Below, piece after piece: positions 1 through 64,000 of a stretch of DNA of 64,000 nucleotides (position 1 is its first letter; each line of letters opens with the position of its first letter). The DNA comes from Octopus sinensis (taxonomy: Eukaryota), in NCBI RefSeq assembly GCF_006345805.1, contig NC_043007.1:44330001-44394000 (forward strand), read 5' to 3'. Under the pieces are notes generated by a model, which saw only the letters and a list, made by a program, of their open reading frames with translations, was not told the origin of the DNA and searched no databases. The translations under genes and the position numbers were made by a program.

Positions 1-1384
1 CTTCCTTGTGGAAAATATAAGAAAACATTATTTAGTATTGGCAGGTGCTAAGTGGGTAGCTATATGATAATGAAGTGGATGGTGGGTAGGTTCTTCAGAG
101 ACATCCAGGTCTGGATGGTCCCTGATGATCACAAGGCCATCCATGAGCAGTACTCCAGTATGAGAGGAGAAGGAAAGTCAGTCAAACTTTTGGTACAGAC
201 AGAGGGCCTGTTTGATGCATGTGTTGGTGATAAGAGCCACTTGAAGCTTTTCTGTTCAGAGATGGAAAAAGCAAAGAGAGGTGAGCAGTGATAAACAGTA
301 GCAGAGATTGCAACAACAATGATAAAAAAAGAGGTTCCATAGTGAATACCATGGCTACTTCCACCTCCTTTAGTCCACAGGTTCTATCGAGACAGTAAAG
401 ACAGCCAAAGTGGACAAAATATTAATCACATCTGAAGTTCCAACAACACCAAGGGCTGACAATGAAGCATGCTACCAAGTAACTGATAGTTTAATTCTTC
501 AGTACAGGACTGGCCGGAAGCTCTTAGCAAGAGTTTAACCTTATTGTTTTGTGGTAGTGGAGAAGTGGTAGAGACTGAAAAAATAGGAATCTGTAGGAAA
601 CAAAAAAGAGAGAGAAAACAAGCCTAAATGAAAAGCAAGTAAATGGTGGGAAATCCTTCTCAAAGAAGATTTTCCACACACCTTCTCAGAATACCTGAAC
701 TGTATGGTTATAATAATCTGAAGGGGTAACCATAGACTACTTTGGTGCTAAAAGATGAGATTGGAGAGGATCTGTAACAGGGGACCACTACCCCAAAGGA
801 TCAAAGGTTGTTGATGACTATATCAGTGGGTTTTAGACAGCTAAGAGATCACAGCCAAGAGGATGTGGTATCCTTCACAGTTCAGCTAAAGCCAAAAATG
901 CTCAAGGGCACTTTTGGAGGACTCAATTGAAAGAAATTGGTCAGAATTATCTGGTGCCCTCATCCTACTTAGGTTATGGTTTCTCATCCCTTTATAGGTA
1001 AGTTGCCCTGGTTTCTTTCTGTCAACAAACTTTTATCCTGTTTCAATAATCTGTTCTGCACTTTTGCAACCTTTGCATATAATAGATGTATGTACATTGC
1101 CACAAGCTTTTTTAAAAACTTTTTTATGAAAAATTTTGTATTGTATTTATGGGCCCATGTGGCTAATAAAGAAAGTATTATTATAATCATTGTTGGTTAA
1201 TATTATTAAGCTTGATCCTCCGCCTTTCTTTGACATCTAGTTTTCCTTTACTGGGTTGTAGCAAAGGAATTGAATGTGAGCATGCACACACACACATACA
1301 CATACATGCACTGACATGCACATATCTATACAAGTGAATGTTTAAGTAGGTGTGTGTGTGCGCACACGAGCACACACACACACA

Positions 1385-1700
1385 CACAGATTCTCTCCCC
1401 CTCTCCCTCTTTCCTCCTTCCTCCCCCTCCTCCCCTTCCTTCTCCCCTCCTCTCTCTCCCCCCTCCTCTCCTCTTCCCCCCTCTCCTCCCCCTCTTCTTC
1501 CCCTCCCCTTCTCCCCCTCCCCCTCTTCTCCTCACTACACCACACGACTTTACACATCACATCATATATGATGTGCCATACTAATACATACACCAACTAA
1601 TACATACTAATACGTACTAATACATACTAATACATACTAATACATACACCAACCCTATACATACACACGTCCAGACCCCTCATACGCACTTATACTCTCT

Positions 1701-1741
<41 letters not shown>

Positions 1742-1856
1742 ACACACACACACTTATACATACTAATACGTACTAATACATACTAATACATACTAATACA
1801 TACACCAACCCCATACATACGCACGTCCAGACCAATCCTACGCACTAATACTCTCT

Positions 1857-1891
<35 letters not shown>

Positions 1892-2005
1892 ATACATACT
1901 AATACATACACCAACCCTATACATACACACGTCCAGACCCCTCCTACGCACTATTAGCTGGTCCTTCAACCCTATTATCAACCCTATTATCAACCCTATT
2001 ATCTC
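1385..2005. repeat. Composite simple/tandem repeat block (CT-rich tract, (TACATACTAA)n, (CA)n, duplicated ~60-nt unit, (ACCCTATTATCA)x3)
   Basis: Direct inspection. Confidence 0.8.
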
Positions 2006-2009
2006 CCCT

Positions 2010-2275
2010 TATTTCGCTCTCACGTCTCATGTTTGATCTTTGACCTCTGGCCGAAATCAGATCGCCATGTTGATTCGTTAGCTACTGCACGCATTTTTTT
2101 TCTCTCCTTCTTTCTGTGTTTTTTTTCTCTCTGTGTATCTTTCTGTTGAAGAGCGTAGGCTCGAAACGTTAAAGACTTGTTTTATTTATATTTCCTGAGC
2201 GCCATACTAATACAATTGTTCGTTTGTTTTCCACCTGCCTTCGTCTTTTGTCTATTTTCATAAAGCTTCCCGTTA
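2010..2275 (+). mobile_element. Penelope-type terminal (pLTR-like) repeat carrying a hammerhead-like motif
   Basis: Shares ctgttgaagagcgtaggctcgaaacgttaaagac and flanks with the copy at 61860-62070. Confidence 0.55.
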
Positions 2276-2334
2276 TATATACATACATATATATATATAC
2301 CAAAGCCTTGTGAATGGATTTGGTAGACAGAAAC

Positions 2335-2750
2335 TTTCTTTTACTTGTTTCTGTGGTCATACTGAAGCATTGCCGTACAGATGTTTTAGTCAAACAAATT
2401 AACCCCAGGACTTATTCTTTGTAAACCTAGTACTTACTCTATCGGTCTCTGTTACCAAGCTACTAAGTTACGGGGACATAAACACACCACCATTGGTTGT
2501 CAAGTGATGCCTTGCCAATACAGACACACATACATAAATACATACTCACACACACACACACGCACGCACACACACATATATATATATATATACAATGGGC
2601 TTCTTTCAGTTTCCGTCCACTAAATCCACTCACAAGGCTTTGGTCGGCCCAAGGCTATAGTGGAAGATACTTGCCCAAGGTGCCATGCTGTGGGACTGAA
2701 CATGGAACCATGTGGTTGGGAAGCAAGCTTCTTAACACACAGTCATGCCT
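2335..2750 (-). mobile_element. SINE family A (tRNA-like head ggagtggctgtgtggtaag..ggttcagtcc; internal microsatellite)
   Basis: Matches the many copies in the window. Confidence 0.8.
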
Positions 2751-2752
2751 GC

Positions 2753-2784
<32 letters not shown>

Positions 2785-3429
2785 CTTTGTGTCCTCTTCA
2801 CTACTTGACAACTGATATTGGTATGTTTATGTTCCCATAACTTGGCGGTTTGGCAAAAGAGACTGATAAAATAAGTACAAAGCTTTAAAAAATAAGTCCT
2901 GGCGTCGATTGTTCGACTAAAATCCTTCAAGATGGTGCTCCAGCATGACCGTAATCAATTGACTGAAACAAGTAAAAGAATAAAAGAATACATAGTGAAC
3001 TGTTCTATGATGGCAAGATCAACAAAAAAAAAAAGTACTCCATCTGGCATGAAATAAATAATATTTAATAAACACAATGTATGTTTATATGTGCTACTAT
3101 TAGTTCCATGTGCTGAGAGCATGACAGACAGTATTTTTTAACATGTCTGGTGTTCTAGCACAATCATCAGGCACTGCTCACATGGCATAACGAATTAAAA
3201 CTAGGATGATAGGGTGAGAGAAAAGGCAAGAAAGAAGTAGATAAGGTGGAAGGTTGAAAAACCAGAAAATGAAAAAGAAACAAAAGAAGCAAAAGGGGGA
3301 AGTAGACTTATTTCTCCTTGGACCATAAAATATAAGGCCAAAAAGATAGTGGCTTAGAATCTGTGGTACAGTTGTTCAATCTGGAGTGGGTGGCACTTTC
3401 CAATTTGCAAATAGGAATCTAGTCATATG

Positions 3430-3730
3430 TCTACAACTGCTGAAAACTATAACCTGAGTATAGTTTTTAAAAACTATAACCTGAGTATTTCATTCAAAAT
3501 TGACACTAAGGTGGCCAATTTCTTAGATCTTACTCTGGTCTTAAATACAAATCTATATTACCCAACCAATCTTCACAACATATCAATGTCCTATCAAACC
3601 ACCCTCAACTTACTCCTAATAGTGTAATCACAGGCTTATCTATCAGAATCTCCAACTTATCTGCAAATGAAGAAATTTTTAACAGTCATGCCCTGTATTA
3701 TGATTAGGCCCTCCAAATAAATGGCCATTG
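3430..3730 (+). mobile_element. Penelope-like element fragment (RT C-terminal/thumb)
   Basis: ANFLDLTL, then in a shifted frame INVLSNHP..GLSIRISNLSANEEIFN..YYD*AL..NG; internal 19-nt direct repeat AAAACTATAACCTGAGTAT. Confidence 0.75.
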
Positions 3731-4539
3731 CCAGTGTCATATAAATGGCACCTGTGAAAGCAGAGTCATTGTTGGTTTCATGCATATGGCACCCATGCCA
3801 GTGGCATGTAAAATGCATTCATTGCACTCTTGGTTGGCATTAGGAAGGGCATCCAACTGTAGAAGCCAAGCCAAATCAGACTGAAACCTTGTGCAGCTTT
3901 CCGGCTTACCAGTTTCAGTTAAACCATCTAACCCATGCCAGCATTGAAAATGGGCATTAAATGATGATGATGAATTGTGTATGAGCAAAGTTGGCCTGGT
4001 GACAGGGTGGTTACACCATAGTACCAGCAGCCATAATCACTTCACTCTTAGAAGGCCTGCAAAGTCACTTCACTCTTGGAAGGCCTGTCTCTTCAGCACT
4101 GACCATCTGCTAAGATAATGGGAAGAAGCTCAATCAAAGAGGAAGAGGTCAGGGGTGCTTCAATGACCCTGATGGGTTACATGACACTCTGCCAAAGAAA
4201 GAATCCATCAAATCAGCCAAGCTCATTTCCAATGTTCATTTCCATTTATGGTAATAGACTAAATGTGTGTCAATGAGATAAATACATGTCTTCTGCTTTG
4301 ATTAGCTATTCCATCATGGTGGAATGGATGGACGATGAACAGACAAATGAATGGATGAATGGACGAATGAAAAGATGGATGAATCCTGGTTAGTAGTAAA
4401 ATTGTCAATCAATACATCATCTTTGCCACCCTCCTTCTTCCCCTTTTATTTCTCTTACTACTTATCCTCCTACATCTCATGGCTACTACTAGCCTCCTCT
4501 CCCCTCCTCTTCCTCCTCATCATTGTCATCCTTGTTGTC

Positions 4540-4592
4540 ATCATCAGTGTCATTGTCGTCATTATCGTCGTCACCCTCGCCATCATCATCCC

Positions 4593-4634
<42 letters not shown>

Positions 4635-5960
4635 GTCCCTCAAATCTCCCCAACCACTTTAAAAAAGAACACATTGGATAACATGGTTTGGTTACATTGC
4701 ACATTGGACAAAGTTGAGAAAGTCATGGCTGGAATGCATTTGATCATCGTTCTGCTTGATCAGGGCTGATTTGAGAATTCAAGAACATCAACAAAAACTA
4801 TTACAACCACCACCACCACCACCAAAACTACCATTGTCATCACAGTCATCATCATCATCATCATCATCATCACTGTCACCACTGTTACTGCAGTAGTTGT
4901 AACAGTGGTGATGGTGGCAGTGACTGGGGTGGAGATAGTTGCACTAGGAGTGCAACTAGTGCACTAATGGTGGTCATATAGTGATATTTGTGTTGATGGT
5001 TGTGGAAGTGAGGATGATAGTGGTAAGGATGAAAAATAGTTCTGCTTATCATTAGAAAATGGTGGCTTCATACTAACAGAGAAACTCAATCATTGTTCAC
5101 TTAGATTTTATGCTGTGTGTGTGACTGTATATATGTAATTATGTATGTGTGGCCATGTGTCTGTGTATGTGTGTTGTATGTCTGTAAGTATGTGGTCAAT
5201 ATTTTAATTTGTTTTTGCTTTACAACAAATGTTGGCTATCTAGGAGTTCTTTGTTCTTTTGTCAAATGGGACTGTGTGAATATATAAATGCATGCATGTG
5301 TGTGTATGTGTGTATGTATGTGCCTCTGTGTGTGTGTGTTACTTTGTACATGCTTGCCTACATACTTGTGTGTTGTGTATGTGTGTGTATATTTTTGGTG
5401 TGGTTGTGTGTGTATATGTTACATATATGTATGTCTATGCCACAATGAAGTAACAATGTATTTTCCAAATTGCAACTTGATTAAAATGATGATGATGATG
5501 ATTGATAATGACGACGACGATGATGATGATGATAATGATGATGATGATGATTGGGGGAGGAGGAGGAGGAGGAAATGGATGGCGATGACAATGATATTGA
5601 TGGCCAATTCCAGAGATGATAACAACAAAGATGACAATGATGATGGTAATTCTAATTTTGGTGCAAGGCCAGCCATTTTGAGGGGAAGGGTATGACAATT
5701 ACATTGGAACCCCCCCCCCACCTCAGTGCTCTAAGGCTGCTTATTTCTAAAACAACAAAAGAATGAAAGGCAAAGTCCACCTTACATTTGAACTCTGAAT
5801 TTAAAGAACCAGTGGAAATGCTACTAAGCATTATGTCTGGCTCTGTAATGATTCTGTTAGCTCACCACCTTGACAACAATGACAATAATGACAGCAACAG
5901 AGTTGACAAATGATGATGATGACGATGTGGACGACAACAACAAAGAGGAGGAGGATGATT
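4540..5960. repeat. (CAT)n/(CAC)n, (TG)n-like and (GAT)n/(GAG)n microsatellite zone
   Basis: Direct inspection; source of the poly-H/D/I ORFs. Confidence 0.9.
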
Positions 5961-6374
5961 AACATCATAGATTATTTATACAGCCACAATCATTCCAGTG
6001 ATTACTGTTACCACCATTGACGACAACAATGACAACAACTACAATAAAGTATGACAATTTTCAGGGTCCCAGTAAAGTTCCTGCCCAAGGGCTAAAGCCA
6101 GTAGAAGCAATAAAATTAATTGCACTTCAAATTGTTGGGTTGACAACCACAATAACTATAAAAACAACAGCAATAGCAACACTAACGAAGATTGATTATT
6201 TATTCATGTGTGTTTGCTGTGAAGTGATCAAGTGTAGCTTCTCACGATGAGAAGTAATCATCATTTGAGTGATCTGTCCTTACTGACTTTGAAGTCCCAC
6301 AGTATCCAATCTCTTTCTTTTCTGGCTGTCTCCCATGCAGGAGAAATTAGACTTTGCTATAAGCATCAGCAGGG

Positions 6375-8330
6375 TTCTTATTTCTTTATTGTCCACAAGG
6401 GGCTAAACATAGAGGGGACAAACAAGGATAGACAAATGGATTAAGTCGATTATATTGATCCCAGTGCGTAACTGGTACTTAGTTTATCGACCCCCGAAAG
6501 GATGAAAGGCAAAGTCGACCTCAGTGGAATTTGAACTCAGAACATAAAGACGGATGAAATACCGCTAAGCATTTCACCTGGTGTGCTAACAATTCTGCCA
6601 GCTCACCGCCTTTTTGCAGGGTTCTAATAACTTGCAGTGCTGAGTTAAAGTTTCTTATTGGGGTGAGTGTTTATGAAGATTAATAACAAATTATGAATAT
6701 TCTTCTCTACTCTAGGCACAAGGCCGAAAATTTTTGGGAAGGGGGCCAGTCGATTAGATCGACCCCAGTATGCAACTGGTACTTAATTTATTGACCCTGA
6801 AAGGATGAAAGGCAAAGTCAACCTTGATGTAATTTGAACTCAAAACGTAAAGACATGAAATACCGTTAAGCATTTCACCTGGCATGCTAATGTTTCTGCC
6901 AGCTCGCTGCCACAAATTATGAATATTGCCATTCTCATGGCTGATCAGGGTGGACATTTTACTTGTAGATGACATGACCATGCAACAATTTGTGCCAAAC
7001 AATATGTCACCAGTAACACACATGAATGGGTTGAGAGAGGAGTGTTGGTGGTTAAATTCCTATGTTTAATAAAACTGAAATGGTTTTAAAACATTAAAAA
7101 AACTTGCACATCACCAATGTTAAGAAAAATTACTCTTTCGGAAACAAAAATCTTTTTATCTTCTCATTAATAAAGAAAGAGTAGGAAGTGGCAAATATAT
7201 TTTGCTAAAATGTTTTGTGGTGGGTGGCATTGATTACTGTTTAGAGCACTGAACAGGATTAGATCTGGTAGTATGAGTAAGTCTTCACTGATGAGATCTA
7301 ATAAGACTGAAACTTGCCTGGAGTTATCACCAAACTGCTAATGATCAGACTTGCACCCCCACCTCTGCATTCCAGATCATAGGCTTGGTTCTCAAGAATC
7401 TTATCTCTTCTGTTTCTCATCATTTGTATTGATTGCTAATTAATTTGCTAATTAGGTAGAAGTTTGGGTTAACTAAATCAACTAATTACTTATCAACATC
7501 AAAGTGATTGAAAAATACAGTTAATAGTGATGAATTCCCAAAACATCTGGTCTAATGATGCCAATCTACTGCCCCAATAAAATAATAATAATACTTCTTT
7601 CTAATTTTTCCACAAAGCCAGCAATTTTGAGTGGAGAGGAAGCCAATTACATTGACCTCAGTATGGAACTGGTATTTTATTGACCCCTAAAGGATGAAAG
7701 CAAAGTCACCTAGTGCAAAATTTGAACTTAGGATGTAAAAAAACAGAAGAAATACTGCTAAGCAGTAACAATTCTGCCAGCTAATAATAATTCTTTCTTA
7801 TATAGGTACAAGATCTGAAATTTTGGGGATGTAGGCTAGTCAATTACATTGAACCAAGTGCTCAACTGGTACTTAATCTATTGACCTTGAAAGAGTAAAA
7901 GGCAAAATTGATCTTGGCATCATTTGAACTTGAAATTTAAAGATGGATGAAATGCTAAAATTTGAAATCAATAATAATGATGAAATTTTCTAAGATAGGG
8001 ACAAGGCAAAATATTTGGGTAGGTGGGGAGGTTAGTTGATTAAATCAACCCCAGTGCATGACTGGTACTTTATTTTACCAACCCCAGAAGAATGACTGAC
8101 AAAGCTGATAATAATGATTTAAAATTTTAGCAAAAGCCAGCAATTTCAGGGTAGGAGATAAGTTGAATACATCAATCCCAGTGCTTAAGTGGTATTTATT
8201 TTATTGACCTTAAAAGGATGTATGGCAAAGTCAACCTCAGTGGAATTTGAATTCAAAATGTAAATTCAGAAGAAATACTGCTAAGTATTTTTCCCCATGC
8301 AGTATGGATTCTGTCATCCTGTTGCCTTTA
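6375..8330 (-). mobile_element. Cluster of ~6 co-oriented SINE family B copies (core ..ggtcgactttgcctttcatcctttcggggtcgataaa..agtaccag, resembling Deu/Nin-type cores)
   Basis: Repeated aaggatgaaaggcaaagtc..gaatttgaactcag..ctaagcattt..tctgccagctc blocks at ~6375, 6700, 7595, 7800, 7985, 8120. Confidence 0.75.
7283..7323 (+). ncRNA. Degenerate minimal hammerhead ribozyme (type I, Penelope-associated)
   Basis: cttca-CTGATGA-gatct aata agact-GAAAC-ttgcc-tggag; stem I cttca/tggag; related copy at 21095-21135 retains GAAACATGTC. Confidence 0.45.
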
Positions 8331-8873
8331 CAAAGCTGATAATGATAAAGACCAATAAAATTCTTGATTAAAAACTGCAATAATTGTAATAGAATTAAAT
8401 CATGATTTCTTTGTATTATTCTTGTTATGGGATTTCTTTCTGTAATCTAAATAAACAATGCAAGACATTCTATTAACTGCCATATATAGAATATGGAGTG
8501 AATCAAGGCAAACATTTGAGCAGAAAGAAGACTCAGAATTCAATAAGTAACAAGAAAGCTTCAATGACAGGATATTAGGCATCAGCTCCTCCACAAAAAA
8601 ATGATCCTTATAAGCAACAGAAAGAATTAATCCAAATAGGTTTAAGCATGTTGTTGTTGAGAAGTTTGCTTCCTAACCATATAGTTTTGGGTTCAGTCCT
8701 GAGGTGTGGTATCTTGGGCAAGTGCCTTCAACTATAGCATGAGGCCAGTCAAAGCCTTGTGAGTAGACAGATGCAACTTTGCAATATTGGATACTGACCG
8801 TTGTGGTTAGTGGGCATCTGGAACCTAACTGAGAGCTAACACAGTATCCAGGCAGATAATATATCCCACCAGA

Positions 8874-8927
<54 letters not shown>

Positions 8928-9559
8928 ATGCATGCACGTGTGTGTATGTGAGTGTTTGTGTCCTCTTGTCTTGATATCACAAGTTGTTATTGAGTGTCAC
9001 CACCATACAAGCAGTGTTTCCAAGGAAACATGTCCAGCTGTTGGGGAAATACCACATTACGTAGAAACAAGTGGGGGTTGGCAATAGGAAGGGGCATTCA
9101 GATGCAGAAGATCTGCCTTTTGATGAATTCTGTTTGATCCATGCAAGCATTGAAAAGTGGATGTAAAAATGACAACAACAAAACAATCCAAACATCTCTG
9201 AATGAATGTAAAATTTTTCTTGTCAGAAAACAGAAAGAAATATTGAAGATAGCAAGTAATATCTTTAACCAAGAAAAAACATAAAAATAACCTCAGTCAT
9301 ATTATTAGTCATACTTTATCACACAGCATGTGACAATGTATCATGTGGTTTATAAACCACATATTCTAGCTGTGAATATTGTCTTCATTGAAAACCAAAC
9401 TGAAAGACCTTATGTAACTAGGAACAAAATCCTTTTTAGGAATGTTTGACAGATTCCCTACGTACTGATGTCACATATTCTTTGATTTGGAATGTAAATG
9501 CTGTATAAATATTATTATATACAGAATGTTCTATTGTTTTAATAGTAACAATAATAATT

Positions 9560-10697
9560 ATCATCATCATCATTTAATGCATGCTTTTCATGCTGGCATG
9601 GGTTGGACAGTTTGACTGAGGACTGGCAAGCCAGGAGGTTGCACCAGGCTCCAATCTGTTCTGGCAAGGTTTCTACAGCTGATTGCCCTTCCTAATGCCA
9701 ACCACTCCAAGAGTGTAATGGGTACTTTTTATGTGCCATCGGCATGGAGGCCAGTCAGGCGGCACTGGCATCGACCACGCTCAAATGGTGCTTTTTATGT
9801 GTCACCAGAACAGGTGCCAATCAGGCAGCACTGGCATTGACCATGACACTGATTTTATTTGACTGAACAGGTTTTCTCAAGCACAGCATATTGCCTGACA
9901 ATCTAAGGGTACTTTTAAACAGGCTGGTTATGCTACACTGGCATTGGCCATGTTTCACAGATGTGTAGCATGGCTGTTCACACATATGCATCACATAGTC
10001 TACCTTTCACTCTGAATGAGCAGCCATTTGTTACCAGCAGTGGTAGGAGCTCTCTGAACTTTGCCCAGGCTATTCTTATTCTAGCAGTTATGCTCTCAGA
10101 GGATCCACCCCCTGCTACTGACTTGGTCACCTAGGTAATGAAAGCTATCAACGGCTTCTAGTTTTACCCTCTGGCATGTGATGGAATCTGTTTTCTGTAC
10201 CTCTTCAGTGTTTATTGCCCCTGTGCATCTTCCACACATAAAAAATAATCTTCCCAGTTAACCTTCCTTTGATATTGCTGCACCTCTTATGTGTTCATAG
10301 TTTACACTGGGTACATCTTATGGAGTTTCTACCTACACCTTGTCTACAGATCAAGCAGGGCCATCAACCTGAAGGGATTTGTGATTTGTCTGCCTTCCTA
10401 CTTACTAAGACTTTGGTTTTTGTTAGATTGACTCTAAGGCTCTAAGGCTCCTCGATTCTAATCCTTGCTTCCACACCTGAAACTTCTCTAGTTCTGGTAG
10501 TGACTCAGCTATTAGAACAAGGTCATCAGCATAGAGGAGCTCCCAGGGGCAGTCTGTCTTGAATTCCTTTGTTATTGCCTGGAGGACTATGATAAGAGGG
10601 GGCTGAGGATTGATCCTTGATGAACCCCTATGACACTCATTGCCAACCCTCACCTTATTGACAGTATCCCTGTACATGGCTTATACAGCTTGTAGTC
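9560..10697 (-). mobile_element. RTE-clade LINE, internally deleted third copy
   Basis: ORF 10423..10677 (CPWELLYADDLVLIAESL) plus shared 3' UTR and (CAT)n tail. Confidence 0.85.
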
Positions 10698-11161
10698 CTA
10701 AATATACTGTTTCTGTAAAAAAGCACAAAAATAGGTAATGAGGCTGGAGTATCTTTTATTATAAATCTGCTTGATCAGGTCTTACCTGGGACTAAGCAAC
10801 ATAACCTCCAGTTGGCTTGGCCAAAACAAACTTTACTACTTATATCCTTCTCCATCATAAGTATGGAAATGAAATTTGCTTAGTTGGTGCAAACCCAGTT
10901 TTTCAGGAGGATGTTCAAAACATATTCATTGCCCTACCAAACTTTTAGGGGTGAGTTTGCACCTGCTGCACCCCCTGTTCTTAAGTCTATTCCCTCCGTG
11001 TCACTTGAGAGAGCACCCCAAATCACCTTCTTCATCTCTCTCTCTCTCTCTTTGTTTCCTCTTCTTTCTCTGTCTCTTTGTCTCCTTTTCTCTCTCTCTC
11101 TCTTTCTTTGTCTCATCTCACTCTCTTTGAATGTGTATATATATATGTATATATGTGTATG

Positions 11162-11211
<50 letters not shown>

Positions 11212-11282
11212 AAATAAATTATGAGTAACAATTTAAGTACCTAATTCAATGGAATCTTAATTATATCTATCTATCTCTATCA

Positions 11283-11332
<50 letters not shown>

Positions 11333-11889
11333 GTTTTTAGCATATATATATATAAATGTATATGCATGCACAATTTTAGCAGAAAAGCATAAATTTCACA
11401 TATTGTGCTTAACAGCTGCTTCTAATGAAGCATTAAAGGTATAATTTCATATTAATTAATCTAATTTAAACTGAATTCTCTTTATGCCCTTATGGTTAGG
11501 ATGTTGCACTCACAATCACAAGGTTGTGGTTTTGATTCCCAGACCAGGAGGCGTGTTGTGTTATTGAGCAAAACACTTCAATTCACATTGCTCTATGATC
11601 ATTTCAACATCTGGCGCATGCCACACCTGTGCACCTGTATAAGCAATATTTGTTTGATGGAAGAATGAGTTTATGCAAACACAGGTATCCGATCACAATA
11701 AACAAAGCTTAATATATACACACACATACTTACATGCGCACACACACAAGTAATGTATACTGATGCATCTTTAATATCATCTTCAGGTCATATCAACATG
11801 TACATGCATGATTTGTTGATGTCCAAATTGTGAGAAGGAATTTTACTATTATCCATACACACACACACACTCCATCTGTGCATATTACT

Positions 11890-12600
11890 CAGGATAGTTC
11901 TCTCTTTCTCTCTTTTTTATATACACAGCAGACACCTGTTTTTCTTCCCCCCATTCTTCTATTTCCCATCTAACTTTTCTATTTCTCTTTCTTCATTCGT
12001 TTTCTCCTCTTATCATTTTACACACTTCCTCCGTATGTTCAGTACACTTCTCACTCTAGCTTCTTTTTTTCTTTTTACTATCTACCCTCCTTTTCTCTCT
12101 CCTCTATTTAACTCACTCAGTTTCCTCCTCTCTCCTTTTACTCTTTGCATCCCTTCTTTCTTCTATCTATCAATTTTCTCTCACACTCTCTATTTTACTA
12201 ACTTTTCACCTCTTCATCTTCTCCCCCTTTCTTTTTAATTGCTCTCACCTTTCCTAAACTTTTTAATTTCCCTTTCCCTCTCCTCCTTGTGCCCTCCCTA
12301 TCTCTCTCTCTGTATCACTCTATCCTTCTTTATCTTTCTTTTTTTTTATATCAGCAGTCAAACTGTCTTCTCTTCCTTTTCCTCTTTCTGTCAGTCAGTT
12401 CTCTTTCTTCTTTTTTTCTTTCACCCAATCGGTCATTTTCTTTCTTTCTTTCTCTTATTATTATGTATTTTCTTTTCTGTTTCTTCTCTTTCTCCTTATT
12501 CACCTTTCTTTTATGTTTTCTCACTCATCCCTCCGTACTTTTGCTATCTTTCTATTCCTCCTTCCCATCTCACAACTTTTCCCTTCTCGAAACCAATCTT
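11890..12600. repeat. ~700-nt polypyrimidine (C/T) tract
   Basis: Almost G-free + strand; a similar tract lies at ~21960-22400. Confidence 0.85.
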
Positions 12601-12790
12601 TCAGTAGTCTAAATACGCAGTCAGAGTCGGACGCATTAAATTACTGGTATTAACAACCAGGTACGTATTAAATCAACTTCACCGTGAAGAAAGGGACATA
12701 TGTTGCTTTCAACGAAGAGTATTAATTCAGATGTATTCCATTTTCTATCAATAGTTTATTTTAACGAAATCCAAGAGCAAGTTTACCGAG
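12601..12790 (+). promoter_or_regulatory. Candidate TSS / non-coding first exon
   Basis: Inr-like TCAGT at 12601; GGACG at 12629-12633 (one base off DPE spacing); two strong donors CAG|GTACGT (12661) and GAG|GTAAGA (12791); start of a locally CpG-richer zone (~12600-14600). Confidence 0.3.
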
Positions 12791-14634
12791 GTAAGAGTAC
12801 TGTTGATCAAACGATAAGTCAGTATATCACAGGTACTTTATTATAAATAAAAAGAGAATATTAACTCTGCTGGAATTAAACGTGAAATACATAGTTTTTG
12901 ATGTTGTTTAACCTCAAGTCAGCTCTAATTGAGCAATCTACAATCAAAAGCATTCCAGCCGTGATCATCCCATAAAATTACTCTTCCCACATATTTTGCA
13001 ATATGTAGAACTATTAAACAATTTCTTTTCTTTACCAAGGCGAGACTGCGTGAGCTGAGGGACTTAGCTACTATTTCTCCTAGTTCAAGTGACCTTATGG
13101 GGTTTCCCTCGCTGGCTCGCAACATGCATAGTGAATGAATTAAGTACTATAAAGCGCTGTGGTTTCTAACATATTGGTACATGATCATGTAATTTTGGAG
13201 GGACACTGCAGCTGATTATATCGACCCCTAATACTTATTTTATCGATCTATCATGGATAAAAGACGAAGTCGACGTCAGTATGGCTTGAACTCACAGTGT
13301 AAACTGCGAGTTATTTTGGCCCTCACTCTAAAGATTCCAAAAATAATAGCTGACAGGGCGAGGGTTATGCCATACAAAATAATTCAATTTGCTTCGAAAC
13401 ATGTTTAAAGCAGAAATCCTGTCGGGCCACGAAAATAGACAACAGGCATACCCTACAGATGATTTAATCAACAGTGTCCTCTATAATTTATAGCAATGTG
13501 TTTATACTAAAAATCACCATTAACAACAAAATAAAGTTATGTACTTTTATTACAGCTATCAGACACTATGGATGACGCGATGAATACTAAAACTCAACAA
13601 CAGTTTATTTATAGATAGGAAGGAAACGTGAAGAATCCGCTGCTAACGGATGTTTGTGGTTGCACTTCATACATCAATCTGTTTAGGAGAACGATGTAAA
13701 TGATTCACTGGAAAGCAAACCAAAATTAAGAAACGGTACGTTCCCTTGTGTACATTTTCAGAATTTACAGTAAATTACTGAGGTAATTAATTAGTTTTGT
13801 GGTATAAAAGTACTTAGCAGAAAGAATGAGTGAGTGGATGAGAACGAGATAGAAAGTGAGTCAATCAGTTAAAATTAAATGTTATTATTACTATTTTCAA
13901 TTTTTCCAACAGAGAACAGCGAAATACTTTCGCGGAGTTTTACACGAAGGCGCTGTATAATCATTACTGTAAGTACAGTTTGTTCTCTCTCTCTCTCTGT
14001 ATATATATATATATATTTAAGAGGTCATGGGCCAACGGGTTTTTGGGATCTGATGATATGCCATAAAGCATAAAGCTAAACCCTTTATGGACGGGAGACC
14101 TTAGGTAATCCCATATACCGGCCTTCCCCATTTAAAAAAAATAGATACTTATACATACATGTGCGTGTGTATGTGTGAACATTAAATAACGTAATTATAT
14201 CTAATTTTTTTTAGAGAATCAATTGAAAAAACATCTACAAACAAAATATTATGTAATGAAAAGTATTTTTTAACAAAAAAACAATCTCTTTCATCTCTTT
14301 CTCCAAGTCCAGGCAACCAAATGATCGCAAGTAACTTTTAATAGAAAATAATAAAAATGATAATTTAATGTACTTCATGAGCGTGTCTTTAACCACTTTA
14401 CTGATTGAGGAAAAAATTGGTGGGCGTGCACACATACATATTGATGCACGACAATAAGCGAGTCCCCAGAGAGTGTGTCACAATCTCCGATTGTAATGAT
14501 CGACCTCAAAACTAACTCATCTAAGTCAGAGGTCGTGAACATCAGTTATGATACAGGGAGCTTCACAGCCTTCATTTCTCACATTACATATATATCTATG
14601 CCAATTATATCTACTTAACGGAACTTGAAAATTT

Positions 14635-14995
14635 GGCGTGGCTGTGTGGTAAGAAGTTTGCTTCTCAACCACGTGATTCCGGGTTCAAACCCACTACATG
14701 GCACATTGAGCAAGTGACTTCTGCTATATCCTCGGGCCGACCAAAGCCTTGTTAGTGGATTTGGTAGATGGAAACTGAATGTGTGTGTGTGTTTGCACCC
14801 CCCACCATGGTTGATAACTTATGTTAGCTTGTTTACATCCCTGTAACTCAAATAGTTCAGCAAAATAAACTGATATAATAAGTACCAGGCTTAAAGGGGA
14901 AAAAAAAAGTACTGGGGTTGATTTGTTCAACTAAAATTCTTCAAGGTGGTGCCCCAGCATGGCACAGCCAAATGACTGAAACAAAACATAAAAGA
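14635..14995 (+). mobile_element. SINE family A copy
   Basis: gctgtgtggtaag..ccgggttcaaa..ccaaagccttg..ccccagcatggc..actgaaaca. Confidence 0.8.
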
Positions 14996-15055
14996 TGTGT
15001 ATCAGTATGCACTGTGCTTGCCCACCATTTTTCTTTTTCTTTCTTTTTAACATTA

Positions 15056-15270
15056 ATAATAATAATAATTGTGTACAGTGCTCAGGTGCACTACAACTCA
15101 TCTAAAGTGTATATATAATCAGGTGTAGTTTCGGCGGATTTCGGAAAGCATGAGGGCCTTAAAGGATGCAGTGTCATGGCAGTCAACAACTGACGCAGGC
15201 AGTTTATTCCATGCTTCAGCAACTCTGAGCGTGAAAAAATGTTTCTGAAAGTCATGGGAGCTGTGTTGTT
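15056..15270 (-). mobile_element. CR1 3'-end fragment
   Basis: Reverse complement of the 18230-18520 region, including the gtgcacctgagcactgta terminus and (AAT)n tail. Confidence 0.8.
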
Positions 15271-15641
15271 TATATATATATATTAAACTCTGATATACAC
15301 ATAATCTACTCTATCTGAAGGGTGTTTGTAGGAAATTACATTGAAAAATAACCATTTTTCAGAAAGTTATCAAGAAACAATGTCAGTGGTGGGAGTTGCA
15401 CACTTGTGTGGCTAAAGCTGATATCAGTACAACATGAACTCACAAACCAGGAAGTAATTTAACTATTGTTACTTGAACCAATGTAGAAACTGCTCCTGTC
15501 ATTCATTCTATGAGAAATAGCCATTAAATCTTCAAATCACACCCCCACTACACTGGTTCCTGAAAGTTTTGTAACTTGCAGTTCACTTCAAAACAAGTGA
15601 AATTATTTTGACACACACACACATTTATCTAGTTTCTGGTC

Positions 15642-15741
15642 NNNNNNNNNNNNNNNNNNNNNNNNNNNNNNNNNNNNNNNNNNNNNNNNNNNNNNNNNNN
15701 NNNNNNNNNNNNNNNNNNNNNNNNNNNNNNNNNNNNNNNNN
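15642..15741. other. Assembly gap (100 N)
   Basis: Run of exactly 100 N, typical scaffolding placeholder. Confidence 0.99.
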
Positions 15742-15877
15742 TTACAAAGTGTTATGTAGACTGCCCATGTAACTGTAAAACCAGAAAATCAAATTGATGA
15801 AATTATTTCATGGGGAGTATATTTATTTAACCAGATGAGACTTCGATAAGGTTATGACCATTTTGAAAACTTCATGT

Positions 15878-16053
15878 AGGCGTAGGAGTGGCTGTGTGGT
15901 AAGTAGCTTGCTTATGAACCACATGGTTCCGGGTTCAGTCCCACTGCATGGCACCTTGGGCAAGTGTCTTCTACTATAGCCTTGGGCTGACCAAAGCCTT
16001 GTGAGTGGATTTGGTGGACGGAAACTGAAAGAAGCCCATCGTATATATGCATA

Positions 16054-16111
<58 letters not shown>

Positions 16112-16342
16112 TATGTATATGTATGTGTATATATTTGTGTGTCTGTGTTCGTCCCCCCAACATTGCTTGACAACTGATGCTGGTGTGTTTACGTCCCCGT
16201 AACTTAGCGGTTCGGCAAAAGAGACCAATAGAATAAGTACTAGGCTTACAAAGAATAAGTCCTGGGGTCGATTTGCTCGACTAAAGGCGGTGCTCCAGCA
16301 TGGCCACAGTCAAATGACTGAAACAAGTAAAAGAGTAAAGAG
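15878..16342 (+). mobile_element. SINE family A copy, near full length
   Basis: Complete head-to-tail match ending gtaaaagagtaaagag. Confidence 0.85.
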
Positions 16343-16904
16343 AAAGTGGTATTAATTTCATGCATGACAGGAACTATGCACTCATGGTTGCTTTGATATG
16401 TATGCTCAGCGTTATACAATTCACAAATTAATGCAAATAAAGAAAGCCAGCCCATCAGATTGCCTGAACATCAGTTACACTATTGTTGGTGTAACCAGTT
16501 GGAGCTGAATTTTATTACACAATCCACTGGTTTTTGAAAACTCTGTGCTATTTTATGTGTATATATATGTATATATGACATTGAACTGGCTTGCCCTCTT
16601 GTAAAGTTCATATAACAATATGGTAGCAGCAGGAGTAGTGTAGTAGTAGTAGTAGTATAGTAGTAGTAGTTGTGGTTGTTGCTCATGCAGTCTTGATTGC
16701 TTTATGGCATGTGCATGCACACACACACTCTTTCTTTCCTTCTCTTCCTCTACCTCTCATGTATGTATGTCTGTATGTAGATATGTATGTGTGTGTATAT
16801 ATATATATGTATATATATATATATTTGTGTATGTATATGTACATGTATGTGTTTGTGTATGCATATCTGTGTGTATACATATACATACATACATACATAA
16901 ACGC

Positions 16905-18520
16905 AATTATGCCTCTCCTGGTCTCGATGGTGTTACATACCTACTTCTCAAACGCGGTGGGTACTTTCTTCTAAGCCAACTTTCTCTATTCTTCCAATTC
17001 TGTCTTGACAATGGTGTTACTCCAGAACAGTGGAAAACTGCCAGTGTCATCCCTCTGTTCAAAAAAGGCGACCGCACATCGCCTGCCAACTATCGCCCCG
17101 TCAGTCTTACTAGCTGCATCTCCAAACTGATGGAATCCTGTATCAGAGAAACCCTCTGGAACTTCTGGAAGTCTCACAGCCTCATCCAGCCGTCACAATT
17201 CGGATTTATTCCTAACTCCAGCTGCTGTAATCAACTCATCGAGTTTCTTGAGGACGTTAGCCAAATCACTGATCGCGGATCCTGGTGGATGTTGTTTACC
17301 TGGACTTTGCTAAGGCTTTTAACTCTGTGCCACACAAAAGACTTATGGTGAAGCTTTCTGCGTTGGGTGTAAGAGACGAACTCTATAACTGGTTGAATCC
17401 TTTATTTTCAGCCGAAAAGAGGTTGTCACAGTTCTAGGACAGCACTCTTCGCCCTATGAGATGACATCTGGTGTACCACAGGGATCTGTTCTTGGCCCCC
17501 TTTTATTTGTTGCATATGTTAATGACATAGATGCCAACTTAAAGAATGCTACAGTGCTGAAATATGCAGATGACATCAAGCTGTACCTCGAAATAAAGAG
17601 GTCAAATCCTGTACACTATAGATCTCTATTGCAAGCAGACCTGAACACAATGCAGCAGTGGATCATGGACTGGCAACTCAAGCTGGCTGTGGACAAATGT
17701 ACCACCATGCATTTTGGGAGGAGAAACCCAGTGTCCACCTACTCCCTCCACAACACTAGTCTCAAAAAGTCTTCATGTGAACGTGACCTGGGTGTTATTG
17801 TCGATAGAGATTTGCGTTGGACAAAACACATCGCTAAAATTGTCAAGAAGGCTGAGGGTATCTTGGCATCACTCACCAAATCCTTTGTGAGCCGCTCTCC
17901 GGCTTTATATAGCTATGGTAAGACCTCACCTGGAATTTGCATCACCGGTCTGGAACCCCTATCTTGCCCAGGATATCAATCGTCTGGAAGCTGTTCAGCA
18001 ACGTGCAACCAAAAGAATACCCTCCATCAGGCATTTGCCATATCCTGAACGCCTTACTTCCCTGGGCATGGACACATTGAAACTCCGACGTCTGGCAGCT
18101 GACTTGGCAGACACCCATAAAATTATCAACCATCGTACAAACAATAACTCTGAGCACCTTTTCAAACTCCACCCATCTAACACCCGTGGACATATTTACA
18201 AAGTAAGAAAACAGCACAGCTCCCATGACTTCAGGAAACATTTTTTCACGCTGAGAGTTGCTGAAGCATGGAACAAGCTGCTGGCATCTGTTATTAGTTG
18301 TCGGAGCACTGCATCCTTCAAAACTTCCATGCTTCCTGAGATTCGCCAACACTACACTTGATTTTCTCCCCTCCATACACACACAAGCATGTATCTAACT
18401 CATACATTGTTCGCTTTCCAGACATTTCTACATTACTGCATGTACTTTATATGCACTTTCTGACATGTTGTGGTGCACCTGAGCACTGTATACAATAATT
18501 TCATTATTATTATTATTATT
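16905..18520 (+). mobile_element. CR1-clade LINE, 5'-truncated, frameshifted RT
   Basis: NYRPVSLTS, QFGF, GVPQGSVLGPLLF, KYADD, RDLGVIVD, VRPHLEFAS..W.P, KHFFTLRVAEAWNKL; (ATT)n tail at ~18502-18520. Confidence 0.92.
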
Positions 18521-18944
18521 ATACATACATACATATATAGGTATGTATACAATATGTATGTGTATGTATGTTTGTGTGTGTGTGTATGAGTATATATGTA
18601 TGTGTGAGTATATGTATTATATATCTTTATGTGTATGCATGCTTTATTGTTATGTTTTGTTCTATTTTGTTTTGACTTTATTTTTAGAATTTCTCACCAA
18701 GGGTAGAGGAGCCAGTTTCTAACCTAGAAACAAAGCTCTTTCATTGGAATGTAGATAACATCAATGGGATTGTCAAGCAGTCATGCAGGACCTCCAAGAA
18801 TGCTTTCAGAGCCCAGGGTAGAGGTGGGGGTGTTTTCTCAAAATGCAAGGGTTCTGTGATGGGGTTTTTTTTTCAGAAAAAGGCCCCTCAAATATTCACA
18901 GGATTCAGATCAATGTACCAATTGAAATCTCTCTCATGAGCCAT

Positions 18945-19330
18945 GCATCATCATCATCATCATCATTTGATGTCCATTTTCCTTGCTGGTATGTGTTGGA
19001 TGGTTTGACTGGAGCTGGTCAGTCAGAGAGCTGCTCAGGCTCCAGTTATCTGTTTTGGCATGGTTTCTATGACTTATTGCCCTTCCTAATGCCAACTACT
19101 TTACAGAGTGTACTGGATGTCCTTTATATGGCACCAGCATGGGTGCTTTTCTACATGGTACCTGTATGGGTGTTTTTTACATGGCACCAGCACAGGTGCT
19201 TTTTACGTAGCACCAGCACAGGTGCTTTTTATGTGGCACCAGCACAGGTGCTTTTTATGTAGCACCAGCACAGGTGCTTTTTATGTGGCATCAGGACAGG
19301 TGTTTTTTTACATCCAGCATGTATGTTATA
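18945..19330 (-). mobile_element. RTE 3'-UTR-derived non-autonomous copy with a 26-nt tandem array
   Basis: (CAT)n tail plus RTE 3' end; unit tggcaccagcacaggtgctttttatg repeated ~7 times. Similar short RTE tails at ~3740-3975, 39500-39660, 48330-48480, 51270-51500. Confidence 0.7.
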
Positions 19331-20049
19331 AAAATGACACTCACTCATGACACATTCTGTTTTATTTGACTCTGCTGTTTGTTTTTCTCATGCAGGAGTT
19401 ATCCCTGCAGTATAACTTCTCTGCAGTATAATTTCCAATCATTTTTTTTTAGTAGCCAAATCCATCACTGTTTATTCATTAAGTATCTTTATATAAATCA
19501 TCTTAAGGTCTAACAGCATCGTTAAGACTGTTTCACTGAAGAGGTCTAATTAGAATGAAACATGTGCAGAGTGGTCACCATGTGTGTGTGTGTGTGTGTG
19601 TGTTTCTTTCCCACTACCACTTGACAACTGGTGTTAGTGTGTTTACGTCCCTTTAACTTAGTGGTTCAGTGAAAAACACACTGATAGAATACGTACCAAA
19701 CTTATAAAGGAAAAAATAAGTACTGGGGTGGATTCATTCAACTAAAACCCTTCAAGATGGTGCCATAATATGGCAAGTAAAAAATAAAAGATACCAACTG
19801 AAATGTAGTCTAAAATATATAATTCCTGCAAAACAAAACAAAAAGCAAATGATAGCTGTATAGTCATGGCTTGAATACCTATGATCGGAAGTCTGCTGCT
19901 GGATAAAGGCTAACCTGGGGTTAAACAACAGCAGCAGCAGCAATAACAACAGCATCAGAAGCAGTAACAACAACAACAGCAGCAATAGCAATCTGTAGAT
20001 GTTTTCTGAGGAACGATGTTGATGGTTTCAAATTTGGTAACAGTGCCAG

Positions 20050-20610
20050 CAGTTTCAGGGGAAGGGTACTGGTACTTATTTAATCGACTCTGAAAGGGTG
20101 AAAGGCAAAGTTGACCTTGGTGAAATTTGACGGACAAAATACCTATTTCTTTACTACCCACAAGGGGCTAAACACAGAGAGGACAAACAAGGACAGATAA
20201 ACGGATTAAGTCGATTATATCGACCCCATTGCGTAACTTGTACTTATTTAATCAACCCCAAAAGGATGAAAGGCAAAGTTGATCACGGCGGAATTTGAAT
20301 TCAGAACATAGTAGCAGACGAAATACTGCTAAGCAATTCACTTGACATGCTAACGATTCTGCCAGCTCACTGCCTTAATAATAATAATAATAATGATTTC
20401 AAATTTTAACACAAGGCCAGTAACTTCAGGGAAGCAGGGGTAAATCAATTACACCGACCCCAGTGCTCAACTAGTACTTATTTTATTGACTTTTAAAGGA
20501 GGGCGGGCAAAATCAACCTTGGTAGAATTTGAACTCAGAATGTTAACACTGACGAAATGTTGCTGAGCACTTTGCCCGGCATGCTAATGATTCTGCCAGC
20601 TCACTGCCTT
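20050..20610 (-). mobile_element. Two to three tandem SINE family B copies
   Basis: Same core blocks as 6375-8330. Confidence 0.75.
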
Positions 20611-20624
20611 TATAATAACACTAA

Positions 20625-21030
20625 TAAAGAGCTTATTGTGCTCAGGTGCCTTAAGCTTGTTGGGAAAAGGGTAAAATAGGAGACAGAAAGCAGACATAAG
20701 TTAACTAAAAGAAAGACTGCAACGAAAGCTACAAGTACATACAGAGTACACAGGATAAAGCACAAAAAGACAGAAAAGTGAATAGCAAAAGGGCAATGAG
20801 GAGGAAAATATGCATAGGCACATCAGGAGTAGTGTAGGTGAATTTCAGAAAGTATAGAATTTTCAATGCAGTGTCCTTGCAGCTAACAACTGATTGTGTA
20901 GTGCATTCCATGCTTCAACAATTCTGAGCATGGAAAATGTTTCTGAAAGTCAAGGGTGCAGTGCTGTTTTTTAAATTTCTTTTAAGCACGTCCATGAGTT
21001 GTAGAGATATTGAATTATAAAATGTAGCCA
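20625..21030 (-). mobile_element. CR1 3'-end fragment (older)
   Basis: Similar to the CR1 3' end (ttccatgcttcaacaattctgagc...tgtttctgaaagtca; tgctcaggtgcc). Confidence 0.65.
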
Positions 21031-21169
21031 TAAAAAAGGAAGATGGTCTGAACAATGTGGATCTACTACTACTATTTTGTTAAGAAAGTCTATACTTCAT
21101 CGAGGATGTTTAATAAGACTGAAACATGTCTTGAGATGTGTTACCTTCTTAAAACTTTAAAAAATATAT

Positions 21170-21575
21170 TCTTTTATTCTTTTATTTGTTTCAGTCATTT
21201 GACTGCAGCCATGCTGGCACACTACCTTAAAGGGGTTTTTAGTCAAAGAAATCAATCCCAGGACTTATTCTTTGTAAGCCTAGTACTTATTCTATCGGTC
21301 TCTTTTGCCGAGCCGCTAAGTTACAGGGACATAAGCACACTGACATCAGTTGTCAAGTGATGGTGGGGGTACAAACATAGACACAAAGACACATACATGT
21401 AAATACACACACATATTTGACAAACTACTTTCAGTTTCTGTTTACCAAATCCACTCACAAGGCTTTGATCAACCTAAGCCTATAGTAAAACACCCTTGTT
21501 CAAGGTGCCAAGCAGTGGGACTGAACCTGGAACCATGTGGTTGGGAAGCAAACTTCTTACCACGAAGCCATGCCT
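21170..21575 (-). mobile_element. SINE family A copy
   Basis: Reverse-complement match to family. Confidence 0.8.
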
Positions 21576-23499
21576 AAATAATTTTAGTTTTTAAAGTAAC
21601 ATCACTTTCTCACAACATGAAATATTTCTAATTAGAGGTTTTAGTATATTCACTACATTAAGTATTTTACCGATAACGAAACTACTATTTTGTCCAAGTA
21701 ATAAACATGAATGGTCTGTAGAAAGTTTACTAAAAGGTTACAGAGTGTAGCTGTGAGCAAGGTGGTTATTTTGTGAGAAGCCTTTATAAATTGAATGTCT
21801 GTGTATAAGGCCGGCCCATGTGACTTCAAAAACAACTTTATGCTTGTGTTAAGAACATATTTATGACTCAGTACTGAATAGATTATCTTTTCTTTCTTTC
21901 TTTCTTTCTGTCTTTCTATCTTTCTTTCTTTCTTTCTTTCACTTTTTTTCATTGTTCATTGTTCATTGTTGTTTTTTTAAAAACAATTTTTAGCTTTTGG
22001 GCTTGTTCTCCTTTCATTCTTATTCTATTTTGCGTTTCTTTTTCTCTCCCTCTACCCACCCACTTTTTTCTCCTCTCACTCAAACTCTTTCCCCTCCTTT
22101 CTTGTTACTCACTTCGCTCTTCCTCCATTCCCTCTCTGTATTACCAACTCTCCTTTTTCTTGTTCTCTCTCTCCCTTCTATTACTCTCTCCTTCCAAGTA
22201 TTTCAACTTTTCCTCCACCTCCTTTACTCTTCTTATTCTTTTTCCAGCGCTTCATCTCTCTCCCATATCTTGTCACTCTCCCTTTCTTCTCTTATCTCAC
22301 ACCGAACCCAAACTTTTATTTCTACCCTCCACTATCTAATTCTTCCACTTTCACCACAGCCCTCTCTTCTAGCTAGTCTTATTCCTTCTCTCTCTCTCTC
22401 ACACACAAACATATGTACTCTGCCAAAAGTCAGTCTGTTTATACAACACTGCGAACGTTTACATTAGCAATCAGAAGAACAATATGGATAATATGCACAT
22501 TTCAATATTTTTATTATTGTTATAATCATAATAGTACCAATAATAATAATAATAATAATAATATCATCATCATCTGATGTTGGACCGGCTTTAACATCAC
22601 TGCCACCAACACCAACATCACCACCACCACCACCACAACAACAACTACTATTGGAACTACTATAATTCACAGTTAGAACTACTAAAATGTGAGCGACAAA
22701 TCCATTCCTGTTGTTTCCGACTCGTCGGCAACCGAACGTGAAAGTGTCAATATCTTTGGTGAGGGGGAAAAACATAGGATTACGAAACTGCTAGAAAAAG
22801 CAGCCAAATCTCTGTCTCCCAAAATATCAGCTCTACTATTTTGTAGTCCATTCTTTCCCTCGAACCATCAACTTCTGATGGTGTCAGTGGAAACTCTTAT
22901 GATGTAGTGCATGTGTTGCGCATTTTAAGCCTGGTGGAACTCATCCCTCCTCTCGCTTGAATACAGCCAAAATCTTCCAAACGAAAAAAAAAGAAAAAAA
23001 GAAAAAATGAGAAGAATAATTACCTTCGTTGCTAGACTGGTTCTTTATTGACCCAGAAAGAATGAAAGATACCGTTGACTTTGGCGGGATTTGAACTCAG
23101 TGTGCAGTGAGCCAGAACAGATACTACCAGGTTGTTGCTATCTTACTGTTGTACTTATAGAAAAAAAGGTCTGGATGACCATAGTTCATAGGTTGGCTTT
23201 ATAAGGGTTTGACCTAGGGTTAAACAATAACTAAAGCAAAACAAAACTCAGTAACACTAAAATATTATAGTATTTTTAAGCTTTCATAACTTAATATTTC
23301 CCCCCGCTTCTCATAAAATACCTTACATTCACACACTCTCACACAAGCATATAATACATACATTTATATATACATATATATATATAATACATGTGCGTAC
23401 GTATATACATACATAGCACACATTCACTTACATACATTCCTAAAGACTATTTACAACAACATGGTAGCAACATTCCTGCCTTTTCACGGTGCAGAGAAA

Positions 23500-23673
23500 G
23501 AGAGAGTGTGAGAGAAAACAGAAGACTAAAGGATTACACTTCTACAAATTGAAAAAACAGAAGATCGAACAATCATAATATTGCAATAAGTTATGATCCA
23601 GAGACGTAAGCTGTTTTTGTCAACTTAAAAATATTGGAAGTGTTCCACTGCATTCTTACATCATTAAATTATG
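23500..23673 (+). other. Candidate non-coding 5' exon of the macro-TIR gene
   Basis: Unique-looking GA-rich sequence ending in the strong donor ATG|GTAAGA (23674); same contig as the coding exons; no ORF. Confidence 0.2.
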
Positions 23674-23714
23674 GTAAGACTATTGACCACTTTACTTTCT
23701 ATACGGGCCAGCAA

Positions 23715-24355
23715 TGAGCTGAGGGAACCTCTTCACGGTCACTTAAGCTGCTAGAAATAACAGCAAATCTCTTCTAAATCACTCCTTGCTATCTTCAAAG
23801 GATATGTTGGGTAAGGTTATGTGGCTCTGGGATTCCTGCACATAGGAATAGAGACAGGATGGTCAAAGCTGGTATACTTTTGATCATAAGTCTGCTTAGT
23901 CAGGATTTTATTTGCAACAAGTTGGTGAGGTAGCCACTGCATGGTCAGTCAACCTGCTAGAAATAGCAGCCAAATCTCCTCAAATCATACTGCTGGGTCT
24001 TTAAAAAAAGAAGAAAAGACACACTGGATATTGTGGTCTTTGGGACACTGTGTCTGAAATACTAAAAAAGACAAGATGGTCATTGTGAGATTGCCATTTG
24101 ATCATTGGTCTGCTTGATCAAAGCTGACCCGGGGCTAAACTACTACATTACTAAATTTCACACTCTGCTCTGTTACACGAAATTATGAGTCAAGGAGGAA
24201 CTCTGTTCATAATCACAAACTTTGCTAAAAATAGCAGCCAAATCACTTGACTCACACTACCTTCTTCATAAAGGAAAATGTTATTTGATAAGGTAGTTAG
24301 AATGTGTGCCCAAGAAAAAGTCCGGGATGGTCATGGCTGGAACGTTTCAGATCTT
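23715..24355 (+). mobile_element. Three tandem copies of repeat family C (ctgctagaaatagcagccaaatc...gatggtca..ggctaaacaac)
   Basis: Same blocks also at ~4635-4780 and ~48090-48300. Confidence 0.6.
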
Positions 24356-24929
24356 CGTAGTTCTCTCTTTCTCTCTAAATGAATACTCGCTTAGAGTTAA
24401 ATGACAAGTGAATTACATTACATAATTAAATTTAAATTAAATTTATCACATCACAATATTTCACCCGTCTTAATTTAATATAACTATTTACAAAGAAAAA
24501 AAGACAGCAACAACAAAAAGACAAGAGAAAAATTAGACCTGTATGTGGTTGTTTGTTTTACTGGAAATAACACCCAAATTGTCCTCAAATTAAATCCTAC
24601 CATCACAGAAAAAAATAGTGACATTGGAACATACAGTGTAGTTTAGAGTACATAAAGTCTGGAAAGAAAACCTTACCTGTGGTTATACAATAACTACAAC
24701 AACAGCAACAACTTTAAGAATAACATCAACAGCCACCAAAAGTAGAAAGAGAAAGGCCTTTAATGTAAGTTTCTTTAAAGCTTTTGATAACAAACTACAT
24801 GAAACTGGCAATGGTTATATGATACTAACTTCCTGTATTAAAGTGATATAAATTAAAATCTTCCATGTTAATTTATGTTTTCAGACACCTGCTTAATAAT
24901 AGTAAAGTTATTTTCATATATTCTTCAGT

Positions 24930-25298
24930 TAGGCGCAGGAGTGGCTGTGTGGTAAGTAATTTGCTTACCAACCACATGGTTCCGGGTTCAGTCCAACTGC
25001 GTGGCACCTTGGGCAAGGCTGACCAAAGCCTTGTGAGTGGATTTGGTAGACGGAAACTGAAAGAAGCCTGTCGTATATATGTATATATATATGTATGTGT
25101 GTGTATATATGTCTGTGTTTGTCCCCACAACATCGCTTGACAACCGATGCCGGTGTGTTTACGTCCCCCGTAACTTAGTGGTTTGGCCTAGAATAAGTAC
25201 TAGGCTTACAAAGAATAAGTCCTGGGGTCGATTTGCTCAACTAAAGGCGGTGCTCCAGCATGACCATAGTCAAATGACTGGAACAAATAAAAGAAATT
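24930..25298 (+). mobile_element. SINE family A copy
   Basis: ggcgcaggagtggctgtgtggtaag... match to family. Confidence 0.85.
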
Positions 25299-26000
25299 AA
25301 AGAAAAAAAGAATTATTAAAATTAACAGAAATGTTGTATCAAAAGGGTTAATATATGTGTTTAACCTATTTATCCATTCTTCAAATAAATCTATTGTGTT
25401 TTGGAATCTTATCTAAGAATCTGCTCACTTAATATGAAGAATGGCCTTTCCTAAGACAGACTATATTAAGAATCTATGAAGTTAAGGATTTTAGAGAAAT
25501 ATCTTCACACTTATCCAATTGGATGCAAGTATGATTCAATCAAATTTTGATACGAGGCTGGCAATTTCAGGGTAAGGAGTAAATTGATTACATTGACCCA
25601 AGTGTTGATATTTATTTTATTGACTCCAAAATGATGAAAGGCAGAGTTGATCCTGGTGGCATTTAAATTCAGAATGTAAAGACAGATGAAATACTACTAA
25701 GCATTTTGCTCAACGGGCTAACATTTCTGCCAGCTTGAGACCTTCATGATTCAGATAATATTGTTGAATTATCAGAGCATGGCTGTATGTTTAAGAAATG
25801 TGTATTGCAACCATGAGGTTCTGTGTTTCATCCCACTGTACAGTATCCTAAGCAAGACCTTCGGCATTATATCATGCTTGAGAAGAAGACTCATTAAGCC
25901 CAGTAAAATTGCTGTCATGGTAGATACTGGTGTCACACAAAAGGCACCCATGCCAGTAGCATATAAAAGCACCCATTACACTCTCAGAGTGGTTGGTGTT

Positions 26001-26442
26001 GGGAAGGGCATCCAACTGTAGAAAACCATGCCAAATCAGACTGGAGTCTGGTGCAGCCTTCCCACTTACCAGCTTCACAGCCACATAGTTTGGAGTTCAG
26101 TCCCACTGCATGGTACCTTGGGCAAGTGTCTTCTAATATAGCCATCCAAGGGAAGGGCATCCAACTGTAGAAAACCATGCCAAATCAGACTGGAGTCTGG
26201 TGCAACCTTCCCACTTACCAGCTTCCCAGCCACACAGTTTGGTGTTCAGTCCCACTGCATGGTACCTTGGGCAAGTGTCTTCTACTATAGCCATCCAAGG
26301 GAAGGGCATCCAACTGTAGAAAACCATGCCAAATCAGACTGGAGTCTGGTGCAGCCTTCCCACTTACTAGCTTCCCAGCCACATGGTTTGGAGTTCAGTC
26401 CCACTGCATGGTACCTTGGGCAAGTGTCTTCTATTATAGCCT
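26001..26442 (+). repeat. 149-nt tandem repeat x3, chimera of RTE 3' tail and SINE A head
   Basis: gggaagggcatccaactgtagaaaacc recurs at 26001, 26150 and 26299. Confidence 0.9.
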
Positions 26443-26742
26443 CAGGCTGACCAAAGTCTTGTGCGTAGATTTGGTAGACGGATACTGAAATAAGTCTGTC
26501 ATATATATATATATATATGTATGTATCTATATACTTATGTGTTTGTGTCTATGTTTGTCTCCCCCCCCCATCGCTTGACAACCGATGTTGGTGTGATTAC
26601 ATCCCTATAACTTGGCAGTTCAGCAAAAGAGACTGATAAAATAAGTACCAGGCTCACAAAACAAAGTAGGCAGTGCTCCAACATGGCCACAGTCAAAATG
26701 ACTGAAACAAGTAAAAGAATAAAAGAATACATCCATCCATCC

Positions 26743-26779
<37 letters not shown>

Positions 26780-26799
26780 AGAGCACTCCATCAGTTATG

Positions 26800-27055
26800 A
26801 CCATGAGGTCCCAGCGGATATGATCAACAGAACAGCTTGCTTGTGAAATTAACATGCAAGTGGCTGAGCATTTCACAGACATGTGTACCCTTAATGTAGC
26901 TCTCAGGGAGATTCAGCATGATACAAAGTGTGACATGGCTGCCCTTTGAAATACAAGTACTACTCATTTTTGCCAGCTGAGTGGACTGGAGTAATGTGAA
27001 ATAAAGTGTCTTGCTCAAGGACACAACACATCACCGGGAAATGAACTCATGACTG
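26800..27055 (-). mobile_element. SINE family D copy (gttgtgtccttgagcaagacacttta core)
   Basis: Matches 47205-47540 (+) and 50715-51025 (-). Confidence 0.7.
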
Positions 27056-27056
27056 T

Positions 27057-27400
27057 TCAAAATACCACCTTTTCTGGAACTAGGATTGTATCAACTGACT
27101 TATAGATGTGAGGACTTCCAGAAAGGTACTGCAATAGCTGCTCATTAATTTTACATACAGTGCTGTTTTTTGGAGCCAGTATTATTCTTTCACACAGCCA
27201 ATGGAAATTGCGATAATTTTTTTTACCAATGGATGTAAGGGAGACAATCAATTTCTGAAAGTTACTTTGCAAAGAGTTACCTCCCTTCTCCACGTAACCC
27301 AGGAAGGGTATTTTTTGCTCCCAGAGGGTCCATTACTCATTATGTGAAAACTTTTAAGAGTCTAAAACCATCTCTAGAACATAAGTAATGTATAGTACCA
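27057..27400 (-). mobile_element. Helitron RepHel PIF1-helicase fragment
   Basis: ORF 27057..27293: NYRNFHWLCERIILAPKNSTVCKINEQLL...YKSVDT, typical of Helitron helicases. Confidence 0.8.
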
Positions 27401-27471
27401 GTTTGGAGAAGATCAGTTGTGAACTTCAGAAGTTATGCAGGCTTACACACACACAATCTCACTTTTATACA

Positions 27472-27600
27472 CAGGGGTTGGACAAAATAATGGAAACACC
27501 TATTTTAATAGGGGTAGGCCTGCCTTTGGCAGTAATTACAGCTTGAATTCTTTGAGGTATGAACTCATACAAAGTTTGAATTGTTTACCAAGAGGTTTTG
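27472..27600. mobile_element. Solo terminal fragment of the same Tc1 family
   Basis: CAGGGGTTGGACAAAATAATGGAAACACCT...ggcagtaattacagcttgaattct shared with 57631-57760. Confidence 0.85.
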
Positions 27601-29309
27601 TAGGAATTACTACATCCTACAATATGCTACTTTAATCCCTTCTTGATGTTGTCCCTTTTGGAATTTCCATCATCTGCTCCCTCCTGCCACTATTCAGGCA
27701 TTGGATTAACAACTCCTAGTTTTACCCCCTACTACTTACTTATTCAGTTTACTTTCACCTAACTAAATTCTGACCCCATATAGTAGGCACGTATTAATCA
27801 ATTTGAGAACTTTAGACTTATTTATACAGAACATATATAAATAATCTAGTCATTGAGTCTATAATTAAGAATATCATTACCAGCCAACAATAATAACTTC
27901 AGTAATGTTTATAGTAATATTATACTAGTAATCATGGGTAAATAGGAACATAGACTTTTTCAAATTCATACACTTCCTAAGCAATCAAAATAGGAGTATA
28001 ATTTACACAATTGGATAATCTTGAAATTTCTCCAATCAATATATATTTTTTCAATCACTATATTATTACTATTGTATTATTATATTATTACAATTATTAT
28101 AATGTTTTCTTTGTATTTTATCTTTAACTTCCATCTTAATATTCATTTCAGCTTATTTTATTCTTTACATTTTCACTTTGCTCTTTACCTCTTTGTAACC
28201 TATTATTATTTATTATTATTTATCTTTTTATGTATCATGTCAGATATCTTTTGAACATTTCCAAATATATTTGATGGATTTTGATATATTATTGATATAT
28301 TATTGATACATTCTTGATATCTTACAACATCTTTCTAACATCACCAGTTTAAGCTGTCAGTATTTTACTACTTCTAATGCCCTTTCACTATTACGTTTTT
28401 TTTAAAAAAATGATCCTTGTAAAACTCCCTTTTTTAAAAAATTGATTCTGACATAGCTCTATTCTTATAGAAACTTATACCTCTATACCAATTACTTCAT
28501 TTATTGTTAATTTGCTACTCCCTACTACTCCCTTTTATCACTTATGTGTATATTTATTTCTTTTATTTCTTTCCTTTCAATTCATTCCCTTTACTGATAA
28601 TCCATCACTCCAACTTATAGCTACTTAATGATAGGCTTATTAGATTTGTCATAGACAGATAAAAAACATTTTTAAAACTTTTAAATATATGGAACTCAAT
28701 CTATGGAGAATAGTATATTAAATTATAACTGTTATGTACTCATAAACAAGATATACACTTATAAGATGTAATGTATGTATGTATACACATGGATGGAAGT
28801 ACGTGAATGTATGTGAATACTACACATGGAGATATATATATGTGTATACATGTGTGTATGTATATATGCATATATGTGTGTGTGTGTGTATATATGTATG
28901 TATATGTGTGTATATATATATATATATGTTTGTGTAAAGATATAGGTGTGTGTATGTGTGTGTATTCATATCTATATTTGTACATATGCTTAAGGATAGG
29001 TGGATATAGTAGTGTATGTATATATTTACTAGGGTGTAACTGTAGATATGTGTGGAGATGTATGTGTAAATCCATGTATTTAATGCTGTGCTAATGAGGC
29101 ATGTTAGCATATATATATATATATATATATGTATGAGTGTGTGTATGCACACACATATACATATACTATAAACTTATAAAGCTAGTAATTTTTAGTCGTA
29201 AGTTATTTTAGTGTAAACTGACCATTCATCACAGCGATATCAAATTACAACCTCAATCTGTATTTCAACAAGTGGTCAAAATAAGAAATTATTTATGACC
29301 ACTACCTAT

Positions 29310-29537
29310 TTCTTTATTACCCACAAGGGGCTAAACATAGAGAGGACAAACAAGGACAGACATAAGTATTAAGTCGATTACATCGACCCCAGTGCGTAAC
29401 TGGTACTTAATTTATCGACCCTGAAAGGATGAAAGGCAAAGTTGACCTTGGCGGAATTTGAACTCACAACGTAACGGCAGACGAAATACTGCTAAGCATT
29501 TTGCCCGGCATGCTAACATCTCTGCCAGCTCGCCACC
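29310..29537 (-). mobile_element. SINE family B copy
   Basis: Nearly identical to 6375-6612. Confidence 0.8.
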
Positions 29538-29949
29538 ACCATCTCATCAAAGCCAAAATCTTAGCCCTTTATTATCCTATCTCTTTATCTCTTACTCTAC
29601 TTTATGTCCTTATTTCTTTTGTTTTTATCTCTTTTGTCACTTTAGCCTAATTTGGCTAATTCTTATTTATGTGGATCTAACTTTATTATCCTTATTTTTA
29701 CTTTTATTATTTTTGCTTTTATTACTCTTGTCTTTTGCTTCTATTGTCATTTACTTCCATTACTCTTATTCTTTATTTCTTATTTTTTATTTTTTTCTCT
29801 CTATTTTTTCTTTCTATTTTTCCTACTATCTTTTACAAGAGAATTAAATATAAACTCATTCCAATCTATTTAACATTCACTCTATGCTGATTGGTGATAC
29901 AGTACAGGCAGATTTTCGAAATCCAATGAATCTTTATACATTTATACAG

Positions 29950-30515
29950 TTAGGAAATTATACAAATATACTTTTTCAGGGAGATATGATAAACCTATTA
30001 CAATGGGTAATACTACATGTATATTTTTTATATTGTGGTGTAGTAGATAGAAGGATCTATTGGAAGTGCCCTATTATCGATATTTTTTCAACAATCTAAG
30101 TATGTCATGAGGTTTCCAGACATGAGTTCTACTCCTGTGTCAAATAAAGTATAAGAGTGATATTGTCTGCAAAAATTAGAAATAGGACACACAAAAAAAA
30201 ATCAATATTCAAAGTAATCAAACGTAAACAATGAAATGGGTTATTTTCCTTGAATGTTTAAAAACAAATATTGTACAGGTGCTATGGGTTATTTCCATTG
30301 GGTGTTAAAAAAAAATAGTTATATGAGGTAGATATAAAGGTCCCTTCCAGTGGTCGTATTATCGATTTTTTCAGCAATCTAAGTATGTCACAAGGTTTCC
30401 AGACATGAGTTCTACTCATGTGTCAAGTTTCATCAAAATCAGTAAAACAATGTAGGAGGAGTTAGCTAACAATGCCACAAACAAACACACACCGATTTTC
30501 CACATATGTAGTAGA
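29950..30515 (-). mobile_element. Probable non-autonomous Helitron-like repeat with an internal ~75-nt duplication
   Basis: Duplicate block ..attatcgat..caatctaagtatgtca..aggtttccagacatgagttctactc at ~30071 and ~30355; minus-strand terminus ATCTACTACATAT. Confidence 0.35.
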
Positions 30516-30536
30516 TGTAATATATATATATATATA

Positions 30537-33360
30537 TCATCATCATCATTTAAAGTCCATTTTCCATGCTGGCATGGGTTGGATGGTTTGACTGGAGTCT
30601 GGGAAGCCTGGAGATTACACCAGGCTCTAATCTGATCTGGTAGTGTTTCTACAGCTGGATGCTCTTCCTAAAGCCAACCACTCTGAGAGTGTAGTGGGTG
30701 CTTTTTATGTGCCACAGGCATAGGAGCCAGAGGGGGCTGGCATCAACCACATTTGGGTGGTGCTTTTATATGCCACCTATTCAGGAGCCAGAGGGGGCTG
30801 GCATCGACTATGTTGGATGGTGCTTTTACATGTCACTGGCATGGGAGCCAGTCAAGGCAGCACTGGCATCAACCACAACTACAATTTCCATTTGATCGTG
30901 GTTTAATTTGATTTTGATGTTGATATACTTGACTTAATAGGTCTCCTCAAGCATGGCATGTTTCCCTATGATCCAAAGGTACTTTTTGAGTGGGCTGGTT
31001 ATGCAACACTGGTGTAGATTGCAGCTGTGATCTCGCTTTATTTGCCAGGTCTTCTTAGTCACAGCATATCTCCAGAGGTCTCGGTCTTTCGTCATTGGCT
31101 CTGTGAGGCCCAATGTTCGAAGGTCATGCTTCACCACCTCATCCCATGTCTTCCTGGATCTCCCTCTCTACCATGGGTTCCTTCAACTGTTTGGGAGTGG
31201 CTCTTCTTCACACAGGTCTCCTCATCCATCCGTAGTACATGACCATATCAACGCAGACGTCTCTCTTGCATGCCACATCCGATGCTTCTTATGTCCAACA
31301 TTTCTCTCAGGGCGCCTACACTCTGTTGTATGTGCATACTGACATTACACATCCAGCGGATCATTCTAGCTTCATTTCTTTCGAGCCTACGCATGTCTTA
31401 GGCAGTCACGGCCCATGTTTCGCTGCCATGAAGCATGGCAGTTCACACACATACATCGCACAATCTACCTTTCGCTCTGAGCAAGAGGCCTGTTGTCACC
31501 AGTAGGAGTAGAAGCTTTCTAAACTTTGCCAAGGCTATTCTAGTGGTGACACTCTCTGAGCATTCACCCCCACTATACACTTGGTCACTTAGGTAGCAGA
31601 AGCTATCAACTACTTCGAGCTTCTCCCCCTGAAGTGTGATGGAATTTGTTTTCTGAGCATCTGTGGTGTTTATTGCCCCTGTGCATCTGCCGCACAGGAA
31701 AGCTATCTTCTCAGTTAATCTTCCTTTGATGTTGCTGCACCTATTATGCATCCATAGCTTACACTGGGTGCATATTATGGAGTTTCTACCTACACCTTTT
31801 CTAAAGATCGAGCAGAGACATCTACTTGAGGAGTGTGAGATGAGTTCGCCCTCCTGCTTACTAGGTCTTTGGTTTTTGCAACATTGACTCTAAGGCTTTT
31901 TGATTCTAAACCTTGCTTCCACACCTGAAATTTCTTCTTTAGTTCTGGTAGTGATTCTGCTATGAGAGCCAGGTCATCAGCATAGAGGAGCTCCCAGGGG
32001 CAACTTGTCTTGAATTCCTCTGCAGGACTATGATGGATAAGAGGCAGCTGAGGGCTGATCCTTGATGGACCCCTACTTCTACCCAGAATTCTTCACTATA
32101 CTCATTGCCAAATCTAACATTACTAATGGCATCTCTGTTTAGGGCCTGTACAGCCATTATTAACCATTTTTGAATCCCTAGTTTCCACATCGCCCACCAG
32201 ATAAGGGATCTGGGGACCCTGTCAAAAGCTTTCTACAAGTCCACAAAAGCCAAGTATAGGGATTTGTCATTGGCTAGGTATTTACCAGGAATATAACATC
32301 AGTAGTGCTTCTACCTGGCACAAAACTGAACTGCATCTCATCTAAGCAGACTCTCTCCCTAATTAGTTGGGCTATGACCCTTTCCATGACCTTCATCACC
32401 TGATCCAGCAGTTTGATACCCCTGTAGTTATTTCTATCTAAATTGTCACCTTTACCCTTGTAGCAATTGACTATAGTACTTCTACACCAGTCATTGGGTA
32501 TGACTCCATCATGAACTACCTGGGTTACAATACAGGTGACTAGGCTATTACCCACACCATCATATATTTTAAGCATCTCAGCAGTGATTCCTGATGGGCT
32601 GGGAGCTTTTCTTGGCTTCATACCCTTAATTGCTTTATCTACCAGGGTGCTGTCTATTTGGATAGCTGGTCCCTCTACTGGGTCAACCTTTGGCAGACTC
32701 TCCTCCTCCCATTCATTCTCCACGTTCAGCAGTCTTTCATAGTAGCTTCTCCAAGCCTCTTTCTTTTCAGAATCATTAAAAGCAAGTGCACCATCATCCA
32801 TGCAGACACATTTCTCTCCTGTGACATCACAATTTTCTCTTACAAATTGTCTTGCAATCCAAAATACTTCAGTTCTTTGGGCCTCACATCGCTGAACATT
32901 GGCAAACTTCTTTTCTGCTTCTCCCTTGGCTATGTATACCTGTTGCCCAACCTCCTTCCTGGCTATCTGGTACAGTTCCTTGCTACCCCCACTCTTCCAG
33001 TCTTTCCAGGCCTGTTTCTTTGCTCTAATGGCTTTGTCTACCATATTATTCCACCACCATGGAAGGTCTGGAAGGGAATTTGCACCATCTGCAGACTTAG
33101 TGTGTGGCACTTAGTAAGCTGTTCCATGGAATTTCCAGCTACCCTCTATGTCCGAGGTCTTTAGCTCCTCTTCCTTCTCATCAAATTTCTTTATGAGGAT
33201 ATCCCTAAATTTCTGACCATGTGAAGGGTTCTTTAGCTTCCAAATCCTTCTTTTCTGGATTGGTCTGCATCTTGGTATCCTTATGGCCTTGAGCCTAAAG
33301 TCACTAATGACTAGTCTATGCTGGGGGGTACATTCTTCACCCGGGAGGGTCTTTGTATTA
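30537..33360 (-). mobile_element. RTE-clade LINE, degraded second copy
   Basis: ORF 32274..33110 (NYRGIKLLDQVMKVMER, QFSFVPGRSTTD); endonuclease remnant QHRLVISDF; LYADD at ~31980; same 3' UTR and (CAT)n at 30537. Confidence 0.9.
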
Positions 33361-34339
33361 AAGTAATTGCATATATATATTATAGGCAATAATGTGCATG
33401 GGTGGATGCATACCTGTATATAAGCACAAAAAAAATTATCATATACCTATATATACACATGTGTATATGTGTATATACACAAGTAGAAAAGTATATAGAT
33501 ATGCATATGCACCCATATACATATGTACATACACATACACATGCACACGTATACATATGCTCAGCTTCATACACATTGATACATACCAATTAAAACACAT
33601 CTGTATATATACATACATGCATACATATATATGCATATACATACACATGTATAGATATATACATACATGTGTACCCATACTAATATATTCATACGCACGC
33701 AGAAGATTATAAATAATTTAATACATATATAGGCATGTTGAGATATATATAAATACACTTACAAACAGATATTAAAGTAAACATATAGACATAGATCTGC
33801 AAATGTATACATATATAGATATATATGCACCCACATACATATACATATGCACAGTTACATACAAATACAGACATATTATGCATATATATGTATATACATG
33901 CACATATACATACATACACACACACACACACATACATATACCTACATATATGCATACATATACATACGTGTGTACCAGAACTAGTTTTCTAGTATACATG
34001 CAGAAGTATATAGGTAATTAAATTCATATATAGGTATATTGAGATAAATATACACACATTTACAGATATTTAAATAAGCATATAGAGAAGCAAAACTATA
34101 TATATACATATATATTCATATATATATAGACACAAGATACATATATGGCTATATATACATACTTTTCCTTCAGTTATCATTATTAAATAATATTAAATAA
34201 CATTATTAGATAATGTTAAATAAAAAAAGTTATGTTATTTAGATTAGTAAGTGTGATATTAAATAATACTATTAAATGATAATATTAAATTATTTTAGAT
34301 TAGTGAAAGGATTAGTGAAAATTTTGCCATGTGTTTACA

Positions 34340-35830
34340 TGAAAAACGTTTGCATCTCTTGTATTTATTAGGTTCCCTTTCATATTCATTATTTTATAGT
34401 TTTCTTCAAGGCATAATCTACAGAATCTATTGTTGATTTTGTAAGAAGGTGCAAATTGGATTATGAAATCAATATTGTCTTTTTTGAGGTGTTAAATTTT
34501 TGTTGAGAGTCTAGTACTGTTTATTTTGCTTTGGTGCCTAAAGGTCAATTTGTGGTTTGAAATTCTTGATTTGATCCAGTTTTGTGTACATCCAATATAA
34601 TGATATTTTGAGAAATCCTTTGTTATAATTGTTGCATGGTATACTACATTTTTTGAGTCTCTACATTTGAGTCTCTACAATTACAATTTTTATGTGTAGG
34701 TAATGTGGTGTTATTTCTAGACTTTGTTGAATTATATGGGTTGTAGTTATTAAGAGTATTTATATTGCTAATTGTACTTATTATGTTCTGTTTTTTTAAA
34801 AAAATTATTTTTGTTTGTTTTAGGTTCAGATTTTAATGGAATTGATCTAGTTTCTTATTATTAAATGAAGATATAGGGGCAGGAACGGCTGTGTAGTAAG
34901 TAGCTTGCTTACCAACCACATGGTTCTGGGTTCAGTCCGACTGCGTGGTACCTTGGGCAAGTGTCTTCTACTATAGCCTCGGGCTGACCAAAGCCTTGTG
35001 AGTGGATTTGGCAGATGGAAACTGAAAAGAAGCCAGTTGTATATGTGTATATATATATGTATGTGTGTGTATATGTTTGTGTGTCTATGTTTGTCTCCCC
35101 CAACATCACTTGACATCTGATGCTAGTGTGTTTACGTCCCCATAACTTAGCAGTTTGGCAAAAGAGACTGATAGAATAAGTACTAGGCTTACAAAGAATA
35201 AGTCCTGGGGTCGATTTGCTCAACTAAAAGCAGTGCTCCAGCATGGCTGCAGTCAAATTACTGAAACAAATAAAAAGAGTAAAAAGAATAATATCATCTT
35301 GAAAAGGTTGGGAGAAACTGAAAATTCAAATCTGATATGTTTCTAGTATTTTTAAAGTTTTTATCAATAATCTTTCTAATAGATCTTATAAAATTCATCT
35401 TTAAATGTTTAGTGAAGGGAAATATTATCCATATGGTTTTATCAGGGTCTACCTTGGTTGAGCATTGATCTATTTTCAGAAAGTCATTTTTTCTCATACA
35501 TGGTATTGGTTTCTTTTTGACTATGTTTTTATTATCATTATTAATTTTATTATTAGTGTTATTCTTATCATTATTCTTAGTCGTCTTACTCTGGCTATTG
35601 ATGTTTTTATTTTTGTTATCTTTATATTCCTATTCTTATTTTTAATTATACAGTTGCAGTTTATGCTATCATTAATTTTTATGATTTTTGTTCTTACTAT
35701 GAATTTTATTTATGCTATAATGTTCATCATGCTTAAGGTTAATTTTTATATTATTATAATTGGCCTGTTTAACATAATTGCTATATTTATGATTAGTGTT
35801 GGGAGTTTTTATTATTTGGTTATGAGAAGC
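34340..35830 (-). mobile_element. Penelope-like element fragment (Asn-rich linker, W..PF segment, GIY-YIG), split by a SINE at 34875-35290
   Basis: TIWIIFPFTKHLKMNF (35294..35497 ORF); minus strand ~34530-34700 reads CNCR..NVVYHATI..YHYIGCTQNWIKSRISNHK. Confidence 0.7.
34875..35290 (+). mobile_element. SINE family A copy inserted into a Penelope relic
   Basis: Family match flanked by Penelope-like sequence on both sides. Confidence 0.85.
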
Positions 35831-38318
35831 TAGGAGACAGGTTTATTTAGCCAGAGGGGAAGCAGATGAGAAAAAATTTGCCAATGTTCTGCACCATGAG
35901 GACCAAAGACTTGAGGTATTCCACGTTGCAAGACAGTGTGTGGGAGAGAATCATGATGTGGTAGGAGAGAAATGTGTTCGCATGGATGATGGTTCACTTG
36001 CGCTAAATGATGATGCAAAGAGAGAGGTTTGGAGACACCACTATGAAAGGTTGCTTAATTAAGAAAATGAATAGGATAAAGAGAGTCTGCCGAATGTCAA
36101 CCCAACAGAGGGACCAGCTATCCGAGTTGACAGTTCCTTGGTAGTTAAGGCAATTAGAAGCATGAAGACAGGGAAAGCCTCAGGCCCATCAGGAATCACT
36201 GCAGAGATGCTCAAAATATCTGGTTGTGTCGGCTATAGCCTAGTCACCCGTATAGTTAACCAGGTGATACACGAAGGAGTCATTCCCAATGACTGGTGTA
36301 GCAGCATAATAGTCAACTGCTACAAAGGTAAAGGTGACGCCCTAGATACAAATAATTACAGAGGTATCAAGCTGTTGGATCAGGTAATGAAGGTTATGGA
36401 GAGGGTCATAGCCCAACTAATTAGAGAGAGAGTTAGTTTAGATGAGATGCAGTTTGGATTTGTGCCAGGGAAAAGCACCACTGATGCCATATTCCTGGTA
36501 AGACAGCTGCAGGAGAAATATCTAGCCAAAGATAAGCCCCTGTACCTGGCTTTCGTTGACATGGAGAAAGCCTTCAACAGGGTCCCCCGATCCCTTATCT
36601 GGTGGTCAATAAGGAAACTAGGGATAGATGAATGGTTAGTGAGAGCTGTGCAAGCCATGTACAGGGACGCTGTTAGTAAGGTGAGGGTTGGCAACGAGTA
36701 CAGTGAAGAATTCCGGGTAGAGGTAGGGGTCCACCAAGGTTCAGCCCTCAGCCCCCTCCTATTTATCGTAGTCCTCCAGGCAATAACGGAGGAATTCAAG
36801 ACAGGATGCCCCTGGGAGCTCCTCTATGCTGATGACCTTGCTCTAATTGCTGAGTCACTATCAGAACTGGAGGAGAAGTTTCAGGTGTGGAAGCAAGAAT
36901 TAGAATCGAAGGGCCTTAGAGTCAACCTAGCTAAAACCAAAGTCCTAATAAGTAGGAAGGTAGACAAGTCACAAACGCCTTCAGGTAGATGGCCTTGCTC
37001 GATCTGTAGGAAAGGCATAGGTAGAAACTCTATAAGATGCACCAAGTGTAAGCTATGGACACACAAGAGGTGCAGCAACATCAAGGGAAGGCTAACTAGG
37101 AAGATAGTTTTTGTATGTGGCAGATGCTCAGGAGCAATAAACACTGAAAATGCGCAGAGAGCAACTTCCGCCACATTTCAGGGAGAAAAACTAGAAATAG
37201 TTGATAGCTTCCGTTACCTAGGTGACCAAGTCAGTAGCGGGGGCGGGTGTGTTGAAACTGTAACTGCTAGAGTAAGAATAGCTTGGGCAAAGTTCAGAGA
37301 GCTCTTACCTCTGCTAGGGACAAAAGGCCTCTCGCTCAGAGTAAAAGGTAGACTGTATGATGCATGTGTACGAACAGCCATGCTACATGGCAGTGAAACA
37401 TGGGCCGTGACTGCTGAGGATATGCGTAAGCTTGTAAGAAATGAAGCCAGTATGCTCTGATGGATGTGTATTGTCAGTGTTTATACTTGACAGAGTGTAA
37501 GTACCTTGAGAGAAAAGTTGGACCTAAGAAGCATCAGTTGTAGTGTGCAAGAGAGACGTTTGCACTGGTATGGCCATGTAGCGAGAATGAATGAAGATAG
37601 TTGTGTGAAAAAGTGCCACACCCTAGCTGTTGAGGGAACCTGTGGAAGAGGCAGACCCAGGAAAACCTGGGATGAGGTGGTGAAGCACGACCTTCGAACT
37701 TTAGGTCTCACCGAGGAAATGACAAGAGACCGAGCCCTTTAGAAGTATGCTGTACATGAGAAGACCCGGCAGGACAAGTGAGACTATAACCCATGGCCTC
37801 AGTCCACTTATGCATACCATTCCTTCTTGGGACACAAAACTCTACTTGTGAAGACCTGTTGAGGCAAGTGAAAATCAAAAAATCAAAAAATCAAGATCAA
37901 AATCGATCAACATGAATGGAAATTGTAGCTGTGATACCAGTGCCGGTGGCACATAAGAGAACCATCCGAACATGGCCGTTGCCAGCTCCGCCCTGAGTGG
38001 CTTCCATGCTGGTGGCACGTAAAAAGCACCATCCGATCGTGGCTGTTTGCCAGCCTCGCCTGGCCTCTGTGCCGGTGGCACATAAAAGGCACCATCCGAC
38101 CGTGGCCGTTTGCCAGCCTAGTCGGGCACCTATGCCGGTGGCACGTAAAAAGCACCCACTACGCTCATGGAGTGGTTGGCGTTAGGAAGGGCATCCAGCC
38201 GTAGAAACATTGTCAGATCAGACTGGGCCTGGTGCAGCCTTCTGGCTTCCCAGACCCCAGTTGCACCGTCCAACCCATGCCAGCATGGAAAGCGGATGCT
38301 AAACGATGATGATGATGA
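35831..38318 (+). mobile_element. RTE-clade LINE, 5'-truncated; largely intact RT core (ORF 36138..37460) with an embedded PHD-type finger, long 3' UTR and (GAT)n tail
   Basis: RT motifs QFGF..GKSTTDAIF, AFVDMEKAF, GVHQGSALSPLLF, LYADD, YLG; premature stops at 37458 and 37488 (CGA>TGA type); tail gctaaacgatgatgatgatg. Confidence 0.93.
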
Positions 38319-38344
38319 GGGTATACTCTTTCTTTATAGGTATT

Positions 38345-38995
38345 TAAGTCACTAGTCTTAACATTATATTTATCTAATTATATTTAATATGACTTTTAGT
38401 AGTGTTGTAGTTCTTATTATCCTGCCTTCTTTAGTGCTATGTTGTACTAGTCTTTGTGTTTATTAAATACTTCTTCGTTAGATGATAGAAAATTTATTCT
38501 CCTCTCTATGTTAGTACTAAGGTTTTCTATAATATTTCATAGATGGTTACTGTTTGTGTTTATATATTTAATGTTGGCATTAGGTTTATGATAGGGTTGG
38601 TAAATAGAAGTATTAAGATTGAAGTTGACGTCAAGGAAGTTTACAGAAATGTTATCTGTTTCAATTGATATTGAGAGTCCTTGGTTCTTAAAAAATGTAT
38701 GAAAGGACCTTCTGTTGCACCCACATACTTCTGCATGCTTGGTTTCCCATTGGGTGCTATGGCTGTTATCTCTGCTTTGTATACAACTGTCTCCAAATTA
38801 CAGTGGCTATTCAGCAGACATATTGTGTTACCCCTGCATGAGTATCCTGTGTCTGTCTCAAGTGTGGGCCTACCTACTAAAATCTTCTTTGCACTAGGTG
38901 CATAGCTAAGGGATATTCTCAAGGCATGTCTATAAATATTTTGTTGAATCTATTTGTATGGGGGAAGTGTTTATCAACTAATCTAAGGAAGCTCT
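38345..38995 (-). mobile_element. Penelope-like element fragment with GIY-YIG endonuclease
   Basis: ORF 38641..38922: VVYKAEIT...KYVGATEGPF. Confidence 0.78.
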
Positions 38996-39002
38996 TACCT
39001 AC

Positions 39003-39380
39003 AGGTACAGGAGTGGCTGTGTGGTAGCTTGCTTACCAACCACATGGTTCTGGGTTCAGTCACACTGTGTGGCACCTTGGGCAAGTGTCTTCTACTATAG
39101 CCTTGGGCTGACCAAAGCCTTGTGAGTGGATTTGGGAGACGGAAACTGAAAGAAGCCTGTCGTATATATGTGCGTGTGTTTGTGTGTCTGTTTGTCCCCC
39201 CAACATCGCTTGACAACTGATGCTGGTGTGTTTATGTCCTTGTAACTTAGCGGTTCAGCAAAAGAGACCGATAGAATAAGTACTAGGCTTACAAAGAATA
39301 AGTCCTGGGGGCGATTTGCTCGACTAAATACGGTGCTCCAGCATGGCCACAGTCAAATGACAGAAACAAGTGAAAGAGTA
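39003..39380 (+). mobile_element. SINE family A copy
   Basis: Family match. Confidence 0.85.
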
Positions 39381-39458
39381 CTCTGGTCTTCACATTTATA
39401 GAGAAGGGTGGCATGAACCACAACACTTTCTGGTGGTGTTTTCTTTTATATATATATA

Positions 39459-39499
<41 letters not shown>

Positions 39500-39656
39500 T
39501 TCTCTTGGAGTGGTTGGCGTTAGGAAGGGCATCCAGCCGTAGAAACATTGCCAGATCAAACTGGGCCTGGTGCAGCCTTCTGGCTTCTCAGACCCCTGTT
39601 GAACCGTCCAACCCATGCTAGCATGGAAAGCGGATGCTAAACGATGATGATGATGA

Positions 39657-39715
<59 letters not shown>

Positions 39716-39989
39716 TATATTGGGTGTGTGTATGTGTTTCTGCATGCGTATGTGTGTGTATCCTTGTCTTGACATTACATGATAGTTGTAAATAAGTGTC
39801 ACTGTCATACAAGTCATTTGTTTCTAATCTTTTGTGAAAACATGTCTGGCCATGGTGGCGGGGGTGGGGAATATTACCTTGCTTGGTGACAAGTGAGGGT
39901 TGACAACAGGAAAGGCATCTAACCATAGGAAATCTGCCTCAATGAATTCCATCTGACTCATACAAGTATGGAGAAGTGGATGTTAAAAC

Positions 39990-40315
39990 GATGTTAATGA
40001 TGATGATGGTGGTGATGATAATGTTTACAATGAAGATGATGATGGCAGTGGCAGTAGTGATGATGGTAATTGCAACAACAACAATGGCAATGATGGTAAT
40101 GATGGTAGTGGGGATAATGGTGGAGGTGGTGGTGATGATAACTGTAATAATAATGATGATGATGATGATGATGGTGATGGTAATGATGGTAGTGGTAGTG
40201 GTGGAGGTGGCAGTGGTGGTGGTGGCAGTGGTGGTGGTGGCAGTGGTGGTGATGATGATGATGATGTTGATGATGGTGATGGTGGCGGTGGTGGCAGCAA
40301 TGGTGGTGGTAGCGG
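39990..40315. repeat. (GAT/GGT/GGC)n trinucleotide repeat block
   Basis: Direct inspection. Confidence 0.9.
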
Positions 40316-40428
40316 GTACTGTTTCTATTGCTGATGTTGAGAGATTTATCTCCAAATCCTAAACATGTTGTGTCACTGCCCTATTAATTAAAATCTCTCT
40401 CTCTTTTTTTTTTTTTGCCGTTATTCAG

Positions 40429-40576
40429 GAAACTGCAACAATGGTTTTAAAGACAATTGAAACTTTGTCCCTTTCAACCATCCAAGGTACTTGTACAATT
40501 GAGCTTCTTCTGGGAGACATCACAAGTCTTGAGATGAATGACAAAGTTGATTTGCTCATCGTGTCAGCTTTCCCTA
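40429..40576 (+). CDS. Coding exon 1 (12-nt leader, ATG at 40441): start of macro-like domain, [45 protein letters not shown]
   Basis: Acceptor T-run..ttattcAG|40429; donor cctA|GTAAGT at 40577; macro-type GDIT and D-hydrophobic strand motifs. Confidence 0.85.
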
Positions 40577-42340
40577 GTAAGTATCTAAGCATTAAATATT
40601 CACATTAAAATTGGCTGAAAATTAAGCAACGAGATGGTTAAAAAACATTAAAAACCTTGCTACAGGAGTCAGTGTGTTGTATTGCTGTTTTTTTCATTGT
40701 GAATGTTGTATCATTAATCAAATATTGATCTATCATTGTGTATTGTCTCACTGATAAATCAATGTGTGTTGTTACATTGTTATATGATTGATCAATCATT
40801 AAATGTTTTATCATTGATCAGTCATCATGTCTGTGTCATTGATCAGTGATTTTATGTTGAATTTTGGATCAGTCACAGTCTGTGTTGTATCATTCATTAG
40901 ACATTATATAGTATATCTCTAATCAGTCTATTGTATGTTGTATCATTGCTCTGTAACTATGTGTTATATCATTGATCATTCATGGAGTATTGTGTCACTG
41001 ATCAATCATTGACCAACCATTGATTTTGTATCATTTATCAATCATTAGATGTTGTTTTACTTTTTGTCACTGATCAGTTGTTATGTGTTGTATGATTGAT
41101 CAATCATTGTGTGCCATGCTGTGGGACTGAACCCAAAACCACATGGTTGGGAAGCAAACTTCCTTAGCCATAGGCCTACAGGCTTTGGTCAGTGCAGGGC
41201 TTATAGTAGAAGACACTTGCAGAAAATTTCACACTGTGGAACTGAATCCAAAACCACATGGTCACATAGCAAACTTCCTTAACCATACAGCCATGCCCGT
41301 ATCTTCAAGCTGTGGTCACCCCATAGCTACAGCAGAAGACACTTGTCTGAGGTGCCATGTTGTGGCATTGAACCTAAAACCATATGGTTGAGAAGCAAAC
41401 TTCTTAACCACACAGCTAAGCCTATACTTGTTTGTCATTCTGCTCTTCAGTTTCCCCTTTTTATATACTCTTAAACTGTACAACTTTCATAATTTATACC
41501 CAAATGTTCTTTTATTTCAGATAATTACAACACTACGAGTAAAACTGTAATCCAAGCACTGAACAAGAATCTAAATGTTGATGTTTCTAGGCTTGCTGCG
41601 GATAAAGAATTAGATTTAAGGAAATATTTTTCTTGTTGGTTATCCAAACCATTACCAGAAGATATTCCTTTTTCAAGACTTGCATGTTTTGAAAGGTAAT
41701 ATTACTTTTTGTATTAAGTTTTTATCCTTTTCTTCTATCCTGCCCTGGTCAGCTTTGCCCTTCACCCCCACTCATCATAGTTGATGGTATCCTCTACTCC
41801 CCACCCCCTCAAAATTGCTGGACTTGTGCCTTAATTAGAAAAAAATGATAATAATATATCTTTTATCTTTTACTTGTTTCAATCATTGGACTGCAGCAAT
41901 GCTGAGTTTAATCGAATGAATTTCCCTCAGTACTTATGTTTTTCTAAAGCCTGATACTTATTCTATTAGTCTCTTTTACCAAATTGCTAAGTTCAAGCAG
42001 TGACGGAACACTTGCCCAAGGTCCCAGATAGTGGGAATGAACCTGGAACCATGTGGCTGGGAGACAAACTTCTCACCACACTGCCTCAAGGATTATTCTC
42101 AATAATAATAATAATAATGATGATGATGATGATGATGATAATAACAATATGGCTTCTGATAGGCGCTGGCCCTCATGGCTTCTGATCTTAACTGATTGGA
42201 AGTGTTATGTACATTATTTTGTTTTGGTATAAAAGATGGGCTACAGCAAATATTCTGAATACTAGGGTGGGTGCAATCATATACCAAAATTTTAAACCCT
42301 CCTCCTCCTCCTCCTCCTCCTCCTCCTCCTTCTCCTTCTC

Positions 42341-42371
<31 letters not shown>

Positions 42372-43320
42372 TTATTATTATTATTAGTGGCATTTAGTCC
42401 ATCTCTATGTTCTGAGTTCAGATTCTGCTGAGGTTGACTTTGCCTCTCATCCTTTTGGGGGCTCAATAAAATAAGCAACAGTTGAGTATTAAAGTCAATG
42501 TAATCAACTTACCCACTCCCATGAAATTGCTGGCCTTGTGCCAAAATTTGAAATCATCATCATTATTATTATTATTAAGGTGGCAAGCTGGCACAATCAT
42601 TAGCTTGCTGGACAAAACACTGCTACGCATTTTGTCTACATTCTGAGTTCAAATGCCACTTGGTCAACTTTACCTTTCATCCTTTCAAAGTTCCTTCATA
42701 GTTGGCATTGTTTTAAATATTTCTATTTTTATTGAACTTCATTAATTTCATGTTTTATGTTACAGAAACCTAGGCAGTAGTATTTATGATCAAATCGGAG
42801 ATATGTTTCGAGGTTTTATGCCAATATTCAATTCTCAAGACACAACAGTAATAACTCCTTTACTTGGTACTGGAAACCAAGTGAGTATCTTTTTATTCAG
42901 TTTTTGTGTTCTTACATAATTCTCTATGGAATACTTGGATTAATTAACTATCATCATCATCATCAACATGCTAACATGAGTTGGACAGTTCAAAAATATC
43001 CAATACGTCTAAAGACAGCACCATACTAAAAGTGTCTATTTTGGAATGGTTTCTATAGCTAGATGTCCTTGCTAACAGTAACCAGTCTACTGAGTGTACT
43101 GGGTGTTTTATTCATGGTACCAGCACTAACAAGGTAACCATGCAGCTCACAAATGAGAGATGTTTCAAGTAGCTCTGTTCTGCTTTAATGACTCTCATTG
43201 TTGGTGGTAGATAAAAAGGAAGACCTGTTTTCATGGAAGATTGGAAACAAATAATATTGCTTGTATGATGGTGCTACACATTTACAGTCATTACATGATG
43301 TCAAAATAAGAACACACACA

Positions 43321-43378
<58 letters not shown>

Positions 43379-46300
43379 TTACATATTCTTTTCTTTTATT
43401 CTTTTACTTACTTCAGCCATTTGACTGTGGCCATGCTGCAGTGCTGCCTTAAAGGATTTTAGTTGAAAAAAATCGAACCCAGGACTTATTTTTTGTAAGC
43501 CCAGTACTTATTCTATCGGTCTTTTTTGCTGAACCACTAAGTTACTGGGACATAAATACACCAGCATAGGTTGTCAAGTGATGGTTGGGGAACAAACACA
43601 GACACAAAGACACACACACATACAGCAGGCTTCTTTCAGTTTCTGTCTACCAAATCCACTCACAAGGCTTTGGTCAGCCCTAGGCTATAGTAGAAGACAC
43701 TTGCCCAAGGTACCACACAGTTAGACTAACTGTGGTTGGGAAGCAAGCTTCCTACCACACAGCTTTGCCTGCATCTCCACACAGCCACATATATTGTTAG
43801 CTTCATCATCATTTTAGTGTCCACTTTCCCATGCTTGCATGGGTTGGATGGAGTTTATTTAGGCAAATATTTTACAGCTGGATGTTCTTCCTGTCACCAA
43901 CCTTTACCTGTTTCCAAGCAAAGTCATATTTTGCCTTGAACATACGTATATTCTTACAGAATATCGGAAATGAATGACACTGCTTGTATGACAGTGGCAA
44001 TTATTTATTAGTCATGTCAAGACAAGGTGACATAAACACATAAACATGCATGCATGCATACATACATCCATCCATCCCATTATCATTCCTGATATAAAAA
44101 ACAAATGACTACATGCTAGGGTCTGCAACATCAAGAGATATTAATGTAACCCATGATTTCTTTGTGGATTTATGCTAAAATGTTAACAATGCCAAAAAAT
44201 CAACTGGAATTAATAACATTTTCAATTGACATAGGAGTGGAATTTGGCCAGAAGAAATATTATTTGATTGTTGAACAGGGAAAGATAATCTCCCAGACAC
44301 AAAATAATCTTACTATCTTTCTTGTCTCACACAAAGACTGCTACAGGTACCTAGGCATTGATGAAAATATATCATACCAAGGTACTGTGAATAAAGATAG
44401 TGACCCAAGAATATTACACCAGACTAAGAAAAATATGGCAGTCTGAGCTCTCCTTTTACAACAAGACAATATCCCACAATGCATTTGCAGTACCAGTGCT
44501 GATTCCAACTTTTGGGATACTTGACTGGTCTGTAGAAGAAATCCACTTCATAGACATTAACACCCACAAGATTCTAACATCAACTGGAAATCTCTACAAA
44601 AATAGTGATGTTGACAGGCTCTGCCTAAGAAGAGATAAAGGAAGTAGGGGGCTTGTGCTCTGTGCAGATAGTCTTTGAATGTTACACAGTCTCTCTCAGA
44701 CAGCACTTGTTAAACAACAGCAACAAAATAAATACATTAATTTAGTGCTGGAAAGTGAAGGGAACATCCTACGCGTTGGAAATGAACTCTTCAGGAAGTA
44801 CTCTTCCCCCGATGAGCTCCCATACAACCCCAAATCAGCCAGACTAGCTTACTTAGCTTACTTCAAAGAAGACCGGAGGGGAAGTGCTCAAGTATACAAA
44901 AAAAAAAAACATGCATAGGTATGTTACTTGAAGACTTCAATAAGATAGAGACATTGACATGAAGCCTCTCTTGGACTCGCAACTGCTACATCACACCATA
45001 CTTTGAAGGCTATGCATTTGCAATCCAAGAACAGGAGATTACTGCTAAACACCTAATCAACAAAAGATACAGTGAAGCTCTTGGAGTTCCAAGATGCAAC
45101 TGTAAATGTAGATTATGTAATATTTCTGTGGACGACATCACACATGTGATTAGCAGCTCCCAAAATTGTCATCAAGGTACTACCTCCCTATGTGACATGC
45201 CGTTGCAAAAACCAATATATAATGCCATTTGGGAAAAAGACAGTCCTGGAATAAATAAAGAGTATTTCCCTGTATTTGAATATGTACATAAACATCAACA
45301 CAAGAAATACTGGTGGAATATTCCCATCAAAACATCTGTCAAATGTAAACATAACAGGCTGGATATTGTTGTTTCGGACAGACAAGAAAAAGTATGTGCT
45401 GTCACAGAGGTTAGCTGTCCAGCTGATGTTAATATCTTTGAAAAGCAGAGAAAAAGAAGATAATTATGAACAACTGCATCAAAACCTCCAGATTTTATAT
45501 CCGGATTACAAATTTACATTTATATGAATAATAGCTGGAGCACTTGGTTTTGTAAGTAGTCTAGATAATCTTGAGTTTTCAGAAACAGAAATCAACCAAC
45601 TGATTCACACATTACAAATACAATCTGTAAGCTAAACACTAAAACTATGCAAGACTTTTCTAAAGTTTAAAATGTGACATTGTTTTTGTTATCTACATTC
45701 CAAAGATGGAGCTTTCTATCTTTGTTAGAAACCAGCTCCTTCTTCAGAGGAAGAATTTAAACAATCAAAAACAGAAGAGAGAGAGAGACACACACACAAA
45801 CACACACATGCACGCACACGAGGTCACAGAATGTGTCATAAAAGAACTTTGATTGGGAGCAAACTTCTTCACCGCATAGCTATACCTTCACCTAAAGATG
45901 GTGCTTAATTGCTGGAAACAAAACAAAAATATTTCTATTTCTCTTTTTTTCTTTTTCTTAATTTTGTAGGGCTTTGGTTATATTCCAGTTCTTAACACAA
46001 TGGTTGAGTCAGCTTGTAACTGGATGAAAATTGGTCTTCCTTTGAAAAGCTTCAAGATTGTACTTTACACTAGTAATATAAATGAAATTAGTAATTCCAA
46101 TAAAAATTGTCTTGAGAGGTTTAAAGTGCTGAAGAAAACCTGGGAAAAATCTACCCTTTCAAAGGTAGTATAGCTCTTTCTTACATTTTTACATTATTTG
46201 TTATTAGTGGCAGAAGCAATATTGGTTCAAAATAGTAACCGTTGAATCATATTTAAAGTAGATACATCATTGAAAGCCTCATAAACTGTAGTATTAGTCT

Positions 46301-49300
46301 GGAGAAAACAACTGTTATAGATGTATAATATTAAAAAACACCGAGACATATCAGCAGTAGATGAAAATCATCTGGCAGCAGTGGTGGCATTAAATTGTTA
46401 GGTTCTAGAAAGTGAGATATAAAACTCCATGTGAGAACCACCTCAGACACTACACAGAACCCTGTCACTCAGTTCTATATGTGATGTTTTTGTACTTGAT
46501 TTGCCTGTCACAATTCTGAACAATTATCATACAATTAACTGAAACAATATTTCTATATTACTCAGTGAAAACTTTAAATTATCACAAACATAATAATATG
46601 TATATTTTTCATTTCAATTCATAGTGCATATGTAAATTTATTTATTTATGCGCTCTTTTCAAGCCTAGCCAGGCTCATGGACCTGGTTTCCCAGATTCTG
46701 TGGCATATGTGTTCCCCCCAGCTGGATGAGATGCCAAGAAACAGGAAGAAAGAGTGAAAGAAAGTTGGAGCGTAAGAGTACAACAGGGGTGCCCCCCCCC
46801 CACCCCGACTGGAGCCTCATGGAGCTTTTAGGTGTTTTCGCTCAATAAACACACACAACGCCCGGTCTGGGAATCGAAACCGTGATCCTCCAACTGCAAG
46901 TCCGCTTCCCTAACCACTGGGCCATTGAGCCTCCACACATATGTAAATATGGAAACATTATCATTAGCGAGGTCATTTTCAGTTTAGCACACAGCCTTCC
47001 TTCCTACTATTGTGTATCACCAATGATGCTCTAATGGCTACTACGTACTCTTCGTTGAAACAATGAATTCTCCCTTCTTGCATCATCAGATTAATGAATA
47101 ACTCCTACTTAGTTCCCTGACAAAAGCTCATCTGTGTCATCAGTTTGGAGCTTTTCTCAAAGGTATACAGGTTGAATTGCCACCCATTGTTTCACATCGG
47201 TGAACGTGTGTGACTAAGTGATTGGGATATTCAGCCAATGATCGTAAAGTCATGAGTTTGATTACTGGCAGTGCATTGTGTCATTGTGTCCTTAAGCAAT
47301 AAACTTCATTTCATGATGCTCCAGTATACTCAGCTGGCAAAAATGAGTGGTTCCTGTATTTCAAAGGCCAGCCTTCTCATGTTCTGTGTCACACTGAATC
47401 CCTCTGGGAACTACATCAAGAGTATGCATGTCTGTGGAGTGCTCAGTCCCTTGCATGTTAATTTCACGAGCAGGCTGTTCCATTGGTTGGACCAACCGAC
47501 AGAAGCCTTCATCAGCGTAACTGATGAAGTGCCAGTTTTACATCTTAAGCCCACAGCTAATGCAGTCTGCCAAGCCAATACTTGTCTAGGAGGTATTAAG
47601 CATGATGGCTTACTTTAAACAATGATTGTTGTTATGACTACTTTTTAATTTTTTTTACAGATTGCCAAAAAAAATCATGTGAACGATGTGTATATTTCCT
47701 ACTGCAATACAGATTCTAAGAAGGCAAATTTGTTAAAAGCTTCATTGGAAAAGAATAATCCAAGCATAAGTATTTTCAATAAAAGGATAAAAGTTGACAG
47801 AGATGTTTGGCCTGAAAAAATATACTCTTGTATGTTTGGATGCAAGTGGTAATTCTATTTTTCTTATTTTTCTCAGTATTAAATATTTAATATAATGTTA
47901 TTTTTTGCTGATACAAAGCAAGGCCACAAATTTTGGTGGTCAGTTTAATAAACATCATTACTTAATACATTGGACACTGGTAAGATAGAAAATAGAAGGA
48001 ACCCATGTGGCATTACAACTCATAATGTAATTGTATGAACTTCAATACTGCAAAGTGTTACCATTTCTGCTATGTACTATGGACAGTTATTGAGAGAGCC
48101 TTTACAAGAACATTCTACCTTCTAGAAATTGTAGCCAAATCTCCCTCATATCAAATCCTGCCATCTTTAAATAAAGGATACATTAGACAATGTTAGTCCT
48201 AGACAAATAAAAGAATGGGATGGTCATGGATTGAATGACTTTGATCATAAATGTGCTCAATCAGAGCTTACTTGGGGCTAAACAACAACAGCAACAATAA
48301 TGTGAACAACAACAACAACAACAACGTCATCATCATCATCATCATCATCATCATCAGTTAACATCTGTTTTCCATGCTGGCATGGGTTGGACAATTTGAT
48401 CAGGGATGGCAAGCTGAGGGGCTGCACCAGATTCCAGTCTGATTTGGCATGATTTCTATGGCTGGATACCCTTCCTAAATATCCTTTTAAGGCAGTGCTC
48501 CAGCACGGCCACAATCAAATAACTGAAATAAGTAAAAGAATAAAAGAATGTGTGTGTGTGTCTATGTGTTGCCTTCTCTTGACATCACATAATAATTGTA
48601 AATGAGTGTCACTCTCATACAAGCAGTGTTATCTCATTTCCAGTATTCTGTGCAAACATGTTTGGCTATAGAGAAGTACAACCTTGCTTAGAAATGATTA
48701 AGGGTTGTTGAAAGCAAGGGTTCTTGACCAGAGAAAATCTGCCTCAGTAAACTCTGTCTAACCCATGAAGCTTGGAAAAGTGGACATTAAAATGATGACA
48801 AGGAGGAGGAAAATCTGATTTGAGAGAGATTTGGTTGATCTTTCTAGATAGTTGAGTGGCCATCTAGAGGTTTCTTTGTTAGCTTGTAAAGAAATCATCA
48901 TTCACAGAGGTGAATTATCTAAAATCCTTCATTCTTCTTTACCAACAGCATTGTTATAATTTTAACTACATCCTACTTAAGTTCCAAATCCTGCCAAGAT
49001 GAATTCAATATGGCTCTCTGCTATAGACGACAAGCTGAAGATATTATTTTGGTTCCCTGTATACTGAGACAATGGAAAATCTACCCCCAGTTATAAGTAA
49101 CATACAATATATGGATTGTCGGTAAGTTTCTTCTTGTACACATTTTTATTTTTGTGTTTCTGTATTTAAAACATCAATATAATAATCTTTTTTACTAAAG
49201 GCAAAGGCCTGAAATTTTTGGGAAGGGACTAGTTGATTATATCAACCCCAGTGTTTCACTAGTGCTTAATTTATTGACTCCCAAAGGATGAAAGGTAAAG

Positions 49301-50451
49301 TTGATCGCGGTGGAATTTGAACTCAGAATGTAAGGATGGATAAAATGCCACTAAGCATTTTGCCTGGATGCTAATGATACTGCCAGCTCATAAATATCTG
49401 TATAATAATAACTGATATAAATGTTGGATGGTTGATTTTACCAATCATACTTTACATCATTGAGAGAAAGTGGACAGTAAGTGAAAGAGTGATACAGAAA
49501 GAGTTAACATAAGGTGTACAGGATGAGTTCACATACTAGGCTTTGTGGTAGGTAATTAGTAGAAGAATGCTACACACACACATGCACATATACACACATT
49601 AAGAGAGAAAATCACAGAGACAAAAGAGGAGGAGGAAGAGGAAAGAGAGAGAGAGTAAATGACAGAATAGTTACAGGAAGAATTATACAAATGAGAAATT
49701 TGTTTTATTTAGTTTTATTTTAGGGTAATAAATATTTTTCTTTTTAAAGTTAGTATTAATTTCACCCTTTTGGATAAGCACCCACAAATTTCATTAAAGT
49801 AGAATTATAATTATAGTATGTGTCATATTTCTTGATATTACTCATGGTGGTAAAAGTATACTGCCAAAGTTACCCCTCATATGATGGGGTTCCTATAGCT
49901 AGGCTATTTCTTTAATTGGAACTTGCTGTTTTTTACCTTCTTTTTTTTTTTTACTTTAGATTAAATGAAAATGAAAATATTAAAGAAAAGTTTCGAAGTG
50001 TTTCTGCGGATATCAATAAGAAGCTACTTCCATCATTACTGCGTCCCACAACTGCTCAAGCACAAACATCTAAGAAAACAACATATGATATTTTTGTGTC
50101 TTACCCTACAAAAAACACAGAAGAAATGAAAGTAGTGTATGAAATTTTGACTGAACACAATAGTGACTTGAAGATATTTTACGATAAATTGGAATTAGAG
50201 ACAGGTATGATTAACCGTTTAGCATTCAGAATACTCAATCAGATTTAATACTCTTTTACTTGTTTCAGTCATTTGACTGTGGCCATGCTGGAGCACTGCC
50301 TTTAGTTGAGCAAATCGACCCCAGGACTTATTCTTTGTATGCCTAGTACTTATTCTATCAGTCTCTTTTGCCGAACTGCTAAGTTATGAGGACGTAAACA
50401 CACCAGCATCAGTTGTCAAGCGATGTTGGGGAGACAAACACAGACACACAA

Positions 50452-50490
<39 letters not shown>

Positions 50491-53400
50491 CATATATATA
50501 TATACGACGGGCTTCTTTTAGTTTCTGTCTACTAAATCTACTCACAAGGCTTTGATCGGCCCGAGGCTATAGTAGAAGACACTTGCCCAAGGTGCCACGC
50601 AGTGGGACTGAACCCGGAACCATGTGGTTCGTAAGCAAGCTACATACCACACAGCCACTCCTATGCCTGTTTATTCATTCATATTGCCTTGAATTGGTAC
50701 TTACTCTGTTGTTTACGACAATGAGGGTTCCAGTTGATCTGATCAATGGAACAACCTGTTCATGAAATTAATGATCAGGTGGCTGAGTATTCTACAGACA
50801 TGTGTACACTTAATGTAGCTCTCAGGGAGATTCAGCGTGATACAGAGTGTGACAAGGCTTGCCCTTTGAAATACAGGTACTACTCATTTTTGCGAGGTGA
50901 GTGGACTGGAACAATGTGAAATAAAGTGTTTTGCTCAAGAACACAATGCATCACTGGGAATTGGACTCATGATGACCTTACGATTGTAAGCCAAATACCC
51001 TAACCACTAAACCATGTGGCTTCACTTGCTTTGAATTAATCATGTATTTCTGCCTTCATTTTTGTTAACTCTCACTTTCTTTCTCTCCCTTTCTTTCTTT
51101 CCCTCTCTTCTTCTCCCTCTCTTCCTCTCTCTCTCTCTCTCTCTCTCTCTGGCTGGGTAACCATGTACATCTATTTCTGTCTCTCTGTCACACTCTAACC
51201 TTTCATCATCTGACACAAGATCTCCTCCAACGCCCCCTTCTCTCTCAAAAATTCCTTTTCTTGCAAAGTTACTTGGTGACCCTGCTAGTGCAGGTGCCAC
51301 TTAAAAAGCACCCAGTTCACACTGTAAAGTGGTTGGCATTCAAAAGGGCATCCAGCCATAAAAACCATGCCAAAGCAGACACAGAAGCATTGTGCAGGCT
51401 CTTTTGCCTGGCTAGCTCCTGTCAAACTGTACAACCCATGCCAGCATGGAAGGAGGACGTTAAATGATGATGACGATGACAATGATGATGATGATAATAA
51501 TGATGATATCTCATAGTTTCAGAATTTCACTGATGTAGCTGTTTACTTTTAGAATAACATTACAGGGTAGGTGTGAGAGACTTGATCTCACTGGTTTTAA
51601 CATAAAACAGGTAGAATATTTGGGTTGGATATGACTGGTTTGAACTTGCATAAAACATGATTTAATAAGTTTTATCTAATGTGGAGCTGATGTTGATAAA
51701 AAAAAAGAGTGAACTGCAGGGCAAGAAGTTGATAATGCAGCTCCACCACTTCCTGTTGACTGAGGAAAAAATATGGTTAAAGGATTGGCCATATTATAGC
51801 TGAAGGTCTGCAATTCTAAATGTGAACATAACATTAAAATTACAAGAGGACTTCATAAGTTCACTCTCTATATTGAGTTGTGCAAACAGATGGTGTGCCA
51901 TTAATGTATAACAACTTTGGATAAGTTCTTCCCCTCTCGAGTAGACACTACTAATGACATTGTCAGTGTTGTTGTTGTTGGTGGTGGTGGCGGTAGCAGT
52001 GGTGGTGGTGCTGTTGCTGCTGATGGTGATGATGATGACGACGACGGCGGCGGCGATGACGACGATGACGACAACGATCCAGAACAACTACTATAAGGCA
52101 TCCCAGTCTAACATTCTTACAGATCTGCTGATCCACAACTTTGGAGTGGGATTTTTTTAATGACTCTGAAAGGATGAAGGGCAATGTTGTCCTCGGACAG
52201 ATTTGAACTTGGGTTACAGAGAATTCTATCCAGCATTTTAATGACTGTTAATTAGACACTTTATCAGATGTGTTATCTAAGATTATATTATTCAACATGT
52301 CTTCTAGTTTAAAGGTGATTTGATGGAGATTTGACTGTTGTTTCATGTAGATCAAGTGACCATGTAGCAGTTCTCTCAATGACATATCTATGGTAGTGTC
52401 AGAGGCAGTCATTTAACTCCCAGTGCACCAAGCTGCTGATCTAGGTTTAATACCTAGTTGTAGTTACTCTTATTCTGCCCTATGAGAGCCTTTTGAAGAT
52501 GAGTGAACAGCACAACTCCTAAACTCAACAGAATTTATAATCCATCAATAGATATCTCTGTTCTTTAAAAGTCAACCAATTGTCTCTATTTATCATGCTA
52601 GTGTAATCAATAAATACATATTTGTTCTTTATTATATTTCAGGTAGTGATTGGCAGCAATCCATCTACAAAGCTTTGGAATGTTCTAAATGCTGTGTCAT
52701 CCTCATTGCACCAGCATACTTCGAATCTCTTATGTGCCAAGAAGAATTCAGTATTGCCATTGCTTTGAGTATCTCTGAAGAAAGAGTGAGAAAACCCTTG
52801 TGATTAATTTTTTAAATTTTGTTTTTAAGTTTTTTTTGTTCTACTGTTTAACCCTTTTGATAACCAACCTACCCACCCTAACACAAGATTGTCTTATGTT
52901 TTGGTGATACAAACACTGACATTTTAAAATGTTGATATTTAAATTAAAACAAAGCTGTAAGCTGAAAGAATTGTTCACATGCTGGGTGAAATTTCATGTT
53001 CTGAGTTCTAATTCCGCTGATATCGACTTTGCCGTTTGTCCTTTTGGGGTTGATAAAATAAGTACCAGTTAAGCACAGGAGTTGGTGTAATCAACTTACA
53101 CCGCTGCTCTGAACTTGCTAGCCTTGTGCCAGAATTTGAAACCTATATTTAAATTAAAACCATCTATCAAAACTTTATTTAATGAATCTTATTTTTTAAA
53201 GTTAGATTTCAAACACCAGGAATAAAAATAAAGACAGATTGGTTAATAATTAAATGCTTACAATTCTTCATTATCTTTTAAATTAATTGAAACATATCTG
53301 TAAAATATTTCTGTCGTAGTGTAACAATTCTCAATTTCATTGATACAGAAGGCTGAAAAGATTGGCTGTAAATAGACTTTACTTTTCTAAGAACAAGAGG

Positions 53401-56400
53401 ACAGTACCCATCAGTTGTAGCTTTAGTCATGAACCTTGCCAGTCAGCAGACAGCCATGTTTTAGATACCACTTCTAAGCCTCGTTTTCAACTCTCTGTAG
53501 TAATATTCACATGATCATGTGATCGACCAGGCTATCAAAAAAAAAAAAAAGATGTTGCTACACATCACTGGTCACAATGCACTTTGCATTGTTTTAGCCT
53601 TCAAATGATGCCACTCTGCTGGCTAAGTGAGCAGGTCTACAGAAGAAAGAGTGAGAGAAAGTTGTGGCAAAAGAGTACATCAAGGTTCACCACCACCCCT
53701 TGCCAGAGCCTCGTGGAGCTTTCAGGTATTTTTGCTCAATAAACACTCACAACGCCCGGTCTGGGAATTGAAACCGTGACCCTACAACTGCAAGTCCACT
53801 GCCCTAGCCACTGGGCCATTGTGCCTCCAGCTGTAGTAATAATAACAGTAGTAAATATAGCATGTATAGTTATAGTAATAATATCAGTAATTATTACCAC
53901 AATTTCATCAGAAGTGTCTAAGTGAAAGGATCAGATAGATTTTTGAGTTCTTCAGTTATGAATTTGTTAAATAATGACTCATCGTTACATCCACATAAGT
54001 CCTTACAGCAACTTTTCTGTTTTTGATGTATGCTTTTTATTGCACTAAAGTTAACATTAAGATTTTGTACATCATAGACAAAGAGGTTATGTATGGTTCT
54101 GCAATTTTGAAGTTTGATACTTCCTCAGTGCTGATGACTAAGTTGAGATGTTTTTTTTTTTGTTTTGTTTTGTTTTTCTTTGTCTCTCAGTAAATTGTTG
54201 AATATTTTCCCAATTGCCTGCATGTACTTGTAAGGTAATTTAACCAAAAATGTGTTACTTTGTCACATCCTACTGTTCTATTTATATCTGGTCATTTTAT
54301 GGTCACCTTTTAAATATTCCACCTGCTAGTTCTGTGTAAGCCAAAAATTTAGGAGTGAAAATTTGTTGAGGAAGATTTGGCTACACTAAAAAGGGGAATG
54401 TGTAAGATGAAAAACTAAAAGAATACAAAGCAGAATCTTTGGGAAGTCTGCCATTACTGGAATAATGTACTTGGTCTCACTAAGAATATGACTTCTTGGA
54501 GTTTTCCAAATTCCTTATGTGTTAGTGCTATTTATCTCTAGATGATTCTTGATCAGAGATCCTACCTTTGATCAAACACATACCAGAAATGATCATTCCA
54601 TATTTTTTGTCAGACATTGTGTATCTAGGTTTACATTGTCCAACAGATCCATTTTTTTCTTTAGATAGAAGAATGAGATTCAAAGAACATTTGATTGCTA
54701 TTTCTATCTGACCAAATGACCACATACAAGCTCCATAATTGGTTCATCCCACATGTAGTATGTCTAAGAAGGTTTAACCAGAGCAGTAACAAAAACACAA
54801 CAAACACCCAACATCCTCACACTCAACTCTAAAATATAAATACAAGTGTTTGAGACTAAAAGAATAACTCAATTGTCCTTCAGGACAACAGGCTAGTGGT
54901 TAGGACCTTATATCCAGTTGATAAAATAAGTTTCAGATTTAATCCTTAGCCTAGCTCAAGAATATCACTTGAAGACTGTTGAAGAGAACACCCATTGAAA
55001 TGTGTCATTGCTATGTTCAAGTTGAGAAAAATACTCTGATTTACAGACATCACTTTGAAAATTCGTTTCTGAAAAAGTATACTTACATAATGGTAATTTA
55101 TAGGATACATACAGATGCACACACATACATACATATATACATATGCATACACACACATATATACATACATACACATGCATACATACATACACACATACAT
55201 ACGTTCATGCATGCATAGGCACACACAAACACACTGACCCGCACACATGCGCACAAACAAAAAGGAACGCAGTGTAAATAACGGACAGAGTCAAGACTGT
55301 TGGAAAGGTTGCAAGATGCAACGAAAATTTTAGGAAAATAAAAATAAGAAATAAGTGGAATTTTTACCGGTGCGTGTGTTACATTATAAGGCACAAAAAG
55401 AAAATGACTCTCCCCAGACACAACAGAATATGCTTCAACACACGAACTCATATAAAGAATCTTGCAAACCAAATCCAAAAACGAACAAATTAATTTAATT
55501 TAACTCAAATCAATTAATTGTGTACGACAATTATGTAATTATACATTCAATGATGTTTATCATTATGAAACAGCTATTGAATACAATTAAAGTGTGAACT
55601 ATATGTAAAATATATGCTTTTCTCCATTTCTGCCAAATATGTTTGCTCTTAAAGATCATTTTAGCTGATTATGTATATACCTGCATGTCATCCCACTTGG
55701 ATTTACTGCAATTTAATTACGTTAGAGTTTAACGATCTATTATTAACTGAACTCTTAATTACTGTCAGTTTATAATTTGAGTTGTATATATCAATCTCTT
55801 ATGAGGATTTTTCAGAAAAAATATAGACATACCAAAACCATCACTTGCAAGTGAGCATGACTTTGTAACATGTACTATGCTTCTGATGACCATTTCACTT
55901 GAATGTTAATGAATTAATCAATTTAATTGTTCATTTCAGACAAATCCTATGGTTTTGGTACCTGTCTGCATTGATGATGTGCCGTCAACACCTCAGTGGT
56001 TTGGTCCTCTACATATGATAGATGCCCGGGGAGATTGTTTGGTTCCTGTTCTGAGCTGCTTATCACCTCTTCTAAATAAATGCTACAAAGACCAAACTTT
56101 GCAACATGAATTTAGTTGGATGACGAGTAAAAGCAAAGTAAGTGTGTCATATCTCTTTCTCTCTCTCTCACGCACACAAGCACACATACACACACATGCA
56201 TGCACACACACACTTCACTTGCATATACCTTCATACATATAATATATATATTTATATATGTATATATGTACATGTATGTATATATGTGTGTGTGTATATA
56301 TATGTATATATTTACATGCATATATATATATATATATATATATGTATCTATATATATAAACGGCAAAATGCCTGCGTGCGTGTCCTTTATTCAAATCCAC

Positions 56401-56805
56401 AATTTTTTCAGTTAGAGGGCTCGCACTTTCTATGGTCATTCAAAACTGTTCAAGGTTGGTTGTGCACATCTTTACATTTCCCCAGTCACCCAACAAAGCC
56501 ATTAAAAAATCAATTGAAGTGAATTTTTTGTGAATTCTCTATCCTAAACCCAATCAAAATGCCTGAAACTTGATATGCCAATTGAATGCCAGCTAGCTGT
56601 ATGTGATTGGTCGGAGATTTGGACAGTACTCGCGTGTATGTGTGCACGCACGCAGCTGTATATGCATGCACTAGCACATAGTGCTAGTATATATATATAT
56701 AATACACACATATATACTTACATATATATATATGTATATATGTATATATATGTATATATATGTGTATATATATACATGCATATATATATATATAATATAT
56801 ATATG

Positions 56806-56862
<57 letters not shown>

Positions 56863-58663
56863 TATATATATATTATATATATATATATATAATATATATA
56901 TATGTATATATACATACATATATATATGTATATATATGTATATATACATACATATATATATGTATATATATATACATGTATATATATATATACATGTATA
57001 GATATGTACACACACACACACACATGCACATGTACACCTGTGCACGCATGCACACACACATACTCTTCTTATATAATCTAGATTTTTAGAATATGCACAC
57101 TATCACTACATGTGAAAGAAGACTGAAAAAATTGGTGTTTGGATTGGCATTTAGCTGTAAAATATTGCCTCAAAAGTGTCCTGTCCAATGTGCCAGCATG
57201 ACAAAGTGAACTAAAAAACAATGGTGGTGGTGATGGTGACAATGATTATGATGATAACGATGATGATGATGATGTCAACAATGACGACAACAAAGACACA
57301 CCATTTGCGGTTAAGAAGTTTGCTTTGCAACTATGTGGTTCTAGATTTGATCTCTCATTAAGGCATATGGGTTTAATGTTTTCTGCTGGAGGAGCCTCAG
57401 GTTGTTCAATACCCTGTGAATGGAATTTGGCACTTGGGAACCGTGAAAAAGTCATCATTTAGGCACAGATGTGGCTGTGTGATAAGAAGCTTGCTTCCCA
57501 ATCACACAGTTCTGGGTTCAGTCCCACTCTCTGGCACCTTGGGCAAGTGTCTTCTACTATAGCCTTGAGCTGACCAAAGACTTGTGAATAGATTTGGTAG
57601 AGGGAAACTAGAAAAAGCCTGTTTTATATACAGGGGTTGGACAAAATAATGGAAACACCTTAAAATTTTAAACAAATTTATTTTAATATGGGGTAGGACC
57701 GTCTTTGGCAGTAATTACAGCTTGAATTCTATGAGGTATGGGTTCATACAAAGTTTGAATTGTTTCCAAAGGAATTTTTGTCCATTCTTCAGCTTAAACA
57801 GTCTTCAGTTCTTGGATATCGACTCCTTACTTGTTTTTCTAAAATGTACTATAAATGTTCAATAATAGTGAGATCTGGAGACTGTGGTGGCCAGATAAGA
57901 TGTTCAACTTCACTAGAATGTTCCTCGTGCCATTCAGTAACAACTTTAGCTGTGTAAATTGGTGCATTATCATCCTGAAAGATTGTGTTTCCCTCCGAAA
58001 ACAGTTCCCCAACCATATGATGAATTTGATCACATAAAATGCTTAAATAGTCTTGACTACTAATTCTGCCATGAAGGGAAACCATTGGGCCAGTGGATTT
58101 CCAAACTATAGCCTCCCAGATCATCACAGATCTTCCCTCATGCTTAACAGTTGGAAGAAGGCAGTCTAGGTCAAATGCTTCTTTTGGATGTCTCCACATG
58201 TATACTCAGCTGGTGGTTGGAAATAATGTAAAGAATGACTCATCCAAGAAAATAACATTCTTCTACTGCTCTAGGGACCAATTCTGTAGGTTTTTACTCC
58301 ACTCGAAATGCTTTGCAATGTTTGTTTTTGAAAGTAGTGGTTTTCTGACTGCAGCCCTCCCATGAAATCCGGCTTTGTGCAGCTCCCAGTGAACAGTTCT
58401 TGTGGAAACTAGGTTCTGAAGGTGGTCATTAAGCTCTATAGTAATTTTGGGAGCTGTACTTTTGTGATCATTTCTTACAATTTGTGTAAGAGTCTGATGG
58501 TCCCTATCTGAAACTTTTGGTTTTCTTCCAGAGTTTTGTTTCGATGAGGAGGTTTTTCCCTCTTTCTTAAAGGCTGTCATTTTTGGGAAATGTCTCCTAC
58601 TTTAGCTCCAGGTCAACCAAAGCCTTGTGAGTGGATCTGCTAGACAGAAATTGAAAGAATCCA

Positions 58664-58699
<36 letters not shown>

Positions 58700-58747
58700 A
58701 TGTATGTCTGTAAATATGTATATATTTCTCTATCCCTCTCTCTCTCT

Positions 58748-58785
<38 letters not shown>

Positions 58786-59883
58786 CTATACATATATGTG
58801 TGTCTTTATGTTGGTTTGTTTATGTCCCCATAACTTAATGTTTTGGCAAAAGTGACTGATAGAATAAGTACCAGGTTTTAAAAAAGTACTGGGGTTGATT
58901 TCTTTGTCTAAATCTTTCAATTTGGTGCCCTGCATGGTTGCAGTCCAATGACTGAAACAAGTAATGAATAAACAATAAAGATATTGCAAATTATCATTAT
59001 TTTCCTTCCTTTAATTGAAGAGCGAGACATTTATAATTTACTTACCTCTTTTTCTTTTATTTCACAGTTGAACAATGGAAATATTACTCTCTTGGATCAA
59101 TTATCACTTCTCAGACAAATTCAACTTGAAGATAATTACGAACTCAAGGGAAAAAAGATAACTGCTAAAGCGGATTATGATATTTATAAAAAACCATGCA
59201 AAATACTCTTTTGTTTTGCACCCCAAGATATGAAATTTGCTGCCATTTTGATTTCAATTCTTCAAGATCTTTTCTCAGAGATGCAGGTCCTTCTCTTCAG
59301 CACATCAATTCATGACAGATTGGCTTTACTTGAAGAAGCAGATGTAATTGTAATGTTTGTGTGTGATGATTATTTTGAATCTTCAAAATCTCTTGAGGAA
59401 CTAAACATAGCTTTCAATCGTCAACGGAAATCGAAACAGAGACTTTTGCATTTTGTCTGTACTGAAAAAATACCAACATTCCTTTCATATTTTCAAATTT
59501 TACCCTATAATGTAGTGTTTAGTGACAGCTGCTGGCATACAAAGAGGGGTAAATATGTAAATACAAAGGGTATGGTTACTGTCACTGTTTCAGAAATATG
59601 TGGAAAATATTCATATGAAATTCCTGAATATATGGCTTTGCAGAAATTAGCTTTAGATATTATTTCTTCCGTTTCAGCAAAGTAAGATATAAATCTTTTT
59701 ATTTAATTGATTTATTAATTATTTTATATATTTATTTATGTATTTATTTATTGTTAGAGCAGTAGAGAGGTAGAAATGGCAGTCTATTGGATTTTTCACA
59801 TACAGTGCAGCTAGGACTAAGTCAACAAGAATTACTCTTCATTTCGAGGATAATCTAGTTGTTATTTCTTGTTGTAAAATGAT

Positions 59884-59917
<34 letters not shown>

Positions 59918-61671
59918 ACTGTGGTTCTGGGTTCAGTCCTACTGCACGGCACCTTGGGCAGGTGTCTTCTATTATAGCCTTAGGCTGACCAGGGTCTTGT
60001 GGGTGGATTTGGTGAATAGAGACTGTGTGTGTGTGGTGTGTGGTGTGTGTGTGTGTGTGTACGTACGTATGTATGTAGAAAAAACACACATGTTTACATT
60101 AAATTATTTTCTTTCAGATCTTCAGATAATAAGGGAAATCTTGTTAATCTTTTTAACATACAACCAGAAGAGACTCAAGTTTTGTCTTTAGAAGAAGTAA
60201 GTGAAGAAACTTTCTACTAATGAAAACAATTTTTAAACCTATTTTTGCATTTCAATAATCCTCAACTAAACAGTTTTCCAGTACTTTCTTCCCTGAAGTA
60301 AGCTTCACCTTTCTTGTTAATATTTTCCCCTGTGGTCACATGTATATGAGGTAATAAGGTTGGCAGAGTCATTAAGGCAATAGACAAATTACCTTAATGT
60401 GTTGAGGTACTAATTTGGCTCTTTACCCTCTGAGTTCAAATCCTATCAAAGTCATCTTTATCTTTCATCTTTCTGGGGTTGATAATATAAGCTATCAGTC
60501 TATGATGTCAGATTGGCAGAAATATTAGTTTTCCCATTCTTTCCAAACCCATCGCTTTTCTTTTATGGCTCTGTTGACTTCACTATTCCACCACCATATC
60601 ACCTTTGATCTGGCAGAATCTTTGCTCCAACCACAGACTTTGTCTGTTGCCATCAGTTGATTATCCCATAAGGACTTCCAATTTTCTTCTATGTCATATG
60701 CCTCTGACTCTTCTGCACCTTTAATTATAGGTTTGTTAAATCAAAGTCAACCTGGGGCTAAACAAGAACAATATGAACAACAACTCTTAGCCCTTGAGCA
60801 GAAAGAATACATTTTGACATGGAAAATACCAATTCCTAATATCAGCCAGAACTTTGGCACAATTAAAATATATTTAATTATCAATATTAATTTGTCAATA
60901 TTTTTCTTTAAATAATGAGTGGTTATTTGTAATTCTTTTCTTTTTTTCTTTTTCAAGTGTATTATAACATGGCAGAAAGAAAAAAGTGATGATGATGTTC
61001 ATGAGGAAGAAAATAAGAAAGAAGAGAAAGAGAGAGAAGATGAAAAAGAAGAAAAAGAAGATAATAAGTATGAGAAAGAAGTAAATAAGAAAGGGGAAGA
61101 AGATGAAAAAGAAGAAACTAATATTAGGAAAGAAGAAGAAAAAGAAGAAAATGTACAAGTAAAAGAAGAAGATACCCAAATTAAAATAACCTTGGTGGAG
61201 GAAAACTTGGAAAGCAGGAACGGATTTGATGGAAAAGTAGAAGACAGTACTGAAGTAAATGATAATAATGGATTGGATTGTAACAGTTCAGTTAGTGTGT
61301 GCTGTGTAAAAAGATTTTCTAATGGAATGACAAACCAAAACTCTGAGGCAGGCAACAAGAGTTCCTGTACAACAATGGATGACATGGCACTCAAGATTTC
61401 TGTAGATGATGAAGACACAGAAAATATTTTAAATGAGGAAGCAAGAAATGAGCCTAGCACAGAAAATTTACCAAATGAAAATGAGAATGAGAATAATGAA
61501 CTTAATGAAGGAATAATCCCAGAGACTGAAAGTATTCCTGTTCAAGATGTTAAAAGTTCTGAAGATGTAAATAATTCCTCATCATCAAACACAAAAAATG
61601 ATGAAAATCCCTGTGATAATAAAGCAACACCTAAACATCGCAAATCAAAACATATATGTATAATTCTCTAA
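40441..61671 (+). CDS. 12-exon gene: macro-like domain + 3x TIR domain + acidic disordered tail + CaaX; ~991 aa after restoring one base in exon 6
   Basis: Manual splice: join(40441-40576,41521-41695,42766-42880,45970-46164,47661-47848,48949-49121,49960-50204,52643-52785,55940-56137,59068-59681,60118-60196,60958-61671). All introns are GT-AG with pyrimidine-rich acceptors. Phases 1,2,0,0,2,2,1,0,0,2,0 are consistent if exon 6 is 174 rather than 173 nt. ATG context gcaacaATGG. Confidence 0.85.
40660..41110. repeat. Decayed minisatellite (core tgttgtatcattgatcaatc) in coding intron 1
   Basis: More than 12 imperfect recurrences of tatcattgatca-like words. Confidence 0.65.
41521..41695 (+). CDS. 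Coding exon 2 (macro-like): [58 protein letters not shown]
   Basis: Acceptor ttttatttcAG; donor AG|GTAATA; open in phase 1 to 2. Confidence 0.85.
42766..42880 (+). CDS. Coding exon 3 (macro-like): [39 protein letters not shown]
   Basis: Acceptor ttttatgttacAG; donor CAA|GTGAGT; PLLGTGNQG resembles the macro Gly-rich diphosphate-binding loop (P-x-x-G/S-T-G-x-x-G). Confidence 0.85.
43400..43775 (-). mobile_element. SINE family A copy (intron 3)
   Basis: Reverse-complement family match. Confidence 0.8.
44090..45680 (+). mobile_element. R4/Dong-like non-LTR retrotransposon remnant (RT C-half, CCHC knuckle, restriction-like endonuclease) in intron 3
   Basis: Across frames: [81 protein letters not shown]...EVSCPAD. 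Confidence 0.85.
45970..46164 (+). CDS. Coding exon 4 (end of macro-like domain): [65 protein letters not shown]
   Basis: Acceptor ttttttcttaattttgtAG; donor AAG|GTAGTA; 195 nt, phase 0-0, no stops. Confidence 0.85.
46645..46935 (-). mobile_element. SINE family E copy; second copy at ~53410-53830
   Basis: Shared gagcctc.tggagcttt..caataaacac.cacaacgcccggtctgggaat.gaaaccg..ccctaaccactgggccatt. Confidence 0.7.
47205..47540 (+). mobile_element. SINE family D copy (intron 4)
   Basis: tRNA-like head plus family core. Confidence 0.7.
47661..47848 (+). CDS. Coding exon 5 (TIR1 N-half): [62 protein letters not shown]
   Basis: Acceptor ttttttttacAG; donor TG|GTAATT; TIR box-1-like DVYISY. Confidence 0.85.
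48949..49121 (+). CDS. Coding exon 6 (TIR1 C-half) with an apparent 1-nt deletion at 49055-49057: [37 protein letters not shown] / [21 protein letters not shown]
   Basis: Acceptor ttcttctttaccaacAG; donor CG|GTAAGT at 49122. First half is TIR betaC-alphaC (SCQDE). Second half is TIR-like only in the -1 frame, which is also the frame that matches exon 7 phase. Confidence 0.8.
49960..50204 (+). CDS. Coding exon 7 (linker + TIR2 N-half): [12 protein letters not shown]...[41 protein letters not shown]
   Basis: Long T-tract acceptor ttactttAG; donor G|GTATGA; lies inside ORF 49916..50248; YDIFVSY box 1. Confidence 0.88.
50250..50628 (-). mobile_element. SINE family A copy (intron 7)
   Basis: Reverse-complement family match. 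Confidence 0.85.
50715..51025 (-). mobile_element. SINE family D copy (intron 7)
   Basis: Family match. Confidence 0.7.
52643..52785 (+). CDS. Coding exon 8 (TIR2 core): [48 protein letters not shown]
   Basis: Acceptor ttattatatttcAG; donor AGA|GTGAGA; TIR_2-type W..I..A and S..C..E motifs. Confidence 0.87.
55940..56137 (+). CDS. Coding exon 9 (TIR2 C-end + linker): [66 protein letters not shown]
   Basis: Acceptor tcatttcAG; donor AAA|GTAAGT; same frame as ORF 55949..56242. Confidence 0.85.
56347..56687 (+). mobile_element. Non-autonomous Helitron-like element
   Basis: A|TCTATATATATAAA start; CTAG|T end with terminal hairpin CTAGCAC-ATA-GTGCTAG; no TSD. Confidence 0.5.
56688..57062. repeat. 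(AT)n/(ATAC)n microsatellite
   Basis: Direct inspection. Confidence 0.95.
57631..58585 (-). mobile_element. Tc1/mariner DNA transposon (DD36E spacing), frameshifted, 5' end lost; in intron 9
   Basis: TA|CAGGGGTTGGACAAAATAATGGAAACACCT terminus at 57631; HTH fragment 58263..58580 ([16 protein letters not shown]); catalytic fragment [33 protein letters not shown]. Confidence 0.92.
59068..59681 (+). CDS. Coding exon 10 (linker + divergent TIR3): [11 protein letters not shown]...[21 protein letters not shown]...[33 protein letters not shown]...[11 protein letters not shown]
   Basis: Acceptor tttcttttatttcacAG; donor AA|GTAAGA; lies inside ORF 58984..59685. Confidence 0.87.
60118..60196 (+). CDS. 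Coding exon 11: [27 protein letters not shown]
   Basis: Acceptor ttattttctttcAG; donor GAA|GTAAGT; phase 2 to 0 matches both neighbours. Confidence 0.75.
60958..61671 (+). CDS. Terminal coding exon 12: acidic E/K/N/D-rich low-complexity tail ending [12 protein letters not shown] (CaaX)
   Basis: Long pyrimidine tract then AAG|60958 (alternative in-frame CAG|60976); lies inside ORF 60919..61671; stop TAA 61669-61671. Confidence 0.75.
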   Translation, partial: CIITWQKEKSDDDVHEEENKKEEKEREDEKEEKEDNKYEKEVNKKGEEDEKEETNIRKEEEKEENVQVKEEDTQIKITLVEENLESRNGFDGKVEDSTEVNDNNGLDCNSSVSVCCVKRFSNGMTNQNSEAGNKSSCTTMDDMALKISVDDEDTENILNEEARNEPSTENLPNENENENNELNEGIIPETESIPVQDVKSSEDVNNSSSSNTKNDENPCDNKATPKHRKSKHICIIL

Positions 61672-61821
61672 AAGGGAAAATATTTGGCAAAAACAAACAA
61701 ACAAAAAAAAAGAAAAAAGAACCTTTCAAATTTTTGTTAAATCACACAAAATGATAATCTAATTATATAATTTTCCATCTAAGAAGTATTTGTAATTATG
61801 TATAAAGTCCTTTTCAAATTA

Positions 61822-61827
61822 ATTAAA
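61822..61827 (+). terminator. Possible polyadenylation signal (ATTAAA) of the macro-TIR gene
   Basis: Variant hexamer ~150 nt after the stop codon; the region is AT-rich so chance occurrence is likely. Confidence 0.25.
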
Positions 61828-61859
61828 ATTGTTTGTTTTCTAAAATGTGAATAAGTGAT

Positions 61860-62070
61860 TTGAATTGACGCTATGATTGATTGCTAACCACTAAACCTTT
61901 TTTTAATTTTCTCTCTCTGTTTATTTCTGTGTTCCTTTCTGTTGAAGGGCATAGGCTTGAAACGTAAAAGACTTTCTCACTTCCTGAGCGTTAAACTAAT
62001 ACATCTGTTTGTTGTTTACACACCTGTCTTCATCTTTTGTTGGTTTTTTTTTGTAAATTCCAACAATATA
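61860..62070 (+). mobile_element. Second, more diverged pLTR-like repeat copy
   Basis: ctgttgaagggcataggcttgaaacgtaaaagact...ttcctgagcg..ctaataca..tttgttg, similar to 2010-2275. Confidence 0.55.
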
Positions 62071-62087
62071 TATATATATATACATAT

Positions 62088-62508
62088 AGGTGTAGGAGTG
62101 GCTGTGTGGTAAGTTGCTTGCTTATGAACCACATGGTTCTAGGTTCAGTCCCACTGCATGGCACCTTGAGCAAGTGTCTTCTACTATAGCCTCGGGCCGA
62201 CCAAAGCCTTGTAAGTGGATTTCGTAGACGGAAACTAAAAGAAGCCCATTGTATATATGTATATATACATATATATATATGTGTGTGTGTGTATGTTTGT
62301 GTGTCTGTGTTTGTCCCTCCAACATCGCTTGACAACCGATGCTGGTGTGTTTATATCCCCGTAACTTAGTGGTTCGGCAAAAGAGACCAATAGAATAAGT
62401 ACTAGGCTTGCAAAGAATAAGTAGTGGGGTTGATTTGCTCAACTAAAGGCGGTGCTCCAGCATGGCCACAGTCAAATGACTGAAATAAGTAAAAGAGAGT
62501 AAAAGAGA
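62088..62508 (+). mobile_element. SINE family A copy
   Basis: Near full-length family match. Confidence 0.85.
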
Positions 62509-62887
62509 ATATCTCTTAGATAAAATCCGTTCTGTCTGTGTCTTCTAGGATCTCGGGCATCCTCCATCCGATTGCGCTCACATTTGATATGTAGATACTG
62601 GTATCAGGGCATGTATAAATCTTGAAAAAATTTTTTAAATTGATTCCAGGTGAGAATGCGATTGATAAAGCCGTGGGAAATCGTTTCTCTTTGGAATAGA
62701 AAAAAAGTCTATCTTTATTTCTTCTTTTGCTGGTGTCTCAAATTTAGGTTAAATCAGTATTTCTCAAAGGGGAGGCCTATGGGATGGTCGGACAAGTTGT
62801 TTTGAGAAAATTTGGTTTAAATGTTTGACAACTCAGCACTGGACGGAGGGGGGAGGGAGGGAAAGGGGGGGGTGCGTTTTGCTCATG

Positions 62888-62888
62888 T

Positions 62889-62947
<59 letters not shown>

Positions 62948-63127
62948 ATATATATATATCTATATATATATATCTCTATATATATATATATATATATCTA
63001 TATATATATATATATCTATCTATATATATATATATATCTATCTATATAATATATATATCTATCTATCTATATATATATATATCTATCTATATATATATAT
63101 ATCTATCTATCTATATATATATATATA

Positions 63128-63175
<48 letters not shown>

Positions 63176-63182
63176 ATATATA
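62888..63182. repeat. (AT)n/(ATCT)n microsatellite
   Basis: Direct inspection. Confidence 0.95.
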
Positions 63183-63239
63183 TGGTAAAATAGAAAGATG
63201 AATAATCTTGTTGCAGATTAATCAAAAGTTTAACCGATA

Positions 63240-63623
63240 CCTTGGTAGCAAAAATCACAGCAGAAGAAAGCACGGTTGGAGATAAAACCTATTGGTGTTG
63301 CAACCGTGCGTTGGTGCGGATAATTGAATTTTAGTATTATTAGTGAATTGAAGAAATGGAGTTGAACGAAGATTGAACAGAATTCCTTTTATTGCATTCT
63401 ACACATGTTTCAAAAGCCACAATTTTCCAAATTCTGATTAAATAAGGATCCCATATTGTGGCTTTCTCATCAGGAAAAAAATAGGAATTCCGTTGGCAGC
63501 ACAAAACAGAACAGAGGCGGCTCTTTAAGAGCCCATGGGTGAACTGATTATCAATGTACGTTGAAATCGGGTGGTGGGTGCATTGAAGATATTTACAGGT
63601 CAGGCGGCGGTCAAATCCAGTAG
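63240..63623 (+). promoter_or_regulatory. CpG-richer unique region; candidate promoter / first exon of a downstream gene
   Basis: Raised CpG content, ATTGG box near 63291, donor TAG|GTGAGA at 63624; no convincing ORF. Confidence 0.2.
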
Positions 63624-63703
63624 GTGAGAGCAAGGGGTGTGGAGATGTTGTGTGACCAAAACTAAAATTCTGAATATTTTAAAGAATACTGGGTGTATTT
63701 TTG

Positions 63704-63999
63704 GGGGGCGAGACAAAAAATACCTAGAAGCATGTATGTGTGTACTGGCCTATGTGTGCGCGGCCGTATGTTGGTAAAAGGCGCTACTTAATGGTCACTG
63801 CTGAAAAATTCGTCCACAATATTCTAGTAAAAATAAATAAGTAAATAAGTGGAAATCAAACGTACACAAAAAATATTTTCTGCCGCCTGATGAATTTTTC
63901 AGCAGTGACCATTAAGTAGCGCCTTTTACCAACATGCGGCCGCGCACACATAGGCCAGTACACACATACATGCTTCTAGGTATTTTTTGTCTCGCCCCC
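63704..63999. mobile_element. MITE/foldback-like element: 108-bp inverted repeats around an 80-nt spacer (may extend past the window end)
   Basis: 63704-63811 is the reverse complement of 63892-63999 with one mismatch (63767). Confidence 0.75.
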
Positions 64000-64000
64000 A

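Follow-up and report, generated by a model that had tools for sequence, protein, structure and literature searches.

The window analysed here, a 64,000-nucleotide stretch of the Octopus sinensis genome, contains on its + strand a 12-exon gene at 40441-61671 (Table 1). Every acceptor is AG and every donor is GT, the start and stop positions are identical to those of the original prediction, and each exon matches the annotated orthologous locus of O. vulgaris, with exon-by-exon identities of 98.4-100%. The coding sequence is 2975 nt long in the window. The protein derived from the junctions equals O. vulgaris CAI9730352.1, and the O. sinensis model XP_036363339.1 corresponds to the C-terminal 680 aa of the spliced product with 100% identity. 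Orthologues from other phyla give E-values of 1e-66 to 1e-110, which places the feature far beyond chance. The octopus macro + triple-TIR gene is real, and it is single-copy in the 2.72-Gb genome.

Table 1. Exons and sequence features of the macro + triple-TIR gene (positions counted in the window)
Feature	Position	Strand	Content
Exon 1	40441-40576	+	aa 1-46; start codon; macro-like domain begins; 99.4% identical to O. vulgaris L009
Exon 1 residues			G25-D26 of the GDIT motif at 40513-40518; invariant S42
Exon 2	41521-41695	+	aa 46-104; macro-like; family-specific invariant C84-W85-x-S87 and C101-F102-E103
Exon 3	42766-42880	+	aa 104-142; macro-like; loop 2 equivalent P135-LLGTG140-N-Q142
Exon 4	45970-46164	+	aa 143-207; end of the macro-like domain (W160, G164-L-P-L, K171) and C-terminal helix
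Exon 5	47661-47848	+	aa 208-270; TIR1 first half; donor after AAGTG, giving 'GCKC' as in orthologues
Exon 6	48949-49121	+	aa 270-328; TIR1 second half; E288 at 49001-49003; frameshift inside
Frameshift site	49055-49057	+	CCC where O. vulgaris has CCCC (-1)
Exon 7	49960-50204	+	aa 328-410; disordered TIR1-TIR2 linker, then start of TIR2 (YDIFVSY)
Exon 8	52643-52785	+	aa 410-457; TIR2 core; catalytic-position Glu E444 at 52744-52746, motif CQEEF
Exon 9	55940-56137	+	aa 458-523; end of TIR2 and helical linker
Exon 10	59068-59681	+	aa 524-728; entire divergent TIR3; E634 at 59398-59400, motif SLEEL
Exon 11	60118-60196	+	aa 728-754; short conserved stretch 3' of TIR3 (NLVNLFNI...)
Exon 12	60958-61671	+	aa 755-991 and stop; acidic low-complexity disordered tail, polybasic KHRKSKH, CaaX
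CaaX box CIIL	61657-61668	+	stop codon at 61669-61671

Our results demonstrate that the encoded protein is soluble and consists of four folded domains, a divergent macro domain followed by TIR1-3, and then a ~250-aa acidic disordered spacer with a polybasic CaaL motif. In the full-length model, the inter-domain arrangement is of low confidence (pTM 0.54).

The exons had been expected to splice in consistent phase, which does not hold for the window as written. Exon 6 reads GGTTCCCTGTAT in the window and GGTTCCCCTGTAT in O. vulgaris, a 1-nt deletion in a run of C. Because of this deletion, the frame ends at a TAA at 49094-49096, after 318 codons and 12 codons past the lesion, and the 991-aa product is reached only by read-through across the frameshift. 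The RefSeq 680-aa model restarts at the ATG at 49072, and a weak GTTATA donor at 49090 could restore the phase (980 aa) but removes the conserved end of TIR1. The deletion reflects either an error in the consensus or an allele inactivated very recently. It is quite possible, if somewhat short of an even bet, that the sequenced individual carries a recently inactivated allele, the -1 being real and leading to a 318-aa protein of macro and truncated TIR1 or to nonsense-mediated decay. The missing C and the early stop fit this reading, as does the fact that RefSeq holds no frameshift-corrected model and annotates the C-terminal part alone. However, this is the sole lesion in 2.98 kb of coding sequence, with no other stops, and it falls within a homopolymer, as is typical of long-read consensus errors. 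All remaining exons match the intact gene of O. vulgaris at 98.4-100% identity, and the O. sinensis gene is single-copy and belongs to a family kept across phyla.

Orthologues are found in molluscs, a brachiopod, a nemertean, echinoderms and hemichordates; they keep the macro-3xTIR-CaaX architecture and are all annotated as "uncharacterized". In the tree, the macro domains of animals group together in a single clade that branches as the species tree does, with a support of 88 for the animals and of 100 when the Porites sister sequence is added. The octopus gene is the orthologue of an animal gene that is ancient and has been passed on vertically. In line with the original prediction, neither the databases nor the literature that could be searched yielded a characterised gene with this architecture.

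More widely, the macro-like domain is found directly N-terminal to a TIR in an unnamed, mostly bacterial family of 1372 representative clusters (E<=1e-3), and TIR_2 is present in 74/78 of the short members. The closest relatives of the octopus protein are single-chain dyads of this kind, such as the ~400-aa 'toll/interleukin-1 receptor domain-containing protein' of Draconibacterium, Panacibacter ginsenosidivorans, Ferruginibacter and Gordonia aquimaris, and they include no characterised member. Their N-terminal macro-like domain is homologous to that of octopus (phmmer E ~1e-30, 28-34% identity), with G25, D26, S42, C84, W85, S87, C101, E103 and W160 invariant in both. In both, a TIR_2 that carries the catalytic Glu comes immediately after the macro-like domain, together with the motif 'LP.YM..VQY.DCR' at the C-terminal end. 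The dyads have one TIR and neither acidic tail nor CaaX, whereas the octopus protein has three TIRs, the tail and the CaaX. Most are solitary or joined to other sensors; some are fused to N-terminal Hsp70-like, Ser/Thr kinase, FHA or VipA-VipB modules or to C-terminal CHAT/NB-ARC modules, and the Panacibacter gene lies in a Patatin + TPR-S neighbourhood. Together, our results show that the macro-like + TIR pair is a unit, which occurs alone or attached to conflict-system modules. The octopus gene is the animal branch of this large unnamed bacterial macro-TIR family.

The N-terminal domain (aa 1-207), whose boundary coincides with the phase-0 intron after exon 4, gives no match to any Pfam family at E<=10, including Macro PF01661, and is covered by no Pfam, NCBIfam or PADLOC model. 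Nevertheless, the macro fold proposed for it is borne out by structure prediction. Its AF2 model is confident (pLDDT 91.9, pTM 0.90) and has the predicted three-layer alpha/beta/alpha arrangement of macro domains, and the best 50 Foldseek matches in the PDB are all macro domains (E ~1e-8, TM 0.55-0.73), a result reproduced with the full-length O. bimaculoides model. A profile of the family also matched the PDB sequences of Af1521, PARP14 macro, MACROD2 and macroH2A, weakly (E = 0.003-1), with collinear GDIT and loop-2 correspondences, and G25-D26 aligns with the adenine-binding GDIT of Af1521. The best structural matches are reader-type macro domains (macroH2A1.1, Af1521, PARP14/PARP15/PARP9; TM 0.6-0.7, E ~1e-8), which share with the octopus domain the adenine-contact motif GD(I/L)T and the glycine of loop 2. 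However, identity to them is 10-17%, and the octopus domain lacks NAAN and the GGG loop and has an extra insert. The family as a whole conserves GD(I/L)T and loop 2 (P..L.TG.QG), and it has VSAFP in place of NAAN and no Gly-rich loop 1. As this diphosphate loop is missing, ADPR binding is not assured.

The helix/strand insert at aa ~55-103 bears the family-specific invariant Cys, Trp, Ser and Glu. Strictly invariant in the family are S42, C84, S87, C101 and E103, and near-invariant are D26, K74, D77, R119 and Q142. The invariant C84, S87, C101 and E103 could mark an enzyme instead. The macro-like domain would then itself act on the TIR product or on a protein or nucleic-acid ADP-ribose adduct, by hydrolysis, maturation or transfer, and the dyad would be a two-step catalytic cassette and not a sensor with an enzyme. 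Such polar or nucleophilic residues are absent from reader-type macro domains, many macro domains are hydrolases, the domain obligately adjoins a TIR in the short members counted above, and cADPR has been predicted as a target of the macro domains found in TIR systems (PMC9503650). We nonetheless consider this reading unlikely, given that another residue stands in place of the canonical catalytic Asn in NAAN, that the domain has no Gly-rich loop, and that the nearest folds include the non-catalytic macroH2A and the binder-type macro domains of PARP14/15.

The three TIRs span aa ~213-328 (TIR1), ~367-500 (TIR2) and ~566-728 (TIR3). Pfam TIR_2 matches them at E = 1.9e-10, 3.7e-19 and 3.8e-5, respectively, the last being under the gathering score. 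TIR3 is a true TIR, as had been claimed, for hhalign aligns it with TIR1 and TIR2 at 98.9-99.4% probability; it also has an extra beta-hairpin insert. All three are folded in the AF2 model (pLDDT ~85-94). TIR1 and TIR2 are 24% identical to each other, against 35-38% for each of them with the TIRs of the bacterial dyads, which they also resemble more than they do the TIRs of animal adaptors.

In octopus, the catalytic-position Glu on helix alphaC (WC..E[LF]) is present in all three TIRs (E288, E444 and E634), and CQEEF of TIR2 lines up with WCL(D/E)EL in AtTIR and Roq1, two TIRs from plants. Among the animal orthologues, the Glu is kept in TIR2 by 24/25, in TIR1 by 6/24, most having Gln at this position, and in TIR3 by 18/23. 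The corresponding Glu of TIR2 is present in 5/5 bacterial sequences compared, and the catalytic Glu is >=90% conserved among 78 bacterial representatives. The proposal that all three TIRs make a signal therefore goes too far: across orthologues, TIR2 alone is conserved as catalytically competent. Many non-TLR animal TIRs with the Glu produce cADPR when expressed in E. coli (bioRxiv 10.64898/2026.04.20.719644). The Glu does not guarantee activity, because IL-1R9, IL-1R10 and TLR2 keep it yet are inactive (same study).

Pfam detects only TIR families in the protein, with no LRR, Ig ectodomain or death domain, and hydropathy reveals no transmembrane segment, the 19-residue peak of 1.6 lying within the TIR3 core. 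These absences agree with the original prediction and set the protein apart from TLR and IL-1R receptors and from MyD88-type adaptors.

The acidic tail (aa 736-983) has a net charge of -39 and is disordered in the AF2 model (pLDDT <30). The protein ends in CIIL* (61657-61671), with a Cys at -4, aliphatic a1 and a2 residues and KHRKSKH upstream. A CaaX box whose X is Leu is predicted to be geranylgeranylated. The predicted box is real and conserved across phyla: it is kept in ~18 species of 6 phyla, in the form C-x-x-[LIVFS], usually with K/R upstream (CIIL, CKLI, CQIL, CTVL, CHLL, CSIL, CVLL, CSLL, CTIL, CVLI, CVFI, CALV and CCVS). The predicted membrane anchoring is not universal, since decapodiform cephalopod transcripts and some shorter gene models have neither tail nor CaaX.

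A non-enzymatic role as a membrane scaffold or adaptor also has to be weighed, in which the tandem TIRs recruit TLRs or MyD88-like adaptors and the macro domain reads ADP-ribosylation marks. Membrane anchoring would suit a receptor-proximal adaptor, the best sequence match of TIR1 among solved structures is the MyD88 TIR (E = 4e-4), and TIR1 lacks the catalytic Glu in most orthologues. There is a precedent in the invertebrate 'ecTIR-DC' proteins, which, according to PMC6321704 (citing Gerdol et al. 2017, Dev Comp Immunol), are conserved TIR proteins of undefined role, widespread in invertebrates and not in vertebrates, and hypothesised to be adaptors. As the macro fold is invisible to Pfam-based surveys, the present family would be listed there at most as a multi-TIR protein. 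However, the TIR2 Glu is retained in nearly all animal orthologues and also across the relatives in bacteria, where no TLR pathway exists, and TIR1 and TIR2 resemble the dyad TIRs more than animal adaptor TIRs, so that we regard a pure scaffold as decidedly unlikely.

The protein had been put forward as a Thoeris-like module. In type II Thoeris (bioRxiv 10.64898/2025.12.03.692087), His-ADPR produced by the TIR has its receptor in the effector's macro domain. The macro fold, the TIRs and the CaaX stand, and the octopus protein, like type II Thoeris, would combine a TIR enzyme with a macro domain and a membrane location. However, type II Thoeris consists of two genes (ThsB TIR and ThsA Macro-transmembrane), whereas the octopus gene encodes a single eukaryotic polypeptide with three TIRs and no separate ThsB/ThsA operon. 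A PADLOC scan at E<=1 matched TIR models only and no ThsA model. The Thoeris effector is a transmembrane pore-former, whereas the octopus protein has a predicted lipid anchor only and no effector domain. Its closest relatives lie outside type II Thoeris. The original proposal, taken literally, is a one-chain version of the whole type II Thoeris circuit, whose TIRs make a His-ADPR-like signal that its own macro domain senses to drive a membrane effector function. In its favour are the same two kinds of domain, a predicted membrane association and the confirmed macro fold. We judge this very improbable, as there is no ThsA-type signal and no transmembrane or pore-forming domain, the bacterial relatives are single-chain dyads and not operons, and sensing of its own product in cis offers no obvious signal amplification. 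The octopus protein is not a member of Thoeris, but it is plausible that it follows a Thoeris-like working principle, with a TIR-made ADPR-type molecule and a macro reader.

Other TIR enzymes offer further comparisons. SARM1 is a cytosolic, membrane-associated animal TIR NADase with a catalytic Glu, whose N-terminal regulatory domain binds NAD+-related metabolites. The octopus protein likewise has an animal TIR with a catalytic Glu and an N-terminal candidate regulatory domain, and the SARM1 TIR is a weak sequence match of TIR1 (E = 0.03). SARM1 has an ARM domain, SAM-domain octamerisation and one TIR, whereas the octopus protein has a macro-fold candidate regulator, no oligomerisation domains, three tandem TIRs and a predicted prenyl anchor. 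In ligand-gated TIR effectors, namely bacterial TIR-SAVED and TIR-STING and the oyster TIR-STING, a nucleotide-binding sensor and a TIR NADase share one chain, with mollusc examples (6wt6, 'Metazoan TIR-STING fusion'). In the octopus protein, a macro fold takes the place of SAVED or STING, and the order is sensor-TIR instead of TIR-sensor.

We then favour, with a probability of roughly 55%, a membrane-anchored, NAD+-processing TIR enzyme under the control of a ligand-binding, non-hydrolase macro domain. In this model, the geranylgeranylated protein would sit on the cytosolic face of a membrane, where TIR2 would split NAD+ into ADPR or a cyclic or conjugated ADPR product. TIR1 and TIR3 may mainly supply the neighbouring TIR surfaces required for active-site assembly, a role assigned by pure inference. 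The macro-like domain, which appears to have kept the adenine-contacting Asp and the second phosphate loop and to have lost the hydrolase Asn and the Gly-rich loop, would bind an adenine-nucleotide or ADPR-type ligand and thereby gate or feed back on TIR activity. Innate-immune or cell-death signalling would be the most likely role.

It is tempting to speculate further, though we hold this only tentatively, that the dyad is an NAD+-based immune module complete in itself, which has so far gone unrecognised. It would be a single-protein bacterial defence or signalling unit, which animals inherited before the protostome/deuterostome split and remodelled with three TIRs and a prenyl anchor, and the new macro subfamily would serve a TIR-made ADPR-type second messenger as its dedicated receptor or regulator. 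If so, the octopus protein would be the first TIR signalling enzyme of animals to have a small-molecule reader built in, and a direct functional counterpart of Thoeris in animals.

Coding pieces for the gene at 40441-61671 were drawn from stop-to-stop ORFs on the forward strand between 40.4 and 61.7 kb, which gave 12 pieces, and splice sites were placed by hand and by script and then corrected against orthologous proteins. The final model has AG acceptors and GT donors throughout, aligns exon by exon to the O. vulgaris locus, and agrees exactly in start and stop with the original prediction, which had also proposed 12 exons. The O. sinensis protein XP_036363339.1 is 100% identical to the C-terminal 680 aa of the gene product, and the annotated O. 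vulgaris locus (CAI9730352.1, 988 aa) shows 98.4-100% identity to every exon. Thus, the octopus macro and triple-TIR gene is genuine and is annotated in a sister species. Its exon borders coincide with domain borders, and the macro domain ends at a phase-0 intron. No second copy or paralogue was found in the same 2.72-Gb, 13,516-contig O. sinensis assembly, in which the window is C11:44330001-44394000, and the gene is therefore single-copy.

Exons of the macro and triple-TIR gene and neighbouring features of the window
Feature	Position	Strand	Content
Exon 1	40441-40576	+	macro
Exon 2	41521-41695	+	macro
Exon 3	42766-42880	+	macro
Exon 4	45970-46164	+	macro
Exon 5	47661-47848	+	TIR1
Exon 6	48949-49121	+	TIR1
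Exon 7	49960-50204	+	TIR2
Exon 8	52643-52785	+	TIR2
Exon 9	55940-56137	+	TIR2
Exon 10	59068-59681	+	TIR3, this exon alone
Exon 11	60118-60196	+	
Exon 12	60958-61671	+	
Upstream ORF	16656-18361	+	reverse-transcriptase-like, by eye
Upstream ORF	31443-33446	-	reverse-transcriptase-like, by eye
Upstream ORF	36075-37460	+	reverse-transcriptase-like, by eye; 461 aa
Microsatellite	39939-40380		~440 bp, triplet-type
Intron 3 ORFs	44150-45463	+	95-166 aa each
Intron 9 transposase	57849-58601	-	decayed, Tc1/mariner-type

Several candidate junctions were rejected along the way. The donor AA/GTGGTA for exon 5 and the weak donor CA/GTTATA at 49089/49090 in the first splice model were both wrong against the O. 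vulgaris, O. bimaculoides and Argonauta proteins, and the latter had merely masked a frameshift. An ORF at 60661-60915 was ruled out as exon 11 by phase; orthologues use 60118-60196.

The microsatellite is open in all six frames, with pseudo-ORFs rich in I/T/H/V/M/D/G, and stops ~60 bp short of the start codon, which puts it in the putative promoter or 5' UTR. By eye, the long upstream ORFs look like non-LTR retrotransposon fragments, and the 461-aa one resembles an inverted copy at 32274-33110. The several ORFs of intron 3 have no Pfam match and are probably another repeat-derived remnant, while the transposase of intron 9 is in two ORF pieces (HTH_Tnp_Tc3_2, E = 4.9e-13; DDE_3, E = 1.4e-6).

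The exons had been predicted to splice in consistent phase, which does not hold for the window: the spliced CDS is 2975 nt, not a multiple of three, and the frame as written ends at a TAA at 49094-49096 after 318 codons, so that the predicted 991 aa is the read-through length. The exon 6 sequence is GGTTCCCTGTAT in the window against GGTTCCCCTGTAT in O. vulgaris, so that one C of the O. vulgaris C4 run is absent from the window, at 49055-49057. Phase would be restored, with a product of 980 aa, by a weak GTTATA donor at 49090, at the cost of the best-conserved stretch of the TIR1 C-terminus. Owing to the frameshift, the RefSeq O. sinensis model holds just 680 aa from Met 49072; the macro and TIR1 part is apparently missing from the RefSeq O. 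sinensis protein set. Since the deletion is the sole lesion in the gene and falls at a homopolymer site, and the O. vulgaris gene is intact, a consensus error and a very recent null allele look alike here, and we give a real lesion somewhat less than even odds. In the O. sinensis reference, a single-base indel thus leaves the gene split or truncated in annotation.

Residues 1-207 of the read-through protein matched no Pfam, PADLOC or NCBIfam model, permissive thresholds included. AlphaFold2 folded this N-domain from a 35-sequence alignment with a pLDDT of 91.9 and a pTM of 0.90, and the top 50 Foldseek matches of the model against the PDB are all macro domains (E ~1e-8, TM 0.55-0.73), among them macroH2A1, Af1521, the PARP14/15/9 macro domains, YmdB, MacroD2 and macro-carrier fusions. 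For full-length folding, the O. bimaculoides protein, 94% identical to the read-through protein, served as a stand-in; this independent model (pTM 0.54) reproduces the macro result, and its Foldseek search gave macro matches alone. The family profile also matched solely macro domains among PDB sequences (Af1521, E = 0.003; PARP14; MACROD2; macroH2A), collinear on the N-terminal GDIT motif and the P-x-x-x-x-G loop 2. The macro-like fold put forward in the original prediction is confirmed by these models and profile matches. The N-domain retains loop 2 (P135...G140-x-Q142) and the adenine-contact Asp (G25-D26), but VSAFP stands in place of NAAN, the Gly-rich loop 1 is absent, and an insert bears the family-specific invariants C84-W85-x-S87 and C101-F102-E103. 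By structural modelling, it is an atypical macro domain, and its family, with more than 1000 clusters, is a macro subfamily that current domain libraries do not recognise. Macro domains bind ADPR-type ligands; with the NAAN motif replaced and the Gly-rich loop missing, it seems unlikely that this one is itself an enzyme on the TIR product.

Elsewhere in the gene product, Pfam finds TIR families only, with TIR_2 matches to TIR1 (E = 1.9e-10), TIR2 (E = 3.7e-19) and, under the gathering score, TIR3 (3.8e-5). A phmmer search of TIR3 against PDB sequences gave nothing meaningful. In profile-profile comparison of orthologue alignments by hhalign, TIR3 scores 98.9% against TIR2 and 99.4% against TIR1, demonstrating that it is a genuine TIR paralogue, divergent as foreseen, and AlphaFold2 gives it a beta-alpha-beta TIR fold plus an extra hairpin. 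The CQEEF of TIR2 is aligned to WCL(D/E)EL in two plant TIRs, AtTIR and Roq1. Across 25 animal sequences compared, the catalytic position is Glu in 24/25 for TIR2, the exception being a garbled Saccoglossus model, in 18/23 for TIR3 (Asn in scallops), and in 6/24 for TIR1 (five cephalopod sequences and Tubulanus), where 14 have Gln; bacterial TIRs that follow the same N-domain have Glu in 5/5. The best solved-structure sequence match of TIR1 is the non-enzymatic TIR of MyD88, as would suit a non-enzymatic adaptor scaffold; beside the conserved Glu of TIR2, we consider a scaffold quite improbable.

The last ~250 residues contain 28% D+E, carry a net charge of -39 and are predicted to be disordered (pLDDT <30), and the protein ends in KHRKSKH-CIIL, in agreement with the acidic tail and CIIL originally read from the DNA. 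A CaaX box is kept in ~18 species of six phyla (CIIL, CKLI, CQIL, CTVL, CHLL, CSIL, CVLL, CSLL, CTIL, CVLI, CVFI, CALV or CCVS), usually preceded by basic residues. CaaX boxes with X = L specify geranylgeranylation, and polybasic stretches promote binding to membranes. The gene product has neither an LRR nor a death domain nor a transmembrane segment, as had been predicted. The acidic tail and CaaX box are kept in octopods and most other phyla. Decapodiform transcripts end after TIR3 without either, and squid- and cuttlefish-type orthologues (clusters P0004/P0005; Acanthosepion pharaonis CAE1317658.1) finish just past TIR3 in ...CLVPLP or ...LIEQN, so that either the membrane anchor may have been lost in this lineage or the 3' end may be an alternative one.

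The N-domain also occurs in bacterial proteins of ~400 aa, in which one TIR begins ~13 residues after it, for example in Draconibacterium, Panacibacter, Ferruginibacter, Chitinophagaceae and Gordonia. The octopus protein matches this macro-like+TIR dyad by phmmer at E ~1e-30 with 28-34% identity, and its TIR1 and TIR2 are 35-38% identical to dyad TIRs and only 24% to each other. When 1.84 billion representatives were searched exhaustively by profile, 1372 clusters scored E<=1e-3, 311 of them E<=1e-30. Among non-animal representatives of 280-480 aa, 74 of 78 contain TIR_2, and the catalytic-position Glu is at least 90% conserved. Longer members join the dyad to Hsp70-like ATPases, Ser/Thr kinases, FHA, fused VipA-VipB sheath-like proteins, or CHAT with NB-ARC/STAND, architectures typical of bacterial conflict systems. 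Homologues P0182, P0207, P0194, P0244, P0186 and P0140 include Hsp70-like ATPase+dyad, Ser/Thr kinase+dyad, macro-TIR-CHAT-NB-ARC and macro-CHAT-...-TIR forms. P0187, P0205 and P0235 are VipA-VipB fusions (type VI secretion or contractile sheath-like) that carry the dyad at their C-terminus, some such proteins adding an N-terminal Ser/Thr kinase and FHA; this unusual architecture suggests NAD+ signalling coupled to the state of the sheath.

No conserved operon surrounds the dyad genes in the four bacterial neighbourhoods examined. In Panacibacter ginsenosidivorans (CP042435.1, locus L001, 5343-9221), a Patatin phospholipase gene, a MAP3K_TRAF_bd/TPR-S gene and the dyad gene are co-directional and are followed by IS elements (IS110 and rve transposases), a set that is possibly a three-gene defence island. 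Patatin and TPR-S genes also lie near the dyad gene of a second locus, and two further dyad genes are solitary among housekeeping genes.

In animals, the full architecture is found in cephalopods (O. bimaculoides, O. vulgaris, Argonauta, cuttlefish/decapodiform transcripts), gastropods (Haliotis, Biomphalaria, Batillaria, Lottia, Candidula), bivalves (three scallops, Mactra, Solemya, Pinctada), the brachiopod Lingula, the nemertean Tubulanus, hemichordates (Saccoglossus, Glandiceps) and echinoderms (Acanthaster, Lytechinus, Amphiura, Antedon). Expression of the cephalopod gene is demonstrated by decapodiform transcripts, which were assembled from public RNA runs (2.4-2.9 kb, up to 75 contigs). 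A maximum-likelihood macro-domain tree places the animals in a single clade (SH-aLRT 88; 100 with a Porites sister included) whose order follows the species tree: cephalopods, gastropods, bivalves, nemertean+brachiopod, then ambulacrarians. This topology speaks for a single ancient origin followed by vertical descent, with probable loss in lineages such as vertebrates, absences being drawn from non-exhaustive sampling. The macro-like domain of a partial coral protein (Porites evermanni CAH3154722.1, P0160, 204 aa) branches as the sister of the bilaterian sequences (support 100%), and the gene would be older than Bilateria if this sequence is not contamination.

The octopus protein is best placed as the animal branch of the unnamed dyad family. 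The literature searched (macro+TIR in molluscs/invertebrates, 'ecTIR-DC', Thoeris in animals, TIR atlas) does not describe this family, and animal homologues are labelled 'uncharacterized', 'hypothetical' or 'unnamed' or carry automatic names ('TIR domain-containing protein'; in UniRef, 'ADP-ribosyl cyclase/cyclic ADP-ribose hydrolase'), which bears out the original impression that no characterised gene has this architecture. Gerdol et al. 2017 may have included the octopus family in their multi-TIR 'ecTIR-DC' proteins.

The active site of TIR NADases requires neighbouring TIRs. Together with this and other established knowledge of TIR and macro domains, the architecture, the macro fold and the conservation of Glu and CaaX favour a membrane-tethered NAD+-processing enzyme with a macro-like sensor, a function that we infer throughout and to which we assign a probability of roughly 55%. 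In such an enzyme, catalysis would reside in TIR2, its built-in assembly partners would be TIR1 and TIR3, the macro-like domain would sense an adenine-nucleotide or ADPR-type ligand and gate or feed back on activity, and the acidic tail would act as a flexible spacer. Many Glu-bearing non-TLR animal TIRs produce cADPR in E. coli (bioRxiv 10.64898/2026.04.20.719644), and the macro domain of type II Thoeris is the receptor of TIR-made His-ADPR, according to a preprint (bioRxiv 10.64898/2025.12.03.692087). It is tempting to see in the octopus protein a literal one-chain type II Thoeris circuit; however, type II Thoeris is a two-gene operon with a macro domain of ThsA-type sequence and a transmembrane effector, and the octopus protein has none of the three, making this very unlikely. 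The Thoeris-like module of the original prediction thus stands as a probable likeness to the NAD+ systems of Thoeris and SARM1 and falls as membership of type II Thoeris.

Whether any animal TIR besides SARM1 works as an enzyme that generates immune second messengers is under active study in 2026 preprints. For enzymatic TIR signalling in animals, the octopus gene, frame-broken in the window copy, offers a good and testable candidate: it is ancient, single-copy and shared by animals from echinoderms to cephalopods, its middle TIR keeps the catalytic glutamate, and its TIRs are joined to a fold that in bacteria reads TIR-made His-ADPR. Its bacterial homologues are open to laboratory phage-defence assays, and both bacterial conflict systems and invertebrate immune gene sets would be better annotated if the macro subfamily were recognised.

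Follow-up and report, generated by a model that had tools for sequence, protein, structure and literature searches.

Immune signals derived from NAD+ are written and read mainly by two players, TIR enzymes and macro domains, which to our knowledge have been shown to work jointly only as separate proteins, in Thoeris. In type II Thoeris, the macro domain of ThsA binds an ADP-ribose (ADPR) derivative made by a TIR enzyme, oligomerises and activates the effector (PMC11204291), making ThsA the strongest precedent for a sensing macro domain. The two partners are separate operon proteins there, and the macro domain is fused to transmembrane helices. In a second group, the sensor–TIR fusions (TIR-SAVED of CBASS and type III CRISPR, TIR-STING, the Pycsar TIR and SARM1 ARM-TIR), a small-molecule-binding domain lies in cis to a catalytic TIR and ligand drives assembly, with TIR-STING as an animal precedent (bioRxiv 10.64898/2026.04.20.719644). 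A third group consists of bacterial immune modules kept in animals (TIR-STING, SARM1 TIR and SIR2/FAM118; PMC13142454). Here we describe an octopus gene of a family that resembles the second group in its in-cis arrangement and the third in having a TIR module common to scattered bacteria and to animals, with more diversity in bacteria. Unlike ThsA, it places the macro-like domain and TIR in one polypeptide; unlike the sensor–TIR fusions, it has a predicted macro fold instead of SAVED, STING or ARM; and unlike the retained modules, the whole two-domain cassette is conserved, not TIR alone. We found no description of a macro–TIR fusion family in the protein-family libraries or literature searched, and the cassette is not among the clades treated in that literature.

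The octopus locus

The window, by which we mean the whole 64,000-nucleotide stretch of Octopus sinensis DNA that was analysed, contains a 12-exon gene at 40441–61671 that encodes, in order, an N-terminal domain (N-domain), TIR1, TIR2, a TIR3-like domain and an acidic tail:

40441–40576, + strand: exon 1, start codon and beta1–beta3 of the macro-like domain, including a 16-residue stretch; its phase 1 end, at a GT donor, splits codon N46 (tblastn with residues 1–48 of O. bimaculoides P0129)
41521–41695, + strand: exon 2, NNY...DLR..FSCWLS...ACFE with invariants Y48, D77, R79, W85, S87, C101 and E103 (conservation, 327 sequences)
42766–42880, + strand: exon 3, helix and strand up to TPLLGTGNQ (second phosphate-loop equivalent, G140)
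45970–46164, + strand: exon 4, GFGY..., last helix/strand/helix of the macro-like domain and linker; ends at aa 207
47661–47848, + strand: exon 5, first half of TIR1 (DVYISY...)
48949–49121, + strand: exon 6, rest of TIR1, including its putative catalytic Glu (SCQDEF)
49960–50204, + strand: exon 7, linker between the TIRs, then the first part of TIR2 (YDIFVSY)
52643–52785, + strand: exon 8, central part of TIR2, including its putative catalytic Glu (MCQEEF)
55940–56137, + strand: exon 9, end of TIR2
59068–59681, + strand: exon 10, divergent third TIR-like domain (SLEELNIA)
60118–60196, + strand: exon 11, short linker exon
60958–61671, + strand: exon 12, low-complexity acidic tail at the C terminus, then the stop codon; agrees with XP_052827584, the long isoform of O. 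bimaculoides

The first four exons, within 40441–46164, make up the N-domain; all have AG/GT borders and they splice to 621 nt (207 aa) with no stop. TIR1 begins 9 residues past aa 207. In Octopus bimaculoides the gene's ortholog is LOC106867918, and residues 1–207 of the annotated protein XP_014768475 are 91% identical to the 207 aa of the window over their full length. The reading frame is not a chance one, given this identity and the matches in hundreds of other proteins (E down to 1e-45 with the 207 aa as a single-sequence query). Relative to the O. bimaculoides ortholog, exon 6 of the window copy has a 1-nt frameshift between 49057 and 49058, and the reading frame as assembled runs into a stop at 49094–49096, giving a 318-aa product.

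Fold and conserved positions

The AlphaFold2 model of the O. bimaculoides N-domain has a pLDDT of 95.9 and a pTM of 0.92. Its top 50 Foldseek matches in the PDB are all macro domains or fusion constructs, which we take to carry a macroH2A crystallisation carrier (TM 0.65–0.72; probability 1.00; E 4e-9), and they include macroH2A1.1, Af1521, PARP9/14/15 and YmdB. An independent model of a bacterial family member, P0002, likewise matches macro domains in the PDB (TMt 0.73–0.77). These models, of the 91%-identical ortholog and the bacterial protein rather than of the window's own spliced product, predict a mixed central sheet sandwiched between helices in three alpha/beta/alpha layers, an arrangement that superimposes on solved macro domains. 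A SLOG/Rossmann-like fold was considered as an alternative and rejected, and a search of the BFVD viral structures returned nothing but conventional viral macro domains, with lower TM scores, and no close viral relative. The family profile reaches PARP14 (1.3e-4) and Af1521 (6e-4) in the PDB, and profile searches also reach YmdB. Scanned as a single sequence, the 207 aa matched nothing in Pfam, NCBIfam or PADLOC, ThsA models included, even at E≤10. The modelled structures show a very divergent macro fold of the predicted ADP-ribose-binding type, which forms a separate, uncurated family.

Alignment of the family with E. coli YmdB (hhalign, 154 columns) shows which parts of the canonical pocket are kept. 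GDIT lies opposite GDIT: the window sequence LLGDIT (40507–40524) retains the adenine-contacting Asp of the G-D-I-T motif after beta-2, aligned with the GDIT of Af1521 and YmdB, and among 327 family sequences from bacteria to animals, on which all conservation values here are based, the first two positions of GD(I/L)T are conserved at 100% (G25) and 95% (D26). The second diphosphate-binding loop, canonically (S/T)-G-x-(Y/F)-G after beta-6, appears to be kept in position and in part of its sequence, P..(S/T)G..G (PllAsGdqG opposite PaIsTGvYG); the ten-residue window segment aligns with PAISTGVYG and PAVSAGIYG, with G140 conserved at 98.5% and the aromatic residue changed to Gln. Elsewhere VSAFP stands opposite VNAANP, and (P)T..SLIGAL opposite MGGGGVDGAIH, with Ile or Leu at the Asp position and the GGGG-D loop dropped. 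The catalytic Asn (NAAN), Gly-rich loop 1 (GGGV, or GGG(V)D with its Asp) and catalytic Asp of the MacroD/YmdB type are all absent from the family.

The family has instead its own near-invariant set: S42, Y48, D77, R79, W85, S87, C101 and E103. G25, S42, W85 and E103 are identical in 327/327 sequences, D37, A43, Y48, D77, S87 and G140 are conserved at ≥98%, C101 at 97.9% and R79 at 96.6%. About 15 N-domain positions reach ≥95% identity across bacteria and animals, and the window protein keeps every one at that level except G64, where it has Asn. Judging by secondary-structure position and the YmdB alignment, the invariant residues probably line the macro cleft.

A sequence-only reading of this locus had proposed an N-terminal macro-like domain in aa 1–207 from four motifs, atypical in that SAFPxxY replaces NAAN. 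All four motifs are present in the spliced domain. Besides LLGDIT, a 10-residue segment lies at 40546–40575 and a 16-residue segment at 41607–41654, and SAFPNNY and a further 10-residue segment are each split by an intron and visible only in the spliced product. Both the fold assignment and the atypical pocket are upheld by the models, profiles and alignment above.

The cassette family in bacteria

We define the macro-like–TIR cassette family by GD(I/L)T, VSAFP.DY, DLR..(S)CW.S, CFE and P...(S/T)G, followed by TIR within about 20–30 residues. The window protein has all of these features, and its N-domain matches family members at E 1e-21 to 1e-45. The family comprises at least 1,200 cluster representatives and occurs almost only as the two-domain cassette: TIR_2 is carried by 73 of 74 long representatives and by 70/70 full-length proteins in alignment A5 (81 rows, the other 11 being trimmed N-domains). 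Glu at the putative catalytic position is kept in 69 of these 70 TIRs and in all three of the window (SCQDEF in TIR1, MCQEEF in TIR2 and SLEELN in the TIR3-like domain), and this Glu of a (W/C)-x-x-E-(L/F) motif in helix alpha-C points to catalytic-type TIRs. PADLOC and NCBIfam matches of full-length members fall in the TIR half only (PDC-S66, ThsB, TIR-SAVED, retron-TIR and ThcB4), far below family cut-offs.

The nearest non-animal homologs are bacterial proteins of ~340 aa with a macro-like domain and TIR and with the SAFP.DY, DLR..SCWLS and CFE motifs, as the sequence-only reading had anticipated in pointing to TIR-associated bacterial relatives. The gene is scattered, stand-alone, across many bacterial phyla, and in variants the cassette is a terminal module on Hsp70, CHAT+NB-ARC/STAND, kinase+FHA or VipA/B (sheath-like) proteins. 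A full-length bacterial model has a pTM of 0.70 and a low-confidence linker, so no fixed macro–TIR interface is predicted.

The same reading had also called for a look at defence islands around any bacterial relatives, an expectation that our survey does not support. We clustered 780 neighbouring ORFs from 80 bacterial genomes and inspected five loci individually, and found no conserved operon partner, no neighbour family in more than 7 of the 80 loci, and neither a defence-island context nor a signal-generating partner; recurring neighbours are generic (ABC ATPase, histidine kinase and Ser/Thr kinase). The cassette differs in this from ThsA, which has an operon partner, and from the sensor–TIR fusions, which have a linked cognate signal synthase. 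From the lack of a recurring neighbour the cassette is a self-contained unit, and because these loci offer no defence context or signal-generating partner, an immune role in bacteria is a candidate role only.

Function of the N-terminal domain

The best overall explanation, on which we are evenly divided, is a macro-fold N-domain of a TIR protein, with a sensor or regulator function, in an ancient animal gene. For the functional part we tentatively propose, at slightly less than even confidence, that the macro-like domain binds a nucleotide and acts in cis as sensor or regulator of the TIR NADase, a logic modelled on TIR-SAVED, TIR-STING, SARM1 ARM-TIR and the ThsA macro domain. With the GD(I/L)T aspartate and the G140 loop, the pocket would grip a ligand derived from NAD+ or ADP-ribose by its adenine end. 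The distal half of the pocket, remodelled with S42, Y48, D77, R79, W85, S87, C101 and E103, would recognise some group different from the free ribose bound by MacroD-type enzymes, and occupancy would control self-association of the attached TIR domain or domains and, through it, their NADase or cyclase activity.

Eight near-invariant polar residues, Cys and Glu among them, exceed the usual needs of a simple binding pocket, and a catalytic site would fit them at least as well. It is possible, if on the unlikely side, that the domain is an enzyme of non-canonical chemistry acting on its own TIR product or on target ADP-ribose. It might convert or destroy ADPR or a cADPR isomer, say, or move ADP-ribose onto or off a target, with the eight family-specific residues doing the work of the MacroD Asn/Asp pair. 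Hydrolases are common among macro families, and the structural matches include Af1521, MacroD2 and YmdB; the extreme conservation of Cys101 and Glu103 from bacteria to animals would suit an active site, and obligate fusion to a catalytic-type TIR would bring substrate and enzyme together. Macro domains in TIR systems have also been predicted to act on cADPR (PMC9503650). However, the canonical catalytic Asn, Asp and Gly-rich loop are absent, and a product-destroying domain on every copy would be an odd design for a signalling enzyme. We also know of no macro enzyme with a Cys/Glu site.

A structural or oligomerisation scaffold that positions the TIRs, with nucleotide binding lost, seems improbable. 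A parallel would be macroH2A1.2 and macroH2A2, which are not known to bind ADPR; macroH2A macro domains, these forms among them, are among the best structural matches, and the canonical loop 1 is gone. Yet several of the ~15 positions at ≥95% identity are polar and non-structural, which is unexpected for a scaffold, and the adenine-contacting Asp is kept in 95% of sequences.

The sensor or regulator reading can be extended, more speculatively and in our estimate doubtfully, to a self-contained immune sensor-effector maintained from bacteria through to early animals, in which the pocket would respond to a novel ADP-ribose-derived signal or to pathogen-made ADP-ribosylation and trigger TIR NAD+ cleavage or cADPR-type signalling.

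Origin of the animal gene

It is very improbable that the domain is a conventional macro domain of animals, of the MacroD, PARP9/14/15, ALC1 or TARG1 type, that simply diverged in cephalopods. That reading has in its favour a weak match to the PARP15 macro domain (E 1.2) in a single-sequence PDB search that gave noise-level matches only (a methyltransferase at 0.2). Against this, none of 81 family members matched a macro-clan Pfam model at E≤1 or reached the gathering threshold of Macro (PF01661), identity is 34–42% with the nearest relatives, bacterial macro-like–TIR proteins, versus 10–16% with canonical macro domains, and the family is already present from corals to hemichordates. On these searches, a conventional animal macro domain was rejected; the best matches lie outside the conventional animal macro families, where the sequence-only reading would have been wrong had they lain within.

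Animal homologs occur in six phyla of marine invertebrates, from corals to hemichordates, and form a single clade (NJ bootstrap 98.5%) in which cnidarians branch first (molluscs 0.895, ambulacrarians 0.885). TIR1, TIR2 and TIR3 are positionally orthologous between phyla, and coral and abalone exon fragments break at SAFP|xDY and G(D/N)Q|G, the positions of octopus introns 1 and 3. The single clade and common intron positions indicate an ancient origin in animals, and the clade is at least as old as the cnidarian–bilaterian split. The midpoint root of the NJ tree falls between animals and bacteria, so the tree is silent on whether animals nest inside bacterial diversity. Most likely, one acquisition or inheritance before that split was followed by tandem TIR duplication. 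The sequence-only reading had offered ancient shared ancestry or horizontal acquisition followed by intron gain; great age holds, and the choice between the two is narrowed only in part. Bacterial contamination or very recent transfer into the octopus genome, which the bacterial affinity of the closest non-animal homologs might suggest, is exceedingly improbable and was rejected on gene structure and phylogeny: the gene has twelve exons, canonical GT/AG introns rich in animal transposon fragments, AT-rich animal composition and an O. bimaculoides ortholog, besides the six-phylum clade and the introns common to corals and abalone. None of the named matches listed for the family comes from the usual model animals, a further difference from the retained bacterial modules.

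Implications

The cassette unites TIR and a macro-like domain in one protein, an arrangement that must have been fixed for over half a billion years, and the distal half of its predicted pocket, though invariant, resembles that of no macro domain characterised so far. Should a ligand bind in it, the pocket would represent a new class of sensor for TIR effectors, and there might also be a new ADPR-derived messenger; a catalytic pocket would mean new macro-fold chemistry. Either way, the family is an added candidate for the short list of immune modules common to bacteria and animals. For annotation, ~1,200 clusters labelled only 'TIR domain-containing' could gain a second domain, and the family offers an entry point to the many multi-TIR proteins still uncharacterised in molluscs, echinoderms, hemichordates and corals. 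If the sensor-effector reading is true, the octopus gene would be a survivor of an ancestral metazoan class of innate-immune receptors.

The octopus gene

The sequence-only reading had placed a macro-like domain of residues 1-207 (N-domain) at 40441-46164. Spliced together, the four AG/GT-bordered exons amount to 621 nt and encode 207 aa without a stop; all motifs it had quoted are present, and both its coordinates and its residue range are therefore exact. Three of the four motifs lie at 40507-40524, 40546-40575 and 41607-41654, each within a single reading frame; SAFPNNY, like [10 protein letters not shown], is interrupted by a splice junction. Over these 207 residues, identity to the corresponding stretch (residues 1-207) of the Octopus bimaculoides proteins XP_014768475 and XP_052827584 (LOC106867918) is 91%, and mapping of these proteins onto the window resolves the whole gene as 12 exons, from 40441 to a stop codon at 61669-61671, with canonical AG/GT borders throughout.

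Domain layout of the octopus gene
40441-40576, + strand: exon 1, macro-like domain, AG/GT borders
41521-41695, + strand: exon 2, macro-like domain, AG/GT borders
42766-42880, + strand: exon 3, macro-like domain, AG/GT borders
45970-46164, + strand: exon 4, macro-like domain, AG/GT borders
Exons 5-6: TIR1
Exons 7-9: TIR2
Exon 10: divergent TIR3-like domain
Exons 11-12: acidic tail

As assembled, the coding sequence totals 2975 nt; one more base would make it divisible by three. Compared with the ortholog in O. bimaculoides ([10 protein letters not shown]), exon 6 (TIR1) lacks a single base at 49057/49058, and the assembled frame ends at a stop at 49094-49096 after 318 aa. Because the alternative frame after this frameshift remains open for ~670 codons up to the normal stop, the frameshift is best read as an error of the assembly or as a mutation of very recent date.

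The window has an animal composition (about 37% G+C, many microsatellites and transposon fragments). Upstream of the gene are reverse-transcriptase ORF fragments of non-LTR retrotransposons at 16704-18361 (+), 32274-33110 (-) and 36138-37460 (+), the last being the largest at 440 aa. Intron 3 reaches 3.1 kb because it holds, at ~44150-45530 (+), a series of broken ORFs resembling a retroelement reverse transcriptase and its C-terminal region. Tc1/mariner-like transposase fragments (DDE and HTH regions) occupy 57849-58580 (-), in the intron separating the TIR2 and TIR3 exons. Short SINE-like units, reading ...LNPKPHG..ANFLNH... in translation, occur in both orientations in introns and flanks (41109-41480, 42000-42100, 43578-43724, 57246-57458, 59862-60089 and 62030-62442).

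A macro fold with a divergent site

The N-domain is a macro fold. A model of the O. bimaculoides domain (91% identical to that of the window), built on an 81-sequence alignment, reached a pLDDT of 95.9 and a pTM of 0.92, and its top 50 PDB matches are all macro domains or fusion constructs, the latter presumably bearing the macroH2A crystallisation carrier. These matches, including macroH2A1.1, Af1521, PARP9/14/15 and YmdB, have a probability of 1.00, E values down to 4e-9, TM scores of 0.65-0.72 and identities of 10-16%. In a separate full-length model of the bacterial member P0002 (pLDDT 91.8, pTM 0.70, floppy linker), the N-terminal half again resembles macro domains (TMt 0.73-0.77), and the C-terminal half resembles the TIRs of MyD88, MAL and Hydra. 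Family profiles based on sequence alone match Af1521 and PARP14 at E values of 1e-4 to 6e-4.

The hhalign alignment of the family with Escherichia coli YmdB covers 154 columns and sets GDIT opposite GDIT, VDVIVNAANP of YmdB opposite VDxLVVSAFP of the family, vvHTVGP opposite RiLCFEP, and FPAISTGVYG opposite MPLLA(S/T)GdQG. In place of MGGGGVDGAIH the family has PT..SLIGAL, and thus lacks both the Gly-rich loop and the catalytic Asp. Across 327 family sequences, G25, S42, W85 and E103 (octopus numbering) are invariant, D37, A43, Y48, D77, S87 and G140 are conserved in at least 98%, and C101, R79 and D26 in 97.9%, 96.6% and 95%, respectively; the window protein retains every one. Judged by secondary-structure position and the YmdB alignment, these residues probably sit where the central strands end C-terminally, which is the ligand site of macro domains.

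A bacterial macro-TIR family

The N-domain has no matches in Pfam, NCBIfam or PADLOC. Searched as a single sequence against 5.8 billion proteins, it retrieved an animal-like transcript with 53% identity and six proteins of ~340 aa from gene-dense prokaryotic contigs (34-42% identity); in each of these closest matches the N-domain is followed by a TIR. A profile built from the closest relatives recovered at least 634 clusters, almost all of ~340 aa with this macro-like plus TIR layout (the cassette), with named sources including Thalassoroseus, Longimicrobiaceae and Solimonas. JGI labels one cluster an O-acetyl-ADP-ribose deacetylase. None of 81 family members is matched by a Pfam macro-clan model at E<=1. 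When 1.84 billion cluster representatives were searched exhaustively with an HMM, 1,212 passed E<=1e-3 and 333 passed E<=1e-30, and TIR_2 adjoins the N-domain in 73 of 74 long representatives. In longer bacterial proteins the cassette is joined to Hsp70 ATPase, kinase plus FHA, VipA/VipB sheath-like, CHAT plus NB-ARC or GT4 modules. Three bacterial metagenome representatives (P0195, P0182 and P0179) carry it C-terminal to T6SS sheath-like VipA and VipB domains, and one of the three has in addition a Ser/Thr kinase and FHA at its N-terminus; these could be genuine fusions or merged gene calls.

The Glu at the catalytic position of the TIR (C-x-[ED]-E-F) is kept in 69 of 70 members, and the corresponding window motifs are SCQDEF (TIR1), MCQEEF (TIR2) and SLEELN (TIR3-like). 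TIR1 and TIR2 of the octopus resemble the bacterial family TIR (35-40% identity, E about 1e-24) no less strongly than TIRs of other animals, and therefore the whole cassette, beyond its macro-like half, is common to both. An intronless mollusc-like transcript (Logan SRR34486198, protein P0001) represents a one-TIR version with Leu in place of the Glu (CLDLF), and GDIT is found in frame upstream of its called start.

Scanning one genome per species for the sequence pattern gave at least 172 confirmed relatives, of which 80 loci are listed by name, from Proteobacteria, Cyanobacteria, Chloroflexota, Planctomycetota, Verrucomicrobiota, Acidobacteriota, Gemmatimonadota, Bacteroidota, Actinomycetota and Myxococcota. 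The sole archaeon among them, the methanogen Candidatus Methanocrinis natronophilus, has a full-length homolog with 54% identity to P0002.

A defence-island setting of the bacterial genes is not supported by their neighbourhoods. Five loci inspected individually have no common neighbour gene, some adjoining transposases or integrases, and clustering of the 780 ORFs that lie up to 6 kb away in 80 genomes placed every neighbour family in at most seven loci, the recurrent ones being generic (ABC ATPase, hybrid histidine kinase, Ser/Thr kinase). The cassette gene thus behaves as a stand-alone unit. At two loci, in the planctomycete Thalassoroseus pseudoceratinae and on an unclassified metagenome contig, it adjoins a ~1,170-aa DUF7133/HEAT protein, which may be synteny of related genomes and not a functional link.

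The macro superfamily and the sensor-TIR design are already known. We found neither this family nor its signature nor its bacteria-to-animal distribution in Pfam, NCBIfam, PADLOC or the accessible literature.

Animal history

Named animal members include molluscs (Octopus, Lottia, Batillaria, Haliotis, Solemya), corals (Porites, Pocillopora) and Lingula, Tubulanus, Acanthaster, Antedon, Lytechinus, Saccoglossus, Glandiceps and Ptychodera; vertebrates, arthropods and nematodes are absent from the named matches. Contamination is effectively excluded. When 111 N-domains are placed in a neighbour-joining tree, the animals group as a single bipartition in 98.5% of 200 bootstraps, with cnidarians branching off first (support 0.895 for molluscs, 0.885 for ambulacrarians). 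Exon-derived fragments from coral and abalone start at |GDY and finish at GDQ| or GNQ|, the sites of octopus introns 1 and 3, and TIR1, TIR2 and TIR3 are positional orthologs across phyla. Given this single clade, the common introns and the TIR orthology, the three-TIR protein with octopus-type introns is older than the bilaterian radiation, and the cassette was present before cnidarians and bilaterians separated. Midpoint rooting divides animals from bacteria, a position that does not set the direction of transfer. Transfer from bacteria to animals is the more economical reading, since bacterial diversity is wider and deeper (mean distance 1.09 versus 0.82).

Proposed function

The macro-like domain has a near-invariant polar site and is obligately coupled in cis to a catalytic-type TIR, without a partner gene. 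In the reading we prefer, at somewhat under an even chance, it would bind an NAD+- or ADPR-derived ligand and gate the TIR. The main rival, a new macro-fold enzyme working on TIR products, has the invariant Cys/Glu/Asp/Arg set in its favour and is possible at distinctly longer odds. A pure scaffold is improbable, and a conventional animal macro domain is effectively excluded. Under the preferred ligand-binding reading, binding would gate the assembly and activity of the attached TIR, as in TIR-SAVED, TIR-STING and SARM1, and Thoeris ThsA offers a macro-specific precedent for such ligand-gated TIR-system logic (PMC11204291).
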